A stretch of 64,000 bases of DNA. Source: Candidatus Hydrogenedentota bacterium (GTDB taxonomy: Bacteria > Hydrogenedentota > Hydrogenedentia > Hydrogenedentales > SLHB01). Every line of letters starts with the position of its first letter. The stretch's first letter is position 1. The stretch is taken from assembly GCA_963745075.1 (NCBI GenBank), contig CAVUWV010000001.1, forward strand, positions 1 to 64,000, in the 5' to 3' direction. This document shows positions 1 through 64,000 of this stretch, piece after piece. The notes under the pieces are model-generated. The model was not told where the DNA came from and did not search any database. It saw nothing but the letters and a program-made list of their open reading frames with translations. Made by a program: the position numbers and the translations under genes.

Positions 1-2055
1 AGATCTCGGGGTGTCCTCCACCCGGGAAGATGCGCCGCCACATGGCGAGCGCCTCGTCGTGGAGCGCCCGGCGCCTTCCACGTCGTCCTTCCACGCCGCG
101 GTGAGTTCCCCGAGGTTGTGGATCGCGATCGCGTGCGCCGGCGTGTCTCCCTCCCGCTCGCGCAATCGACGCACGGCGCGCATCAGCGTGTCGGCCTCCG
201 CGAAGCGCTCGGCGCGCTCGTAGGTCTGGGCGAGACCCATGAGCTCTGTCGCGAAGACGAGGCTGTCGCCGCCGGTCGCCGCGTCGAGCGTCGCGATGGC
301 CGCCCGGTAGGCCTCGATCGCGTCGTCGTACCGTCCCGAGCGCTCGAGCGCCTTCGCCAGGTTGCCCTGCGTGGAGCCGATCTCGACGGCGGACGCGCCG
401 GCGTCCCGGCGGAGCTCGAGGGCCCGGGAGAGCACGTTCTCGGCTTCCTCGAGGTCGCCGACGAGGGCGAGACGCACGCCGAGGGCGTCGAGCGCCGTGC
501 CCGTCGCCGGGTCGTTCGCGCCGAGTTCGCGGGTCGATTCGTCGACGGCGCGGCGGAGCAGCTCCACGGCCCGCTCCTCGTGCCCGAGCTTCCCGAACAG
601 GACGCCGAGTCGGGTCAGCAGATCCACACGCGTCGCGGGACCGGCGTCGAGCGAGTCGACCCGGGCGAGCCCCGCTTCGAGGAGCGCGAACGCGGTGACG
701 GGTTCGCCCGGGTGGAGGTCCGGGTCCACGGCGTCGAACAGGCTGTACAGGAAGTCGCCCACCGCCTGCGCGCGTTCCGCCTCCGCCCGTGCCGCGCGTG
801 CCTGCCAGACCGTGCCGGCCATGCCGGCTGTCACGGCCAGGGCGAGCACGGCGCCGAGCACCGACGCGACGCGGTTCCGCCCCACGAACTTCGCGAACCG
901 GTAGCCCATCGAATCGGGCCGGGCGGCCACGGGTCGTCCGGCGAGGTGTCGCTCGAGATCCTCGCCGAGCGCCCGGACGGACGCGTACCGGCGGCCGGGG
1001 TCCTTCTGCATCGCGCGTGCGACGATCGTGGACAGGTCTCCCTCGAGCGCGCGGCGCCTGCGCGCGTCGAGGCCCCTCGATGCGCGACAGGGGTGTCGGG
1101 ACCTCGCGGAGCACGCGATCCAGGTCGGGCCAGCCGCGGCCCGCGGTCCCGAATGGCCGCTGGCCGCCCAGGAGCTCGTACAGCACGGCGCCCGAGGGCG
1201 TAGACGTCCGTCGCCGTGGTGGTCCGGTCGCCCCGGATCTGCTCGGGCGCCGCGTACTCCGGCGTGAGCAAGGACACCCCCGTCCGCGTCGCGCCGTCCT
1301 CCCTGTCCTCCTCGAGGAGGCGCGCGATCCCGAAGTCGAGGAGCTTCACCGACCCCGATCCGGTCACCAGGATGTTCGACGGCTTCAGGTCACGGTGGAT
1401 GACGAGGTTCCGGTGCGCGTAGTCGACGGCGTCGATCACCTGCAGCACGAGGCGGACGCGATCCGGCACGTCCAGCCCGGCGTTCTCGGAGTAGCTCCGT
1501 CAGGGCCGTTCCTTCGATGAGCTCTATCACGAAGTAGGGCCGGCCTCGGTCGGTGACCCCGCCGTCCAGGAGGGTCGCGATGCCCGGATGCTGGAGCCGA
1601 GCGAGGATCTGCCGTTCCTGCCTGAAGCGCCGCGCCGCCTCCTCGTCCAGCCGTTCCGCGTGGGCGAGCTTGAGGGCGACCCGCCGCTCGTAGGCACCGT
1701 CCGCCCGCTCGGCGCGGTAGACGCTGCCCATGCCGCCGCGGCCGATCAGTTCGAGCACGCGGTACCGGCCGACCCGCGTGCCAGGATCGAGCGCGGCCGG
1801 TGCCTGCGTCGCCACCGCGTCCGCCTCGAGCAGCGGCAGGGCCACGTCCTCCAGGGACCGATCGACCAGCGCCTCGGCCGCGTCGTCCGCCGCGAGGAGG
1901 CGCTCCACGGAGGCCCGGAGCTCGCGATCACCATCGCACGCTTCGTCCAGGAACACTGCGCGCTCGTCCGCCGGGCGCTCGCTCGCCTCGTGGAACAGCG
2001 CCTCCACCCGGGCCCAGCGCTTCGCGTCGAAGGGAGGAGGATGCGGCTCAGTCAT
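1..2055 (-). CDS. Ser/Thr protein kinase with TM and TPR-like C-terminus (ECF-associated); several frameshifts, runs off left edge
   Basis: GRGGMGSVY, VALK, HRDLKPSNIL, DFG and TPEYAAPEQ motifs are split across ORFs 1390..2055 and 831..1469. It overlaps the ECF gene stop. Confidence 0.88.
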
Positions 2056-2624
2056 CGCGCCCTCCTTCCTCCGTGAGCAGATCGTGCAGGAACGCCCTTG
2101 CCAGCCGCCAGTCCCGCTTCACCGTCCGCGGCGAGACGTCGAGCGAGCGAGCCGTTTCCTCCACGGTCAGGCCGCCGAAGAAACGCACCTCGACCACCGC
2201 CGCCAGTCTAGGGTCCTGCCTTGCCAGACGGGAAAGCGCGTCGTCGAGGGCCACCATCTGCTCCGCGGCCGAGTCCGCGCCGACCTCGATGCGGTCGAGA
2301 TCGAGCGGCGCCACGCCCCCGCCGCGCTTCGCCGTGAGCCGTCCGCGCGCCCGGTCGATCACGATGTGGCGCATCGCCCGCGCCGCCACCCGGAAGAAGT
2401 GCTGTCCGTCCGCCCAGTCGGGCCGGGTGGATCCGACGAGCTTGAGGTAGGCCTCGTGCACGAGCGCCGTCGTGTCGAGGGTTCGCGTCGAACCGCTGAG
2501 CTGCGCGTGGGCCCGCCGCCTCAGGTCCTCGTAGACGACTTCGAACAGCCGGTCCATCGCGTCCGTCGTCGCCCGCGCGGACCGCGGCGATGAGCTGGGT
2601 AACCGAGGGCGGGTTGTCGGACAT
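2048..2624 (-). CDS. ECF RNA polymerase sigma factor, TIGR02999-type; frameshift near 2560
   Basis: MSDNPPSVTQLIAAVRAGD joins LFEVVYEDLRRRA..TTALVHEAYLKL..FFGGLTVEETA..RTVKRDWRLARA. Confidence 0.9.
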
Positions 2625-2936
2625 CGGCACGAGCCGTGGCGCGGGACAAGGGAGGGAAACTCAACGGCCTTATGGCGTCAGGGAGGACGGTACGGCGGGG
2701 GTGGTGGTGAGGCAATGCGGGTAAGCGGATGGCGTGGGTGTGCTGGGAAAGTCGGAGATTCCGAGCAGGAGAGGGAGTTGGCTGGGATGGATTGATGAGC
2801 CGGTTGGACGCTCAAATGGGCGGAGTGGTGTGGCCGAAGGGCCGAGACGATCCGGGGCCTCGACATCGAGAACGTGAAGACCCCCCTCCTGGTCCAGGAC
2901 GGCACCAGCTGCGGCGCCGTGGACGAGGCGCGGTGT

Positions 2937-3125
2937 CTACGGCTCCAGAACGAGGGATCCCACCCGTTTGATCCTCTCGAAGTGGCAGTCGAACGTGAGG
3001 ACAAGCGCACCCGCGCGGGCGGCCGCTGCCGCGATCCGGATATCGCTGGTTGGCACGGGGGGCCCGGATCGGCGAAAGTCCACAACGATCTCTGCATAGT
3101 GGCGACTCACCTCGGCGTCGAACTG
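2937..3125 (-). pseudogene. PIN/VapC toxin C-terminal fragment
   Basis: YAEIVVDFRRSGPPVPTSDIRIAAAA..VLTFDCHFERI is present. There is no N-terminal PIN half and no antitoxin. Confidence 0.6.
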
Positions 3126-3434
3126 GGGGAACCTCGAAGGCCGGGCCGCCCGGCCGTCGCTCGAATCATCACGCGAGACAGGCCGCCTGATCCTCGGCCG
3201 GGCTTTGGAACAGGATGGGGTCGGGGATGATCCACGTGGGCGGGACGGCGGAGGCGAAGGCTGGTCCAACCGCAGACGGACTCGACGTATCCAACAACGA
3301 AAGCCGACGGAGAACGGTGATTGGACCTGAAACGGGCGCGTGATGACACGCGCCCGGGGGGGCGGAGACTGAAGTCGTTTCGACCTCGGACGGACTCGCC
3401 CCGTCTTCACACGCTACACCCACGGAGAACGGGG

Positions 3435-5814
3435 ATGCGAATGCTCGAAGGGGCGTGGCTTGAAGTTCGACATGCGTGGCGAACGCTGGCCGCCCGCCCG
3501 ATGCACACGAGCCTCTCTGTCCTGACGCTTTCCCTGGGGGTGGGCGGCACCGCCGCCATCGCGAGCGTGGCCGAGGAAGCGCTGCTTCGGCCCCTCCCCT
3601 ACGAGGACGACGTGTCCCTCGTGGCATTTTGGGGCCCCGAGGATTGGTCTGCGGCGGACTTCACCTCCCTCCGGGGCCGCTTCGACGGTATGGACGATGT
3701 CGCGGCCTGGCGTCCAGAGGAGTCGACGCTTCGAACCGGTGATGGGCCGGCCCGCCTCATATCCACGGCGTCGGGCTCCAGCGAACTCTTCGACGTGCTC
3801 GGCGTAGCCCCCGTCATGGGACGAGCCTTCCGCCCGGGCGACGATGAAGCAGGCGCCGAGCCCGTGACCGTCGTGAGCAACGGCTTCTGGGTGCGGGAGC
3901 TGGGTGGCGTCCCCGATGTCCTGGGGCGACGGATCACTCTGGACGGCGTTCGGCGAACCATCGTGGGCGTGATGCCCCGGGAATTCAGCTTCCCCGATCC
4001 GTCCGTGGAACTCTGGAGACCCCTGGAACTCGACCCCGAGGACAACGCGGGCATGCTCAGCCTCGTCGGCCGGGTCTCCCCCGGACGCGATCCGGCCGCC
4101 ATGACTTCGGAGGCTACACGAATACGTGAGAAGGTCACCGCCGCCCGTCCACCGTCTGATCGGCGTGGAAATGGGACCCAAGACGCCGAACTCACACCGT
4201 TGCGTACGGCGCTCCGCGGTGACATCGGCCCGACCCTCCTCCTCGTGGGAGGTGCCATGGTGCTCATCCTCCTCGTGGCGTGCGCCAATGTCGCCGCACT
4301 GACGACCGCCCGGACCTCGGGGCGGGTAGGAGAATTGTCACTCCGTATGGCTCTGGGTGCCGGTCGGGGACGCCTGGCCAGACAGTTGGTGGTCGAATCA
4401 ACCCTGGTGGCGCTTCTCGGAGGAATCGCCGGAGCGGTCATCGCGGCCGGTAGCTTCTCCTTCTTGACCGCCTCCTTTCCCACCTCACCCGGCGCACCGC
4501 CGCAGCTGGACCTGCGGCTCTTTGGCTTCTCGATGCTCATCGCTGTGGTGGCTGGGGTGGGCGTGGGCCTCTTTCCCGCAGGAGCGATCCTCCGCGACAA
4601 GCTCGGCGGCATGGCGGATCCGGCCAGGACCGGGGTTTCCACAGGGCGCGGGCGACTGGCGTCGGGCCTGGTGGTGGTGGAGGTGGCTCTGGCGGTCCTT
4701 CTCGTGTCCGGAGCTGCGCTTCTCCTCCGCAGCGTCCAGGAGTTGGCGGCCATCGACCTCGGATTCGAGCCGGTCGGCCTCACCAGCTTCGACATCGTCA
4801 TGGGTGGTGGGGAGATGGAGCAAGATGAGCGTCTGCGAACCCTGGATGCCGTGGTCCAGCGCCTCGAGGCACTTCCCGGAGTCACCTCGGTTGCGTCGGT
4901 ACAGAAGCTCCCGCTTCGAGGCCGCGGGTGGACAACGTCCTTCCGGGTGGAGAATCAGCCCGACGAACGGTTCATTTCCGCATTCCGTTCGGTCACCCCG
5001 GAGTACTTCGCCACCATGGGCATCGGCACCCGCCAGGGGCGCACGACCGCGTCGTTCGACGTGGCCGAGTCGGAGCCGGTGGTCGTGGTCAACCAGACCC
5101 TCGCCCGCACCCTGTGGCCAGGAGAGTCAGCGCTCGGAAAGCGGGTGACCTCGGGATTCACGTCGGAATGGGCGACCGTGGTGGGCGTGGTGGAAGACGT
5201 ACGGGTATCCGCGCTCACTGACGACGCCGTGGGCGTGCGCTATCAACTCTACCGTCAGGACGGCGTCGTGCCGGAAGGGAACACCCTGGTCGTGCGATTC
5301 TCGCGCCGTCCGACGGGGCTAATCGAGCCCGTGCGGGCGGCGATCCATGACGTTGACCCCCGCATCGCCATCGGCCGCGTTGCGTCACTGGAGACCATTG
5401 CCCGTGAGGCAAGAGGGGCGGCTGGCGAGATCGTCCTTCTGCTCTCGCTTCTGGGAGGCCTGGCGTTGGCCCTGGGCGCCATCGGCGTCTACGGCATCAC
5501 CGCGAACTACGTGGGCCAGCGCACCCGGGAATGGGGTGTGCGCCTGGCACTCGGTCGGGAGCCCGCCAGGCTGGTGGTCCTCATCCTCCGGCGTGGCCTT
5601 CTAGCTGGTGGGTACGGGCGTTGCCGCGGGGGTGCTGTTGGCTCTCATGGGATCGCGGGCCCTGGCGGCGCTCTTGTACGAGGTCGGCCCCCACGACCCC
5701 GTTGCCCTCGGGGCCGCCGCCGCCGCTCTCGTGGCCACCGGGGCCATTTCCGCGCTGATACCCGCCCTGAGGGCAGGCCGCACCGACCCCGTTGTGTCCT
5801 TGAGAGACGAATGA
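3435..5814 (+). CDS. Duplicated ABC-type permease (MacB/FtsX, ADOP-like); frameshift near 5600
   Basis: Two permease halves (LLVACANVA..RMALGAGRGRL and GVYG..REWGVRLALG). The C-terminus PALRAGRTDPVVSLRDE is in ORF 5608..5814. Confidence 0.9.
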
Positions 5815-6009
5815 GCGGAGGCCCCTGGTTGGCCGGCCAACCAAGCGAGAGCGGGAGCCCGGGGAACAGTCAGCGCATAGGGTGGCGTGCCAAGATCAGG
5901 AGGTTGGCGGCGAAGACAGAGGCGCCGACATAGCAGGCGAAGGAGGCTCTGCCCTTCCAGGTGCAGCGGCCGAGACCGAAGGAGCGCTTGCAGCCTTCCG
6001 ACTCCGCGA

Positions 6010-6143
6010 TGCCCGGCTCCGACCGGCACCTCCGGGACATCGCAATGATGCTGAGGATCAGCGGTGATCTCCTGGATCACACAGCCATGGGCGCATGGCT
6101 GAGCCGACTCGGCCGCGAAGCGGGGTACGCGCTGAGGTGGTGA
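6010..6143 (+). pseudogene. C-terminal remnant of a nucleotidyltransferase-like protein
   Basis: SDRHLRDIAMMLRISGDLLDHTAMGAWLSRLG resembles the helical tail of such proteins. No N-terminus is visible. Confidence 0.3.
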
Positions 6144-6147
6144 GGGC

Positions 6148-6453
6148 TCAGTACCCCCCGTACTTCCCCGCCATCCGCACGAGAACGAGCAGCACCACGG
6201 CGGCCATGGCGACCACGGACAGCCCCACGCGCGCCAGGCGCGTCAGCTTTCCGCGGCGCACGATGAGGTGTGGCAGCGCGATGCCGACGCAGCCGAGGAA
6301 GGTGCCCGCTACGTGCACCGGGAACGGGAGCGTGCGGCGCGCGCCCCGCCCGGGGGCGAGGTGACTGCGCAGCAGATCCCCGAACGCGGGTTCGAAGATC
6401 CGTTCCCGGATCTCGGCGGGGAGCAGGCGCCCCAGCAGGCGCCATCGTCCCAC
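6148..6453 (-). CDS. Small membrane protein downstream of PadR
   Basis: LLPAEIRERIFEPAFGDL is a PadR-partner-type N-terminus, followed by a C-terminal TM helix. Confidence 0.6.
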   Translation of the reverse strand: MGRWRLLGRLLPAEIRERIFEPAFGDLLRSHLAPGRGARRTLPFPVHVAGTFLGCVGIALPHLIVRRGKLTRLARVGLSVVAMAAVVLLVLVRMAGKYGGY

Positions 6454-6469
6454 ACCCCGACCTCCGCCC

Positions 6470-6799
6470 TCACGCACCGGCCAGCCCCTCCAGCCCGTCG
6501 GCGGCGTCAATAGCGCGCACGTAGAAGTCGCGGCTCGCCTCCCAGGCACGCAGGCCGTCGGCCGAGGCGACGTAGAGGCGCTCGCGGATGATCTGCCCCT
6601 CGACGATCTCCTGCTGGTAGCGGCCCTCCACGAGCCCGCCGTCCTCCAGGCGCGCCATCAATTGATAGAAGGCCGGGCCGCTCTTCCGGACGCCGAAGTC
6701 GGCGAGGTGGCCCCGAAGCTCCCGTCCGGCCAGCTCGCGGCCCCGGAGCGCCCCCAGGATCAGGAACTGCAGGTGGGAGAGTCGCGGAATGCGTGGCAT
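6470..6799 (-). CDS. PadR-family transcriptional regulator
   Basis: QFLILGAL..SGPAFYQLMARLEDGGLVEG..RERLYVASADG winged helix. Confidence 0.85.
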   Translation of the reverse strand: MPRIPRLSHLQFLILGALRGRELAGRELRGHLADFGVRKSGPAFYQLMARLEDGGLVEGRYQQEIVEGQIIRERLYVASADGLRAWEASRDFYVRAIDAADGLEGLAGA

Positions 6800-6812
6800 C
6801 GTTGCGTCCCGA

Positions 6813-6847
6813 GTAACATAACGTAACATTATCTTACTACACGTTAT
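6813..6847. promoter_or_regulatory. Candidate PadR operator in divergent promoter
   Basis: AT-rich patch with direct repeat GTAACAT (6813, 6823) and inverted repeat ATAACGT-N16-ACGTTAT. Confidence 0.45.
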
Positions 6848-6870
6848 CTCAAGATGCGGAGGGGTGGGGC

Positions 6871-7273
6871 ATGGCGTCAACGTCCGGTGGAAAGCGGTGG
6901 GCGGCCCGGCTGGCGGTGGCGGGGCTGTGGTTGGTGACGGCGCTGGAGGTGATGTCCATGGGTAAGGCGGGATCCATGAAGTTCGACCCGTCCCGAGATG
7001 TGGATCGGGTACTTCGCCGAATTCGGGTACCCTGCCTGGTTCTCCTACGCCATCGGCGCCCTGGAGATTGCGGGTGTCGCGCTCCTCCTGATTCCGCGCA
7101 TCGCACCCTACGCCGCACTGGGGCTCGTGGTCATCATGCTCGGCGCCCTCCAGGCGGTAACCACCCACGAGACGGCGCTGGGCGCGGATGGTCCCATCGT
7201 CCATCTGGTGCTGCTGGGCATCATCCTGGCCGGGCGCTGGCGCGGGCGCTGGGGAACGGCGAGCGAGCCCTAG
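6871..7273 (+). CDS. DoxX-family membrane protein; frameshift near 6995
   Basis: AGSMKF joins WIGYFAEFGYPAWFSYAIGALEIAGVALLLIP. Confidence 0.8.
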
Positions 7274-7316
7274 CGCCGTCCCCTGTGGGTCCTGAAAAAT
7301 CCACGCCCGGAGTTGG

Positions 7317-8156
7317 TCAGAGCACCCTCCACCACGGCGTGCCCAAGATCCGATCCGACAGCCATCCCGACCGCTCCCCTGCGTGGAGCAGGACGCAGCC
7401 CTTCACTGCGTCGCCGTGGCGATCCCGGAACTCTATCAGGCTGGCCCAGTCGCGCGGACGGGGGCGATCCGTCGACTTCACCTCCACCCCGACCACCGAT
7501 CCTTCCGACTCGATCACGAAATCAACTTCTCGCCCTTCATAGGTCCTCCAATAGAGCACCTGCGTTGCGCCCGGCCGGGTGTCCTTCCAAGCCTGCAGGT
7601 CCATGAGGGTGAGGTTCTCGAGATGCCCCCCTCTTTGGCTCCGTCTCGCCGGCGACGTGCAGGGCGAGGGCCGGGTCACTCCAGAAGAGCTTGGGCGACT
7701 TCACGACCCGCTTCGTCCGGTTCCCCGCGAAGGTCTGGACGCGCAGGATCTGGAACGACGTCTCCAGGAGGTTCAGATACCGGCGCGCAGTGGTGTGGGG
7801 CACATCAGCGTCCCGAGCGATCTCTGACTGAACCGCCAGGCCACCGACCCGAAGTGCGGCAATTCGCATGAGGCGCCGGAAGTCCACAAGGCCGTCGATG
7901 AGGCCAATTGCTGGAGGTCCCGTTCCAGGTACGTCCTCAGATGATCCAGGAATCGGGTGATCCGTCCTTTGAACACATCCCACACACCCGTACTTCCCCT
8001 GCCCAGCAGTTCCCCACGGGTCAACGGCCACAGGTTGACGTAGCCAGCGCGACCGGCGAGCGACTCGGCCACGTTCTCCATCAACAGCAGGTTTGCGGAG
8101 CCAGTCAGGAGGAACCGTCCGGGCCTCCTCGGCCGGTCCTCATCGACGGCGAACAT
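7317..8156 (-). pseudogene. AAA_14/DUF4143 ATP-binding protein, 5'-truncated and fragmented
   Basis: FLLTGSANL..ESLAGR, TYLERDL, KSPKLFW and EVDFVIE..VEVK lie in three frames. Walker A is missing. Confidence 0.8.
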
Positions 8157-8395
8157 TATGCCACGCTGTGGTCAGATGCGTAGTCGTACCGGCACGACTT
8201 CGGCCATTTGGCGCAACCCGTCCGCGATACGTAGCCAGTCCCTCATCGACGCCCGCTCTTTCGCCGAAGGCCGAGTCGGGCTGGTAGTCGAAGATCACCC
8301 CGTAGACATCCGGTCGGAGAGCCGGGTCGACGCCGCCGTCCACCTCCAGCACGCCGTGCAGCCACTGGCAGTGGAACCTGCAGGTCGATCGTGCT

Positions 8396-8716
8396 TCAGG
8401 TGATCAGAGGCTTGGTGTAGGCGAACACGGCGACCGCCACGACGGCGTAAGCAAGGGCGACGACGAGGTGTAGCTTGTTGTTGCCGGACCACGCCATGTA
8501 TCCACACAGCGCAAGTGCCAGGAGCCCGAAGAAGGCGCGGCGGTTCTCCAAGAAGTAGGGCGTCAGCTCGACCTCTCGCCCGTGCTCCGGAAACACCAGC
8601 TTGGCCAACCCGAAGAGCACGATGGGCAGGTAGAGGAAGAAGCGGATCTCGGAAAGCAACCACTCGGGACGCCTCGAAGCGCGCCACCGACTGAGCCAGA
8701 CGAGCACGGCCCTCAT
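8396..8716 (-). CDS. Hypothetical membrane protein (possibly partial)
   Basis: Three hydrophobic segments and GC-rich codon usage. Confidence 0.4.
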   Translation of the reverse strand: MRAVLVWLSRWRASRRPEWLLSEIRFFLYLPIVLFGLAKLVFPEHGREVELTPYFLENRRAFFGLLALALCGYMAWSGNNKLHLVVALAYAVVAVAVFAYTKPLIT

Positions 8717-8824
8717 GGGCCCGGCGAGACGCCGTGCGACGACGATCCTGGCACGTGGAGCTTCGGCACCAACGCGATGTCGATGGTCCGCTGAGGGGCC
8801 CGGTCGCGCGGCGCCGGAGGGCGA

Positions 8825-9364
8825 CTACGTGGGCGCCGATGCCCGCGAGGCCGGACGCCCGAGCGTGACGCCCCCGGTCCGCAGCGGGCGAGACCCGGTC
8901 TGGTCCCCCGAAGCTCCGCCTCCGGACCGAGCCTGGCCGCCCTGCCGGCGCTCCGTGGCCGGCTCCGTCTGGTCGCCGGGCCCGCTCACCACGCTCGCCC
9001 GTGCGACGACCATGAACCCCGCCCCCGCCAGCACGAGGAGCGCCAGGAAGGCCAACCCGAGCAGGTTGTCAGGGCGACGGTCCCGCCGCTCCCGCGGATG
9101 TGCGGCGGTGCGCTCGGCCAGCCGTCTCAAGCTGGCGCACACCCAGGTCCAGTGCAGGGCGACATGGAGGGTGACCATGGCGACGAGGCCGACGGCGATC
9201 CAGAAGTGGATACCGCCCCAATCGTGCCGCCCCAGCCCCCACACGGTCTTGCCGCTGCTGCCCGGTGGCAGGGTGAAGCGCATGAGCAACCCGGTGCCGG
9301 CGACGGCCAGCATGCCCACGAGCGAGAGAGCGTCGAGCACGAAGTGGACGGTGTTCTTGCGCAT
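8825..9364 (-). CDS. DUF4405 cytochrome-b-like membrane protein
   Basis: TGLL..RHDWGGIHFW..LHVALHWTW His pattern. GAGGAG RBS precedes ATG 9364. Confidence 0.8.
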   Translation of the reverse strand: MRKNTVHFVLDALSLVGMLAVAGTGLLMRFTLPPGSSGKTVWGLGRHDWGGIHFWIAVGLVAMVTLHVALHWTWVCASLRRLAERTAAHPRERRDRRPDNLLGLAFLALLVLAGAGFMVVARASVVSGPGDQTEPATERRQGGQARSGGGASGDQTGSRPLRTGGVTLGRPASRASAPT

Positions 9365-9659
9365 GATCTCCTCAGGCCTTCCGTCAGGCCGGAGCGGCAG
9401 GAACCCCGGTGTTCGAACTCTCCTCCTTGGGATGACAGACGCGTACCCTGCGGCAGTCGTTAAGCGCGGGAGCGGTCGAGCTTGTGACCTCATGCTCCGG
9501 AGGGCGACGTCGAGTTTCGACCCCGCCGATCCCGAACCCGCCCCCGACTTCCAGTTCTCTTTCACCCTCCTCCCCGCCGGTGAGCGTCTCCACCGCTTGC
9601 CACTCCCGGGACCACAGCCTACGGTCCCCTTCGGCCCAGGGCCTTTCCATCACCTATAC

Positions 9660-9885
9660 GTCGTTACGAGCTCCGTGCCTTTGCGTCGACGATGATCGAA
9701 ACAACGTCACCGCTTTCGGAGTCTTGCACGGTACGCATACGAACGACGGCGGCCCTGTTCCCCCTACTGGAAAGAGCGAGGCGGCAGACTATCTCTATGT
9801 GATGGAATTCGACGACGGCGAGATCCGCCATATGACCAAGATATGGAATGACGTCTTCAGCCTTAGGCAGATCGGGTGGATGTAG
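9660..9885 (+). pseudogene. SnoaL/ester cyclase C-terminal fragment
   Basis: HGTHT..GPVPPTGK..DYLYVMEF..IRHMTKIWND is present. The 5' half is absent. Confidence 0.65.
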
Positions 9886-9887
9886 CC

Positions 9888-10763
9888 ATGTCTCGCTCCA
9901 TGCATCGTCGTGAGTTCCTGATCGGGGCGGCCGCCTCCGCCACGGCGTCCCTGCTTGCGCCGGCGGCACGGGCGCTTGCCCTCCAACAGGTCGCGGACCC
10001 CGATCCGGATTTCCATGTCTTTCTGGCGTTCGGGCAATCCAACATGGAGGGCTTTCCGGGGATCGAGGATCAGGACAAGAACGGCGTGGACCCGCGGTTT
10101 CGGATGCTGGCCGCAGTGGACTTTCCCGACCTCGGCCGTCAGCAAGGCGAGTGGTACCCGGCGATTCCGCCTCTCTGCCGCCCTTCGACAGGGCTCTGCC
10201 CGGCAGACTATTTCGGCCGCACCATGGTGGCCGCGATTCCGGAAAGGTACTCGGTGGGCGTGATCAACGTGTCCGTGGCCGGCTGCAAGATCGAACTCTT
10301 CGACAAGGCGACCTACGAGGCCTATGTCGCGACCGCTCCGTCGTGGATGACGAACATCATCGCGCAGTATGGCGGAAATCCCTACCAGCACCTGGTGGAC
10401 ATGGCCACCCTGGCGCAGCAACGGGGTGTCATCAAGGGTATCCTGCTGCACCAGGGAGAGTCGAATACGAACGACCGCGAATGGCCCAACAAGGTCGGCA
10501 AGATCTACGGCGACCTCCTCAGGGACCTGAACCTCGATACCGAAGAGGTACCGCTCCTCGCGGGTGAGACCGTCCATGCCGATCAGGAGGGGGCTGCGGC
10601 CAGCATGAATGCGATCATCGCCGAGCTTCCGAGCGTCGTCCCCAATTCTCACGTGATTTCGTCGGCGGGATGCGAATCCCGGCGAGACCATCTGCATTTC
10701 ACGCCGGCGGGTTACCGTGAACTCGGCAGGCGCTATGCCGAGAGGATGCTGGAGATGATGTAG
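9888..10763 (+). CDS. Tat-exported SASA/CE6 carbohydrate acetylesterase
   Basis: RREFL twin-arginine signal; GQSNMEG, HQGESN and DHLH catalytic motifs. Confidence 0.9.
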   Translation: MSRSMHRREFLIGAAASATASLLAPAARALALQQVADPDPDFHVFLAFGQSNMEGFPGIEDQDKNGVDPRFRMLAAVDFPDLGRQQGEWYPAIPPLCRPSTGLCPADYFGRTMVAAIPERYSVGVINVSVAGCKIELFDKATYEAYVATAPSWMTNIIAQYGGNPYQHLVDMATLAQQRGVIKGILLHQGESNTNDREWPNKVGKIYGDLLRDLNLDTEEVPLLAGETVHADQEGAAASMNAIIAELPSVVPNSHVISSAGCESRRDHLHFTPAGYRELGRRYAERMLEMM

Positions 10764-11007
10764 GGACCACCCGCGTCCCTGGCGCGGTCTCCCATGACGA
10801 GTCCACATCCGTTCGCGTGTCGAAGTCAGCTCTCCGCCGCCGGTCGGTCCATGGGAAGCATGACCCGACTCTTCCACCTCCCCCGGTATCCGGAACGCCT
10901 ATGTCATCCGCGGCCCGGGTCGCCTCCTTTCCCAGGCAGCAACCTGCCCGGGTTCGGGCGGGTATGGTGAGTCAATCCAGCCCGTCCCCCCGACTGCATT
11001 CGCCTGC

Positions 11008-11913
11008 ATGACGGAACCACCTCCCGAATATGCGGTGTCCGGGACCATTTCCTCCCTGCGGAGGGAAGCCGGCGCCTTTCTCCTGCTTGCGACCGTGCTT
11101 TCGTGGGCGGTCATGATTCCGGTCTGGCACGGCCTGCCCGGCGATTTCCAACCCGGGGACCAGGAGGCCCTGCAGCGCGCGTTTGGCTCGTGGATGATGC
11201 TGTTTGGCGCCGGCCCCATGATCGCCGCGATCATCATGACTGCGGTCATGCGCGGACCCCGCGCGCTGGCGGCCTTGTTCGCCCGGGTGGTCCGGGTTCG
11301 CGTCGGACTGCACTGGTTCGCCATCGCGCTTTTCTTGCCGCTGCTGCCCCAATGGATTGCGCTGTGGAGCTGGTCGCAGCTGACCGGCCATCCGATTCGA
11401 TGGGATGCCCTCGATGGCTATGTCGTGAGCTGGCTGCAGATCGCCGTCGTCAGCAGCGCGTTCTTCATCACGGAGGAATTGGGCTGGCGCGGTTTCCTGC
11501 TGCCTCGCGTCCTTGTCGGTCGCAGCTGGCTCGTCGCCGGTCTGGGCGTTGGTGTCATCTGGGCGGTCTGGCACTATCCCTACTGGCTTACGTCCACCTG
11601 GGGCACCGTCGGCGACTGGCCGGTGACGATCACCATCGCGATGGGCTCCACGGTGCGTGCGGTTGCTCTGTCCGTGCTGCTGACCTGGATATTCCGCGCC
11701 ACCCGCGGCAGCGTGCTGCTGGCGATGATCTTCCATGGGGCCAACAACGCCAATTTCGACAAGATGTTCGCCGCCGCCGGCGACGCCGCCATCGACGGCC
11801 CGGTCTACATGCTGCTGCAGGGCCTGGGCGCGGCGCTGGTTGCGACGGTGGTTGCTGCCGTGGTGGTCCGTGGTGCACGGCGCTCACCGTCCGTCCCTCA
11901 ACCGGCCGATTGA
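11008..11913 (+). CDS. CPBP (CAAX/Abi) intramembrane glutamic endopeptidase
   Basis: EELGWRGF, WAVWH and FHGANN motifs; multiple TM helices. Confidence 0.9.
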   Translation: MTEPPPEYAVSGTISSLRREAGAFLLLATVLSWAVMIPVWHGLPGDFQPGDQEALQRAFGSWMMLFGAGPMIAAIIMTAVMRGPRALAALFARVVRVRVGLHWFAIALFLPLLPQWIALWSWSQLTGHPIRWDALDGYVVSWLQIAVVSSAFFITEELGWRGFLLPRVLVGRSWLVAGLGVGVIWAVWHYPYWLTSTWGTVGDWPVTITIAMGSTVRAVALSVLLTWIFRATRGSVLLAMIFHGANNANFDKMFAAAGDAAIDGPVYMLLQGLGAALVATVVAAVVVRGARRSPSVPQPAD

Positions 11914-11916
11914 CCC

Positions 11917-11946
11917 CCGCGGCGGCGTGCAGGGGAGACGCCGCGG
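11917..11946 (+). terminator. GC hairpin after CPBP gene
   Basis: CCGCGGCG / CGCCGCGG arms with no U-tract. Confidence 0.35.
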
Positions 11947-12044
11947 TCATGGTGTTCACGGCACAATCTCGTGGACTTCTGCGAGAGCGTTGCCGATCTG
12001 GCCAGCAATACGTTATGTCGTTGCTCGACTTCAACGCGTTTATG

Positions 12045-12356
12045 CTATACTTCCAATCGCTCCTGCCGCAGCGACTCCAGGAGAACACCCAAGGCGGAAC
12101 TGACCACGCGGTTTACGTCGTCGATCCGTCCTTCGGCCAGAAAACCGGCACTGTATTTGACCACGCCCGATTGCAATGATTGCAAGAGCTGATCGATCCC
12201 TAAGAGTAGCGACCAGACCAACGCATAGACCCCATAGCCTGTTTCGCCGATAGTGGCGATCAGATAGGGCACCAGGATCAACTGAGGGACCAGCAGAAGC
12301 ATCCGGCTGGTCCAAATGACAAGAGCATTAGAAAGTATCAGGTGGGACTGACGCAA
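12045..12356 (-). pseudogene. Polysaccharide flippase (Wzx/MATE-like) N-terminal fragment
   Basis: LVPYLIATIGETGYGVYALVWS..VVKYSA..VNRVVSSA. It stops after about 100 aa, next to the GC junction. Confidence 0.7.
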
Positions 12357-12430
12357 ACGTATACCTTATCGAACCTTTACCCGCGGTATGCATCACTGCG
12401 GTGCAGACTAGTCTGACGGCTGTCGCCGTA

Positions 12431-13738
12431 TTACTCCGCGGTGTCCGCTTGCCATCCCAGGTCAAGGCGTTCCCCAAGATTGCCCGTCCATTCTCTCTTT
12501 TCGTTCCTGGTTTGCAGCATGAGGGTCAGGTGATAAGGGATTATCGCGGTTTCGACCTTTAATTGCGCCACATGGCACTCGCCCGGTTTCCACTGAGAGG
12601 TCGGGTCATTGTAAAGAAAACCATGCCAAGTCGTGTAAAGTCCATCCGGTTTGTCCGGTTTGATGTGTTGAACAAAACTCGGATCGACCGTGGCAACAAT
12701 ATTCAGATGATAGTCCGTATCCAAATCCTTTGTCGTCCGAAATAGGAAGGAAAATGTGTATTCTTCGTCTCCCGTAATACTCGTGTCCACGGCTAGAAAA
12801 TCCAGTCCGTCTATCATGCTCCGTGGCGTCATGCCCGACGTAAGTGCACTCCATTTCGCGGCAAGCGCTTGAGCGACCGTCTTGGATACTTCAGGTCCAG
12901 GAGGCGCCTGTGCATATAGTCCAGCGAATGTGGTGCATGCATTGACGCGGTCGACGAATGCCTTTTCGTCGAAGACATCCCATTGCCAGCCGACAGGAAG
13001 CGTATTACCTACATTTGCGACCCATTGATTCTTATTGTCCCGCGTATGCAAAACTATCTGCAGGTTGTACGGTGTAAGATTATCTGTGATTCTCGCCTTC
13101 ACTACATAATACTCGCCGGGCTTCCACTCCGACGTGGGCGGGTCGCTGATAATTCCGGCCCAAGTTCTGTACCCTTTGGCCTTAAATTGTTCTGGAAGAT
13201 ACTGGACATTCGACGGGAACACTTGTCCTTGAACGAGCAAATGATAGTCTTCCGAGATGTCCTTGACTGGACGGAGAAGAAATGAGAAAGTGTATTGATT
13301 CTCCGCAGTAGCAATGGTCTTGACAGCGAGAAACTCCAACCCGTCTGTCAGCTTACGTGGTGTCATATTCTTCGTGATGGTGGCCCACTTCTCAGCGAAT
13401 TCGCGGTCCCTTGCATCGGACTGTTTTTCATCGGCCTTGTATTCTTGTTGCTCTGCGTACAAGCTAACGAAATCATTCCCAGTCTTAATCTTGTAAGACA
13501 CCGACACTCCCGGCTCCGGTGTTGACGGTTTCTGCGGTACCGGGGCAGAAGGTACAACCTGCGGAGAGCTGGGTGGAGTTGTCGGTGCCGGCGGTGGCGG
13601 CGGCGGAACTGGGGAAGGTGGCGGTGGTACGGACGTGACTTCTGGCGCCTTTGGCGGCTCCTCTTGTTGCGTGCACCCCGACAAAACCAATGCAAATACG
13701 GTCGCGCAGATAAGAGCGCCAAGAAACTTTCGATTCAT
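12431..13738 (-). CDS. Lipoprotein with Pro-rich linker and two copies of an unnamed ~135-aa domain
   Basis: Lipobox LSGC; poly-Pro; repeated KW..MTP..DGL.FL.V..YTFSFL..DYH..PTS.WKPGE..GWQ. Confidence 0.8.
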   Translation of the reverse strand: MNRKFLGALICATVFALVLSGCTQQEEPPKAPEVTSVPPPPSPVPPPPPPAPTTPPSSPQVVPSAPVPQKPSTPEPGVSVSYKIKTGNDFVSLYAEQQEYKADEKQSDARDREFAEKWATITKNMTPRKLTDGLEFLAVKTIATAENQYTFSFLLRPVKDISEDYHLLVQGQVFPSNVQYLPEQFKAKGYRTWAGIISDPPTSEWKPGEYYVVKARITDNLTPYNLQIVLHTRDNKNQWVANVGNTLPVGWQWDVFDEKAFVDRVNACTTFAGLYAQAPPGPEVSKTVAQALAAKWSALTSGMTPRSMIDGLDFLAVDTSITGDEEYTFSFLFRTTKDLDTDYHLNIVATVDPSFVQHIKPDKPDGLYTTWHGFLYNDPTSQWKPGECHVAQLKVETAIIPYHLTLMLQTRNEKREWTGNLGERLDLGWQADTAE

Positions 13739-14021
13739 AATTAGTTCCTCACTTTCCCAAGGTTCGGCCACCGTGCCGAATAGAGACTAACTCTTTTTGC
13801 GAGTCCGCGGAACACGTACATACAAGTCCGGTTAAGAACGCCACCCTCAATTTGGACCATGTCCCGACGCGCTTGCATCTAGGTGTGGACTTCCAATCCT
13901 CTATACTTGACTCCGGGATAGGTTTCGTCACGACTCGCAAACGTACACATAGGGTAAGACTAACATATTCACGCCATCTAAAGTCAACAAATGTCCGCGT
14001 CCCACTTACGGAAGGAAACGT

Positions 14022-15191
14022 TCAAACGGCGGAATGCCTGGACTCAAGCTCCGCCTGGTAGACGGCCAAATACCCTTTAGCGCAATCTCGCATGGAATAC
14101 CTCTCCCGAAAACCCGGTGCCGCGGTGCGCGCCCGCATCCTGTAGTTTCCCAAGTTTTCGCGTACGTGCAACATTGCTTCGGCAAATTGCGATACGTCAT
14201 TCACGGGCGCCAAGGTCCATGCATCGCCAGGGTACAGACCCCGAATCTCCGGAATATCCGATGCCACAATCGGCAGTCCACATGAGGCAGCTTCCAGAAG
14301 TACAAGTGGTAAGCCTTCATATCGCGAGGGGAAGCAGAATAGGTCCGCCGCCGTGAGCGCGGGCCATGGCTCAGGTTGTCGATTCAAGAAATGTGCTTGA
14401 TTGGTTACGCCAAGCGCTTCCGCCAGCCGTTTGGCTTCCTCCCGCAAAGGGCCATCGCCCACAAGAATCAACGTGGCATCCGCGTCCCCTCGGAAGGCTT
14501 TTGCGAAAGCTTCCAGCAGCACGTCTTGTGCTTTGGGTTCGGATTCAAGGGATGATCCGCGCCGGGTTCCATGTAAACGTCCAATATGAGCCACCACAAA
14601 TGCTCGCTGAGGAATGTTCAGCGCCTGCCTGGCCCGCAGTTTCGCATCCATATCCGGTACCGCATCCAGCATCACGGCGCCATTGGGGACGGTGGTCACG
14701 CGCACGAACTTGTCGACGCCCATAAACTTGCGATACGCATCGGCAACTGGTTCTGAGCAGGCGACCGTCAAATTACAGCAATGGCCCAGCATTCGCACGA
14801 CCTGAGGTCGACGGTAGCCGCAGATTGCGGTACTATGCAGCGTTCGAACATGCAAGACCCGGCGGTCCAGCACTAGCGCTTTCGCGGTCATACAGGCAAC
14901 TTCACTCGGGTACAAGTGCGCGTGCATAATATCCGGACGCCAGGAACAAATAATGCGACTCAGGTGCAGGAAATTAGAGGGCGATGCGGGGTGACGTTCA
15001 TTCACACCTTCAACATCCACGCCCGCGCCACGTAAGGAACGGAGCAATAACTGTCCCCTCTCGTACCGGACACCCGCCAATGAATACACGAGCACATCCA
15101 CTCCGAGCGCCGAAAGCTCAACTCCAAGACTGGCCACAAGGGACTCCGCCCCACCCGAAGTCAGAACTGGGACTACATGTACCACCTTCAT
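14022..15191 (-). CDS. Glycosyltransferase family 4
   Basis: GGAE, HAH, GDGPLR and PSRYEGLPLVLLEA motifs. Confidence 0.93.
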   Translation of the reverse strand: MKVVHVVPVLTSGGAESLVASLGVELSALGVDVLVYSLAGVRYERGQLLLRSLRGAGVDVEGVNERHPASPSNFLHLSRIICSWRPDIMHAHLYPSEVACMTAKALVLDRRVLHVRTLHSTAICGYRRPQVVRMLGHCCNLTVACSEPVADAYRKFMGVDKFVRVTTVPNGAVMLDAVPDMDAKLRARQALNIPQRAFVVAHIGRLHGTRRGSSLESEPKAQDVLLEAFAKAFRGDADATLILVGDGPLREEAKRLAEALGVTNQAHFLNRQPEPWPALTAADLFCFPSRYEGLPLVLLEAASCGLPIVASDIPEIRGLYPGDAWTLAPVNDVSQFAEAMLHVRENLGNYRMRARTAAPGFRERYSMRDCAKGYLAVYQAELESRHSAV

Positions 15192-15244
15192 GAATTACCC
15201 CAGATTACCCAGTCGTCCGGCCTGCCGGCTGTCGCCGAGACTGA

Positions 15245-16202
15245 TTAGTAGCCGAACGTCTTGTGAAAGATTCCCGCTACCATATAGTAGACGGCCTTGT
15301 GATGCCAGGGCATGTCCGATTGCCAGCGCTGGTCAAGCCGCACCGGGGTTTCTGCGCTCCATGCAAACCGATGTGCGCTGCCGCCGATGTTGTGCTTTTC
15401 GTCGCGGGAAAGATGAAGCCTGCGCTGGTCGAAAGGAATATCCAAACTGCGCACAAATATTCTTGAGAACCCCTTTTTTGTCGGAACAAATATCTTCGTA
15501 ATGAACCACAATCACATCTTCAGGCCTGAAAAGGCTGCGGCTCAGAAGCAGCTGCAAGTTAGTAACACACCATGCACGCGTCGATGGAACTAACTTAAAG
15601 CCGGCGTCGCGGCCATCACCCTCTTCGGCACGAATTCTTTTCGAATGCAAAACCGCGCGGCCGTCACGGATCAGGTGAATGACTTTTAGCTCAATGCCCT
15701 TGGGGCGGGCGAGAATTAGCGCGAGCAAGTGTTCCGGCGTCTTTGAAGAATCGATAACTGTCTCCGAGCCGGTGGATCGTCCGAATGCATCAAGGATTTG
15801 ATAACAGCTGTGCCCAATTTCTCGCAGTGAATCAAGCCGATATGCTCGTAGCAGAAGCACTTGTCGTACGCGCCGAATGGGAATCAGGGCGGCGAAGAGT
15901 AGGTACGCGTAAAACAACCGGGTGCGGTGGAAGGTTTCGGAACGCGTCTCAACGCTTAAGAAAAGCTGACCAGTATCCGCTTCGTATCGTCGTCGTACGT
16001 CTGTCCAGACGTGACAATCCCGAAAGGACTTTCCGCATGTACATGACCAGTTCCATTCAGCGCCGGGCCCAGTCTTGTTGAGATGATTTGAAAGGTTTCG
16101 CAACTCGCCAACGCTTTCCACTTCCGGTTGGTTGCTGAGGAAATTATCGAGCATGGTGGACCCCGATCGGGAATCGGAAGCAATGTAGATTAACCTCTTC
16201 AC
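15245..16202 (-). CDS. Sulfotransferase; frameshift near 15430; in frame with upstream lipoprotein
   Basis: 5'-PSB RSGSTML, DSSK, 3'-PB HLIRDGRAVLHS and YED motifs. The tail HNIGG..RLDQRW is in another frame. Confidence 0.85.
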
Positions 16203-17090
16203 GATCCATTGCGCTCCGCTTGAGTCCGCGGACTGCCAACCAAGCTCGACCACGTTTCCGACATTCGCCAACCAACGCGAACGTGCGTCTCTCGTGTGCA
16301 GCCACACGCTTATGTCATAGGGAATGATTTCGGTTTCGAACGTGAGTCGAACCACGTGATACTCGTCGGTTCCCCATTTGGATGTCGGATCGCCGTAGAG
16401 CGAAATAGCCCATCTTGCGTAATTCGCGCCGGGTTTAGCCGGTTTGATGTATTGTACGTGGCCTGGTTCGACCTTTCCGGTAACAAAAAAATGGTAATTC
16501 GTGTCCAACGCATTGGTCGTATGTAGCAAGAAAGATAATGTATACTCGCGCGGGCCAGTCCTATCGGTCTTGACCGTAAGTAAATCAAGTCCTTCGATGA
16601 GGGTCTTCGGGGTCATTGCAGATGTCAACGCTTTCCATTTACCCGCAAAAGCCTTGTCGACGACCTTGGTGCGATCAGGTTGACTCTTATACTCATTCTG
16701 TAACCCCGCCAATCTAACGAAATCATTTATACCCTCAATCTCCGCCAAATATCTCAGAGTCTTCTCAGAGAATTCCAGGGCTAGCGAACTCCCAGTTTCA
16801 TCCTGCCCTGCCGGCCCCCGAGGTAGCACGGGAGATGCCTGTGACTGGTTCGCGTTGGGAGATGTTGGCGTCGGAGATGAAGGAATTGAAGCGAGTTCAC
16901 GAGCGGTACCATTGTCCGTCGATGCTTCGGAAGACTTCGACTTTTCTCCACAGCCCGAAAGCCAGGCGACGTTGCATGCGACCGCGAGCACTGTGGTCAA
17001 GCGACATAATTTCGATATCGTAATTTGTTCCAGACTTTCATCCATAAGATTCAACGTAACGGGACCAAAACGTAATAGCCCCGTATCCAT
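16203..17090 (-). CDS. Lipoprotein with one copy of the same ~135-aa domain (no stop before sulfotransferase)
   Basis: Lipobox LSGC; KWKALTSAMTPKTLIEGLDLL..YTLSFL..PTSKW..GWQ. Confidence 0.7.
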
Positions 17091-17105
17091 TTCCTGTGGC
17101 GCATC

Positions 17106-19722
17106 TCACTCCTGGATTGTGCGATAGGTCTCGCCAAAGTATGTTGCAGGGTCGCCGACCAATGAAATGAGTTGTGATGCGTTGCCTTCCATCGTTACCT
17201 TCGCATGGAGGAACGCATCGCCAAGTCGTTCTGCGGGTTGCTCGGGATCGAGAAGCGCGTCGCACATCAAGGTCGCAAACCTGGTCGTCGTACTTACTTC
17301 GGTTCTTGCCACGTGGCCCACGCAGGCTATTGCTCCGCCAGAGGTAGCCTTAACCAGAGCGACCCCGATGCCGACGCCCCCTTTGATAGCACCCGAGGAA
17401 GTCGGCACATCGAAAATGTTCGAATAGCAGGTCGCCGCGAAAACCACTGGGCATCGACTTCCATTGTTCAGTAGGCCCACGTGATCATACGTAAACATGT
17501 CCGAGATTGACTTAAGGTCCGTAACTCCGGTTCGCCACACGGCCGCACCCCCGTGGCCGGCGAAGTACACAACTGCACATCCAGTGTTGATCGCATCGAC
17601 GATACCATTCTGTATGCGGTGATTCTCCACACTCCTCAACTCCTCGGTCAACCGGACATAAGCTTCATCAAGTGCTTTGATGCGCTTCGCGTCGGACTCA
17701 GAATGATCTCTTTGGCTTTGAAACCACTGTTCAGCCGCTTCATCAGACGTTAGTTCAGGTTCTCACGCATCAAGTCCTCGATACCTTTGACTACCTTCTT
17801 CCCTACAACGTCCAGGAGTTGCTGCTTTTCCTCGCTGACCCTTTGGCGTGCCGTGTCGAGCTCAGTAAACTCAGGCGTTCTTCCCTCCCCAGCAAGGATT
17901 GAGGCGGTCTGCCAACCGGCAAAGTTGCTGCTGAACGGATTTGTCATACCAGCCGAGTCAAATGAAGCGATTATAAGCAGACGTTTCCGCCACGCTTCGA
18001 CTTGTTTCGAGTTTCGTGCCAGGGACGATTCTGGGTCGGCAGATTCATCAAATGCGATGAGTTTGCGGACAAAACCTTCCAGTTCATCCGCGTCACTAAT
18101 CGGGAGGCGTCCCACCGCAACCTGCGGCACTCCAGTTTCCCCACCTTCACTACCCAGAACATAATAATCGTCATACGCAACCATTGGCATTCGGTCATCG
18201 GGATATTCCGAGTACTTTCCGTGATAAGTTGGGACAAGATTCTCCTTGTCTTCAATTACGTGGCGATAATCGTACGTTGCCCCACCCACGAGAAAGACGT
18301 AGCGAAGTTTCGTGTTCGAGGATTTTGATTCATTGAGTAAATCATCCACGAAATCGCGAATGGCTTGTGGGCTAATCATTCCATTGCTGTACTCGTTGTA
18401 AATGTCGTCCACATCGACAAGCAGGCAAGCCAGCCCTTGGTTGCGCCGGTGCTGGATAAGCGGTTTAAGCGGCTCCATAAGCGATTCGTGTGAGATGACG
18501 ACATACTCGGGTACACCCTCTCGAACCTTCAAAGAGCTTTCTCGAACAGGTGAGATTCGCGATGGCTGGACATAATTGTCATCCGTGAGGGCCACGAACA
18601 GGCCACCCTCTCCGTTTAACGGATATATATACTCCGTGTAGTACTTTCCAGTTTTGGCGTCAAGTATTCCATTGATGTCCAATCGGGTTTCGCGATGGAG
18701 GTCAAATATGTCGATGTTCTCAGACGCAAACGAAGGCTTGAACCGAACGCTGTCGCACCGGCTGTCACCTTTCAAGAAACTGTAGAGGACTTGGTCGTCG
18801 AGTGCTACGAGTTCGGCCTCATAGCTCATTTCAATCCAGTCCAAGTAGACAACATCAACAGACCTCTCGGAATGGTTGTTTGCAAACGTTAGCGACGTTG
18901 CTGATTTGAACTCAGCAAACTGTTTAGCGGGCAACTTAGCTTCGAGCGTGAATGGCTTGAATCCGTCCCAGATGGCGTGCCCAAGAGGTATGCTCTCACC
19001 GAGTGGAATCGTCCAGTCATGGTCAGGGTTCTTACCTGTGTCGCTACCTCCGAGTAGCAACATGCGGAGGGTGATTTCGCTGCTCCCATTGGCCATGTCT
19101 GATGCGTAGGTCGCGAGGTCCAAGTTGACTCTGGTGACACTCGGCGGTGCCATAACCTTGTCGTAGACGGCGTGGTCTGTTTCGTAATTATTGGCAGGAA
19201 ACTGCTCGAGTATCCGGTCTTGATCTATGACATTCACTCGACGGTATGAGGTTGCGACCTTGGAAGAGCGGGTGGGCCGCTCTAGGGGCGCAGTCTTCGC
19301 GAAACGATGAGGGGGTACTTACCGTCAAGACGGAGGATATAGGCATTCTCGCGCGAATAGCGGTACTTGCGGGTCGTCGTGCCTCGTGGTGCCTCGCCCC
19401 AAAACTTTATCACGGACAAGTCCGTGAATTGACCATCCGAGTTCACGTTTTCGATTCTAATCGGAACGGTCTCTCCCTGGTTGAAAAGGTTTATCCTTGA
19501 ATCATCCACGGGAAGCACCGTAGGAGAAAGAGACGCGGCGAGGTCCGCCCCGGTGACCCGGTACATCCCATCTCTTTCCACCGTAATCTTGACCGCGCAT
19601 ATTTCTTGTGCGTGAGCAGGCGCTAACAAGAATAAAGTGACACAGACGAACAAAGGTCGACATTTGATATTGCGCATGCGAAGGCTCCGTGAACTCATTA
19701 GCCTACGATACTTCTCGTTCAA
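17106..19722 (-). CDS. C25-family (gingipain/PorU-like) cysteine peptidase; frameshifts near 19270 and 17765
   Basis: KITVERDGMYRVT N-terminus; VDDIYNEYS, YVFLVG, DDYY and VGRLP motifs; catalytic FAGHG and ATCYS. Confidence 0.8.
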
Positions 19723-20281
19723 ATCTACGATGAACTACCACATGACTTCAGGTTCCTGTCGCCAAGGCAAGAAATCATACCTCGGGAGGCCATACCGCAA
19801 CGAGAATACGCGCTAAGTTGCGGCAAACGCAAAGTGTCGACATCGAGTGAACGATACCTAATATAAAGTGCTGGATTGAATTAGAATGTTGCCGAACCAC
19901 TTTGCTCTTTGCCCTTGGCGACCCCTCTCTGAACAACTGGGTGCACCGTTCACACTTTATTAGGGATTGACCCACGTGCTGGGCGATGCCCGACGGGGTT
20001 CTTCTGCCCCCGATTTTTCCTCGGGAATGTCGATACACACACCTATGTATACTTCACGGCATCCTCGTTTCCGGGCATTCGCATTTGGTGACGAGTGCGT
20101 CTCCCACCGAGGACGTGTCTTGCCTTTATAAAGCGAACAGAGACATTGGTCCTCGCATCGGACTGACTCACGTCAAACAGGGCTCGTATCCGATGATTCT
20201 GACGCGAGGGTAGAACGCCAAGTATTTTCATTGCCGACGCATTGAACGCTCGAACAGCGCAAATCCGCGCGGGACAGGACG

Positions 20282-21055
20282 CTACCCACGAAGCCGCAGT
20301 ACTACCCGACCCACGATTTCGTGGAACACCTCTGAGCCAAAATTCAGCGCGCCAGTAGTAGGCAACAAGTCGAGCAGGAACCTACTTCTTATGGCGGCCA
20401 CTCCAAAATCGGTCGGCGCGGGAATGATTTTTCGGCAGACGGCACGAAACTCGGCTACGGCACGCGGCATGTGCATCGCAGACGTGACAAGGATGATAGT
20501 CTCGATCTGGTGGGCGCAGAGAAGTCGCTCTGCAAATTGGGCGTTCTCGTGAGTATTTCGGCTTTGGTCTTCCGTAAGAACGACATCTTCGGGGATTCCT
20601 AGTTCACCTAGAAGGATACGCGTGCCGTTTGGCTGTATCGGACTGTCAATCGTAGGTTCGTAACCGGCCCAACCGGTGGAAATAATCCACTTAGCTTTGC
20701 CTGCCTTATACAATCGAGCCGCGTGGAGCACTCGGTTTCCGGACAAATTGATCTCCGGATACAATCTCGGAGGCAGCACCGGCCTCACCCCACCTCCGAG
20801 TATGACAATCGCGTCTGCGGACTCCATATCTTCTACCGGCACCGGTTCGTAAATACGTTCAAGCATCCTGCCCGCGCTGTTAGTAAACAGCGGCATCGAC
20901 CAAAGCCACAACCAAGCGATACTAGCCGTAAGAAAAAGCGCCCCAATACTGCTCATTTCCCACCAGATTGCTGCTTGAGCGACGCACGCCCAAACTAGGG
21001 CTAGAAAAAGTGGCGATGAGGAAAGGTTCACCACGGTTCTAAACACGTATGTCAC
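20282..21055 (-). CDS. DUF218/YdcF (ElyC/SanA-like) protein
   Basis: IVILGGG, SRNTHENA and LVTSAMHMPRA motifs. Confidence 0.92.
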   Translation of the reverse strand: MTYVFRTVVNLSSSPLFLALVWACVAQAAIWWEMSSIGALFLTASIAWLWLWSMPLFTNSAGRMLERIYEPVPVEDMESADAIVILGGGVRPVLPPRLYPEINLSGNRVLHAARLYKAGKAKWIISTGWAGYEPTIDSPIQPNGTRILLGELGIPEDVVLTEDQSRNTHENAQFAERLLCAHQIETIILVTSAMHMPRAVAEFRAVCRKIIPAPTDFGVAAIRSRFLLDLLPTTGALNFGSEVFHEIVGRVVLRLRG

Positions 21056-21211
21056 AGTTCATGCCCCCTCATAGGCGCGTTGGGACACTCTAATATGTAC
21101 CGCTTAATGAGGCTAATGCCGGCGCAACTGGACCCGCCTATAAGATACACGCCATGAATCTATTTGCGGCATTTGTTGCGCGTCTGAGTTCACGAACTCG
21201 ATTAAGACAAC

Positions 21212-22947
21212 TCAAGGCGGGACTGCTGACAAGCTCATCGCATTCGGTTCGCTAAGTGCCACCAAGATCAACTCATTGATGGTCATTGGACCCACGCCCG
21301 GCAGCGTCACAATTTGGAGTCGGACCATGTCATAAAGAGCCAATGAAGATGTGTAGCCAACCAGAAACATGTCCCCATCTGAATTGCCCTGGTCAAGAAG
21401 GTTATCTTCGCATACTACGTGTTCATCGCGATTCATGAATTGCCACCCGATCGACGCGTGCTCTCGCGCTCCTTGGCATCGCACGGCCAATAGATAAGTA
21501 ACATCATCTTGAACAGGCACCGGTACACTATAGTACCAACCAGGTTTCACAATCCTAAAGCCCGGGTCCGGTGAGCCATTCTTCTCAACACGTGCGCCGG
21601 ATTCTTGTCGGAGTTCGTACCAATCTCGCGTTGCGTCTATTAGTCCCGGTACAACGTCGGACCCTGCCGGCAGTGCTTCAACGCACTCCCAGTTCATCAG
21701 GTTGTCCACCCATTGGAGCGTGAGTACATATTCGCCTCTCTCGAGCAGGAGATCCCTGAAGTTCTTGCCGAAGAGCGTATCCACGTCAGATCGTCGGTCT
21801 TGAGCACGTTCTTGCCCTAATCGCCATAAGTAAGGATAGGGAAGCGATTACTGGATGCATACTGAGACTCTGGAATTCGAATCGCCAAGATCCTATCCGA
21901 CCGATACTTGTCGTAATTTACCGGGGGGGCTGACACAGTGAGTTTGGCAATCTCTTCATCGAGCATGTTGAGCAGAGACTTACGCGACGTCAGGATTGCT
22001 TTCTGTTCACCGTCTCGGCAAATCTGCAAGCAGGCAAGTCGCGCGGCCAAGCGCGAACACGCGGTACATCGTTCCGGCTCTTACGCTCAGGAAAGTATCG
22101 ATCGCTTCTTTGACTTGTCCGTCTTGCTCGAATGCGATACCGAGAAAGAACATTGCGTTGACATTGCCTGCAGAGACGGCTCGCTTGAAGTGTTCAATTG
22201 CGGTCTCATATCTTCCGTGGGCAAGTGCGATTTCGCCGAGCAAGTAATGTCCCTCTGCGGAAATATCCTCTCGCTCCAGGATGTGGTGAGCAACGTTTTC
22301 TGCTAGCCGCCAATCCTCAGTGCCCTCGCATGCATGAGCAAGTTGAATAATTGCGTGCCATTGAGCAATTCCAGAGCGTTGTCCGACGGTTCACCAAACT
22401 CGAGCGCACGCGACCAAAGCCCCATGCTTGAGTACGCCAAATACAAAGAACTGTGATAGGGTTCGTACTCGTCGCTGGCGACGTTTGCATACGCACGGGC
22501 CAGTTCGAAATTCGCAATCGCTTCAGCCAATTGCCCCCCATTAAGATAGTACTCCCCCAAGGATAGGCGGGCCGGCGCAAAATAATAGAATCTTTGAGTT
22601 TCGCGAATATTCCCCATGCACTAGTTCCTTATTTATACCAACACTTTGCGCAGTTCGTCCAAGCCCGGGGCCGCGTTACCGGATTCCAATAGGACTCTGC
22701 CGTATACGGTATACGCGAGGGGGTCATCGGGACGATCGAGAGTCGCGCGGTGGGCGATTTTCAGGGCTCGGTCGATTTCACGCTGAGATAAGGCCGCATG
22801 GACATTATCCAGGTAGTGGTCCGTATGCGCGGCTTCGATAAAAGGAAACAGCTTGCTATAAGCGAACACAGCGAACCACAAGAGCGTACAAACGATACCT
22901 ATGGTAAATGCGGGTAGAATCCAACCACATGTTACGTTTCTTTCCAT
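21212..22947 (-). CDS. Membrane-anchored TPR protein, broken into about 5 ORFs
   Basis: N-terminal TM plus TPR-like segments (YTVYGRVLLESG, LSLGEYYLNGG..AIANFELA, FFLGIAFEQDG) in successive frames. Confidence 0.55.
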
Positions 22948-23532
22948 TGGCTTAATTCATGCCAAACAGTAGTTCATGTGCGGTTAGTCTGATTCTGGAC
23001 GCGGAGGTAGAGATTAAACGTATCAAGGTAAGTGCTAACGGCACAGCGTAATCAAGAGCGATCTTCGGTGTCTTCCCATGGTCGTGCCCCCTTGAGAATC
23101 GTAGGCCAACTTCCTGCAGTCGAATGCGAGTATAGACGTGGACCCTAGCCAAGCCACCTTAACCTCCGGTTATCATGCCTGGACTAAGGGAATCTGCGCT
23201 GGTCGGTACCCAATGTCGAATCGCTCCATTGCCGTGATGATCCTTATTCATGTTGCCCAAGCATTTGTAGATTTTACCGAATGCGTATACCTCTTACCAA
23301 TTGCCATCTCAGCTTCCGAGAGGGGCATGGCAGGTCTTTCTGACCCGGCATTTGTTCCATGGGGTAGTAGGTGCTGCTCATAACCCGAATGCCATCGTCT
23401 TAGATGCTTTCGACCCTCCCCCGATACCAAACACATTCGCGGTATCAGGTCTACAAGTATCAGTTTAAGTATCACTCTCGACATATCAAGTGTCGAACTC
23501 CCCCGGAATTATCGGGTTATGTTGCAACGAAA

Positions 23533-23915
23533 CGCTCGTTGGGCGAGTGCTCAACGAGTGGCGGCCGGAACCTTTGGGTTGGGACCTCAACGGTCGCTAT
23601 CGCCGTCTCCAGCTGAGCCTCAAGACTGGGCGAAACGGCGACCTCTTGTCCTTGACACAAGAGCTTTGACCCCTGCCAGTGAGGCAGTCTTCGGAATGTT
23701 CTTGCGGTACCCGTAGCCGAAGGTTTCGGCCTCTCAGCTGGAAAACCAAACTGTCGTGAGCGCAAAGACTGTCCCACAGACTTGTATTCGCGATCCTCTG
23801 CAGGGACAGCCTAAGTTGAATACAAGATTCACTAGTTGGTGCATTCACTATGGGTTTGGTCTCTGCACCTCCACGTGGCGCTCAGGAGCTGCTGACGTTT
23901 CGCGCTCGCAGCCAG
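23533..23915 (+). ncRNA. Candidate structured non-coding RNA, unassigned family
   Basis: Dense complementary segments with G-U pairs mostly on the + strand, a possible pseudoknot, and a CCTAAG/TATGG receptor motif. No credible ORF. Confidence 0.35.
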
Positions 23916-24057
23916 CACATTCTGGGCAACCTCCATCAACTCCATTTGGCCAAGTACACGTAATCATTCGGCAAAGCAGGGGTAGATTTTTGACAAACCC
24001 CTTCAATTACCTTGGCGACACGGACTTCGCGCCAGCTTCCGGCTGGGTATGCGCGTT

Positions 24058-24111
24058 TTTAGCAAAACTTCACCCGCCATTTGCCGGAACTTCATCTTGA
24101 ATGGGTACCAT
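24058..24111 (+). promoter_or_regulatory. 4x11-bp box promoter (copy 1), upstream of YmgE-family gene
   Basis: TTTAGC-TTCACC-TTTGCC-TTCATC, 9 nt, TACCAT. Confidence 0.7.
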
Positions 24112-24303
24112 TGCAATGTAACGGTGCGGGAAAAGGCCGTCGGCTGAGGCTCCGGCTCGTCGGTGCTTAAGTTCTTGGCCCGGACACGCGGCCGGAAAGA
24201 TGATCATCTTGTGGTAAGGAGCATCGGCTTCAAGCTTTAAGCGCGGATATTCCGTGCAGCACGAAAACGGAAATCCCTATTAGTCAAGGGAAAGGAAACC
24301 GCC

Positions 24304-24597
24304 ATGACGCTGACAGTCCCGGTACTTTTGTTCTCTATCGTTATCGCGGCGATTTGCGGGGCCATCGGCAAAGCCATCGCCGGCGACGCTCGCGGTGGGT
24401 TGGTAGTTTCGATCGTCCTCGGTTTCGTAGGAGCACTCCTTGGGCCCTGGATTGCGCACCAGCTCAAGCTCCCGGAGCCGCTGACGATCACCATCGGTGA
24501 CCACCCATTCGGGATTCTATGGGCGATCATCGGCGCAGCGGTCCTGGTTGCGGCCATCCACCTATTCTCCAGGCGGCGGCGGTGGTGGCGGCAGTGA
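24304..24597 (+). CDS. GlsB/YeaQ/YmgE stress-response membrane protein
   Basis: GAIGKAIAG..SIVLGFVGALLG..WAIIGAAVL; AAGGA RBS. Confidence 0.88.
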   Translation: MTLTVPVLLFSIVIAAICGAIGKAIAGDARGGLVVSIVLGFVGALLGPWIAHQLKLPEPLTITIGDHPFGILWAIIGAAVLVAAIHLFSRRRRWWRQ

Positions 24598-24689
24598 CTG
24601 CCGAGCCAACCCTTCTAAAGGATTCGCTTTAATCACTTTTCCTGGATAGACTCTGTTTGACTCTCGCCGCCTTGTCCCGCGGCGGGATG

Positions 24690-24932
24690 CTAGGGTGTCG
24701 TAACGGTCTTGTCCTCCTCGTCGCTGATCGTGTCCTCAGCAGAGCTTCCGAGATTCTCCACACTCTCCGTAGCAGCCGTCCGGTCTTCTTGGATCTTGTC
24801 CTTATCAACCGTAAGCGTGATCTTGGATTCTGCGTCCGCACTCTTCGACGCCAAGCTGAACCACCCCCGGTAAAAGCCGAGGCCCGCGATGACGGCTACG
24901 AGCAAAACGAGCACAAGAGCTAGAGTTTTCAT
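24690..24932 (-). CDS. Small membrane-anchored hypothetical protein
   Basis: N-terminal TM with GFYRGWF and acidic tail; AAGGA RBS. Confidence 0.7.
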   Translation of the reverse strand: MKTLALVLVLLVAVIAGLGFYRGWFSLASKSADAESKITLTVDKDKIQEDRTAATESVENLGSSAEDTISDEEDKTVTTP

Positions 24933-25188
24933 GATTCATCCTTTTTCGGTTGGTCTCAAGAAAGTGACATGGAGATTACGTTAACGATACGAATGTGGGT
25001 GAACTCCGGCTTGCCGTCTTTCGGTCCACCCCCACCCTCCGTTGTTTCAGTTTTGATCTGCTGGCCTTCATGGCTCGTTATCGACGTTCGTAGAGTGACC
25101 ACGACGCCCTGGGCGCGGAAGTCGAGGTCCACAACGTCCAGCCCAACGAATTCAGAGCGGCGAAACGCGTCGGGCAGTCTCCATGGTT

Positions 25189-26589
25189 TCATTTCAGTTC
25201 CTTCAGGAGCTTTTGGAAATCGGGATTGGTATCGAGGATCGTATTGGCTGCCCGACGGAGTCTGTCGATCTGTTCCCTATCCAGTTTGAAGGCCGTGGGG
25301 ATCTCGTTGAGATAGGCCTCTTCCCGGTCGTCACCTAGTCCGTCAAATGACACTTCAATGAAGTGATAGTCGATATCGGGAGTGTCAAGCTCGGGCAGCT
25401 TCTCTTTAACCTGTTTCTCGCCGGATATTTTGGCGATCTGCTCCCGGATCCGTTGTCTCTCTGTGAGGGTCCTGATGTACGTTCGGAGATAGGCGGTCTC
25501 CAACGCGGAGAAGTTGGTCATGGGCTTTCCGCCAGCGGCCATCAGCACCTTAAACATGTTGACCACTTTTTGCTGCCTATTGTAATCAGCATGTCCGGGC
25601 TGCTTGGCATTGACCAGAATAATGATGAACTTCTTTACAGCAACTTGTTTGCTGTCAATCTGAATGCTTTCGCTGGGAACCGCCGCACCGGCAAACTGGA
25701 TTACGGGGAGTATTCCCAGATTGTCGGATACGCCTCCATCAACGAGGTGGATATATGGCCTACCCGGTTGGAGATAGGATTGGTAGTCCCGAAAAAGGGG
25801 ATAGCGAATCCGGCTGGGATCATCGCGCCGCTGTTCTGCGGCGATCCATTCGGGAGCGTGAAAGTCCGGACCCTTTGGATAGTTGCACAAGGTCACCGGC
25901 GTGAGAAATCCCGGATACGCGGACGAGGCTGCTACGGCGAACCCAATTGGATAACTGCTGAGATCGGAGTTGAGCAGATCAAACTGCTGTTGCGTGAACT
26001 CAAATCGGGAGCCCAACGCGATGTCGGTGGAATTAATGATGAGAAAAGGGCGCTCCTGCTTATTCATCAAGTCCGCGAACGTTTTTCCTTCGTAGATTTC
26101 GCTCGTGTATATCTTCGCCAAAATATCTGTGCGACCGAAACGCGGACTGCAAAGCCTGACTACATTGACCGGAGCAAATATCCGTTTTATCAAGTCGCGC
26201 CCAATATTCCTGCAGAGTACCTTATCCGAAAAATCCTCGAATAGGCGGTCGCCAAACAGCCCAAAATAGGCGGCGGTTAGGCTGCCCCCAGAAACGGAGG
26301 AGATGACGTCCACTTCGTCAAGCAGGCGGTGCCGCTGACCTTCCCACGTGATCTCGGTATCTCGAAGTTTTTCGAGAGCGCCATAGGAGAACGCGGCCGC
26401 GCGTGAGCCGCCCCCGGAAAACGCAAGGACCACGAACAGGCTGTCCGAATTGTTCTTGCCTGGGGGGGTATTGGAGAGCCGGTATCCGCTGTCCCCAGCC
26501 TCCACCTTGAGGGGCTGGTTCTGCGGGGGGATCGTGGTACATCCAGCGAGCGCCCATGCGATCGCGAGGCTGAAGATAGTGATTTTCAC
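25189..26589 (-). CDS. Patatin-like phospholipase, lipoprotein
   Basis: Lipobox LAGC; SGGGSRA, SVSGGS and DGG motifs. Confidence 0.9.
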   Translation of the reverse strand: MKITIFSLAIAWALAGCTTIPPQNQPLKVEAGDSGYRLSNTPPGKNNSDSLFVVLAFSGGGSRAAAFSYGALEKLRDTEITWEGQRHRLLDEVDVISSVSGGSLTAAYFGLFGDRLFEDFSDKVLCRNIGRDLIKRIFAPVNVVRLCSPRFGRTDILAKIYTSEIYEGKTFADLMNKQERPFLIINSTDIALGSRFEFTQQQFDLLNSDLSSYPIGFAVAASSAYPGFLTPVTLCNYPKGPDFHAPEWIAAEQRRDDPSRIRYPLFRDYQSYLQPGRPYIHLVDGGVSDNLGILPVIQFAGAAVPSESIQIDSKQVAVKKFIIILVNAKQPGHADYNRQQKVVNMFKVLMAAGGKPMTNFSALETAYLRTYIRTLTERQRIREQIAKISGEKQVKEKLPELDTPDIDYHFIEVSFDGLGDDREEAYLNEIPTAFKLDREQIDRLRRAANTILDTNPDFQKLLKELK

Positions 26590-26840
26590 TCCTGAGATTC
26601 CTTTGGCTGTTCCGGTTCCCAAGGGAGACCGTTTACCGTCTCAACGCCGGACTTTGAATATCGAGCAAGACGATCCCGGTATTTCGCTCCGTATTTCGGA
26701 CTATGCATGCTAAATCCTTCCCGCGTTCGATACTCCCGCCGAACCTCGACCCGATACTCAGATTCGGGACTCGGAGACACTTTCTTTCTTCTGAGACGAT
26801 CCTTCGGGAGTGCCGGGTCACGGCGGTGCATTGCCGCGCG

Positions 26841-27920
26841 CTATCCGATGGACGCGCTATATCTGCCGGTCAGGAACCAAGTTTGCAGCTCGCCCATGTT
26901 CTTGACGCTAATGGCGCCGCGCTCCTCGAATTGAAAAGGTTCACCGAGGCGCGACCGGGTGGCCTCCGAGATTTGCACACGTCCGGCAACGCCGTGAGAT
27001 TCCATCCGGCTGGCAGTGTTCACGGCGGCACCCCACAAGTCGTATATGAACTTGCGCTTGCCAATGACGCCCGCCACCACCGCGCCGCTGTTGATACCGA
27101 TGCGAATCTGAAGATTGTTGCCGCTGCGCTCGTTGAAGCGGGCCAGCGCGTCTAGCATATCCAGCGCCATGTGCGCCGCCCGTACCGCGTGATCGTCCAC
27201 GGGTATGGGCAGTCCGGCGGCAGCCATGTACGCATCGCCAATACTCTTGATCTTTTCGAGTCCGTGGTTGTCGGCGATGGTGTCGTAATCGGTGAAGATC
27301 TCATTAAGGAGGACTACGAGCTGTTCGGGGCTCACCCCGGTGGAGAACTTCGTAAACCCCACAATGTCTGCAAACAACACGGTCACCTCCGAGAAGCTGT
27401 CGACAATAACGTCGGGACTCCCTTTCAAGCGTTCGGCAATGGATGGAGGCAACACGTTGAGCAGCAGCCGCTCCGACACCTTCTGCTCCGCCACAACCTG
27501 ATCGAAGAGTCTTTTCGTTTCCAGATGCAACAGGCGCACCTCCAGCATGTTGTGAACGCGCGCCAGAACCTCGGCCATTTCTAGGGGCTTGCTAATAAAG
27601 TCCTTCGCCCCGGCCTTCAACGCGCGTAACTTGTGATCCGGTTGGGCGGTAATCACAAGGACAGGAAGATAGCCGTCCGTTTCGATCTCCTTGAGACTTT
27701 CCATCACCTGGAAACCATCCATGCCGGGCATTTGAAGATCGAGCATGATCAAGTCGTAGCGGTTCTTGAGGTGAAGCGTGCAGACCTCGCCTGGATCTCT
27801 CGTGGACGTGATGAAAGCATAACCGGCGCCGCGCAGCATCCGCTCAAGCAGAAGTACATTGGCTTCTTGATCGTCGACGATCAGGACTTTCCCGTGAAGA
27901 ACGTCAGATGAACTTATCAA
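26841..27920 (-). CDS. Response regulator with class III adenylate cyclase domain
   Basis: REC (DD, D, KP) plus FADIVGFT, KIKSIGDAY and YDLWG..VNTASRME. Confidence 0.93.
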   Translation of the reverse strand: MISSSDVLHGKVLIVDDQEANVLLLERMLRGAGYAFITSTRDPGEVCTLHLKNRYDLIMLDLQMPGMDGFQVMESLKEIETDGYLPVLVITAQPDHKLRALKAGAKDFISKPLEMAEVLARVHNMLEVRLLHLETKRLFDQVVAEQKVSERLLLNVLPPSIAERLKGSPDVIVDSFSEVTVLFADIVGFTKFSTGVSPEQLVVLLNEIFTDYDTIADNHGLEKIKSIGDAYMAAAGLPIPVDDHAVRAAHMALDMLDALARFNERSGNNLQIRIGINSGAVVAGVIGKRKFIYDLWGAAVNTASRMESHGVAGRVQISEATRSRLGEPFQFEERGAISVKNMGELQTWFLTGRYSASIG

Positions 27921-28033
27921 TTGGATCGCAGTGCCCTATGTGCTCGTGGTAGATTCTATTCGGCAAATCTTGGCGACCTATACAGCGTTTGTACGAACTT
28001 ATGAGATTTGTCCATTTGAAAAAAGAACAACGT

Positions 28034-29098
28034 CTATGTCGTGTGTGCCTCGAAAATGTCGCGGAATATTTCGTGGTTTTGCTTAAACGCTGCAAAAATG
28101 GCCGGGTCGAAATGCTCTGGCTGAGTGCGGCCATCGCCCTGCGTAATGATGCACATGGTCTTCAGATGATCGTACGCAGGCTTGTAAGGCCGCTTGCTTC
28201 GAAGGGCGTCGTAGATGTCGCAGATGTTTGTTATGCGCGCCGACAGTGGAATAGCTTCACCCCGCGTGCCATCCGGACTGTCCCCGCCGTTCCAACTTTC
28301 GTGATGATGAAGCGCGATTTCGGCGCCCATCTTGAGATAGGATGATTTACTATCGCCGAGGATCTTCGCGCCCATCGTGGTGTGCCCTTTCATCACCTCC
28401 CGCTCATCGCGCGTAAAGCCGCCCGGTTTGAGCAGGATATGGTCGGGTATGCCTATTTTGCCGATGTCGTGCATCGGGCTCGCGAGAAAAATCCTGTCGA
28501 CAAACGCCTCATCCATACCGAGAATCCGGGCGAGTTCGCGGCAATAATAGCTGATGCGTTTCACGTGAGCGCCGGTGTCCTTATCTCTGTATTCGGCGGC
28601 GCGCGTCATCGCAAAGATGGTTTCCAGATGACTTTCCCGAAGTTCGACGGTCCTTTCTTGCACCCGAAGTTCCAGCACGTCGTTGTGACGTTGCATCTCC
28701 TTCTGCAACAGGCGCATTTCGAGCATATTGTGAATGCGCGTCTGCACTTCGATCAGATCAAACGGTTTGCTAATGAAATCCCTTGCTCCGGATTGCAGCG
28801 CGCGCAGCTTGTGACCCGGTTGGGCGGTTATCACAAGAACCGAAAGATACCCATTGGTCTCAATTTCTTTCAGGCTCTCCATCACTTGGAATCCGTCTAT
28901 GCCTGGCATTTGAAGGTCAAGCAGGATTAGGTCGTAGCGGTTCTTGCGGTGAAGTTCGCAGACCTCATGCGGATTACGCGTGGACGTGATGGAAACGTAG
29001 CCGGCGCCGCGCAGCATGCGCTCGAGCAGAGCAACATTCGCCTCCCGATCGTCAACGATGAGAATGCCGCCGTTGAGAATGTCCGCTGAACTGATCAC
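28034..29098 (-). CDS. Response regulator with HD-GYP domain
   Basis: REC plus HDIGKIGIPD, HHE and D.YDAL.S.RPYK. Confidence 0.92.
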   Translation of the reverse strand: MISSADILNGGILIVDDREANVALLERMLRGAGYVSITSTRNPHEVCELHRKNRYDLILLDLQMPGIDGFQVMESLKEIETNGYLSVLVITAQPGHKLRALQSGARDFISKPFDLIEVQTRIHNMLEMRLLQKEMQRHNDVLELRVQERTVELRESHLETIFAMTRAAEYRDKDTGAHVKRISYYCRELARILGMDEAFVDRIFLASPMHDIGKIGIPDHILLKPGGFTRDEREVMKGHTTMGAKILGDSKSSYLKMGAEIALHHHESWNGGDSPDGTRGEAIPLSARITNICDIYDALRSKRPYKPAYDHLKTMCIITQGDGRTQPEHFDPAIFAAFKQNHEIFRDIFEAHTT

Positions 29099-29113
29099 TG
29101 CGTTTATCCTGCG

Positions 29114-31651
29114 TCAAGTGCTCGGTGCAATCGGCCGTTCCGCGGTATCCAGCGCCGCATTCAGCGTGTCCATGAAATCATTCACTTTAATGGGTTTCGT
29201 GAGATAGCGGAAGAAACCTGCCTCCAAGCCTTTCTCGATGTCGCGTGGCATGGCATTCGCGCTGATGGCAACGACGGGGATGTGCGCGGTGGCCGGTTCC
29301 TCGCGCAGGATCTTCAGCGCTTCGTAGCCACTGATGCCCGGCAGATTGATGTCCATCAGGATCACCTCCGGCTGGGATGCGCGGGCGATCTCGATGCCGC
29401 TAGTGCCGTTCACAGCGGTCAGCAGGCGAATACCGGGGTGGCGCGCGACAATTTGCGCGACCAGTTTCAGGTTCGCCGGGTTATCCTCTATATAGAGCAG
29501 GGTACGTAGTCGCGCATCGCGCGGCACATGCCGTTGGGGAATTGCCGCTGCTTCGAGACTTTCCTTGGTAAGGCATGGCTCAGCAACCGAAATCAGTTCG
29601 AACCAGAATACGCTTCCCACCCCGACGGTGCTTTCCACGCCGATCGCGCCACCCATTAGCTCAACCAATCGCTTGGTTACCACGAGGCCGATGCCTGTGC
29701 CCTCCTCGCTGCCAGCCTCCTGCCCGAGACGATTGAACGGCTGGAATAGCTGCGCCAACGCTTCCGGAGGCAGGCCCGCGCCGGTGTCCTTGACGCTGAT
29801 GCGAATGCGCTCCGGGTCGCGCACGGTGCAGTTTACTTCGATTGTTCCGTGCTCGCGGTTGTATTTGATCGCGTTGGAAAGCAAGTTGATGATAGCTTGC
29901 TTCACCCGGGTCCGATCGGCATTGACATAATATGGGACGTCGAAGTGGGGAAACGTGGTGCAAATGCCGCGTTTTTGCGCTTGCGGTTCGATCATGCCCT
30001 GGCATTCCACCATGACTTCGGCCAGCAACACCGGCTCCCGCGACAGCGGCACCTGACTGGACTCGACCTTTGCGAGATCGAGGACTTCGTCAATCAGCTT
30101 CAGCAGATGCCATCCCGCCTGAAGAATCTGGGTTATGCTCTCCGTTTGGGCGGGCGTTGGCGGCGGCGACTCGGATTCCATCAATTGGGCGAAACCGAGG
30201 ATTGCATTGAGCGGGCTGCGGAGTTCGTGGCTCATACTGGAAAGGAACTCCGATTTCGCGAGGTTGGCTTTTTCCGCCACGGTTTTGGCGGTTTCCAGCT
30301 CGACATTCTTCTCGTGCAGCGTCTGCTCGAAACGTTTCAGCTCGGTAACGTCGCGCGCCGCGGCGAACACACCCTGCAGCTTCCTGTCGCGATCGTAGAA
30401 CGTGGTCGCGTTGTAGGACACCACGGTTTCCATGCCGTTCCTGGCGCGCGCGGTAAGTTCGTAGTTGGTGACCTTCTTTTGGCTCAGCACGAGTTTGATG
30501 CCCGTCTCGGCCCGCTCCGGATCGGTGAAGTAGTTCTTGAAGGGCGCCCCGATCAATTCATCGCGCGTGCAACCGGTGAGCGCTTCCATCTGCTTATTGA
30601 CGTCGGTAATGATGCCGGACGGATCGGTAGTCATTAGCGCGTCGATGTTCGATTCGATGAGAGAGCGCGTGTAGAACTGCTGGTCGCGCAGACGCTGATC
30701 GAGCTTCTTCTGCTCTGCCTCAACCTGCTTGCGCGCAGTATTATCGGTGCCGATCAGCAGATATCCGATGATGGCGTCCTGCGCGTCGCGCAGCGCCGTG
30801 ACCGACACGACCGCCGGGAAGCGGCTGCCATCCTTGCGGATGTAGGTCAGCTCGTAAATGTCCTCGATTTCGCGTGAGGCTTTGAACACCAACGCCTCGA
30901 AGCCCGGCGTAATTGGGGTGTCGAGTTCGAGACTCAACGCTTTTGCGCGCGCGATCACTTCCTGCGGATCGGAGATGTCCGCCGGGGTAATCTTATTCAT
31001 CACTTCGGCAGCCGTGTAACCCAACATGCGTTCGGCGCCAACGTTGAAGATTTGGATAACGCCATTCTCGTCGGTGGCGATGCTCGAGAAATTCTCGCTG
31101 TTGAAGATCGCGCTCTGCAAGGCGCCTGCCTGGAGCAGCGCGTCTTCTGCCTGCTTGCGCGCAGTATTATCGGTGCCGATCAGCAGATATCCGATGATCG
31201 CGTCCTGAGCGTCGCGCAGCGCCGTGACCGACACGACCGCCGGAAAGCGGCTGCCATCTTTGCGGACGTAGGTCAGCTCGTAAATGTCCTCGATTCCGCG
31301 TGAGGCCTTGAACACCAGCGCTTCGAATCCCGGCGTAATCGGGGTGTCGAGTTCGATGCTCAACGCGTTGGCGCGCGCGATGAGTTCCTGTGGATCGGAG
31401 ATGTCCGCCGGGGTGATCTTATTCATCACTTCGTCTGCCGTGTAGCCCAGCATGCGCTCAGCGCCGACGTTGAACAATTGAATGACGCCCTTCTCATCGG
31501 TGGCGATACTCGAGAAGTTGGCGCTGTTGAAGATTGCGTTCTGCAAGGCTCCGGTCTTGAGCAGAGCCTCCTTGCGCTGAATTTCCGTGATAACGTTGAC
31601 CGTGCCCGCCTCGTGGTCGAGAACGGCGGAACTAAGTCTGTTTTTGGACAT
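29114..31651 (-). CDS. Hybrid histidine kinase, 3 PAS + HisKA/HATPase + REC
   Basis: SHELRSPLNAILGF, NLLSNAIKY, DTGAG and GTGIGL motifs; C-terminal REC. Confidence 0.95.
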   Translation of the reverse strand: MSKNRLSSAVLDHEAGTVNVITEIQRKEALLKTGALQNAIFNSANFSSIATDEKGVIQLFNVGAERMLGYTADEVMNKITPADISDPQELIARANALSIELDTPITPGFEALVFKASRGIEDIYELTYVRKDGSRFPAVVSVTALRDAQDAIIGYLLIGTDNTARKQAEDALLQAGALQSAIFNSENFSSIATDENGVIQIFNVGAERMLGYTAAEVMNKITPADISDPQEVIARAKALSLELDTPITPGFEALVFKASREIEDIYELTYIRKDGSRFPAVVSVTALRDAQDAIIGYLLIGTDNTARKQVEAEQKKLDQRLRDQQFYTRSLIESNIDALMTTDPSGIITDVNKQMEALTGCTRDELIGAPFKNYFTDPERAETGIKLVLSQKKVTNYELTARARNGMETVVSYNATTFYDRDRKLQGVFAAARDVTELKRFEQTLHEKNVELETAKTVAEKANLAKSEFLSSMSHELRSPLNAILGFAQLMESESPPPTPAQTESITQILQAGWHLLKLIDEVLDLAKVESSQVPLSREPVLLAEVMVECQGMIEPQAQKRGICTTFPHFDVPYYVNADRTRVKQAIINLLSNAIKYNREHGTIEVNCTVRDPERIRISVKDTGAGLPPEALAQLFQPFNRLGQEAGSEEGTGIGLVVTKRLVELMGGAIGVESTVGVGSVFWFELISVAEPCLTKESLEAAAIPQRHVPRDARLRTLLYIEDNPANLKLVAQIVARHPGIRLLTAVNGTSGIEIARASQPEVILMDINLPGISGYEALKILREEPATAHIPVVAISANAMPRDIEKGLEAGFFRYLTKPIKVNDFMDTLNAALDTAERPIAPST
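30725..31576 (-). repeat. Tandem intragenic duplication of a PAS module (426-bp period)
   Basis: CTGCTTGCGCGCAGTATTATCGGTGCCG recurs at 30725 and 31151, giving near-identical 142-aa units. Confidence 0.9.
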
Positions 31652-31689
31652 GTCCTACCTTTTCGTCGCGTGGAGACAAGTTACCGCGG

Positions 31690-31841
31690 CTACAGTGCAC
31701 TTCGCGGCCTTGAGTGACGCAAGTTACCTTCACCGCGGCCGCGGCACATAGGATCTGGTGAACTACTTCGCCCGCCGTGTATGAGGTGAGCAAACCCAAC
31801 ACCCGGAGATTGTTCAAGAGGACCCCAATGACTCCACGCAT
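31690..31841 (-). pseudogene. Decayed lmo0937-family paralog
   Basis: VLGLLTSYTAGEVVHQIL..QGR matches LLGLLTSYTMGGLIHVLL..RGR of 42048..42197. Confidence 0.55.
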
Positions 31842-31945
31842 CTCTGCCTCTTCTGTCGCAGCCCCGAACTTGTCATCGCAGCCAAGCGCAACTTGGCGCA
31901 GTGGCGCGGGCGATTGCACGGGGCGTGTGCGGACTACCTGCCGCG

Positions 31946-32152
31946 TTAGTCTTTCAGTATGAACGTAATCTTCATTAACACCCGGTACTCGGTGATTTCA
32001 CCTTTGGAATCGACCAGTGCTTCGTGACTTTGAATCCACGCGGACTTGACGTTCTTGAGCGTTTTATGCGCCCTTGCAATCCCGTCGGATATCGCGGCAT
32101 CAAAACTTTCCTTGGAAGACGCCTTAATCTCGGTAATTCGTGCAATCGACAT
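31946..32152 (-). CDS. Dodecin-family protein (copy A)
   Basis: SIARITEIKASSKESFDAAI..KTLKNVKSAWI..EYRVLMKITF. Confidence 0.92.
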   Translation of the reverse strand: MSIARITEIKASSKESFDAAISDGIARAHKTLKNVKSAWIQSHEALVDSKGEITEYRVLMKITFILKD

Positions 32153-32226
32153 TTTGAGTATCCTCGCGTTGAATCGTGAACTCGACAATTGATCCAATCA
32201 CCCTCTCAAAGCCCGCTACGGCCGAA

Positions 32227-32415
32227 TCAGTCCGCGGCAAGATTGGAGGCGTGGTTGAGGTTGGCGTAGAACGAGTCGACCTCTTTCATGGCTTTTTCGG
32301 CACAAGGGGGACAGAAACCGTGGCTCACTCGTTCCTCGGCGGGGAAGTCGGCTTCCGGTGCGACCCAACCGTCATCTTTGCAGATTCTCCGGCACTCGGC
32401 GCATTTTAAGATCAT
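32227..32415 (-). CDS. Small CxxC/SHGxCxxC zinc-finger-like protein
   Basis: CAEC..W..SHGFCPPC; GAGGAGG RBS. Confidence 0.75.
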   Translation of the reverse strand: MILKCAECRRICKDDGWVAPEADFPAEERVSHGFCPPCAEKAMKEVDSFYANLNHASNLAAD

Positions 32416-32505
32416 GGAAACCTCCTCGGTCCGCGGGCTGAGCGTTGTGGAGAAACCCGATGGTTTGAGCAATCCTGCCTGACCGGCACCGTCAGGCTGT
32501 GAATC

Positions 32506-32559
32506 ATTAGGCCAGATTTCCGTAAATGCAGGACAAAGCCTTAGTAAAGGTTTGGCAAA
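32506..32559 (-). promoter_or_regulatory. 4x11-bp box promoter (copy 2)
   Basis: TTTGCC-TTTACT-TTTGTC-TTTACG, 9 nt, CCTAAT. Confidence 0.8.
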
Positions 32560-32635
32560 CTTTTGGGTTACGCGTGATATCTCCGCGGTTTAGGCACGTC
32601 TCGGCGATCCACCGGTAGTACTGACGCGCCATGGG

Positions 32636-32740
32636 TTATGAAATCCCGATCGCTCCCAACAACCAGTACAAGATGAGAAAGATGATGATGGTGCCGAAAA
32701 GTCCGCCGCCCCATTTCCAGGCGCCGGCACCTGCGATCCC
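32636..32740 (-). pseudogene. 5'-truncated copy of the 40-aa membrane peptide at 35066
   Basis: AGAGAWKWGGGLFGTIIIFLILYWLLGAIGIS with no in-frame ATG upstream. Confidence 0.7.
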
Positions 32741-32976
32741 TTTGACTGTTCCGGCTTCAAAGTTCGGCCCTTTGCAAGCTCCCCCCGTTCTTTTTTGAGA
32801 ATCTCATCATATTGCCACTGAGATTGTATATTGACCATGGTTCAGCATTAGGCGCGGTTCGCGCTCAAGATGGTTGATTCGTCTGCATAGTTGGGGTCTC
32901 CATCGCGTGGTACGACGTGATGGAGACCCCAGACCAGTGTGCCGTCTTGAGTCGGCACGCACGTCATTCGTCTCTG

Positions 32977-33165
32977 TTAGTTGCCGGTGCGGAACAGGAC
33001 TTCGACTCGCCCGTCGCGCCTGAGATTCGCGTCGCCAAATGCGCCAATTTAGATCTTGTCGTCCGGCATTCCGGCCTTGGCCAGACTGTATCGGACGGTA
33101 TTGACACGAAGATCGCTCAGGTCTCGATCGCGCGGATTCATGTAGCCATCGATTCCGACATTCTC
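32977..33165 (-). pseudogene. OmpA-like C-terminal domain remnant with in-frame TAA
   Basis: GIDGYMNPRDRDLSDLRVNTVRYSLAKAG..KI*IGAFGD..RVEVL. Confidence 0.6.
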
Positions 33166-33170
33166 CGGCT

Positions 33171-34082
33171 CTATTTCGAATTCACCGTCGTGTAGTACCG
33201 GAGGCGCAGAAATCCCTGTGCGGGCCCCTGGCTGGGGGCAGACGCCAGGCACTCGACGGTATGGCTGCCGGGAACCTGGAACGCATGTTTCAGAACGGGC
33301 GCGGAAGAAACCACCACCCCATCGATGCACCAGACGTGTTTCTCATAGCCACGCGGCGGAGTGAACTCTGTTTCGGTGTTGATGGTGACTTCGGTCGGAA
33401 CTCCTGGCGCAGGCACGACCCTGGTGTATGCCGTAGCGGACGCCACGGCAGCAGTCTTGCCATTCTTTTTCTCGGTCTCGATGTACGTGACGACGTACTC
33501 GCCGGCCTCCCTGAAGGTGTACGTCAGTGCGTTCCGTTTCGGCTCCTCCGCCACGAAATTCCCGTTGATGAACCACGCACAAGTATGTCTGCGCTCGAGC
33601 TTGGTCGCCACGGTCAATTCGAGCGTCTGGCCCTCGTAATACACGGGTCGCAGTTCGATCTGGATCTCCCGCCGTGCGGTTGAGATTGCGATCCCCAATG
33701 TCTCCTCGATCTTCTTCTCGGATTGCCTCGCAAGTGCCGCCCTTTTCGCGACGATGTTGGGCATGTCGCGGCGAGGTATGAAGACCGGCACGATCACAGC
33801 TCCTCCGGCGGTTTCGACGGTTACATCGTAACTACCTGCATCGAGAATCTCGCTCGGCGCAAAGTCGTGGCCGCTGGGGAAAAACTGCCAACCGCGAATG
33901 TCCTTTACAGGGACCGGTACGCCGTCTTTCGTCAGCTTACTGGTTGCCGACTGTTGCGGCGACATGAAGATTGCGCTCGTGGAATTGGTCGTAATCGCTC
34001 CATTGCTCAGGGCAGCCGACAGGCACAAGACCAAGAGAACGCTCACGGTGCTGCCCCCGTGGAAGTAGCTCGCCGTTTTCAT
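33171..34082 (-). CDS. Secreted hypothetical protein with PKD-like beta domains
   Basis: Signal-like N-terminus; two W.I(N/D)G..(TY/HA)F...G repeats; GAGGAG RBS. Confidence 0.65.
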   Translation of the reverse strand: MKTASYFHGGSTVSVLLVLCLSAALSNGAITTNSTSAIFMSPQQSATSKLTKDGVPVPVKDIRGWQFFPSGHDFAPSEILDAGSYDVTVETAGGAVIVPVFIPRRDMPNIVAKRAALARQSEKKIEETLGIAISTARREIQIELRPVYYEGQTLELTVATKLERRHTCAWFINGNFVAEEPKRNALTYTFREAGEYVVTYIETEKKNGKTAAVASATAYTRVVPAPGVPTEVTINTETEFTPPRGYEKHVWCIDGVVVSSAPVLKHAFQVPGSHTVECLASAPSQGPAQGFLRLRYYTTVNSK

Positions 34083-34457
34083 AATCAATTCTCCTCTTGT
34101 GATGGTCAAGTACCTCATTCTCGGTTCCGGGCCGACCAGCGGAGGGAAAGCACGACGGTTCGCGTGCCCTCCGGCCTTAAATCGCACGATTCACGGTCAG
34201 AACGATCGCGATAACAGGGCAAGTCAGTTCGGCCGCCCAGTAAGAAGTGAGCACCCCCTGCAGCTAGAGGATGATCAAAAGGAACAAGACCACTCCAAAC
34301 ATTTTTGCCTCTTTTGTCGCAGCCCCGCATCAATGTGAATCAACCACCGGCGGGCTACGACCGCGCAGCCTCTTCTGAACTGACCGCCGCCGCAAAGCGC
34401 AACTTGTCAGAGTGGCTTGGGTGATCGCACGGGGCGTGTGCGGCCTTACCTGCCGCG

Positions 34458-34664
34458 TCAGTCTTTCAAGATGAACGTAATTTTCATGAGCACCCGGTAC
34501 TCGGTGATCTCACCTTCGGAATCAACCAGTGCCTCGTGGCTTTGAATCCACGTGGATTTGACGTTCTTGAGCGTTTTATGCGCCCTTTCAATCCCTTCGG
34601 ATATTGCCGCATCGAAGCTCTCCGTAGAAGACGCCTTAATCTCAGTAATTCGTGCAATCGACAT
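34458..34664 (-). CDS. Dodecin-family protein (copy B)
   Basis: Near-identical to copy A; GAGGAG RBS. Confidence 0.92.
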   Translation of the reverse strand: MSIARITEIKASSTESFDAAISEGIERAHKTLKNVKSTWIQSHEALVDSEGEITEYRVLMKITFILKD

Positions 34665-34823
34665 TTGGAATCTCCTCACTTTGAATCGTGCATTCGACAC
34701 ATTGGCCAATCGCCCTGCCAACGCCCCGGTCTACCGAGTCACTCTGCGGCAGGGGCGGAGGCGTGGTCGTGCGGCCTGTGGTTTGGGCCACGTAGCCTAG
34801 CAACTATTGTTAGGCTTCACACC

Positions 34824-34876
34824 ACTAGGCCAAAACTACGTAAATCCTAGACAAAAACTCGTAAAGTTTTGGCAAA
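34824..34876 (-). promoter_or_regulatory. 4x11-bp box promoter (copy 3), upstream of dodecin B
   Basis: TTTGCC-TTTACG-TTTGTC-TTTACG (one spacer 1 nt short, in an A-run), 9 nt, CCTAGT. Confidence 0.75.
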
Positions 34877-35065
34877 CAACTCCGCACCGTGCGAAATCGT
34901 CAAGGAGCCGGCATGCATGTATCACATTTCGACAAGTGTGGAGCCCCACAAAGAACGTCCGGCGGCAACGCGGCGATACAGGTGAACACGGACCGTTCCG
35001 TCGTCATGTGCGCCACCAATTTGGCGTGCAGCGACTCTACTTATCGCGGAAAGTACAAGGTTGGG

Positions 35066-35188
35066 CTATGAAATCCCGATCGCTCCCAACAACCAGTACA
35101 AGATGAGAAAGACGATGATGGTGCCGAAAAGCCCGCCGCCCCATTTCCAGGCGCCGGCGCCAGCGAGCCCTGTGCGAAGAAGACCCAT
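35066..35188 (-). CDS. 40-aa single-TM membrane peptide
   Basis: AAGGAG RBS; MGLLRTGLAGAGAWKWGGGLFGTIIVFLILYWLLGAIGIS; conserved paralog at 32636. Confidence 0.8.
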   Translation of the reverse strand: MGLLRTGLAGAGAWKWGGGLFGTIIVFLILYWLLGAIGIS

Positions 35189-35431
35189 GGTAGTAGCTCC
35201 TTTTCGTGTTTGATTCACGTCCCGGATCAACAGTCTATTTTCAACCATCACGCGCCCGGCCATGAGCTGCGTATGGCGAGTATTCTGGAAGAGACTTCCC
35301 TTCATTCGTGCACGCATCGAGGGGCAAGCAAGAAGCGCGTAACCGTCGTGGGACACCTCCTCCATCAAGGGGCTGCGCGTTGGCGGGAACCTTTCGGACG
35401 TCGCCTGGCAGCCACCGTTAAGCTTTGTATC

Positions 35432-35485
35432 ATTAGGCCAGAACTACGTAAATGCAGGTCAAAGAATTCGTAAAGTTTCGGCAAA
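35432..35485 (-). promoter_or_regulatory. 4x11-bp box promoter (copy 4)
   Basis: TTTGCC-TTTACG-TTTGAC-TTTACG, 9 nt, CCTAAT. Confidence 0.8.
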
Positions 35486-35584
35486 TGATTCCGCTGCATG
35501 CGAAACCGCCACGGAGGCGGCAGTCGTCGACGGTGGTCGGCAAAGGTCGAGCGCACGAGAACGCTCGGCGGAATTGGATGTGTG

Positions 35585-37480
35585 TCACGCGGACGCGGAT
35601 ATGGGTTGTGGTTGTGCGGCGTTCTTCGCCTCCTCGTACGCCAGGATTGGCAGCCAGTCGGTCAACTGCTTGCGCGTTTCCAGCAAGGTAGTCGCCATCA
35701 GGTCCGCCCCTACCTCTTGAAGTTGTTCCCGATTCACGTCCACGTTGTCCTTGAGACCCCAGCGTCCCACGATAATCTTGAGATCCGGGTGCCGTGTCTT
35801 AAGCCGTTTGCACAGGTAGCGCGTGTGGGCCAGTCCACCCGGCGGCAACGCGCCGATGCAGATGAGCGCAGACTTCGCCTCGGTTACATGCGCGACGAGT
35901 TCTGCGGTCAATGTCTCCAATACCGTCACCTCCACTTCCCATTCGTCCGGGTTGAGGAGTTGACGCAACATATCGAGCGCCAGCTTATCCGCGTCGTCAC
36001 GAGCCGGACACGCGAGAATGCGAACCTTGGAGGGTAGTGCTTGGGCCCCTTCGACCGACCGTCCTTTTGTCGCCGCCAACACCGCGGCCGACCGACGCTC
36101 GCCCAAATCTTCCAGCACTTCGTGCGTCGCCTGGATGATGAATTTTTCGTCGGATTCCGTGAGCAAGTCCCGCTCTCGATCCCGCTTTGTGTAGACCAGC
36201 GCCGGCACCAGCAGTTCATCGTAGACCTGTTCGGGAGGAGAAGCTTTGGCGTGTGCTAAGACTAACTGTGCCGCCTCATCCTGGTCTCGCGCCAAAAGCC
36301 GCTGGTAGTAACTCACATCCGGGTCCAGCGCCGGTACATCGCCAAGAAGCACGGCAAAGAACTCTAACTCGGGGACGTGCTTCCCGAGGACCACGAGGCA
36401 GACCGTCAGAGGGCCCGACAGAACCAGGCCGATGGGTCCCCACAGAAAAGTCCAGAACGCGGCGGCGATCAGCATGGCCACCACGGAGACGCCGATGCTG
36501 CGACCGTACAGCCACGGCTCCACGGCGTTGTTCCAAACGAGTTCCAGGACCAGGAAGAGTCCGACCACCGCGAGCGGCAGCCACCAACCGGGGAACAGGG
36601 CCAGGCTGAGGGCAATTGGAAGCAGCGCCGCGAGGGGCGCCCCGACGTAGGGAACGTAGCGAAGGACCGCGGCGAGAAAACCCCAGAGCAGAACGTAGTC
36701 GACGCCAATGAAGTACAAGGCCAGGCCCCAAGTCAGGCCGTACGTTCCGTTCACGGCGAGCTGCGTGAGCAGGTAGCGGCTGATGCGCTCCCCCGCGTCG
36801 TCTATGGCCTTGGTCGTCGCAGTCATGCGCCCATTTCCCAATAAGCGGATCAGACGATTACGCAGGGCCTCGCGTTCCAGGAGCATGAACACGACCAGCA
36901 CTAGCGCCAGGGCCAAACCGCCGAGCGACGCCACCACAGAGTTGAACATGGCCGGTAACCACGAAAGCCACGCTGGGATTTCCGGCTGAGCTATCGCGGC
37001 AGGAGCCAGGCGTTCCGGAGGAACCTCTACGGCAACCGGCTTCGTCGCCTCCCCTTCCGGGTTCGCCGACGGTTTCTCCCACTCCCCGGTAATGTCCTGG
37101 GACAATTTGCCAAGGCGTTCCATGTCATCGCCATGGCCCATCCGTCGCAGGTCCTTGACCTTATCCCGGATGTTTTCAGTGTAAGTGGGTAGTTCATGGG
37201 CCAAGCTCGCGAGTTCGACCTTGACCAGCCATACAACGCCCCCTAGAGCCAGGGAGGCGAGCAGGACGACTACGACAACCGAAAGTCTTCGTCCCAAGTG
37301 CCAACGCTGTAGGGCCGTGACAAGCGGGGCAAGCAGAAAAGCCAGGAACAAGGCCAAGGCAACCGGAATGAGCACCGTCTGCGCCCAATACAAGCCGCCT
37401 ATCACGACGACCCCGACGACGGTGCCTGCCAGCACGGTCAGGGTAGCCTGACGAGCGGGAGCGACGAACAATTTCGCCAT
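35585..37480 (-). CDS. AI-2E family transporter with C-terminal Rossmann-like extension
   Basis: LRYVPYVGA, EPWLYG and WGPIGLVLSGPLT motifs. Confidence 0.9.
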   Translation of the reverse strand: MAKLFVAPARQATLTVLAGTVVGVVVIGGLYWAQTVLIPVALALFLAFLLAPLVTALQRWHLGRRLSVVVVVLLASLALGGVVWLVKVELASLAHELPTYTENIRDKVKDLRRMGHGDDMERLGKLSQDITGEWEKPSANPEGEATKPVAVEVPPERLAPAAIAQPEIPAWLSWLPAMFNSVVASLGGLALALVLVVFMLLEREALRNRLIRLLGNGRMTATTKAIDDAGERISRYLLTQLAVNGTYGLTWGLALYFIGVDYVLLWGFLAAVLRYVPYVGAPLAALLPIALSLALFPGWWLPLAVVGLFLVLELVWNNAVEPWLYGRSIGVSVVAMLIAAAFWTFLWGPIGLVLSGPLTVCLVVLGKHVPELEFFAVLLGDVPALDPDVSYYQRLLARDQDEAAQLVLAHAKASPPEQVYDELLVPALVYTKRDRERDLLTESDEKFIIQATHEVLEDLGERRSAAVLAATKGRSVEGAQALPSKVRILACPARDDADKLALDMLRQLLNPDEWEVEVTVLETLTAELVAHVTEAKSALICIGALPPGGLAHTRYLCKRLKTRHPDLKIIVGRWGLKDNVDVNREQLQEVGADLMATTLLETRKQLTDWLPILAYEEAKNAAQPQPISASA

Positions 37481-37705
37481 CAATCAAGACCTCCAAAAGA
37501 GTGCAACGATAAAGAGGCTGTTCGCGGCCTGCTCCTACTTGTCGCACTCACGTCACGAAATCGTTCGCGCAATCAGTATGGCTAGCCCGGACCTCGCCGC
37601 GACGCTCTTGCTACACGTCGGGGTGCATCGGGCACGTGTAAATGGGGTGGGCTGCAGAGGATTTGACCTTCGCCGTCGAACGGTTGCCGTGATCATGCGC
37701 GGGTG

Positions 37706-37891
37706 TTATCCACAGCAGCACCCGCGCTTGCCTTCCGGCTTAGCATGGGCGGGCGCGGACAAGAACTCTGTCCGACAGTGTTCGCTGCAGAAGTAGAATG
37801 CTTTTCCATCGCGCTCGGCGTGGAGAGCGGTTGCTTCGTCCACCGTCATTCCGCAGATGGGGTCTTTGGTTTCGGATTTCGAGTCTTTCAT
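37706..37891 (-). CDS. YHS-domain protein
   Basis: KDPICGMTV..FYFCSEHC; C-terminal CCC. Confidence 0.88.
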   Translation of the reverse strand: MKDSKSETKDPICGMTVDEATALHAERDGKAFYFCSEHCRTEFLSAPAHAKPEGKRGCCCG

Positions 37892-37924
37892 GATCGTGCT
37901 TCCTTCTCCGGTCACTATTGCCTA

Positions 37925-38290
37925 TCAATCGTTTTCAGTGGTCTCCACAAATGGCGCTATCGGACAATCCAGCGTATCGGCGATGGCGCGAATCAATTCG
38001 GCATCGCGATCCTGGATCAAACCATCCGCACTGACGACATGAACGCAGGCTTCGATAAAACTCCGTTTGATTTGCGGCACGGCCGACGCGAGGCAATCGA
38101 GCGCGGTCTCGACCAGATTCCGATTCAGGTCTTAGCGCCGCTTGAGCTGCACGTCAATTTGTGTGTAATCGTCTTTGAAACGATTGTGTAGTTCGACGAG
38201 TTTGTTGTAGATACCGACAACGAACAAAGCCGCAATCAATGCCAGCGTCGCCAGCACGATGATGACATTCAGTAAAGCAGTCATGACCAT
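37925..38290 (-). pseudogene. lemA 5' end fused in frame to the 3' end of an M48-type peptidase gene
   Basis: IYNKLV..QIDVQLKRR*DL..LVETA is followed by ADG.IQ..AELIRAIADTLDCPIAPF. Confidence 0.7.
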
Positions 38291-38385
38291 CTCTTTTCTT
38301 TGGTTAAGTATCCGGGCAAAGCGCCGGTCCCGGGGCCGTAATCGGCTCTGCTAGAACGACCGTAAGCGTTCACTACTCGCTCCAA

Positions 38386-38781
38386 TCAGGCTGCCGCCAT
38401 CTTCATAATGTTGACCAACGTGTCCTCCACTTCCTGTGCTACACCTTTCAGTTGGGGCGAGTTGAACATTCCCAGCAGCGTGGTTGGCTTCAATGTAGCC
38501 AGAATAGTTCTTCCGCCTTCCTCGAAGATGGAGATCCGGCATGGTAGCGCGGTCGAGACGCTCATATTTTCATCGAGCACCTTCTTCGCTTGTTGCGGTT
38601 GACACACTTCGAAGATTAGGCATTCGCGGGCAAACTCGACGCCCTTCTTCTCCATGGTCTCTTTGAGGTCATGCACCTGCATGACGCCAAAGTGATTGGC
38701 CTGGACCGCAGCCTGCAAGGCTGCCGCCGTATCCTCTACCGTTTTCTCCGTGGGCAGTTTGATCAGCATAGGTTTGCTCAC
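38386..38781 (-). CDS. DUF302 domain protein
   Basis: FGVMQVHDL..IFEVCQP..ALPCRISI. Confidence 0.9.
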   Translation of the reverse strand: MSKPMLIKLPTEKTVEDTAAALQAAVQANHFGVMQVHDLKETMEKKGVEFARECLIFEVCQPQQAKKVLDENMSVSTALPCRISIFEEGGRTILATLKPTTLLGMFNSPQLKGVAQEVEDTLVNIMKMAAA

Positions 38782-38954
38782 CTCCTTGCGACTTCATTTC
38801 GTAACAGCGCTGATCGCTGGCACACGCGCACCATCGTTCTCCATGAATTACGCGTTAGGGCGACTCAGCAGCGCTCGCGGTGGCGAGTGCCGCCCTGAGC
38901 CGCCTAAAAGAGATAGCGCTTCCGTTCAATGAGCTTGAGCGCCGTTACTTACGG

Positions 38955-39107
38955 TTACTTCTGGGCTCCTTCCGCCGCATTTTCGACGGCTTGGCCGCCT
39001 TTCTGAATGTCCTTGCCCGCACCCCTAAAGGTGTTGCAGCCGAGTGCTGAGATACTCAATAGCGCGACCAGAACCAATGCCGTGACGAATTTCTGATAGC
39101 CGTTCAT
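38955..39107 (-). CDS. Entericidin EcnA/B-family lipoprotein
   Basis: MNGYQKFVTALVLVALLSISALGCNTFRGAGKDIQKGGQAVENAAEGAQK (absent from the ORF track). Confidence 0.88.
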   Translation of the reverse strand: MNGYQKFVTALVLVALLSISALGCNTFRGAGKDIQKGGQAVENAAEGAQK

Positions 39108-39249
39108 CTTAAGGTTTCCTTCGCATGGGGTGTTTACTGGTTAGTTCGTGTCTAAATAACAATAAGCGCCGTATCCACTGGGCCGGACGCCGCGCCCGCC
39201 AACGCGTGAACGCCTCTCCAATAAGTACTCTTCTGCGCCTGCTCCTCAA

Positions 39250-39846
39250 TCACACGTCCGCTGTATTGTTATAAGGCGCCTTTGGACCACTTGATTGTCC
39301 GGACGAACTGTTGGAGCCATTGTTCCTGGCACCCACTGGCCGCGCGATTGATTTAGACACTTGTTTTGTGACGATCTCTCGGACGAGTTCAATCAGCGAT
39401 CCAAGGACGATCCCTTTCAACTCTGTAATCTCAGGTTGGAACGTGCTGCCCAGGTTGGCTAGCCAACTTGGTGAAGCCGCGGTGGCGGGCCGAGTGGGGT
39501 CTTTGCCATTGCTGATGTCGCTGACCCGGGTGTGCGGGTGCACGTCAGGATCCGCGCGGGCCAGAGTCGCGTTGTCACCCTTTCCGTCTTCTGCAGTGTG
39601 TCCAGACCGGTGGCTGCCCGAACGCATGCCTCCGAGGAACCCCAGCGCCGTTGCTCCCGCCAGAAGCGTCCAGGGCCGCTGCCGCATATGAAGCTTGAGG
39701 TCAAAGGTGTCTCGGACCGAATTCACGGAGTCCTTGACCGTCCTGACCGTTGCCGAGACCATGTATTCCAACTCTTCGAGCTTGCCGGTCAGGTCGTCCC
39801 GCGTCACATCCATCTGTTTCCGCATCGCATTGCCTTCGTTATCCAC
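39250..39846 (-). CDS. DUF3618/DUF883-like hypothetical protein
   Basis: RKQMDVTRDDLTGKLEELE coiled coil; RPWTLLAGA TM; follows a holin-like gene. Confidence 0.65.
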   Translation of the reverse strand: MDNEGNAMRKQMDVTRDDLTGKLEELEYMVSATVRTVKDSVNSVRDTFDLKLHMRQRPWTLLAGATALGFLGGMRSGSHRSGHTAEDGKGDNATLARADPDVHPHTRVSDISNGKDPTRPATAASPSWLANLGSTFQPEITELKGIVLGSLIELVREIVTKQVSKSIARPVGARNNGSNSSSGQSSGPKAPYNNTADV

Positions 39847-40231
39847 CGACGTTCTCCTTGCGGCCTTGCGTCAACGTGGCGGTCGCGGTATTGAAGAATC
39901 TGTACCTCTGAAACCCCATCAGGCACAGGGCTACGCCAAGGGCCGCGATGGGGGTGCCTACGATTCCGTAGCATCCCCACAAGGGGAGGACCGGCGCTAA
40001 CCGCGCCAGCAGGTGCACCACCATTCCGCAGAGCAAGACGCTGCCCATCACGACGATCGCAAAGCCGACTGCCACGATAGAACCAGCCTCCCGGGCGTGG
40101 TCGATTTCTCCCTTGATCTCATGCCGGAAGAGGGCCAGTTGTTGCTTGGTGAGTACATGGATATCCTCAATGATTCCGTTTACCAGCCCAAAGACACTGG
40201 CTTCCGGCCGCGTTTCCTGATCGTTCGACAT
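39839..40231 (-). CDS. Phage-holin-like (DUF1469/YhjD-type) membrane protein
   Basis: SVFGLVNGIIEDI..QQLALFRHEI plus two TM helices. Confidence 0.75.
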   Translation of the reverse strand: MSNDQETRPEASVFGLVNGIIEDIHVLTKQQLALFRHEIKGEIDHAREAGSIVAVGFAIVVMGSVLLCGMVVHLLARLAPVLPLWGCYGIVGTPIAALGVALCLMGFQRYRFFNTATATLTQGRKENVGG

Positions 40232-40235
40232 TGCA

Positions 40236-40682
40236 TTAGCTCCGCGGCGTCGTAGCCTTGGCGACCAGATACCCGGCGGCAACGCCGATGAGCAGGGCTG
40301 GAATGGGGTTGCGGCGGATTAAGTTCGTCAGGTCTTCGGCCATCTCCTTGACGCCCTCCTCCTGGAGGTAGCGGCCGGTGCTTTCCAAACTGTCGGCCAC
40401 TGCCGAGGAAGCATCGCCGGCTATGCCACCCTCTGGCCCACGGTCGCGGACAGAGTTGCCAAACGACCGGAGCCCACTTCCCACCGCGGAGCTGGCGTCT
40501 CCGGTCTTGTGACCCACGTAGGATGCTGCATCTTCTGCCTTGTGACCCACGTAGGAGGCCGCATCTTCTGCCTTGTGGCCCACGAAGGATGCGACATGCT
40601 CAACCCTTCCGGCGCGATCGGCGTCGAGGCAAGGCTGTATATCGTCATCTGAGTTCCGATTTGAGATCGTCGACTTGTCCAT
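40236..40682 (-). CDS. Hydrophilic protein with 11-mer repeats and DUF883-like tail
   Basis: AS(F/Y)VGHK(AE/TG)DA x3; IRRNPIPALLIGVAAGYL tail anchor. Confidence 0.75.
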   Translation of the reverse strand: MDKSTISNRNSDDDIQPCLDADRAGRVEHVASFVGHKAEDAASYVGHKAEDAASYVGHKTGDASSAVGSGLRSFGNSVRDRGPEGGIAGDASSAVADSLESTGRYLQEEGVKEMAEDLTNLIRRNPIPALLIGVAAGYLVAKATTPRS

Positions 40683-40764
40683 GGTGTATTTCCTTTTCGT
40701 GCTTTTCAGCGGGGAGGCGAGCGGCCGGTACCGATCGCGGAACCGCGCCGCCCGTCGCTTGTGC

Positions 40765-41205
40765 TTACTTCTCGTCTACGGTGATATTGAGCTCGGCGGT
40801 GGCGTCGGGGCCCTTCGTTGGGTGGCCCATCACTTTAACCGCGAAGTCGCCCAGGGCAGCATCGTCTGCTGCGTTCACGGTCACCTTCGCGTCCATGTCA
40901 CTGCGCATGATGACCGGGTCCATCGGATCGATTGTCACGCCGTTGGGTAGGTCGTTGAACATGAGCGTAACATCCTGGTCGATGTTCTTGCCCCGCTTGA
41001 TGCCGATCGTTACGGCTTTGGCCTCGCCTTGGGCAAGTTTCGTGGACATCATGGGCGTGTCGAGGCTGAACGTATCGTCCGTTTGCCCAATCGTGGCTTG
41101 CTCGGAGGCTGGAAGGGAGACTCCAGGACCGCCCGAGGTGCTCTTGTTGCAGCCGAAGGCGGCCACCATGGCTCCTAATAATAGTACCGCAATAACATGT
41201 TTCAT
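40765..41205 (-). CDS. Hypothetical lipoprotein (Ig-like)
   Basis: Signal ending AFGC; beta-rich body; AAGGA RBS. Confidence 0.75.
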   Translation of the reverse strand: MKHVIAVLLLGAMVAAFGCNKSTSGGPGVSLPASEQATIGQTDDTFSLDTPMMSTKLAQGEAKAVTIGIKRGKNIDQDVTLMFNDLPNGVTIDPMDPVIMRSDMDAKVTVNAADDAALGDFAVKVMGHPTKGPDATAELNITVDEK

Positions 41206-41305
41206 CAGTGAATATCCTTTCGTTGTTGTAGGGGGAGTCTCCGTCCCACATCGGGCGGGCGCGGTGTGTTCCACTAAAGGTTCAGCTCGCTGCTCGTGGA
41301 GGGGT

Positions 41306-41509
41306 CTACGGTTGGGCCAAGTCGTTGACCTTGTTGACCGCCTTCTCAGCCTTCTCTTTTCCGGCACCGTAGCCTTCCTGAAACTTGCCGGTAAGCTGAT
41401 CGCGTTGCCCGGCGATGATGGTCGAGTCGTCGTTCGTCACCTTGCCCCACTTTGCCTTGGCCCTTCCCTTTAGCTGTTTCCAGTTGCCTTTGACTTGATC
41501 CCAGTTCAT
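41306..41509 (-). CDS. csbD: CsbD-family general stress protein
   Basis: MNWDQVKGNWKQLKGRAKAKWGKVTNDD..G.RDQL.GK.QE.YG. Confidence 0.93.
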   Translation of the reverse strand: MNWDQVKGNWKQLKGRAKAKWGKVTNDDSTIIAGQRDQLTGKFQEGYGAGKEKAEKAVNKVNDLAQP

Positions 41510-41690
41510 TTCTATTCTCCTTGGAGAACGAGATCTCCGATTTCCGTGTATGTCACCCAGGGTTACTTCCACTCGACGGCGACGGGTTGAGTACGCGAGG
41601 TCGGCAAGTCCTGAAGGCGGACGACGTAGTTCGACTGAATCGGTTTCCGTCGCTTCTTCAACGCGGCCTGTCCACCCCATCAAGTTGCAT

Positions 41691-41912
41691 TTAGTGCTTT
41701 ATGAGCGGAAAGACCAATAATCCGGTGCCGATGACTATGGCGCCTGCGCCGGCCCAGATGGGAATGTTGACCGTCTCCTTCTCCGTGATGGTCAGCTCGA
41801 TCGGTCCCAACTTGGCGCCTTGCGACTCCTTGTTGTAGCTGAAGCCGCCGTACACCAGCCCCAGGATGCCGGCCACGATCAGCACAAGCGCCACTATCAT
41901 GTATGTCTTCAT
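41691..41912 (-). CDS. DUF3185-like small membrane protein
   Basis: LIVAGILGLVYGGFSY..KLGPIEL..NIPIWAG. Confidence 0.8.
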   Translation of the reverse strand: MKTYMIVALVLIVAGILGLVYGGFSYNKESQGAKLGPIELTITEKETVNIPIWAGAGAIVIGTGLLVFPLIKH

Positions 41913-42047
41913 TTTGTCTGCTCCTGTTGAGGAATCAGCGAATTTCAGTTACGGGCGGCGCTGGGATGGCCAGATTGGACAACCGGTTCTCCGGCAAGCG
42001 AGACCATTTCACCCCGCGCTACACCGCAATTTCGCGCGCTACGGTCG

Positions 42048-42197
42048 TTACACGACGCTTCGGCCTCGAATCACGCTAAGAAGTATTGCGATGACCGCGA
42101 TGACTAAGAGTACGTGAATCAATCCGCCCATCGTGTACGACGTGAGCAGGCCGAGTAGCCACAAGACGACCAGGACAACTATCAGTGTGTAAAGCAT
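42048..42197 (-). CDS. lmo0937-family small membrane protein
   Basis: MLYTLIVVLVVLWLLGLLTSYTMGGLIHVLLVIAVIAIL; AGGAG RBS. Confidence 0.88.
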   Translation of the reverse strand: MLYTLIVVLVVLWLLGLLTSYTMGGLIHVLLVIAVIAILLSVIRGRSVV

Positions 42198-42332
42198 TGT
42201 TTCTTCTCCTGTACGTGATTTCGTTTCTTCCGGAGCAGCAATTCCGCTCACGGATCTACGCTCAGCGGAGCGGTTCTTCCGGAAGTGAAAGGACAGCCCG
42301 TTCATTTCTATTGGGTGTTTCCACCGGTGTTT

Positions 42333-42740
42333 CTATCCGTTCGAATCTGCGCAAAACAGCGCGGAAATCGTGTGGCTTGATGTGACGTGGTCGAATGTGT
42401 AGCGCTCCACGGGCCCGACGGATCTTCCGTCAACGAACACATCCAACACACGGTTGCCGTTGTTTGGTTCGATGAGAAATGTCTGACTCGACCCGTGAGG
42501 CACGTTGGTGCCACCCGATGGACTAAGCAAACCGCCCGAATCTGACACCGCCATAATCGTGTTTTGCCGTTGATGTTGGTTTTGCTGCCCGTTCTCGCCA
42601 TTGTCGGCCGCGTTCTCAACGGCTCTTCCGCCGAGCTGGGCATCCATTCCAACGCCTCTGAACGTATTACATCCGGGCGCACCGAAGCCTGCTATTGCGC
42701 ACACCGCCAGCGCCATGACCACTCCGTTAAAGGTCTTCAT
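42333..42740 (-). CDS. Entericidin-like lipoprotein fused to an InlB-B-like beta-repeat domain
   Basis: GCNTFRGVGMD..AVENAA followed by GG.LSPSG..SQTF.IEP..DVFVDG.SVG..YTF..VT..HTISALF. Confidence 0.75.
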   Translation of the reverse strand: MKTFNGVVMALAVCAIAGFGAPGCNTFRGVGMDAQLGGRAVENAADNGENGQQNQHQRQNTIMAVSDSGGLLSPSGGTNVPHGSSQTFLIEPNNGNRVLDVFVDGRSVGPVERYTFDHVTSSHTISALFCADSNG

Positions 42741-42873
42741 ATCGACGTTCCTTGCATGAATCCCATGCGTCGCTCTCTTAGGAGCTAACTTTCTGGATGC
42801 AGGGGCATGCATTGCTCATCCGACGATGCACTGATGTCCAATCGATATCGGGTTGATGAGCAACCGAGCCCCA

Positions 42874-44809
42874 TCACTTGTTCCCTTTCTTGTTCTTCTT
42901 GTCTTCTGTGCCGCGCGCGTGTTCGGGTTTGTCTTCTCGGTTCTTGGTGTTATTCCGAGACGGTTGTACTTCGGGTTTCTGGCTCTGCGCAGTCGGCTCC
43001 GCTGTCGGCACGTCGGGCTCGGATACTTCGCGTTTGGCTTCTTCAGTTCTTGATGTACTCTGAACATGTTGAGACTTCGGCGGCAGGGCTTCCGATCTAT
43101 TCGTCTCCTTGCGTGGCTTTGGTGTCTCAACTACCCGCGAAGTCCGGGACCTGGAATCGGTTTCGGCCCTAGTCTTTACCGGGGTACTTTCCAGTTTCGT
43201 TGGCTCTGCTTTCGGCGCCTGGGTCTGTGGTGTCGATTCCCGTCTTGTTGCCTCTGGCTTGGGCTCGGCTCGTTGTGGTTTCTCGTTCGCCGGCGCTGGC
43301 TTTGCGTCCGTCCTACCGGGGTAAGTCTGTACGTTTCGCTTCACTTTTTCCGGCTTCTTCTCGGACGCGCGGGTCTCTGCTTTCGCCGCAGTCTTCTGCG
43401 CCTTCACGCGCGGATCTTTGCCTTCTACTGATCGCGGTTTCGGCGCGACTGGCAAGGGTGGTGGAATCTTTGCGCCTTCCACGTTTTCTGTCGGTCTCGC
43501 CGCGACGGGAGACGCTGGGAAGTGCATTTTGACCGGCTGCGCGGTTTTGCGGTCCCCTGTCGATTTTCCGGCAGCCCTCGGCGGCGACTCCTTTATTGCG
43601 CGTTCGAATTGGAGATTACGGACCTCTCGTCCCCGCGTTTCGATGCGCTTGCGCTCGTCCATGTTTACCGGCGTGAAGCGCAGAGGCTGCGTCTTGCTTT
43701 GTACCGCCTCGGTGAGACTTCTGCCGACGATCAGGTTCTCTGGAACGCCCGCTTTCCGCGTGTTGATGAAGTTCACCTGAAGGGCCAGTGTCTGGGGTGG
43801 ACGTGCGTCCACATGGTCTCGGCGATACCGGTACTGTTCGCCCATGTGATTGTCCCAGTCCGGGTCGTGCCGCAATTGCGTGGAACGATACTGCGCGTAC
43901 ATGGGATCGTCGCCATATCGCCTGGCCTGCTGCGAGTGCCACGGATAGATGCCCCGTTGCTCGTAGCGCGCGTCATAGTAGTCGCCGTAGTAATAGTGAT
44001 TCGATTGCGGCTGCACGAAAAGAGCTCGCAGCAATCGCAACGAGGTCTATCAAGATGTTGGGTGAGTATGAGTAGTTGGGACGCGAGTAGACTGGCTGCT
44101 CGTAGTAGACCGGCGCGAACATCACGCCGCGATGGACAATATCGTGGTCCCAGTATCCAGGCACATAAACGTAACCTTGTGGCGTCCACGTATAACGTGC
44201 GGGAGACCATACCCAGTCGGGCTGTTGCACCACCCAATATCCGGGTTGCCAGTCATAGCGGGATTGTTGCCAGACCCAGCACCCCGACGACCAGACGCCG
44301 TCAGGTCCCGGCGCGGGAGAACTGGGACCGGCTTCAAGCGATCTCGGCGGGCGTGGCAGGTAGTTTACTTCGTTTTGAGCCACGTCTCCCCAGAACCCCG
44401 AGATCCATTGCGAGCCGCCCGTTACAGGCGCCCAGTATCCGGGAACCCACTGGCGTCCCGGCGGGAGATCACGCCAGACCCCACTCAGCCAGATGAAATC
44501 GCTCCGATCGTCATCCCAACTCCAGTAGCCGGGAATCCACGCGACATCGTTGCCTTCAGGCCGCTGATCGGGAGGCAACTCGATAATGGGGTCATACGGG
44601 GTCCTTGGTACTACTACCCCAGCCGTGGCACCGGTCATAGACGCCTCCGCGAAGGCCTCGTGAATAGGCCCGCGCGTCAGCACCTGCACGCCGGCCTCGG
44701 TTGTGCCCTGGCCTTGGGCGGCCGTAGCCGCTCCCAGCACCACGAGAGGTAGGACCCATATCCAAACTATGGGTGCAATTACCGCCCGCTTAATACAGTC
44801 TATTCTCAT
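42874..44809 (-). CDS. YXWGXW-repeat protein with long charged C-terminal tail; frameshift near 44030
   Basis: VLTRGPIHEAFA, WIPGYWSW, WVPGYW and YVPGYWD; continues LFVQP..HYYYGDYY in the next frame. Confidence 0.8.
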
Positions 44810-44872
44810 GATCCGTTCTCCTGACGATTTCCTGTCGGTTTGGTGCAAATTGTGAAAGCAAGAAGAGCAACG

Positions 44873-45019
44873 TTACTTCTGGGCGCCCTCGGCCGCGTTT
44901 TCAATGCTCTTGCCGCCTTCTTGAATGTCTTTTCCCGCACCCCGGAAGGTGTTGCATCCGAGCGCACCGGCGCTCATGAGCGTGCCAACCACCAATGCAA
45001 TAATTAGTCTCTTAAACAC
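44873..45019 (-). CDS. Entericidin EcnA/B-family lipoprotein
   Basis: MFKRLIIALVVGTLMSAGALGCNTFRGAGKDIQEGGKSIENAAEGAQK (GTG start; absent from the ORF track). Confidence 0.85.
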   Translation of the reverse strand: MFKRLIIALVVGTLMSAGALGCNTFRGAGKDIQEGGKSIENAAEGAQK

Positions 45020-45129
45020 GATCGTTTCCCTCTCATTGTGAGCCTTAGGGCCTTAAGGTCTGTTTGTGGTCCGGCGTCCGGCCTCCAACGCGGCCATGAC
45101 CCAGTCGTCGCTTTCTTCTGGCCTTTGGT

Positions 45130-45582
45130 TTAGACGGACGTTCGGTTATGTGTCATCCAGTACTGACCGATGGTTTCCACAACGGTCTGAAAGTCAGAAA
45201 AACTCAGCGGCTTTATGATGTAGCTGTTTGCTCCGCAACGATAGCTCTCTTTGATGTCGCCGGCGGATTGCGAATCCGTGAATACGACCACAGGCGTGAC
45301 CGTAAGGGCGTCTTCCCGCTCGATGGACCGTATTTGGCCGAGTACCGAGAACCCGTCCGATTCCGGCAGCGCCAGGTCCAGCAGGATCAGTCTGGGAGGA
45401 TCTTCCCCGGCACGATCTGCCCATGCGCCGCGACTAAAGAGAAAGTCGAGCGCCTCTGGCCCGTCCCGAACGGACGTGACGACCACATCGGGTATGGACT
45501 CTTGCAGCGTAAGTACGATGGATGCCCGTTGGCTCTCATTATCTTCCACGACCAGGATGTCTACTGGATCACGATTCTTCAC
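45130..45582 (-). CDS. Single-domain response regulator (Rcp1-like)
   Basis: VVEDN, LILLDLALP, GANSYIIKP and YW tail. Confidence 0.9.
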   Translation of the reverse strand: MKNRDPVDILVVEDNESQRASIVLTLQESIPDVVVTSVRDGPEALDFLFSRGAWADRAGEDPPRLILLDLALPESDGFSVLGQIRSIEREDALTVTPVVVFTDSQSAGDIKESYRCGANSYIIKPLSFSDFQTVVETIGQYWMTHNRTSV

Positions 45583-45643
45583 GGTGGTAACCCCACTCGC
45601 GCAGGTGCGCTATTGGCAGCATTCTTGTATGTCTTCGTACTAA

Positions 45644-45697
45644 AGGGTACCTGTCCGTGATGAACTTCTGGCAAACCTGCGGCAAAGGTTTGGTAAT
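45644..45697 (-). promoter_or_regulatory. 4x11-bp box promoter (copy 5), head of the 45.6-38 kb gene run
   Basis: ATTACC-TTTGCC-TTTGCC-TTCATC, 9 nt, TACCCT. Confidence 0.75.
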
Positions 45698-45895
45698 CAA
45701 CTTACGGTGTGAGAGGTTCTTCCGCCACAGACGCCGAAGGCCATTTCCGGCGCCACGGTGAGCGCTCAGAGCGACTTGGTACCGGCGGCACACGGGTGCC
45801 CCAGCCAATGGCACTCGCGACGGGCACGCACGCCTGTACTCGAGCTAAAAGCGCGCTTTTTCAACGTAAGTTGCAGGGTTCGTGTGAAGACCGTA

Positions 45896-45949
45896 TTTAC
45901 CGAAACTTTACACAGTTTTTGCCTACGCTTTGCTCGGGGACGGTAATGT
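45896..45949 (+). promoter_or_regulatory. 4x11-bp box promoter (copy 6), no obvious downstream CDS
   Basis: TTTACC-TTTACA-TTTGCC-TTTGCT, 9 nt, TAATGT. Confidence 0.75.
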
Positions 45950-46633
45950 ACATGTATTGCACGAGGCGCTGTGGATGAGAATTCTCAGTCTTCAATCTTT
46001 TCGTGAAGGTGCGTGATCATGTGGTGGCTTGGCGTTGGTGCTCGTTACCACTCGTTTCCTCGGGGCGCGGCCGCCGCGGTTTTGAGAGCGGCGCGGCAAC
46101 CAACTCGACTGGAGTTTTGACACGCGTGAAAGCCGAAGAAGACGCCGATTACAGAAGGATTACACAAAACTACACTTCTCCAGTTCAGACCCCATAGCTC
46201 CCGCGCGACCTAACTCACACCCCGCAATCGCGCCGGAGCCCATTTTTATGGCGCAATGAAGAATTCGTACGACGTGCGACTTTATGGCGTGGTCCGCCTG
46301 TCCGGACGGCCAGTGACGGGGTATTTACGGGTTGCGGACGTAGAGCGCGTAACGGTGGCCCGAGAACCATCGCGAGACGTGCTCGGTGGCCACGAGGCGA
46401 AGACCGTGGGTGCGCATGCCAGCCGATAACTCGCCTATGGTCTGCGCAGGCAGATAATGTTTACCGCGCAACGGGCGCACCCACCGGCGCCAGAGGGTCC
46501 CCGGAACCCAGCCATCGTGAAAGGGGAGGATCACCCACCGGCGGACCAGTCGGCCGAGGTCTTGTCAGTACTCCTCGAGCACGCGAGCGTCATGGAAACG
46601 TTTTGATCCGTCAGAGAAAACGTTCTCGTTTCC

Positions 46634-46675
46634 CTCATAACCCAAAGGTCGCAGGTTCGAATCCTGCCCCCGCCA
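46634..46675 (+). mobile_element. 3' half of tRNA-fMet (att-site-like remnant)
   Basis: CTCATAACCCAAAGGTCGCAGGTTCGAATCCTGCCCCCGCCA covers the anticodon loop, T-arm and acceptor 3' strand. There is no 5' half. Confidence 0.75.
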
Positions 46676-46702
46676 GGTTGCTCTTTGGCCACAATCTTGC
46701 CT

Positions 46703-47584
46703 TCAGAGCTGTCTGCGGATCGATTTCAATTCCCGCCGACGTTTAGCGGTCGTCTTGGGATATGCCATTTTAAGTTCATTGAGCGCATCAAGGACAATCT
46801 GGGAAATGATTAACCGGGCATTCTCCTTATCATCGGCAGGAACGACGTACCAGGGCGCGTGATGGGTGCTCGTCGCGCTGAGGCAGGCCTCGTAAGCTCT
46901 CATGTAGTCCCCCCAGTAGCTCCTCTCGTGAATGTCGGAGAGACTGAATTTCCAGTTCTTGTCCGGCTCATCAATGCGATCGAGGAAGCGCTTTCGCTGT
47001 TCGTCCTTCGACAGGTGGAGAAAGACCTTGATGGTCCGGGTACCATTACGGTGGAGATGCTCTTCGAGGTCGACAATGGAGCGATACCGCTCCTCCCAGA
47101 TGGTCTTCTCGTCGAGCAACTCATCCGGAAGCCCTTGGCCGCGCAGAATCTCCGGATGCACGCGGACGACGAGCACCTCTTCGTAGTAGGAACGATTGAA
47201 GATGCCGATCCTCCCGCGCTCCGGCAGATGACGGGTCGCGCGCCAGAGGAAATCATGTTGGAGTTCCTCGGCGCTCGGCTGTTTGAAACTGAAAGCCTGG
47301 CAACCCTGCGGATTAACCCCGGACATGACGTGCCGGATGGCGCCGTCCTTGCCGGCGGCGTCCATGCCCTGAAAGATCAGCAGCAATGCATAGCGGTTGG
47401 ACGCGTAATGCAGGCGTTGAAGTGAACTCAACTCTTCAACGTGTTCCCCCAAGAGTTGCTTATACCGCTTCTTCGACTTGCAGAAGGGCTTCACAATCGT
47501 CGGCCACTCTTCGAGATTGACCTCTTTTCCGGGCTGAACGCGGAAATCCTTTGACTTGATCTTCATCTTCATCCTTTCGGCCAT
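46703..47584 (-). CDS. ppk2: Polyphosphate kinase 2 family
   Basis: [24 protein letters not shown] and KNWKF motifs. Confidence 0.95.
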
Positions 47585-47608
47585 GTCAGCCGCGTTGTGC
47601 GGGTCTGT

Positions 47609-50224
47609 CTATTCGTGAAGTTTGGGCTCGGCTTTGGCTTCATCTTTCCGAATCTCGCGCTCCGCCTTCTCCCAGTCCTGAGCGGCTCCACCGTCCTGAC
47701 GGCCTCGCTGCTCGTATAATTCATATGCCCGTGTGGCGATCTGCGGCGTCTGATCGACAGGTTTCTTGGCCAATAGGGGCTCGGCAATGGGATCGAACAC
47801 CCGATACGCGAGAAGTTTTGCGCGGTCGCTCACGAGGAACCACACGAGTGCATAACCCCAGACGAACAGTGCCCAGCCCCAGCCGAGGGGAGTCATGAAT
47901 AGCCCGTAAACTGCGATCAACGTCGCCACGATCTGCGTGCCCAGGACGGCCGCCCATAAAACCCGCGCAGGACGGATGGACCAGAACGGGCCGCGTGTGC
48001 GGGTCAAGAAGATCGTTAGATGTCCGGCCACGGACAGCATCAGGTACATCAGTGTTTGAAGATGCGGACGGTCGAGGTGATAGACACGCTCGCCGAGGTA
48101 AAACAGCCCAAAGGCAGCCAAGGGTCCGATGACGCCCAGCACCGTGGCGATACCCAGCACCATCCGCATGTTCCATGACTCGGGCTTGTCCTTGTAATGA
48201 ACGTTGTCATATGCAATGGACAAGATCGCCCCGTCGTTGAGCAACGCCAGCATCACGATCATCACCGCCGTCAAGGGGTAGAAATTGAAGATCAGGATCG
48301 CCAGCGTCATGAACAACAACACGCGCAGTGTCTCGGCGATGCGGTAAATGGCGTAGCTGTTCATCCGCTGGAAGATTTTCCGGCTCTCCTTGATGGCGTC
48401 GATGATCACCGAAAGGCCGGACGTCATCAGCACGATGGACGCCGCCGCCCGTGCCGCGTCTGTCGCGCCCGAGACGGCAATGCCGCAGTCCGCCTTCTTC
48501 AACGCGGGAGCGTCATTCACCCCGTCGCCTGTCATCCCGACAATGTGCCCGCGCTGCTGCAAAACGTCCACGATGTGAAACTTGTGTTCCGGGAACACCT
48601 GCGCGAAACCGTCTGCGTCATCGATCGACTGCGCCAACTGCGCCGTCTCATGGTGCTTGGTGTCGCCGAAGCCGCTGGCATCGAGTATGTGCGTGCCCAA
48701 CCCCAATTTTCCGGCGGTTTCCCTGGCAATAGCCAGCGCATCGCCCGTTACCATCTTCACCTTTATCCCCATCTGTCGTGCGGTCGCAATGGTCGCTTTG
48801 GCTTCTTCCCGAGGCGGGTCGAACAAGGGCAACACACCGACGAACTCCCATGGGCCGTTTCCATCGGCGCGCGCCACGCCCAGTGAGCGGAAACCGCGCG
48901 CTGCAAATTCGTTGACCGCCTTCTCGACCGCGGGCTTGACCTGCCCGGCATTGGCCGATAATTCCAGTATCACCTGCGGCGCACCCTTGGTCGCTTTAGA
49001 TTCCTTCCCATCCGCGCCCTTGACCGTAGCTTCGGTTCGCTTATGCACCGGGTCGAACGGCTGGAAATGGACTACCTGGTAGCCCTTCAGAGTCTGCTCA
49101 TCTTTCAGGCCGCTCAACACGGCCAGATCGATGGTGTCCATATTGTCTGCACGCGACGCCAGCGCAGCATTAAGGATCACTTGATCGGCGGGGATGTTGT
49201 TGACGCTGAACGGATCGCCGAGCGTCAGCTTGTTCTGGGTCAGGGTGCCGGTCTTGTCCGAGCACAACACGTCCACGCCCGCCAGTTCCTCGATGGCGGC
49301 CAACCGGGTCACGATCGCCTCCTTCTTGGCCAACAGGCGCGCGCCGACGGCCATCGTCACCGACAACACCGTGGGCATCGCCACGGGAATCGCGGCCACG
49401 GTCAACACCAGGGCGAATTGCAGCGTGGTGAGGATAGGGTCGCCGCGAAAGAGTGCGACGATGATAATCACCGTCACCAGTGTTGCCGCGAGCAGGATAA
49501 GGTAATTGCCGATCTTCAACACCGCGCGTTGAAAATGGCTGGCTGTCTGCGCCCCTTGCACGAGTTCCGCCGTCTTGCCGAAATAGGTGTTCTGGCCTGT
49601 GGCGTACACGAGCGCATCGATTTCGCCAGTACGGATGATCGATCCCGAGAACACCGCGTCACCGGATTTGTGCGCAATTGGTAACGACTCGCCTGTCAGC
49701 GCGGACTGGTCCACCTCTATCGGGTCCCCTTCCAGCAAACGCGCATCCGCCGGCACGATGTCACCCAGGCGCAGATGGATGACGTCGCCCGGAACCAGTT
49801 CACACGCCGCCGGGTTGACCCACTTTCCATCGCGCTTCACCTGGGCCTTGATCGCCAGCTTGGCTTTCAGCGCCGCAATAGCGTTGCCCGCCTGATGCTC
49901 CTCCCAGAATCCGACCACGGCATTGGCCAATAGCAGCAGGAGGATGATAGAAAAATCCGGCCAATGTTGAGCTGCCGCCGAAAGGATCACGGCCGCTTCG
50001 ATCATCCATGGGATGGGACCCCAGAAATAGGTGAGGAACTTCAGGAACGGATTGGTCTTCTTTTCCTCAAGCTCGTTCGGTCCGTAGTGAGCCAACCGCT
50101 TCTGCGCCTCGGCTTGACTCAGGCCGTCCGGCGAAAACCCTAATTTCTTTTCCACTTCCGCCAGAGGAAGGGACTTCAAGTCATCTTTCGCATCGGGCGT
50201 TGATTTGGGATCATTGGATTTCAT
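47609..50224 (-). CDS. Plasma-membrane-type proton-efflux P-type ATPase (P3A) with C-terminal DUF2934-like tail
   Basis: TGES, IPVAMPTV, CSDKTGTLT, KGAP, TGDGVND and LNDG motifs; tail IATRAYELYEQRG..DWEKAERE. Confidence 0.95.
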   Translation of the reverse strand: MKSNDPKSTPDAKDDLKSLPLAEVEKKLGFSPDGLSQAEAQKRLAHYGPNELEEKKTNPFLKFLTYFWGPIPWMIEAAVILSAAAQHWPDFSIILLLLLANAVVGFWEEHQAGNAIAALKAKLAIKAQVKRDGKWVNPAACELVPGDVIHLRLGDIVPADARLLEGDPIEVDQSALTGESLPIAHKSGDAVFSGSIIRTGEIDALVYATGQNTYFGKTAELVQGAQTASHFQRAVLKIGNYLILLAATLVTVIIIVALFRGDPILTTLQFALVLTVAAIPVAMPTVLSVTMAVGARLLAKKEAIVTRLAAIEELAGVDVLCSDKTGTLTQNKLTLGDPFSVNNIPADQVILNAALASRADNMDTIDLAVLSGLKDEQTLKGYQVVHFQPFDPVHKRTEATVKGADGKESKATKGAPQVILELSANAGQVKPAVEKAVNEFAARGFRSLGVARADGNGPWEFVGVLPLFDPPREEAKATIATARQMGIKVKMVTGDALAIARETAGKLGLGTHILDASGFGDTKHHETAQLAQSIDDADGFAQVFPEHKFHIVDVLQQRGHIVGMTGDGVNDAPALKKADCGIAVSGATDAARAAASIVLMTSGLSVIIDAIKESRKIFQRMNSYAIYRIAETLRVLLFMTLAILIFNFYPLTAVMIVMLALLNDGAILSIAYDNVHYKDKPESWNMRMVLGIATVLGVIGPLAAFGLFYLGERVYHLDRPHLQTLMYLMLSVAGHLTIFLTRTRGPFWSIRPARVLWAAVLGTQIVATLIAVYGLFMTPLGWGWALFVWGYALVWFLVSDRAKLLAYRVFDPIAEPLLAKKPVDQTPQIATRAYELYEQRGRQDGGAAQDWEKAEREIRKDEAKAEPKLHE

Positions 50225-50242
50225 AATGGCATTCTCCTGTGC

Positions 50243-51358
50243 TTACGAAGTCTTTGCCTCCGGCGGGTGGGCGACTGCTCCCGGCGGCAAGGTAGCGGGC
50301 AGGTCAAGACGTGCCACGCCAATCCGGTCGTCCGCCATCCCATAGTAGACGTCGAAGCGATCCGGTGCTCCAAGATCATCGCGCCGGTCGATGCCGGTGG
50401 GAAAGACGACGTTAGCAATAGTCCCGCGGCGTTCTTGCGCTAGCTCCGGCGTCAGCACCGGTTCCGGCGAGCGATAGCGTATCACGCGCGGATGCTCCTT
50501 CGACAGCACCATCACTCCGGCCGAGTAACACAACTGATGTCCGTCGTTGCTCGACTCCGCCATTTCGCTCACGCCGTGATAAACAATCAGCCAGCCGTGC
50601 CGGGTTAGGGCGGGCGGAGTGCCGCCGCCGATCTTGAGCCGCTCCCAGGGTGACACCGGAGTCGCGAGACGGTGATGCGAATTGAACAGGCCGAAGTGCG
50701 GTGGTTCGACGCCATCCGAGACCGTCGGACAATAGGAAATCCAGATGCTTTCGCGATCGAGATCCACCAACCGCGTCCCAGACTGACGGACGGTTTCCTC
50801 GGGGCGAGTACCGGAGAAGAGGGGCCGGTGCAGGAGCGCCAGTTGCATTTTCCCGGCGTGATTCGGAATCGCGATGGGGAAGAGACTGGCATCCTTGTTG
50901 TCTACATGAACGAAGTCAACGCCGAGATACGGATCGAAAGTCGCGAGGCCCAGTCGCTTCCAGCGAAACAAGTCCTCCGATACCGCCAGGGCGATCCGTG
51001 GGCCTATGGACGATAGTGCCGTATACGTCATCACAAAACGCTGGAGCGGTTCCACGAATGTGATTCGAGGATCCTCGCAGCCACCGCCGCCGTCGGGCAG
51101 GCGCTCGTACTCGACTTCCGGCTCGAGTGCAATACCCAGTCGGTCGACGCCAGACGGATCGCCGGCCTCATCAAACCGTACCCTGGCAATGCCAATGCGA
51201 GAATAGTTGCCCCGTGCAACGAGCCTTGGAAACAAGTAGAGCTCACCGTCGGGACCACGAGCGGCGGCGGGATTCAGGACGCCTTCGACTTCCTGCGGAT
51301 TACCCGCCTCTGGCTCCATCACCATTCCCAGGCGCTGCAACTTAAACCGGCTCATCAC
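50243..51358 (-). CDS. GH130-family glycosidase/phosphorylase
   Basis: VLNPAA, CEDPRI, NKDA, KIGGG and YYGMAD motifs. Confidence 0.9.
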   Translation of the reverse strand: MMSRFKLQRLGMVMEPEAGNPQEVEGVLNPAAARGPDGELYLFPRLVARGNYSRIGIARVRFDEAGDPSGVDRLGIALEPEVEYERLPDGGGGCEDPRITFVEPLQRFVMTYTALSSIGPRIALAVSEDLFRWKRLGLATFDPYLGVDFVHVDNKDASLFPIAIPNHAGKMQLALLHRPLFSGTRPEETVRQSGTRLVDLDRESIWISYCPTVSDGVEPPHFGLFNSHHRLATPVSPWERLKIGGGTPPALTRHGWLIVYHGVSEMAESSNDGHQLCYSAGVMVLSKEHPRVIRYRSPEPVLTPELAQERRGTIANVVFPTGIDRRDDLGAPDRFDVYYGMADDRIGVARLDLPATLPPGAVAHPPEAKTS

Positions 51359-51371
51359 ACCCTTCCATGAG

Positions 51372-52130
51372 TCATGCTCTCTGTTCGGCGCCTAAACAAG
51401 CGATGATTGCTTCGGTAACCCGTTTCGTCTCGCTGGGTCCTTGAACCGGGATTGAGTCCACACCCGCCTCTTCAGCCGGATAGTCATTTCCTCCCACAAA
51501 CAAGGCATCGCCTATGAAGATCATTTCCTTCAAGGAAATGCTCAAGATGTCTCGCAGCTTTCTGACTCCGTAGGCTTTGTCAATGCCGGGTTTTGTGACA
51601 TCAATGGAAGTTGCACCACCCACTCGGACGGAATACTCTGGGATTAGCGTGTCGAGGATTGCCTTGATCTTCTTCCGCTTGGCAAAGTCAGGATCCCATT
51701 TGTCTTTTTCCTCCAAGGGGGCCTGCTGGCCTAATGCGGAAAACGTTATCTGGCCTCCCCGATCCTCAATTTCCTCTCCCCAGACCTTTTCGACCTTGAA
51801 GCCCGATGTTCCGAGCGCCTTTTTTAGAGAACTGACGATCTTCTCCTTTTCAGCCGCGCTGAAATCCTCTGAATAGATCTTCTTCCAATCCCCCGCGTAT
51901 TGGTAGAACTTGGTTCCGGTGGTAGGAAGGAGAGACAGATTTGTCAGGCGACTGTCATGAGGAAGAACGGCGAGCACTTGTTTCTCAAACTGCGGCCAAT
52001 CGCCTCCGGAAATCACGGCCACTTTGACGATGCCGAGAAGGTCATGCAACAAGGCCGACATTTCAGCATCCAAAGACGATTTGCTTTCGGCGAGGGTGCC
52101 GTCCAGATCATAGACAATCAGCTTTTTCAT
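51372..52130 (-). CDS. HAD-IIB hydrolase (phosphomannomutase-like)
   Basis: DLDGTL, ISGG, GGATSID and GD..GGND motifs. Confidence 0.9.
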   Translation of the reverse strand: MKKLIVYDLDGTLAESKSSLDAEMSALLHDLLGIVKVAVISGGDWPQFEKQVLAVLPHDSRLTNLSLLPTTGTKFYQYAGDWKKIYSEDFSAAEKEKIVSSLKKALGTSGFKVEKVWGEEIEDRGGQITFSALGQQAPLEEKDKWDPDFAKRKKIKAILDTLIPEYSVRVGGATSIDVTKPGIDKAYGVRKLRDILSISLKEMIFIGDALFVGGNDYPAEEAGVDSIPVQGPSETKRVTEAIIACLGAEQRA

Positions 52131-52185
52131 TATCCTCTTGCCTATGCCTTCTGGCGATCTCGACTGGATCTTGCGGCCAAAGCCG

Positions 52186-52548
52186 CTAAGCTTCGTCCAG
52201 CCATTTCCGCGCCTCAGCGGCGTCGGCGTGATCGAAGTATCGGACCGACGCCGTCGTAAACGGCTTGCAAAACGTCGCCATGCCATGCTGCCACTTCGTT
52301 TCCCCGACCATCGCTATTCGCTCGATATCGGAGAAGTGTTTAGCGCCAAACTTCATGTCCTCCCACATCGCGCCGGCATCCCAACCGTGAAAGCCGGTCA
52401 TATCGAACAGCAGGAGCAGCTTTCCGTGTTGCTGGACGAGCCGGTCGAACTCGGGCACAAAGTGTTCGTAATCGGTCTTTGCCAATTTCCCGCTGACGTG
52501 AACAACGAGCAACTTCCCGCCGTCTTCTTCATTGAGTTGAATGGGCAT
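52186..52548 (-). CDS. STAS/SEC14 (SpoIIAA-like) protein
   Basis: GKL..DYE..FHGWD..AMWED.KF..RIAMVG..W..RYF..EARKWL. Confidence 0.88.
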   Translation of the reverse strand: MPIQLNEEDGGKLLVVHVSGKLAKTDYEHFVPEFDRLVQQHGKLLLLFDMTGFHGWDAGAMWEDMKFGAKHFSDIERIAMVGETKWQHGMATFCKPFTTASVRYFDHADAAEARKWLDEA

Positions 52549-52844
52549 TGCGATCTCCTGTTATCCGATTTGGGTTAGCACTAACCCGCCCCACGAATGC
52601 TTCGCGGATTCCGGTAAACTATTGCTCACTTCTTCTTTCCAGTGATTCCAATCACGGCGCGCTGCATGAGGCTTTCGAGAATCGCACATTCGACACGGTG
52701 AACCAGGACCTTATTCCGCCGTTTGCATTTATCGTAGTGGTAGCGGCTACCTTCTTCGGAGTGGCAGTGGGTCACGCGCTCAACTTTCATGCCATCTTCT
52801 AAGACGAGCTTGCGCTGCAACTCCTGACACGACGATCGATGGAA

Positions 52845-52890
52845 CGCGGGCCACGTGTCTGGTCGGCGTCGCCCAGACACGTGGCCCGCG
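52845..52890. repeat. Perfect 18-bp inverted repeat
   Basis: CGCGGGCCACGTGTCTGG-N10-CCAGACACGTGGCCCGCG. Confidence 0.85.
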
Positions 52891-53005
52891 ATGCTTTCAC
52901 GATTAAACTCCCAATCCTGCTGATAAAACGGATGGCAACTTCGCGAGAAGGGGACGATCGATTATCATCCGGGTTGCCTTGACGCCGATCGGTTGCCCTT
53001 ATCGT

Positions 53006-54064
53006 TTAATCGCGAAAGCTGAGCCTGAACTCCGCGCGGCGATTCTGCTTGCGATTTGCTTCGCTGGTATTTGGCACCGCCGGACGGGTTTCCCCGTAGG
53101 CTTCGGTAGTAATACGGCTCCCATCGATGCCGTGTTCCACCAAGTAGGCCTTTACGGAATTGGCGCGGCGTTGGCTCAGGTCCATATTGTATTGAGAGGA
53201 ACCCAGGTCGCAGGTATGGCCCTCGATTGCGAGGCGCTCAAGCGTATGTGCCCTGATTTCTGCGACCAGCTGATCCAGTGCCGCTTTTCCTTGCGGCTTC
53301 AGCACGGACTTGTCAAAGTCGAAGAGGATCTCATTCGGCAGGACGATTCTTTGTTCTACGATCGTGGGGGCGGAGCCGGGGCCGAAGAAGATTTCCCGGA
53401 CCATTGCGTCCATTCCCTCGGAAGTATCCACTTCGGATGCCTGCCAGGCGTGTCCGCAACCCGTTACGCGTGTCATATCTCCCAGCAGCACCTTACCCGA
53501 ATCGCTGAATCCAACGTTTACGGTATAGATGCACAGCTCGCCGTCGTGTGCTTTCGCGATCGCTTCGCAGGCATTCAAGACTCGCTCATGGGGATGGGTC
53601 CTGCCGTCGGAGAACACCACTAGCGCGGATCTTCCGGTCTGCCCTTCAAACTCCGATCCGGTGACGAGTACACCCTGGTGCAACGGCGTTGTACCGCCGA
53701 GATACCGCAGGTGGTCCGCGCAATCCTTGAGGGCATCCAAGGTACCGCTGCGCAGGGGCACCTGCATCCAATCGGATTCTGACCCCCCGGCGAACGAACT
53801 GAACCCCATTTGATATGCCATGTCGGGCATAGCGCCCACGAATGCCTTCAGGAGATTCTTCTCCTGCTGGAAGACTCGATGTTCACGGGTCGACCCCGTC
53901 ACGTCGGCGAGGATCATGACTTGGTCCACTTTGAGCACCTCGCCCGGTCCAGGGGTTACCCGCGTCACCGGGAAGGATCGTGCGTGCATCGTCTGACAGC
54001 CGGTCAATGCACCGACGGCCAACACACAACACGCAATACACACTACGCGGCGGATGGTACGCAT
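53006..54064 (-). CDS. vWA + OmpA-domain lipoprotein
   Basis: Lipobox LTGC; DVTGS/TPL/SDG MIDAS-like motif; FDFDKS, IEGHT, LSQRRA and NRRAE. Confidence 0.92.
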   Translation of the reverse strand: MRTIRRVVCIACCVLAVGALTGCQTMHARSFPVTRVTPGPGEVLKVDQVMILADVTGSTREHRVFQQEKNLLKAFVGAMPDMAYQMGFSSFAGGSESDWMQVPLRSGTLDALKDCADHLRYLGGTTPLHQGVLVTGSEFEGQTGRSALVVFSDGRTHPHERVLNACEAIAKAHDGELCIYTVNVGFSDSGKVLLGDMTRVTGCGHAWQASEVDTSEGMDAMVREIFFGPGSAPTIVEQRIVLPNEILFDFDKSVLKPQGKAALDQLVAEIRAHTLERLAIEGHTCDLGSSQYNMDLSQRRANSVKAYLVEHGIDGSRITTEAYGETRPAVPNTSEANRKQNRRAEFRLSFRD

Positions 54065-54131
54065 ACGTTCGCCTCCTGCGGTTTTCGAAGTTCTGAATTA
54101 ATGCAGCGTTGAAGTCAGATCAGTTCTCTAC

Positions 54132-54185
54132 ATTAGGTCAAACAAGGGCAAATTCCGGGTAAATACAAGGTAAAGAGTTGGTAAA
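54132..54185 (-). promoter_or_regulatory. 4x11-bp box promoter (copy 7), upstream of OmpA-vWA
   Basis: TTTACC-TTTACC-TTTACC-TTTGCC, 9 nt, CCTAAT. Confidence 0.85.
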
Positions 54186-54324
54186 CGGCGCAAGTAGAAT
54201 GGGTGCACGGTGGCTGCAATTGCCTCCCACTACCGCGATGACTACCAGCTTGCCGTGATAAACGTACGTAGCGCAGCGGGTGATGTCCGGAGCGAAGACC
54301 GCGTCACCGACGTGCTTGAAGGGG

Positions 54325-54378
54325 TTTACCGAAACTTTACCCCCGTTTTACCCCATGATTACCCACACATGGCTAAAT
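54325..54378 (+). promoter_or_regulatory. 4x11-bp box promoter (copy 8), upstream of radical SAM
   Basis: TTTACC-TTTACC-TTTACC-ATTACC, 9 nt, CTAAAT. Confidence 0.85.
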
Positions 54379-54447
54379 CGAACTAATGAAATGCGTGTTG
54401 CGGCGAGCCTGCGACGAGAAGAGATCGGTACGGTTCGTCGGGCGTGA

Positions 54448-56586
54448 TTGAATGGACATCTCGAGATGCAAATCCGCGAAGACAATCCCCTGATGCACTT
54501 ACACGTAGTCTATGTCCGTCCGTCGCGATATGATGACGACGGTTACGTTGTGCGCTTTGCGCGTGGTGTCTTGCCGTCCAACACCCTATGTTGTCTCGAA
54601 AGCCTGACCGAACGCGTTGCGGAACGCGGCGACCTGGGTTCGGCTGTGAAGGTAACCGTGGACGTATTTGACGACACGGTGCAGAGAATCCCGATCCGAC
54701 GGATTGCGAAGCTGAACCGCCGGCCCGGGACGACGGTCGTCGTGGGTTTCGTGGGGGTTCAGAGCAACCAGTTCATGCGCGCCTCGGACCTCGCCCTGGA
54801 ATTGCGTGAGCAAGGCGTGCAGGTCATGATCGGCGGGTTCCACGTCAGCGGCGTTCTGACGTTGTTCGATAAGCCCTCCTATGAACTCCAACGGCTTCTG
54901 GATCACGGGGTGACACTGGTGAAGGGGGAAGTGGAAGCGCCGGGGATCATGGCGATGCTGCTGGGCGACGCCCTCCATGGCGCCATGAAACCCGTCTACA
55001 ACATCACCGAGTGGCCGGACTTGGCGAACGCACCCGTGCCGCACGCCAACCCGAAATTGCAGTGGCGCTACGTCGCGAAACGGATGGCGACAATTGACAC
55101 CAGCCGGGGGTGCCTGTTCAACTGCTCCTTTTGCACCATCATCAATGTCCAGGGCCGGAAAATGCGCTTTCGCTCCTCGGCGTTAGTGCTCAAAGCTATC
55201 GAAGAGAACTACGCCAATGGGATTCGCTTCTACTTCTTCACCGATGATAATTTCGCACGGAATCCCATGTGGAACGAGATTTTCGACGGCCTAATCGCGC
55301 TGCGGAATCGCGGCATTCGGGTCCAGTTCATGATGCAGACCGACACCCAGGCGCATCGCATCCCGAACTTCGTGGAGAAAGCGGCTGAGGCGGGATGCTA
55401 TCTCGCCTTCATCGGCATGGAGAGTGTGAACCCGGAAAACCTTAAGGCCGTCGGCAAACGGCAGAATCATACGCAGGAATATGTGCAGATGGTGGAAACC
55501 TGGCACCAGCACAAAATCCTGGTACACGTCGGTTACATCATTGGCCTGCCGTTCGACTCGCGGGAATCCGTTCGCAACGACATAGAATACCTGCGCAATC
55601 AGATCAAAGTGGATCTTGCGTCCTTGTTCATGCTGACGCCCTTGCCCGGGTCTCGCGACCATTGGCAGATGGTTCAGGACAACGTCCCCATTGACGCAGA
55701 CTACAATGACTACGACGGGCTTCACGAGACATTCCGGCACGGGCTCATGCCAAACGGTGCATGGCGCGCCGCGTACGATGAGGCCATGCACATGCTATAC
55801 AGCAAAGAGAACATCGTCGCCGCGTTGTTGCGCACGGACTCCGAGCACTATTGGGAAATCATGTGTTTTTCGATCTGGTATCGCCACGGTACGTTAGTTG
55901 GCATGCACCCGATGGCGACCGGGGTCTTTCGCCTCAAAGATCGACGTTCCCGACGCCCAATCTTCCCGCGCGAGAACGTACTTCAATACGGTTGGCGCCG
56001 GATGAAGGATTCATACCACGGCATGAGGACCTATCTCGGCCTCTTCTTCGAATTCCAGGAGATTTGGATGCTCACCCGCAAGCCCCACGATCCACGCTGG
56101 GCGACCCTCGCCGACTTGCGCGAAAAATGGACGGACGTGCAGCACCGTCTCGTGGAATACGACCTTCAGGGGCGGTATTCGGATGCCGCCCAGGAACTCA
56201 AGGCGATGCTCACTAGCACCGCCGACCGATTGCGCCAGCTAAGCCGCGCAGGAGGGCACATCAGTTTCTCCGTCCGGCGCAGGTTGCAGAAGAAGGCGGC
56301 GGAAGTGGAGAGCTATCTGAGAGCCTTCGACATGCAGGCACCGGGCTGGAGTGACGTCGCCGATGCCGAACGCTTTGTGAAAAAGACCGTGATCGCCGGT
56401 TACGAAGAGATTGCGATTCGCTACGTGGCCAAGCGCCGCCAATTCAATGCGTTTCGCCAGGACACACTCGAGCGAATCAAGGCCGGACAGCTTCTGAGCA
56501 TCAATGTATTCCGTATTCCCTATGCGATGGTGTGTGAAATCTTCTTCGCTTCGCGGTTCGCCATGCATTTCTTCGCCCACAATTGA
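54448..56586 (+). CDS. B12-binding-type radical SAM protein
   Basis: IGGFH, SRGCLFNCSFC, FTDDNF, GMES and TPLPGS motifs. Confidence 0.9.
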   Translation: MNGHLEMQIREDNPLMHLHVVYVRPSRYDDDGYVVRFARGVLPSNTLCCLESLTERVAERGDLGSAVKVTVDVFDDTVQRIPIRRIAKLNRRPGTTVVVGFVGVQSNQFMRASDLALELREQGVQVMIGGFHVSGVLTLFDKPSYELQRLLDHGVTLVKGEVEAPGIMAMLLGDALHGAMKPVYNITEWPDLANAPVPHANPKLQWRYVAKRMATIDTSRGCLFNCSFCTIINVQGRKMRFRSSALVLKAIEENYANGIRFYFFTDDNFARNPMWNEIFDGLIALRNRGIRVQFMMQTDTQAHRIPNFVEKAAEAGCYLAFIGMESVNPENLKAVGKRQNHTQEYVQMVETWHQHKILVHVGYIIGLPFDSRESVRNDIEYLRNQIKVDLASLFMLTPLPGSRDHWQMVQDNVPIDADYNDYDGLHETFRHGLMPNGAWRAAYDEAMHMLYSKENIVAALLRTDSEHYWEIMCFSIWYRHGTLVGMHPMATGVFRLKDRRSRRPIFPRENVLQYGWRRMKDSYHGMRTYLGLFFEFQEIWMLTRKPHDPRWATLADLREKWTDVQHRLVEYDLQGRYSDAAQELKAMLTSTADRLRQLSRAGGHISFSVRRRLQKKAAEVESYLRAFDMQAPGWSDVADAERFVKKTVIAGYEEIAIRYVAKRRQFNAFRQDTLERIKAGQLLSINVFRIPYAMVCEIFFASRFAMHFFAHN

Positions 56587-56706
56587 CAACACGGTTCCCG
56601 CGATCGGTTCTTCCAGACTGAAAGACATGGCCCACAAAGGGGGCGGGGGCATCCTGGTGAATTTGGCAGCGGATCGTACACACCACGTGCGTAGCGTGAA
56701 GGGAAA

Positions 56707-57462
56707 TTACTCGGGCACATCCACGAACCGGTAGCCGGTCCCGCGCACAGTTTCCAGGAACCTGGGGTTGTCTGGATCGTCCTCGATCTTCTTCCGAATA
56801 TGCCCGATGTGCACGTCCACGACTTTTGGAATACTGTAGCTGCTGTCTTTCCACGCGAGTTCGAGAAGCTTGTCCCGCGTAAATACATGTTCGGGGCGTC
56901 GCGCAAGCGTGTAGAGCAGGTCGAACTCGACGCCGGTCAGTTCGATTGGGACATCGTCTTTCCACACGCGCCGTTCACCCGGGTCTAAACGCAAGCGGCG
57001 AAAACGCAAGACCTTGTCCCCCTCCACCTCGTCTTTGGATCTGCGCAGAATCGCCTCAATGCGGGCGCTGAGTTCTTGAAAATGAAACGGTTTGGGCACG
57101 TAATCGTCCGCCCCGATCGTGAGAGCCATAACTTTGACCGCCGAGATATTGGTGGAACTCAGCATCAGGACAGGTACATTGCCCGAATCGCGGATCTTGC
57201 GCAGCACTTCAATTCCGTCGATCGAACGTTCTCCCTTGGTCGTGGTATCCGGGAAATTGATGTCGAGCACCACGAGGTCCAGTTCCATGGATTTGGCGAG
57301 CGCCACCGCAGATCGCCCGTCGGCCGCGGTTGTCACCTCATACCCCTGATTCTCAAGATGCTTTTGGACATCCCGCAACAGTTTCCGGTCGTCATCCACA
57401 ACCAGAATCCTGCTCTTTGAAGTCTTTGTCAAAATTCCAGCATCCTTTTTGGTGACCGTCAA
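56707..57462 (-). CDS. OmpR/PhoB-family DNA-binding response regulator
   Basis: REC plus LTGVEFDLL..VVDVHIGHIRKKIE..TVRGTGY winged helix. Confidence 0.95.
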   Translation of the reverse strand: MTVTKKDAGILTKTSKSRILVVDDDRKLLRDVQKHLENQGYEVTTAADGRSAVALAKSMELDLVVLDINFPDTTTKGERSIDGIEVLRKIRDSGNVPVLMLSSTNISAVKVMALTIGADDYVPKPFHFQELSARIEAILRRSKDEVEGDKVLRFRRLRLDPGERRVWKDDVPIELTGVEFDLLYTLARRPEHVFTRDKLLELAWKDSSYSIPKVVDVHIGHIRKKIEDDPDNPRFLETVRGTGYRFVDVPE

Positions 57463-57474
57463 ATACCCTGCCGA

Positions 57475-58623
57475 TCATTCACCCAGCGTAAAGTAAATTG
57501 TCGCGCCCTGATCGGTCTGGCCTTCGGCCCATATGCGGCCGGTGTGCCGTTCGATGATACGTTTAACGAGAGCCAGGCCAACTCCCGATCCCTCGAAATC
57601 ATGGGCTTTATGGAGCCGGTGAAACGCTAAAAACATCGATTCCGAGTGGATCATGTCAAACCCCACGCCGTTGTCACGGACAAAGTACACCGTTTCACCG
57701 TCGGGTTGGTTGAAACCGACATGGATCTCCGCCCTTTCGCGCGGCCGCGTAAACTTCAGGGCATTCGCCAGGACGTTCAAGAATACCTGTTTCAGAAGTG
57801 CACGATCCGCGCGGCATGGAGGCAACTCGTCAATCACGACGACCACTTCGCGGCCTTCCTGCTCGTCCTGCAACTCCTCCAGCGCCTCGTGTGCCAGTCG
57901 TCGCACGTCAACGCGCCGTTTTCTCATGGGCTCGCGGTTTACTCGCGAAAATGTGAGGAGATCCTCGATGAGCTTGCCCATTTCCCGGGTGCTATTCAAG
58001 ATCATGTGAGTCTTTTCCACGGCTCCGTCTGGAAGTTGGGCACCGTGTTCCTGAAGCAGCAGGTGCGCAATCTTGTTCGTCAACCGCAGAGGAGAGCGCA
58101 GGTCATGCGAAACGGAATGCGTGAACGATTCAAGCTCGAAATTGATTCGCTCAAGTTCGGCTCCGTGCCGCTGGAGTACCTCGTTCAACTCCTGGATTCT
58201 TCGCTCCGCCTCCTTTTCGCGTGTGATCTCTCGGAGTTCCACGAGGATCACGTTGGTCTGGTCTTCCCCCATGGTTATACGCCGGGCGCTGAGAGACAAA
58301 ACTTTTCGCGTACTTGGCGGGACCGCGCATACGATTTCGACGTCTTTCGCGTTGCCTTCCCGGGCCACGACCGCCTCCAGGACTGCCCGCAACCGCGGTT
58401 GACCCTTCTCTCCGGCGATAAGTTCCTGGACCGACTTCCCCGCCAAGTGTCCCGGGACGATCCCCAATGCTTCGAAGAAGGCTGGGTTCGCCGCTATTGC
58501 CCGGAGCGTTTCGTCCAGAACGAGGACCGGTTCGGCTAGTGCGTTCAGGATGGATTCGGCGATCTTCATGGGTTCTACCAGCGTCCTCGGATGCTGCCCC
58601 CCCAACGGCACTCCCATACTCAT
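57475..58623 (-). CDS. Cytoplasmic PAS histidine kinase
   Basis: PAS; SVSHDLRSPL, NALKF, DNGVGF and GSGVGL motifs; no TM. The start may be 58569. Confidence 0.93.
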   Translation of the reverse strand: MSMGVPLGGQHPRTLVEPMKIAESILNALAEPVLVLDETLRAIAANPAFFEALGIVPGHLAGKSVQELIAGEKGQPRLRAVLEAVVAREGNAKDVEIVCAVPPSTRKVLSLSARRITMGEDQTNVILVELREITREKEAERRIQELNEVLQRHGAELERINFELESFTHSVSHDLRSPLRLTNKIAHLLLQEHGAQLPDGAVEKTHMILNSTREMGKLIEDLLTFSRVNREPMRKRRVDVRRLAHEALEELQDEQEGREVVVVIDELPPCRADRALLKQVFLNVLANALKFTRPRERAEIHVGFNQPDGETVYFVRDNGVGFDMIHSESMFLAFHRLHKAHDFEGSGVGLALVKRIIERHTGRIWAEGQTDQGATIYFTLGE

Positions 58624-58746
58624 TTCCTCTCACTACGTTGTATCACAGTATACATGAATTAGTGCGAAAACGGAACAATCAGGCAATTATCTAGTTGGGC
58701 AATTTTCCGCAACCATCGCGGGAAACCGTTGAGCAGGTGGGTAAGG

Positions 58747-58800
58747 TTTACCGAAGTTTTGCCAGTACTTTGCCGGGAGATTACCCAATTCTGGCCTAAT
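58747..58800 (+). promoter_or_regulatory. 4x11-bp box promoter (copy 9), upstream of rubrerythrin
   Basis: TTTACC-TTTGCC-TTTGCC-ATTACC, 9 nt, CCTAAT. Confidence 0.85.
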
Positions 58801-58917
58801 ACAGGCGGTGCAACACGCAGGGCAGGCCGGCGCACCGGCCAAATTCTCAGTCTTTCTATGACTTTGGGTTGGCCGGTATCCGGGAATCAACCGAGTCGCC
58901 CGATAAGAGGAACAACG

Positions 58918-59355
58918 ATGAATCCGCAGACGCAAGATAACTTGTTGCAAGCCATGCGCGGCGAGGCATTCGCCTTCGTGAAGTACGAGCTGTTCGCCGA
59001 TCAGGCTCGTCAGAATGGACGGGAGGAACTCGCGGCGCTGTTCGAAAATACGGCGCAGGTAGAGCGCCTGGAGCACTTCGCCGAACTCGCCGAACTCGCC
59101 GGGTTGGTGGGCAACGACTACGACAACCTGTGTAACGCCGTCCACGATGAATCGTACGAAGCGGAGAGTATGTACCGTGAGTTTGCCGCGCAGGCGGCCG
59201 CCCCTGGCGACAATCACGCGGCCGCCCGGTTTGCCGAAATAGGCCGGGATGAGATGCAGCACCGCGACGCTTTCAAGGCGGCCCTGCAAGAGCTCGAGGC
59301 GGGCAGGCAGACCAACGTCGACATGGTTACTGCACCGGAGCCTCATCATGTGTGA
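58918..59355 (+). CDS. Rubrerythrin-family (ferritin-like di-iron) protein, no rubredoxin domain
   Basis: TQDNLLQAMRGEAFA, E..EH, ESYE..MY and DEMQH motifs; GAGGA RBS. Confidence 0.88.
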   Translation: MNPQTQDNLLQAMRGEAFAFVKYELFADQARQNGREELAALFENTAQVERLEHFAELAELAGLVGNDYDNLCNAVHDESYEAESMYREFAAQAAAPGDNHAAARFAEIGRDEMQHRDAFKAALQELEAGRQTNVDMVTAPEPHHV

Positions 59356-59438
59356 CTTACGTGGTCAGATAGACTTTACCAGCGCCACGGGGCGCCGTTT
59401 TCGGCAGTGTATTGCCGGCCCTGGGGTTATGCCTCCTA

Positions 59439-59504
59439 AGGAAGGCGGTTATTCGCCGCCTTCCTATCTCCGGCAAGGACCGCGCGGTTTTTTTGCGCGG
59501 TCCT
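59439..59504. terminator. Two adjacent perfect 10-bp hairpins
   Basis: AGGAAGGCGG/CCGCCTTCCT and AGGACCGCGC/GCGCGGTCCT. Confidence 0.55.
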
Positions 59505-59633
59505 GAGAGGCCTCAGGATGACAGATTATCCAAAGCCCTCCCTTCCCCAAGCTCCCTGCGCGGTTGTCCGTCAACCCCGCCGACCGCGCAGGGACACTCT
59601 TCATGGCATTCGCGGGTCTGAACGAAGGCAATC

Positions 59634-59816
59634 ATGGCTTTTAGTATTCAGGTAGGCCATACCAACGGCGGCGTCGGCACGAACCGCATATCCACCGTCG
59701 ACCGTATCGTCAAGAATATTCTCAACCCGAATCCGCCTCACGGCACCGACCTTGGTGAAGAGCTGACTGTGGGGGCGGCCATCCAGAATCTCAAGCGATG
59801 GTGCGACGGCTTCTAG
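59634..59816 (+). CDS. Possible 60-aa hypothetical protein
   Basis: ATG with AAGG upstream, same strand as pilT. No recognisable motif. Confidence 0.35.
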   Translation: MAFSIQVGHTNGGVGTNRISTVDRIVKNILNPNPPHGTDLGEELTVGAAIQNLKRWCDGF

Positions 59817-59886
59817 AACTCTGGCGACGATGATACCGCAGAGCGCGGTACAATCGTTGAACTCCTGAAAGAGAGGGAGACTATCC

Positions 59887-61032
59887 GTGGACACGTCAAC
59901 TCTGACCGAAGTGGCTGGACCCCGCATCGAGGAGCTTTCCCTACAACGGATTCTGGCCTACGCGCTTGAGAACGGGGCTTCCGATATTCACCTCAAGCTA
60001 GGGAGGCCGCCTGCCGTTCGCGTCGACGGTGCGTTGCGATTCACGCATATAGCGGAACTCACGGATGACGACATGTTGCGAATCCTGGATGAGCTCATGA
60101 GCCCGTCGCAAAAGCAAAGCTTTCTTGAGACGGGCGATGCGGACCTGGCGATCAGTTTTCCCGATTTGGGACGGTTTCGCGCAAACTGCTATCGGCAACG
60201 GGGCGCCATGGCCATTGTGCTTCGTCACGTTCAGTCGACGATTCCAGATTTTAAGTCGCTGCATCTGCCCGAGAAGGCAATGGAACGAATCGCATTACTC
60301 CCCCGCGGCCTGGTACTCGTCACAGGCACGACAAGCAGCGGAAAATCGACTACGTTGGCGGCGCTCATTGACCGCATCAACGCGTCACGTCACAGCCACA
60401 TCGTGACGCTTGAGGATCCCATCGAGTATTTGCACACCGATAAGAAATGTAGTGTGAGCCAGCGTGAAGTTTCCATAGATACCAAGGACTTCAAGACGGG
60501 GTTGCGAGCCATCATGCGGGAAGACCCCAACGTGATCCTGATTGGCGAAATGCGTGATGTGGAGACGTTTTATACATGCCTTGGTGCTGCGGAGACCGGT
60601 CACCTCGTGTTCAGTACACTCCATACGACGAACGTCACGATGACGATCGATCGTATTCTGGACATGTTTCCCGCGGACCAGCACGGTCAGATCAGGTCGC
60701 AACTCGCGCTCCAACTTCGCGCAGTGATTTCCCTGCGGCTCCTACCGGCTGCCGACGGAACCGGCCGCGTTCCTGCCGTTGAGGTTATGTTCAACAACCC
60801 GGGTATTGCGTCGCTCATCCGTGATGACGAGATCGAACGGATACCGAATGCCATCGCGGACGGCTCCGAGGACGGCATGCAAACGTTCAACATGGCGCTG
60901 GTCGACTTGGTCAAGCAGAAGATTGTTACGCAGGCGGCCGCTGAATGGGCCTCGGACAACCCGGATGCGCTCAAGATGAATCTTCAAGGTATTTTCGGAA
61001 GCCGGGACCGCGGCGGGATCTCCAAAAAATAG
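59887..61032 (+). CDS. pilT: PilT/PilU type IV pilus retraction ATPase
   Basis: ASDIHL, GTTSSGKSTT, TLEDPIE, REDPNVILIGEMRD, ETGHLVFSTLHT and GMQTF motifs. Confidence 0.93.
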   Translation: MDTSTLTEVAGPRIEELSLQRILAYALENGASDIHLKLGRPPAVRVDGALRFTHIAELTDDDMLRILDELMSPSQKQSFLETGDADLAISFPDLGRFRANCYRQRGAMAIVLRHVQSTIPDFKSLHLPEKAMERIALLPRGLVLVTGTTSSGKSTTLAALIDRINASRHSHIVTLEDPIEYLHTDKKCSVSQREVSIDTKDFKTGLRAIMREDPNVILIGEMRDVETFYTCLGAAETGHLVFSTLHTTNVTMTIDRILDMFPADQHGQIRSQLALQLRAVISLRLLPAADGTGRVPAVEVMFNNPGIASLIRDDEIERIPNAIADGSEDGMQTFNMALVDLVKQKIVTQAAAEWASDNPDALKMNLQGIFGSRDRGGISKK

Positions 61033-61145
61033 AGACAACCCAAGCGTGTGTGCTCTTCGATGGCTCGTTGAATTCCTTCCATCGCAATTGTCGACCGTGC
61101 CGCGGGCATTCCAGCATAGTTGCCGTTTCGCAGAAGGTGAGGTCG

Positions 61146-61199
61146 TTTACCAAAGCTTTGCCAATCCTTTGTCTCAGTTTCGTGTCGATGCGCGACAAT
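61146..61199 (+). promoter_or_regulatory. 4x11-bp box promoter (copy 10), upstream of DUF3309
   Basis: TTTACC-TTTGCC-TTTGTC-TTCGTG, 9 nt, GACAAT. Confidence 0.8.
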
Positions 61200-61290
61200 A
61201 TGGGTAACGGAATGGGCTCGGCCGGGCGCGGTTGCCAAAAGACGACCGCGAACGGCCGGGCCGGCTGTCAACGAACTAAAGGAGCCCATT

Positions 61291-61455
61291 ATGGGTACGA
61301 TTCTGCTGGTTATTCTTGTTTTGATGATCTTTGGCTTTTCGCCCAGATGGGGCTATAGCCGGAATTGGGGCTACGGTCCCAGCGGCTTCGTCGGACTGGC
61401 TGCGGTTGTCGTGTTGGTGCTTTTGTTTATGGGACACCTGCCCCGCGGTTTCTGA
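61291..61455 (+). CDS. DUF3309-family small membrane protein
   Basis: MGTILLVILVLMIFGFSPRWGYSRNWGYGPSG..; AAGGAG RBS (absent from the ORF track). Confidence 0.9.
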   Translation: MGTILLVILVLMIFGFSPRWGYSRNWGYGPSGFVGLAAVVVLVLLFMGHLPRGF

Positions 61456-61649
61456 TGCATCGTGTATCTTGCCCGACCCAGGTGGCCCGGCTTGCCGTTG
61501 ATTGAAAGGACCCGCCGGCCGGAAACGCGTGAGTGGGAGGTGTCGAATTACATTAATGCCATTAGACGGTTTCCGTCGGGCATCGGGCGTTGTTCGTCCC
61601 GGCCGGCACAGGCTGACTAGAGGAGCTTGGCCGGCGCGAGGTTCAGGCT

Positions 61650-62620
61650 ATGCAATCGAATTTGACAAATATGCGTGTTCTCACGACGCGCCACCACGTA
61701 TTGGGTTTGCTTGGGATTGCTGTTGTTTGCGCTATACCTTTTACGGCCCGTGGCGGAAATACCAAACTCGCCAACGGTGCTGGCGACATCGCCGGTGTAT
61801 CGGTGGCCAGTACTAATGATGCCGCCAAGGACAGTCACGGCCCTACCGTAAAGTTGAGTTATGGCAATGATGAATCCCGACAGAATCCTATTTCCTCCTT
61901 TATGTATTTTGTCCCGCTGATCTCCTTGAATCTTGTGGATAGGCAAACCAGTGCCAACAATGATGAGGAGATAGGTATTGTCTCGTATGAACGGAAGATA
62001 GACGCAAAATCCTTCTTTGTGGCCTGTGAATTCGAAATATCGGGAGAAGGTTTTCATAAGAGCTCATTTGACCCGGCGGGGGTAATAGCAACACGCACCG
62101 CCAATCTGAAAAGAAATGAGTCGCTGGTACGGGTACTGGACTATATCAAATTCGAGGGAGAAGGATTCGGCCGTATCGAAGTAGAAGGAACGATAAACGA
62201 TTCCGCGGAGACCGTTACCGGAGTGAACCTCCGGTTCAATGCGCGCGGGGGAAGAGTCCTGTGACCATTGGCCTATATGACATCAAGCCGCGGGACGGAC
62301 AATACCAGTACGAGAACCGATCGAATGAGGTGGTCGCCCGGGTGAATACGCTCGCATTCAAGAAAACCGCGGAGACCCCCAAGATGGAGATAAGTGTGGC
62401 GTCAATCGCCAGGGCAGTAGCGCCGGATGGTTACTTCGCCCGCATCAAAGGGACACTAGCGACTCTGCTTATGAAGCCGCCGAAAATTGACGCGCTCGGC
62501 AATGAAACCATGCTCAGCTTTGGATATGCCATACTCAAGCAAGAACCCGAGTTCACGTTCCCGACCGCGAAAAATCTCAAGGAAGACAGAACGGTTGCCG
62601 CTTTGGCGCCTCAGCCATGA
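61650..62620 (+). CDS. Secreted hypothetical protein; frameshift in G-run near 62250
   Basis: Signal peptide. Adding one G joins ARGG-KSPVTIGLYD. Confidence 0.7.
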
Positions 62621-62913
62621 GCTGTTGAGCACTGCTGAGCCCGTGAAGCGCTTGACAGCATATTTCGGTATTGCGCTCCGGACGCTTTTTCCACGTAAGC
62701 CGCGCGTGTTGTTTGAGCGGGCCAATACGATAGCTGATTTTAATAGCCTTCCCTTCCCCAAGTCCTTGAGCGGTTGCCCCCTCAACCGCTCAAGGACGCT
62801 CCTTTTCTGTGGACCTGCAATCGGTTGTGGCGCGATATTGATCAAACGTATCCGTTCCGGAGTTTGCTGATTGGTCGGACACGTCTTTGTCTGCAGGCAC
62901 GCAGCGGAGAATG

Positions 62914-62967
62914 TTTACCAAAGCTTTACCAATTCTTTATCTGCGTTTCGTGCGCCAAAGGCACAAT
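62914..62967 (+). promoter_or_regulatory. 4x11-bp box promoter (copy 11)
   Basis: TTTACC-TTTACC-TTTATC-TTCGTG, 9 nt, CACAAT. Confidence 0.8.
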
Positions 62968-63213
62968 GACCGCGTAGGATGCAGGCGCCTAAGGCAACCG
63001 TCCAGACGGGCGAGGCTGCACTTCTGCGCGTCGCGGGATCCCTTTGTTCGCTGCCGGTCACGGGACCGGTACAGCGGACGGAAATGTACAGAAGTTGCCC
63101 GCTGGCCGGAGCGGAAGTGAATGTAACGTGAGTTCTACGAGATCTGGTTAGGCACCAAGCTAACGCCATCCATCGTAGACGCCACGCGGGAGGCCCCAAG
63201 GGGGCACGGCTAC

Positions 63214-63492
63214 TTGAGCATGGCTAAGCAGGAGAGGAAAGCAATGAGACGACAGAAGCAACCGTGTGCGCGATATGGAGTCGAAATCCGAAGCATGTCT
63301 CTGCATGCAGAAACGGACGATTTGGCGCGCATTGGCACGTTGCTGAACGGCCATGGCGGACGGGTTCGCGTGTTTGACAGGCAGACCCGGTCGTTACTAT
63401 TGGAAGGCACCGTTGAGGAAATACGCGAGGCGCTCGGTACATTACCCACACCGGGCGCAGAAGATCTGCGCCAAGAGCCGGAGGCGACGTGA
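63214..63492 (+). CDS. Small hypothetical protein
   Basis: ORF with AGGA RBS before the internal ATG; overlaps the next gene (GTGA). Confidence 0.5.
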   Translation: MSMAKQERKAMRRQKQPCARYGVEIRSMSLHAETDDLARIGTLLNGHGGRVRVFDRQTRSLLLEGTVEEIREALGTLPTPGAEDLRQEPEAT

Positions 63493-63836
63493 GGTCTGGG
63501 AATCCCTCAAAGATCGAAACCATCTATCACGATGATGGCGTTGAGGCGACGCGATCGGCGGCAGGATTCTTCATTAGTGTGCCCCGCCCGATCTCGGCAA
63601 ACCATCAACTCGGTATCGTGGCCGCACTGTGGGAAGTGTGGACGGCGGCCCGAAATGATGTCTGTGGCGCCGACCTGGAGTGGACAATCGATGTTTCTGA
63701 CCTCGATGAGCTAACGCTTCCTTTGAGCGCCGTCATGTCCGCGATTGACGCTGATCTCCGTTCGGTCGGGAGCGAGCTCTTGGTTGTTGGCGATCCGCAA
63801 GACCGAGTCAAGAGGCCTTTCAAAAGGACTGCTTAG
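63489..63836 (+). CDS. Hypothetical protein, divergent STAS-like
   Basis: IDVSDLDEL..SAVMSAIDADLRSVGSELLVVG resembles the STAS core; translationally coupled. Confidence 0.45.
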   Translation: MRSGNPSKIETIYHDDGVEATRSAAGFFISVPRPISANHQLGIVAALWEVWTAARNDVCGADLEWTIDVSDLDELTLPLSAVMSAIDADLRSVGSELLVVGDPQDRVKRPFKRTA

Positions 63837-64000
63837 CGCACGTCACGGCTGCAGAAGCGGGAGTGCAATCGGAGTTCGGAACGTGTATTGACTGGGTAGC
63901 AATCCATGGAATCGACGAATGTGACAAGGCAATTCTTCGATTCGATTGATTGACGGCCGAAAAAGGTATGACGTTCTGGTTGCGATCGAATAACCGCACG

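Follow-up and report, generated by a model that had tools for sequence, protein, structure and literature searches.

A four-box promoter signal confined to an accessory island of a Hydrogenedentota bacterium and probably bound by the island's own OmpR/PhoB-family regulator

Introduction

Which protein reads a promoter signal that is repeated in front of small stress-type genes in one part of a genome, and to what effect? The question was raised by a window of 64,000 nucleotides of DNA from an uncultured soil bacterium of the Hydrogenedentota, in which a first-pass annotation, made from the sequence, had listed eleven copies of such a signal and ascribed them to a two-component activator. To our knowledge, a switch of this kind, familiar as the type is, has not been described so far in Hydrogenedentota.

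Results

A total of 12 promoter arrays, with one four-box signal common to all of them, were found in a 39-kb island. Each consists of four TTTRCC-like boxes at 11-bp steps, followed after 9 nt by a hexamer ending in T. All 11 sites listed previously were present with this geometry, and a twelfth was added at 23997(-), the coordinate quoted for minus-strand sites being the 5′ end on that strand. The finer details that had been reported were also recovered: a single 10-bp step in one copy, 34876(-), between boxes 2 and 3; an A-rich first spacer, with the consensus aAA.c; and the 9-nt gap between box 4 and the T-ending hexamer, which was exact in all 12 window sites as well as in all 27 sites of related genomes scoring at least 30 bits, the latter having been chosen with a matrix made from the window sites. 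The hexamer is a putative -10 element, preceded by a TGN extension in seven of the 12 arrays. It reads CCTAAT in four arrays and CCTAGT in one, and these lack the A that is usual at position 2. A TTGACA-like -35 at 16-18 nt from the hexamer was flagged in none of the 12 arrays; box 3, read from the array sequences as TTGCCn, matches TTGACA at 4-5 of 6 positions with a 19-bp spacer. The median identity among the arrays was 0.68 for the boxes, 0.375 for the spacers and 0.26 (random level) for the flanks, and conservation is thus restricted to the boxes. Only the pair 32559(-)/35485(-) looks like a recent duplicate.

The arrays occur in the 6.8-Mb genome at C1:24-63 kb only. When the genome was scanned with a 54-bp matrix derived from the first-listed sites, 11 in number, the 12 arrays scored 34-62 bits, compared with 15 bits for the best match elsewhere in the 6.8 Mb, and array 23997(-) reached 37.8 bits though it lay outside the training set. 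Moreover, with a three-box search pattern (TTTRCC-N5-TTTRC-N6-TTTRNC), all nine exact matches in the genome and all 14 matches with at most one mismatch fell inside the island, as did 20 of the 30 with at most two mismatches, which correspond to the 12 arrays and their register shifts. Equal frequency in shuffled DNA, named in the first-pass annotation as counting against the motif, was not found: 100 shuffles of the window gave 0 pattern matches, against 14 observed. A chance origin of the arrays is excluded. Matrix and pattern scans gave no site left of 23.9 kb or elsewhere in the genome; the twelfth array (23944..23997(-)) falls between this limit and the 24 kb given at first pass.

The array region is accessory, as indicated by its low GC, its absence from four of five congeners and the tRNA-Met 3′ fragments. 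One of these, a tRNA-Met(CAT) 3′ fragment comprising tRNA positions 33-72 (46634..46673(+)), lies mid-island and resembles the remnant of an attachment site; further copies were found at C1:78341-78382 and 83643-83687, and the intact tRNA-Met gene lies on contig C4, adjoining an integrase. Relics of mobile elements were also observed in the island's region.

All 12 arrays are intergenic and 10 are oriented toward a gene, 45896(+) and 23997(-) having no convincing downstream gene; ten of the 11 sites first listed face a gene, as had been noted, with 45896(+) as the exception. Array 23944..23997(-), with four boxes and TGG-CCAAAT, is divergent from 24058(+) and is followed by ORFs of 34-86 aa only, with no homologue among the fetched loci. 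Array 24058..24111(+), of a subtype ending TTCATC..GGTACCAT, lies 5′ of the gene of a transglycosylase-associated (YmgE/GlsB-type) small membrane protein (24304..24597(+), PF04226). Array 32506..32559(-) precedes the genes, within 31946..32472, of a small CxxC protein (32227-32472(-)) and a dodecin (31946-32197(-), PF07311), after which a same-strand string encodes a hybrid kinase, a receiver-HD protein, a receiver-cyclase protein and a patatin, putatively on the same transcript. A dodecin paralogue (34458..34664(-), PF07311) follows array 34824..34876(-), and a small hydrophobic protein of no family (35066-35368(-)) follows array 35432..35485(-).

Further along, array 45644..45697(-), of a conserved subtype ATTACC..TTCATC..GGTACCCT, lies 5′ of a receiver-only response regulator gene (45130..45582(-); PF00072, no output domain). 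Divergent from the latter is array 45896..45949(+), the next conserved gene after it (46328-46594) being on the opposite strand. Array 54132..54185(-), whose hexamer is overlapped by a fifth box-like element, TTGACC, precedes the gene of an OmpA-family protein with a VWA domain (53006..54064(-)), past which SpoIIAA-like, HAD/PMM, GH130, P-type ATPase and PPK2 genes form a same-strand string that may be a single transcript. Array 54325..54378(+) lies 5′ of a B12-type radical SAM gene (712 aa; 54448..56586(+)); a crude 58-aa gene call overlapping this array is probably spurious. Between the divergent kinase-regulator operon and a rubrerythrin-like gene (58918..59355(+)), array 58747..58800(+) points at the rubrerythrin; a 60-aa ORF and the gene of a PilT-family ATPase (59887-61032) come next. 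Array 61146..61199(+) lies 5′ of DUF3309 (61291-61455(+)), the first gene of a group (61291..62620) that continues with two conserved uncharacterised genes (61671-62264(+) and 62261-62620(+)) and is followed by a terminator-like hairpin with a 15-bp stem (62762-62797). Finally, array 62914..62967(+) lies 5′ of the gene of a conserved 65-aa protein (63295-63492).

A same-strand string at 38386..44995(-), comprising entericidin (44873-44995(-)), DUF5670, CsbD (41306-41509(-)), holin-X-like, DUF302 and uncharacterised ORFs, contained no array above 12 bits in the matrix scan. Its CsbD and entericidin genes lie downstream of, and on the same strand as, the array-bearing receiver gene, and CsbD does follow an array in relatives; we can only infer that the string belongs to the regulon. 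The general-stress gene set proposed at first pass (CsbD, entericidin, YmgE, DUF3309, dodecin and rubrerythrin) was found complete as Pfam families, but with CsbD and entericidin lacking an array of their own here.

Among the 51 island ORFs scanned, a single protein has a DNA-binding domain. It is an OmpR/PhoB-family response regulator (56707..57462(-)) with a receiver (PF00072) and a winged helix (PF00486), carrying the sequence motifs VVDDD, LVVLD, LSS and PKP, and is the proposed binder of the boxes; it reached the cut-off of no named-subfamily model. Upstream of it, in the same operon, lies a histidine kinase gene (57475..58611(-)) with a PAS-HisKA-HATPase arrangement by Pfam, and in all fetched loci of relatives that have both genes, the kinase orthologue (44-75% identity) was found no more than ~100 bp away from the regulator gene. 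In the scanned island stretches of three relatives (G014, G019 and G027) there were no other regulator genes, the only other match being a weak one to sigma region 4 (25.1 bits, cut-off 25.7).

The distribution of the pattern was compared across 135 Hydrogenedentota genomes, with a threshold of at least 262 bits for regulator orthologues. The exact pattern was present in 19 of the 26 genomes with an orthologue versus 11 of the 109 without (Fisher p = 3e-10, related genomes not being independent), and there were 85 matches in total, compared with 8 for a reversed-pattern control. Three of the seven regulator-positive genomes lacking an exact match had matches with at most one mismatch or full arrays. 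Furthermore, 14 genomes had pattern matches on the contig of the regulator gene, at a distance from it of up to 15 kb, and in G039, G071 and G016 a box match lies just past the kinase end of the kinase-regulator pair. The suggestion made at first pass, an OmpR/PhoB-type operator geometry replacing the -35, is thus strengthened by a member of that family encoded in the island beside a PAS kinase and linked to the pattern phylum-wide.

The arrays also keep their gene context in relatives. They were found 5′ of the orthologous receiver gene in nine genomes and of DUF3309 in eight. The 45697(-) subtype precedes the receiver orthologue in eight other genomes (G014, G019, G027, G020, G016, G038, G065 and G050), that of G016 scoring 23.9 bits only, and DUF3309 genes lie behind an array in G132, G014, G019, G020, G005, G027 and G128. 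In G014 and G019 the radical SAM orthologue comes after DUF3309, with the array in front; G014 also has an array 5′ of its OmpA-VWA orthologue, and orthologues of the 65-aa protein lie behind an array in G132 and G020. Arrays in relatives precede DUF5670, YflT and SPFH genes as well.

Discussion

The 12 arrays are probably promoter elements bound by the island's OmpR/PhoB-family regulator, which would switch on the clustered small stress-type genes. As judged from sequence, they are best read as tandem-dimer sites of the PhoB/PhoP/GlnR type overlapping a missing -35. This tandem-operator reading draws on the 11-bp period, the even number of units, the fixed orientation to the gene and the fixed distance to the hexamer. 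The regulator is taken as the binder because it is the sole protein with a DNA-binding domain among the island ORFs scanned, in a family that binds such repeats, and because the pattern co-occurs with, and adjoins, one regulator-kinase gene pair.

In the proposed mechanism, the PAS kinase would phosphorylate the regulator upon some signal, and two head-to-tail dimers would fill the four boxes on one DNA face, from about -60 to -22 assuming a transcription start ~7 nt past the hexamer. The proximal dimer (boxes 3 and 4) would take the place of the -35 and recruit RNA polymerase to a -10-only promoter, in the manner of PhoB, M. tuberculosis PhoP and GlnR. The predicted outputs are small membrane or stress proteins (YmgE-type, DUF3309, dodecins and probably CsbD and entericidin), rubrerythrin, the radical SAM enzyme and the OmpA-VWA operon, together with a second tier of signalling proteins, namely the receiver-only regulator and the hybrid kinase with the receiver-HD and receiver-cyclase proteins. 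If true, a familiar type of switch would be placed in Hydrogenedentota.

Operators of this kind are described in the sources cited here as runs of 2 to 6 directly repeated 11-nt units that are bound cooperatively (PMC2275107), as a PHO box of two 11-nt units bound head-to-tail (PMC4415409), and as sites of tandem dimers, the proximal one lying over the -35 and displacing sigma region 4 (PMC11825685). As these accounts present them, the arrays resemble the PHO-box operators of E. coli PhoB, Streptomyces coelicolor PhoP, M. tuberculosis PhoP and GlnR in their 11-nt direct-repeat units, in the conservation of the first 6-7 unit positions (PMC2275107, PMC4415409, PMC11825685), and in a design, putative for the island, of two, four or six units for head-to-tail dimers, the proximal dimer replacing the sigma region 4 contact. 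In contrast, the half-site here is TTTRCC instead of CTGTCAT or GTTCACC, the targets are small stress-type proteins, and no phosphate-uptake genes were seen among the island ORFs scanned. The regulator scores 166 bits against 296 for the PhoB model, being the fifth-best PhoB-like protein in the genome, and its kinase, compared with PhoR by Pfam domains only, has an N-terminal PAS domain.

Promoters of B. subtilis PhoP carry four TT(A/T/C)ACA repeats with ~11-bp spacing on the coding strand, at roughly -60 to -20, which are required for activation. The layout of the island arrays is almost identical and their half-site is similar, although regulon and phylum differ. The consensus of CpxR sites is made of GTAAA repeats, as are the boxes when read on the other strand, but the likeness to CpxR pointed out at first pass proved weak, the period being 11 bp and not 10, the units four and not two, and the CpxR model giving 140 bits (cut-off 341). 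Cyanobacterial RpaB, also of the OmpR family, serves a stress/redox acclimation regulon through HLR1, whose half-site (G/T)TTACA(T/A)(T/A) is near TTTACC (PMC6525291), and its NCBIfam model ranked second for the island regulator (181 bits, cut-off 330). However, HLR1 is described there as a single pair of 8-nt repeats whose period is 10 bp, and its position sets activation or repression.

That dependence on position makes the sign of regulation uncertain. In the RpaB account, repression comes from sites with centres between -38 and +23 and activation from those near -51 (PMC6525291), and the array centre here would be near -41. The same regulator might thus act mainly as a repressor, or in both ways, with occupancy of boxes 3 and 4, which cover ~-38 to -22, blocking polymerase until a signal releases it; the TTGCCn box 3 makes some basal promoter activity conceivable. 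We consider this unlikely, as a recognisable -35 at 16-18 nt is missing from all arrays and a 19-bp spacer is poor, and as strict orientation and a fixed hexamer distance, in relatives too, suit recruitment of polymerase better than occlusion. Moreover, PhoB, M. tuberculosis PhoP and GlnR are described as activating from such a position (PMC11825685).

The boxes might also be bound by a different protein. Besides the island regulator, the genome encodes five full-length OmpR-type regulators, a Pfam family is lacking for ~20 island ORFs, which might include an unrecognised DNA-binding protein, and in five of the 11 pattern-positive genomes without the island regulator no orthologue was found, the best match being just 38-40% identical. 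Nevertheless, a core OmpR-type regulator (C14:168217), one of the five further regulators and used as a control, was present in 25 of 30 motif-positive versus 64 of 105 motif-negative genomes and also in the four pattern-less congeners, and its link to the pattern is almost none. In the regulator-negative genomes, each contig with the pattern is a short piece of the same island, and in G128 synteny with G132 puts the regulator past the contig end, which fits assembly gaps without proving them. Given also the proximity of regulator and pattern in 14 genomes, a different binder seems quite improbable.

CsbD, YflT, entericidin and YmgE/GlsB-type small proteins typically belong to the general stress regulons of sigmaB, RpoS and EcfG in other phyla. 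The content of the island overlaps with these (CsbD, entericidin and YmgE/GlsB-type, with YflT in G014), and ECF sigma genes flank it at window 2048-2557 and C1:66585-67154, so the arrays might be thought to be alternative sigma promoters with box 3 or 4 as the -35 and the upstream boxes as phased A/T-rich enhancers. This is very hard to sustain: no sigma gene was found among the island ORFs scanned, and none is conserved inside the scanned island stretches of relatives; four equal 11-bp units are no sigma signature, and the box-to-hexamer spacers of 9 nt and 20 nt match no usual -35/-10 spacing. Unlike in those regulons, the cis-element here is a putative tandem-repeat activator site and not a -35/-10 pair.

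The tRNA-Met fragments, the mobile-element relics and the near-duplicates 32559(-) and 35485(-) might suggest that the copies descend from some short repeated or mobile element and play no part in regulation. This is scarcely credible given the random-level identity of the flanks and the low identity of the spacers compared with the boxes, the intergenic position of every copy with 10 of 12 facing a gene, and the full arrays that stand 5′ of orthologous genes in other genera with the same architecture and different spacers.

Twelve arrays confined to one genomic region

The first-pass annotation had described eleven 54-bp sites with four TTTRCC-like hexamers (boxes) in 11-bp steps and an A-rich first spacer, and this anatomy was recovered at all eleven when their coordinates were read, the coordinate of a minus-strand site being its 5′ end on that strand. 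The hexamer ending in T that had been placed 9 nt past box 4 was likewise present at all eleven sites, and the single 10-bp step reported earlier belongs to array 34876(-), where it separates boxes 2 and 3. From these sites a weight matrix of 54 bp was derived. When the complete assembly was scanned with it (6.8 Mb, 36 contigs, GC 59%, the window being C1:1-64000), twelve places scored 34–62 bits and the next best scored 15 bits. The twelfth array, 23997(-), was absent from the original eleven and is divergent from 24058(+); the remaining ones are 32559(-), 34876(-), 35485(-), 45697(-), 45896(+), 54185(-), 54325(+), 58747(+), 61146(+) and 62914(+) on contig C1 (CAVUWV010000001.1). Four tandem direct 11-nt units were counted in each of the twelve, one array having one 10-bp step.

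A shorter three-box pattern (TTTRCC-N5-TTTRC-N6-TTTRNC) had all its exact matches in the genome (9/9), and all those with at most one mismatch (14/14), within C1:24-63 kb, hereafter the island. With as many as two mismatches allowed, 20 of the 30 matches fell in this region, corresponding to the twelve arrays plus register shifts, and 6 of the 10 outside matches lay in coding DNA according to crude gene calls. No match appeared in 100 shuffles of the window, compared with 14 observed. Among the twelve copies, the median identity was 0.68 for boxes plus hexamer, 0.375 for spacers and 0.26 for flanks, so the conservation resembles that of a protein-binding site and not that of a whole repeated element; only the pair 32559(-)/35485(-) had the look of a recent duplicate. 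The array observation is real, and stronger than first noted.

Putative promoter architecture and predicted binding

No TTGACA-like -35 element at 16–18 nt was flagged by a sigma-70 scan in any of the twelve arrays, and TGN directly preceded the hexamer in seven of them. The hexamer was CCTAAT in four arrays and CCTAGT in one; these five lack the A typical of position two of a -10, which weighs against the -10 assignment. With 9 nt separating the end of box 4 from the hexamer, the proximal units of all twelve arrays stand at the predicted -35 position without a canonical -35. The spacing was the same in relatives, where all 27 sites of at least 30 bits, a set picked with the window matrix, had a T-terminated hexamer.

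A four-repeat promoter layout is known for Bacillus subtilis PhoP, and the Escherichia coli pho box follows the rule of lying '10 bp upstream of the -10'. The PHO box is described as two 11-nt units (7 conserved positions) to which the protein binds head to tail (PMC4415409). Streptomyces PhoP is described as occupying two to six units, its binding spreading cooperatively outward from core units, and a 10-nt unit is bound poorly (PMC2275107). The cryo-EM work on Mycobacterium tuberculosis PhoP describes two, four or six protomers arranged as tandem dimers, the proximal dimer covering the -35 and displacing sigma region 4, likewise in GlnR and PmrA (PMC11825685), and a PhoB model describes an overlap with the -35 region (PMC3348028).

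For a transcription start some 7 nt past the hexamer, the four boxes would lie at about -60/-55, -49/-44, -38/-33 and -27/-22. These predicted positions match the published layout of the family, and for this reason the arrays are read as sites for two dimers of the island regulator (56707-57462, -), which would occupy the four boxes head to tail and, once bound, would recruit polymerase to promoters having a -10 only. With the same predicted start, the centre of the array falls near -41, which was counted against an activating role. For RpaB, repression from sites centred at -38 to +23 is described (PMC6525291). Among sequencing runs, none of RNA was found for window 54000-63500.

Genes associated with the arrays

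Ten of the twelve arrays aim at a same-strand gene 60–330 nt away, bearing out the earlier proposal of ten gene-facing sites, and no gene was found behind 45896(+) and 23997(-). The next conserved gene past 45896(+), at 46328-46594, is on the opposite strand. These two arrays may drive small RNAs or very small proteins, and 45896(+) may give a transcript antisense to that conserved 89-aa gene (46328-46594, -). Rfam returned no family in the window, and none around 45896(+) at E-values up to 1.

The Pfam scan of 51 island ORFs contained the stress families originally listed, namely transglycosylase-associated/YmgE, two dodecins, CsbD, entericidin, DUF3309 and rubrerythrin. Further families were DUF5670, DUF302, OmpA-VWA, B12-type radical SAM, PPK2, P-type ATPase, GH130 and a receiver-only regulator, together with a gene string of hybrid kinase, receiver-HD, receiver-cyclase and patatin. 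The CsbD/entericidin string had no array of its own in this genome, nothing there exceeding 12 bits in the matrix scan. The kinase-to-patatin string (hybrid PAS kinase, receiver-HD, receiver-adenylate/guanylate cyclase, patatin; 25189-31651, -) follows the dodecin of array 32559(-), and if co-transcribed behind this array it would extend the regulon to second-messenger signalling.

A leader common to the whole regulon was discarded, because conservation past the hexamer was confined to orthologous DUF3309 leaders. The DUF3309 leader is about 90 nt long (window 61200-61290), starts with GTGATGARAG and a GC-rich stretch 5–14 nt past the hexamer, and is conserved at seven other loci (L013, L048, L049, L054, L058, L052 and L076); its alignment supported no consensus structure (4 pairs and no compensatory change). 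An identical 13-mer occurs at 45980-45992 and 58842-58854 (+), 31 and 42 nt past the hexamers of 45896(+) and 58747(+), with 0.03 expected by chance, in two regions that show no alignment apart from it.

The kinase-regulator pair and its relation to known systems

Of the 51 island ORFs, Pfam detected a DNA-binding domain only in the regulator at 56707-57462 (-), which combines a receiver (PF00072, 6e-23) with a winged-helix Trans_reg_C domain (PF00486, 1.1e-24) and has MtrA, PrrA, RegX3 and KdpE as its best solved relatives. Its translation shows VVDDD, LVVLD, LSS and PKP, picked by eye as candidates for the acceptor Asp, acidic pocket, Ser/Thr and Lys. A PAS-HisKA-HATPase kinase gene (57475-58611, -) ends 13 nt upstream of the regulator gene, and the two genes adjoin in every fetched relative locus with both. 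Array 58747(+) sits upstream of this operon, in its divergent region. In three relatives (G014, G019 and G027), scans of stretches of the island revealed no further regulator gene.

The regulator scored below the NCBIfam cut-offs for PhoB (TIGR02154, 166 vs. 296 bits) and for the CpxR (140 vs. 341), RpaB (181 vs. 330) and MtrA (186 vs. 300) equivalogs. Furthermore, it ranked only fifth among the PhoB-like proteins of the genome, and no phosphate-uptake family of a Pho regulon was present among the 51 island ORFs (Pfam). By these scores, and with no phosphate-uptake genes found among the island ORFs, it belongs to none of the Pho, Cpx, RpaB and MtrA systems; it is a generic OmpR/PhoB-family member which likely works as those systems do.

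A receiver insertion of about 10–17 aa after the candidate acceptor Asp was seen both in the regulator, where the extra loop has about 10 aa, and in the receiver-only protein at 45130-45582 (-). A 967-aa CheB-CheR-PAS fusion protein is encoded in G014 (L047:13688-16591), where its gene immediately precedes the orthologous kinase-regulator pair.

Distribution across Hydrogenedentota

Hydrogenedentota is a phylum known from metagenome-assembled genomes (MAGs), and the closest loci in public genomes were from Candidatus Hydrogenedentota MAGs. Among 135 genomes of the phylum, 26 had a regulator orthologue (at least 262 bits, 54–81% identity) and 30 had the exact three-box pattern, with a total of 85 matches compared with 8 for a reversed control pattern. 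The pattern occurred in 19 of 26 regulator-positive genomes vs. 11 of 109 others (Fisher p = 3e-10, a value that overstates the association, as related genomes are not independent), and in 14 genomes it lay within 15 kb of the regulator on the same contig. Of the seven regulator-positive genomes that lacked an exact match, three had one-mismatch matches or full arrays. As a control, another OmpR-type protein of the same genome (C14:168217, core control regulator) was found in 89 of the 135 genomes, including all five congeners, and in 25 of 30 motif-positive vs. 64 of 105 motif-negative genomes.

Counting against the link, 11 genomes had the pattern without a detected regulator; in five of them the best regulator match was only 38–40% identical and corresponded to the core control regulator or one like it. 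The contigs with the pattern in these genomes were short island fragments with the receiver gene, PilT, radical SAM, DUF3309, CsbD, dodecin and OmpA, and in G128 the regulator is expected beyond the contig end by synteny with G132. The apparent absence of the regulator from these genomes is compatible with assembly gaps but is no proof of them. Outside the phylum, regulator homologues (Chloroflexota and others, at most 49% identity) had no array above 18 bits in the fetched loci.

The complete 54-bp layout was found in relatives by the matrix scan. Counting the present genome, arrays preceded the orthologous receiver-only regulator gene in nine genomes, always as the subtype ATTACC..TTCATC..GGTAnnCT, and DUF3309 in eight; arrays also preceded radical SAM, OmpA-VWA, a 65-aa protein, CsbD, DUF5670, YflT and SPFH, and, with weak support, groES-groEL. 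The genes bearing arrays were orthologous across genera.

The interpretation as a regulon run by the two-component regulator is well supported by this comparative genomics, in which binding of the 11-bp arrays by the regulator is indicated indirectly, through co-occurrence and linkage. The system would be of a familiar type, in a phylum without described regulation: the literature search turned up no publication on how Hydrogenedentota control transcription, and no paper for this box with direct repeats and a response regulator. In Firmicutes and Proteobacteria, such small stress proteins are under alternative sigma factors; the present finding suggests that a two-component activator may control them here instead, and that regulator and targets are held in one accessory block. 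The proposed regulon is conserved across several families of Hydrogenedentota and offers a testable unit of one regulator, one kinase, a defined 54-bp promoter and about ten transcription units, with promoter and regulator open to in vitro work that needs no culture of the organism.

Island character and tRNA-Met fragments

The 39.6-kb island had a GC content of 57.0% vs. a median of 59.4%, within the lowest 2.8% of 40-kb windows. Neither regulator nor pattern was found in four of five congeners (72–99% complete), and the fifth (G005) has diverged island fragments. The question of transfer was approached solely by identity rankings. The G005 orthologue of ORF 61671-62264 was 62% identical, and its core control regulator 95%; the best matches of the island regulator came from other genera and families (81% in G115 and 80% in G071), in which the core control regulator was 67% and 60% identical, respectively. 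The left flank had no DNA match in three congeners and the right flank showed scattered matches only, so that no island borders could be set.

A total of three tRNA-Met(CAT) 3′ fragments, identical and in common orientation, were detected by BLAST at C1:46634-46673 (+), C1:78341-78382 (+) and C1:83643-83687 (+), the first being inside the regulon and not at its edge; ARAGORN found no tRNA in the window. An intact tRNA-Met is present on another contig (C4, c[15719-15795]) beside an integrase (C4:14410-14886), the contig ending 15.7 kb away. The fragments look like an array of elements integrated at tRNA-Met. The same fragment also occurs close to the receiver gene of G020. In G019 the edge of the island has an integrase fragment, and in G014 a transposase lies within the island.

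Horizontal movement of the island block is plausible but unproven, and MAG binning errors could imitate part of the transfer signal. A more far-reaching and rather doubtful reading is that the kinase-regulator pair and the dozen -35-less promoters, fired only by that regulator, might form a self-contained stress module moving between Hydrogenedentota lineages within a tRNA-Met-associated island array. If true, a recipient would gain a ready-wired general stress response without an alternative sigma factor.

Contig C4 may join the start of C1, a join absent from the assembly. Finally, gene pairs of an ECF sigma factor (PF07638, Planctomycete-type) and a Ser/Thr kinase flank the region at 1390-2557 (-) and C1:66585-68681 (+), the left kinase ORF having only 205 aa and being possibly truncated.
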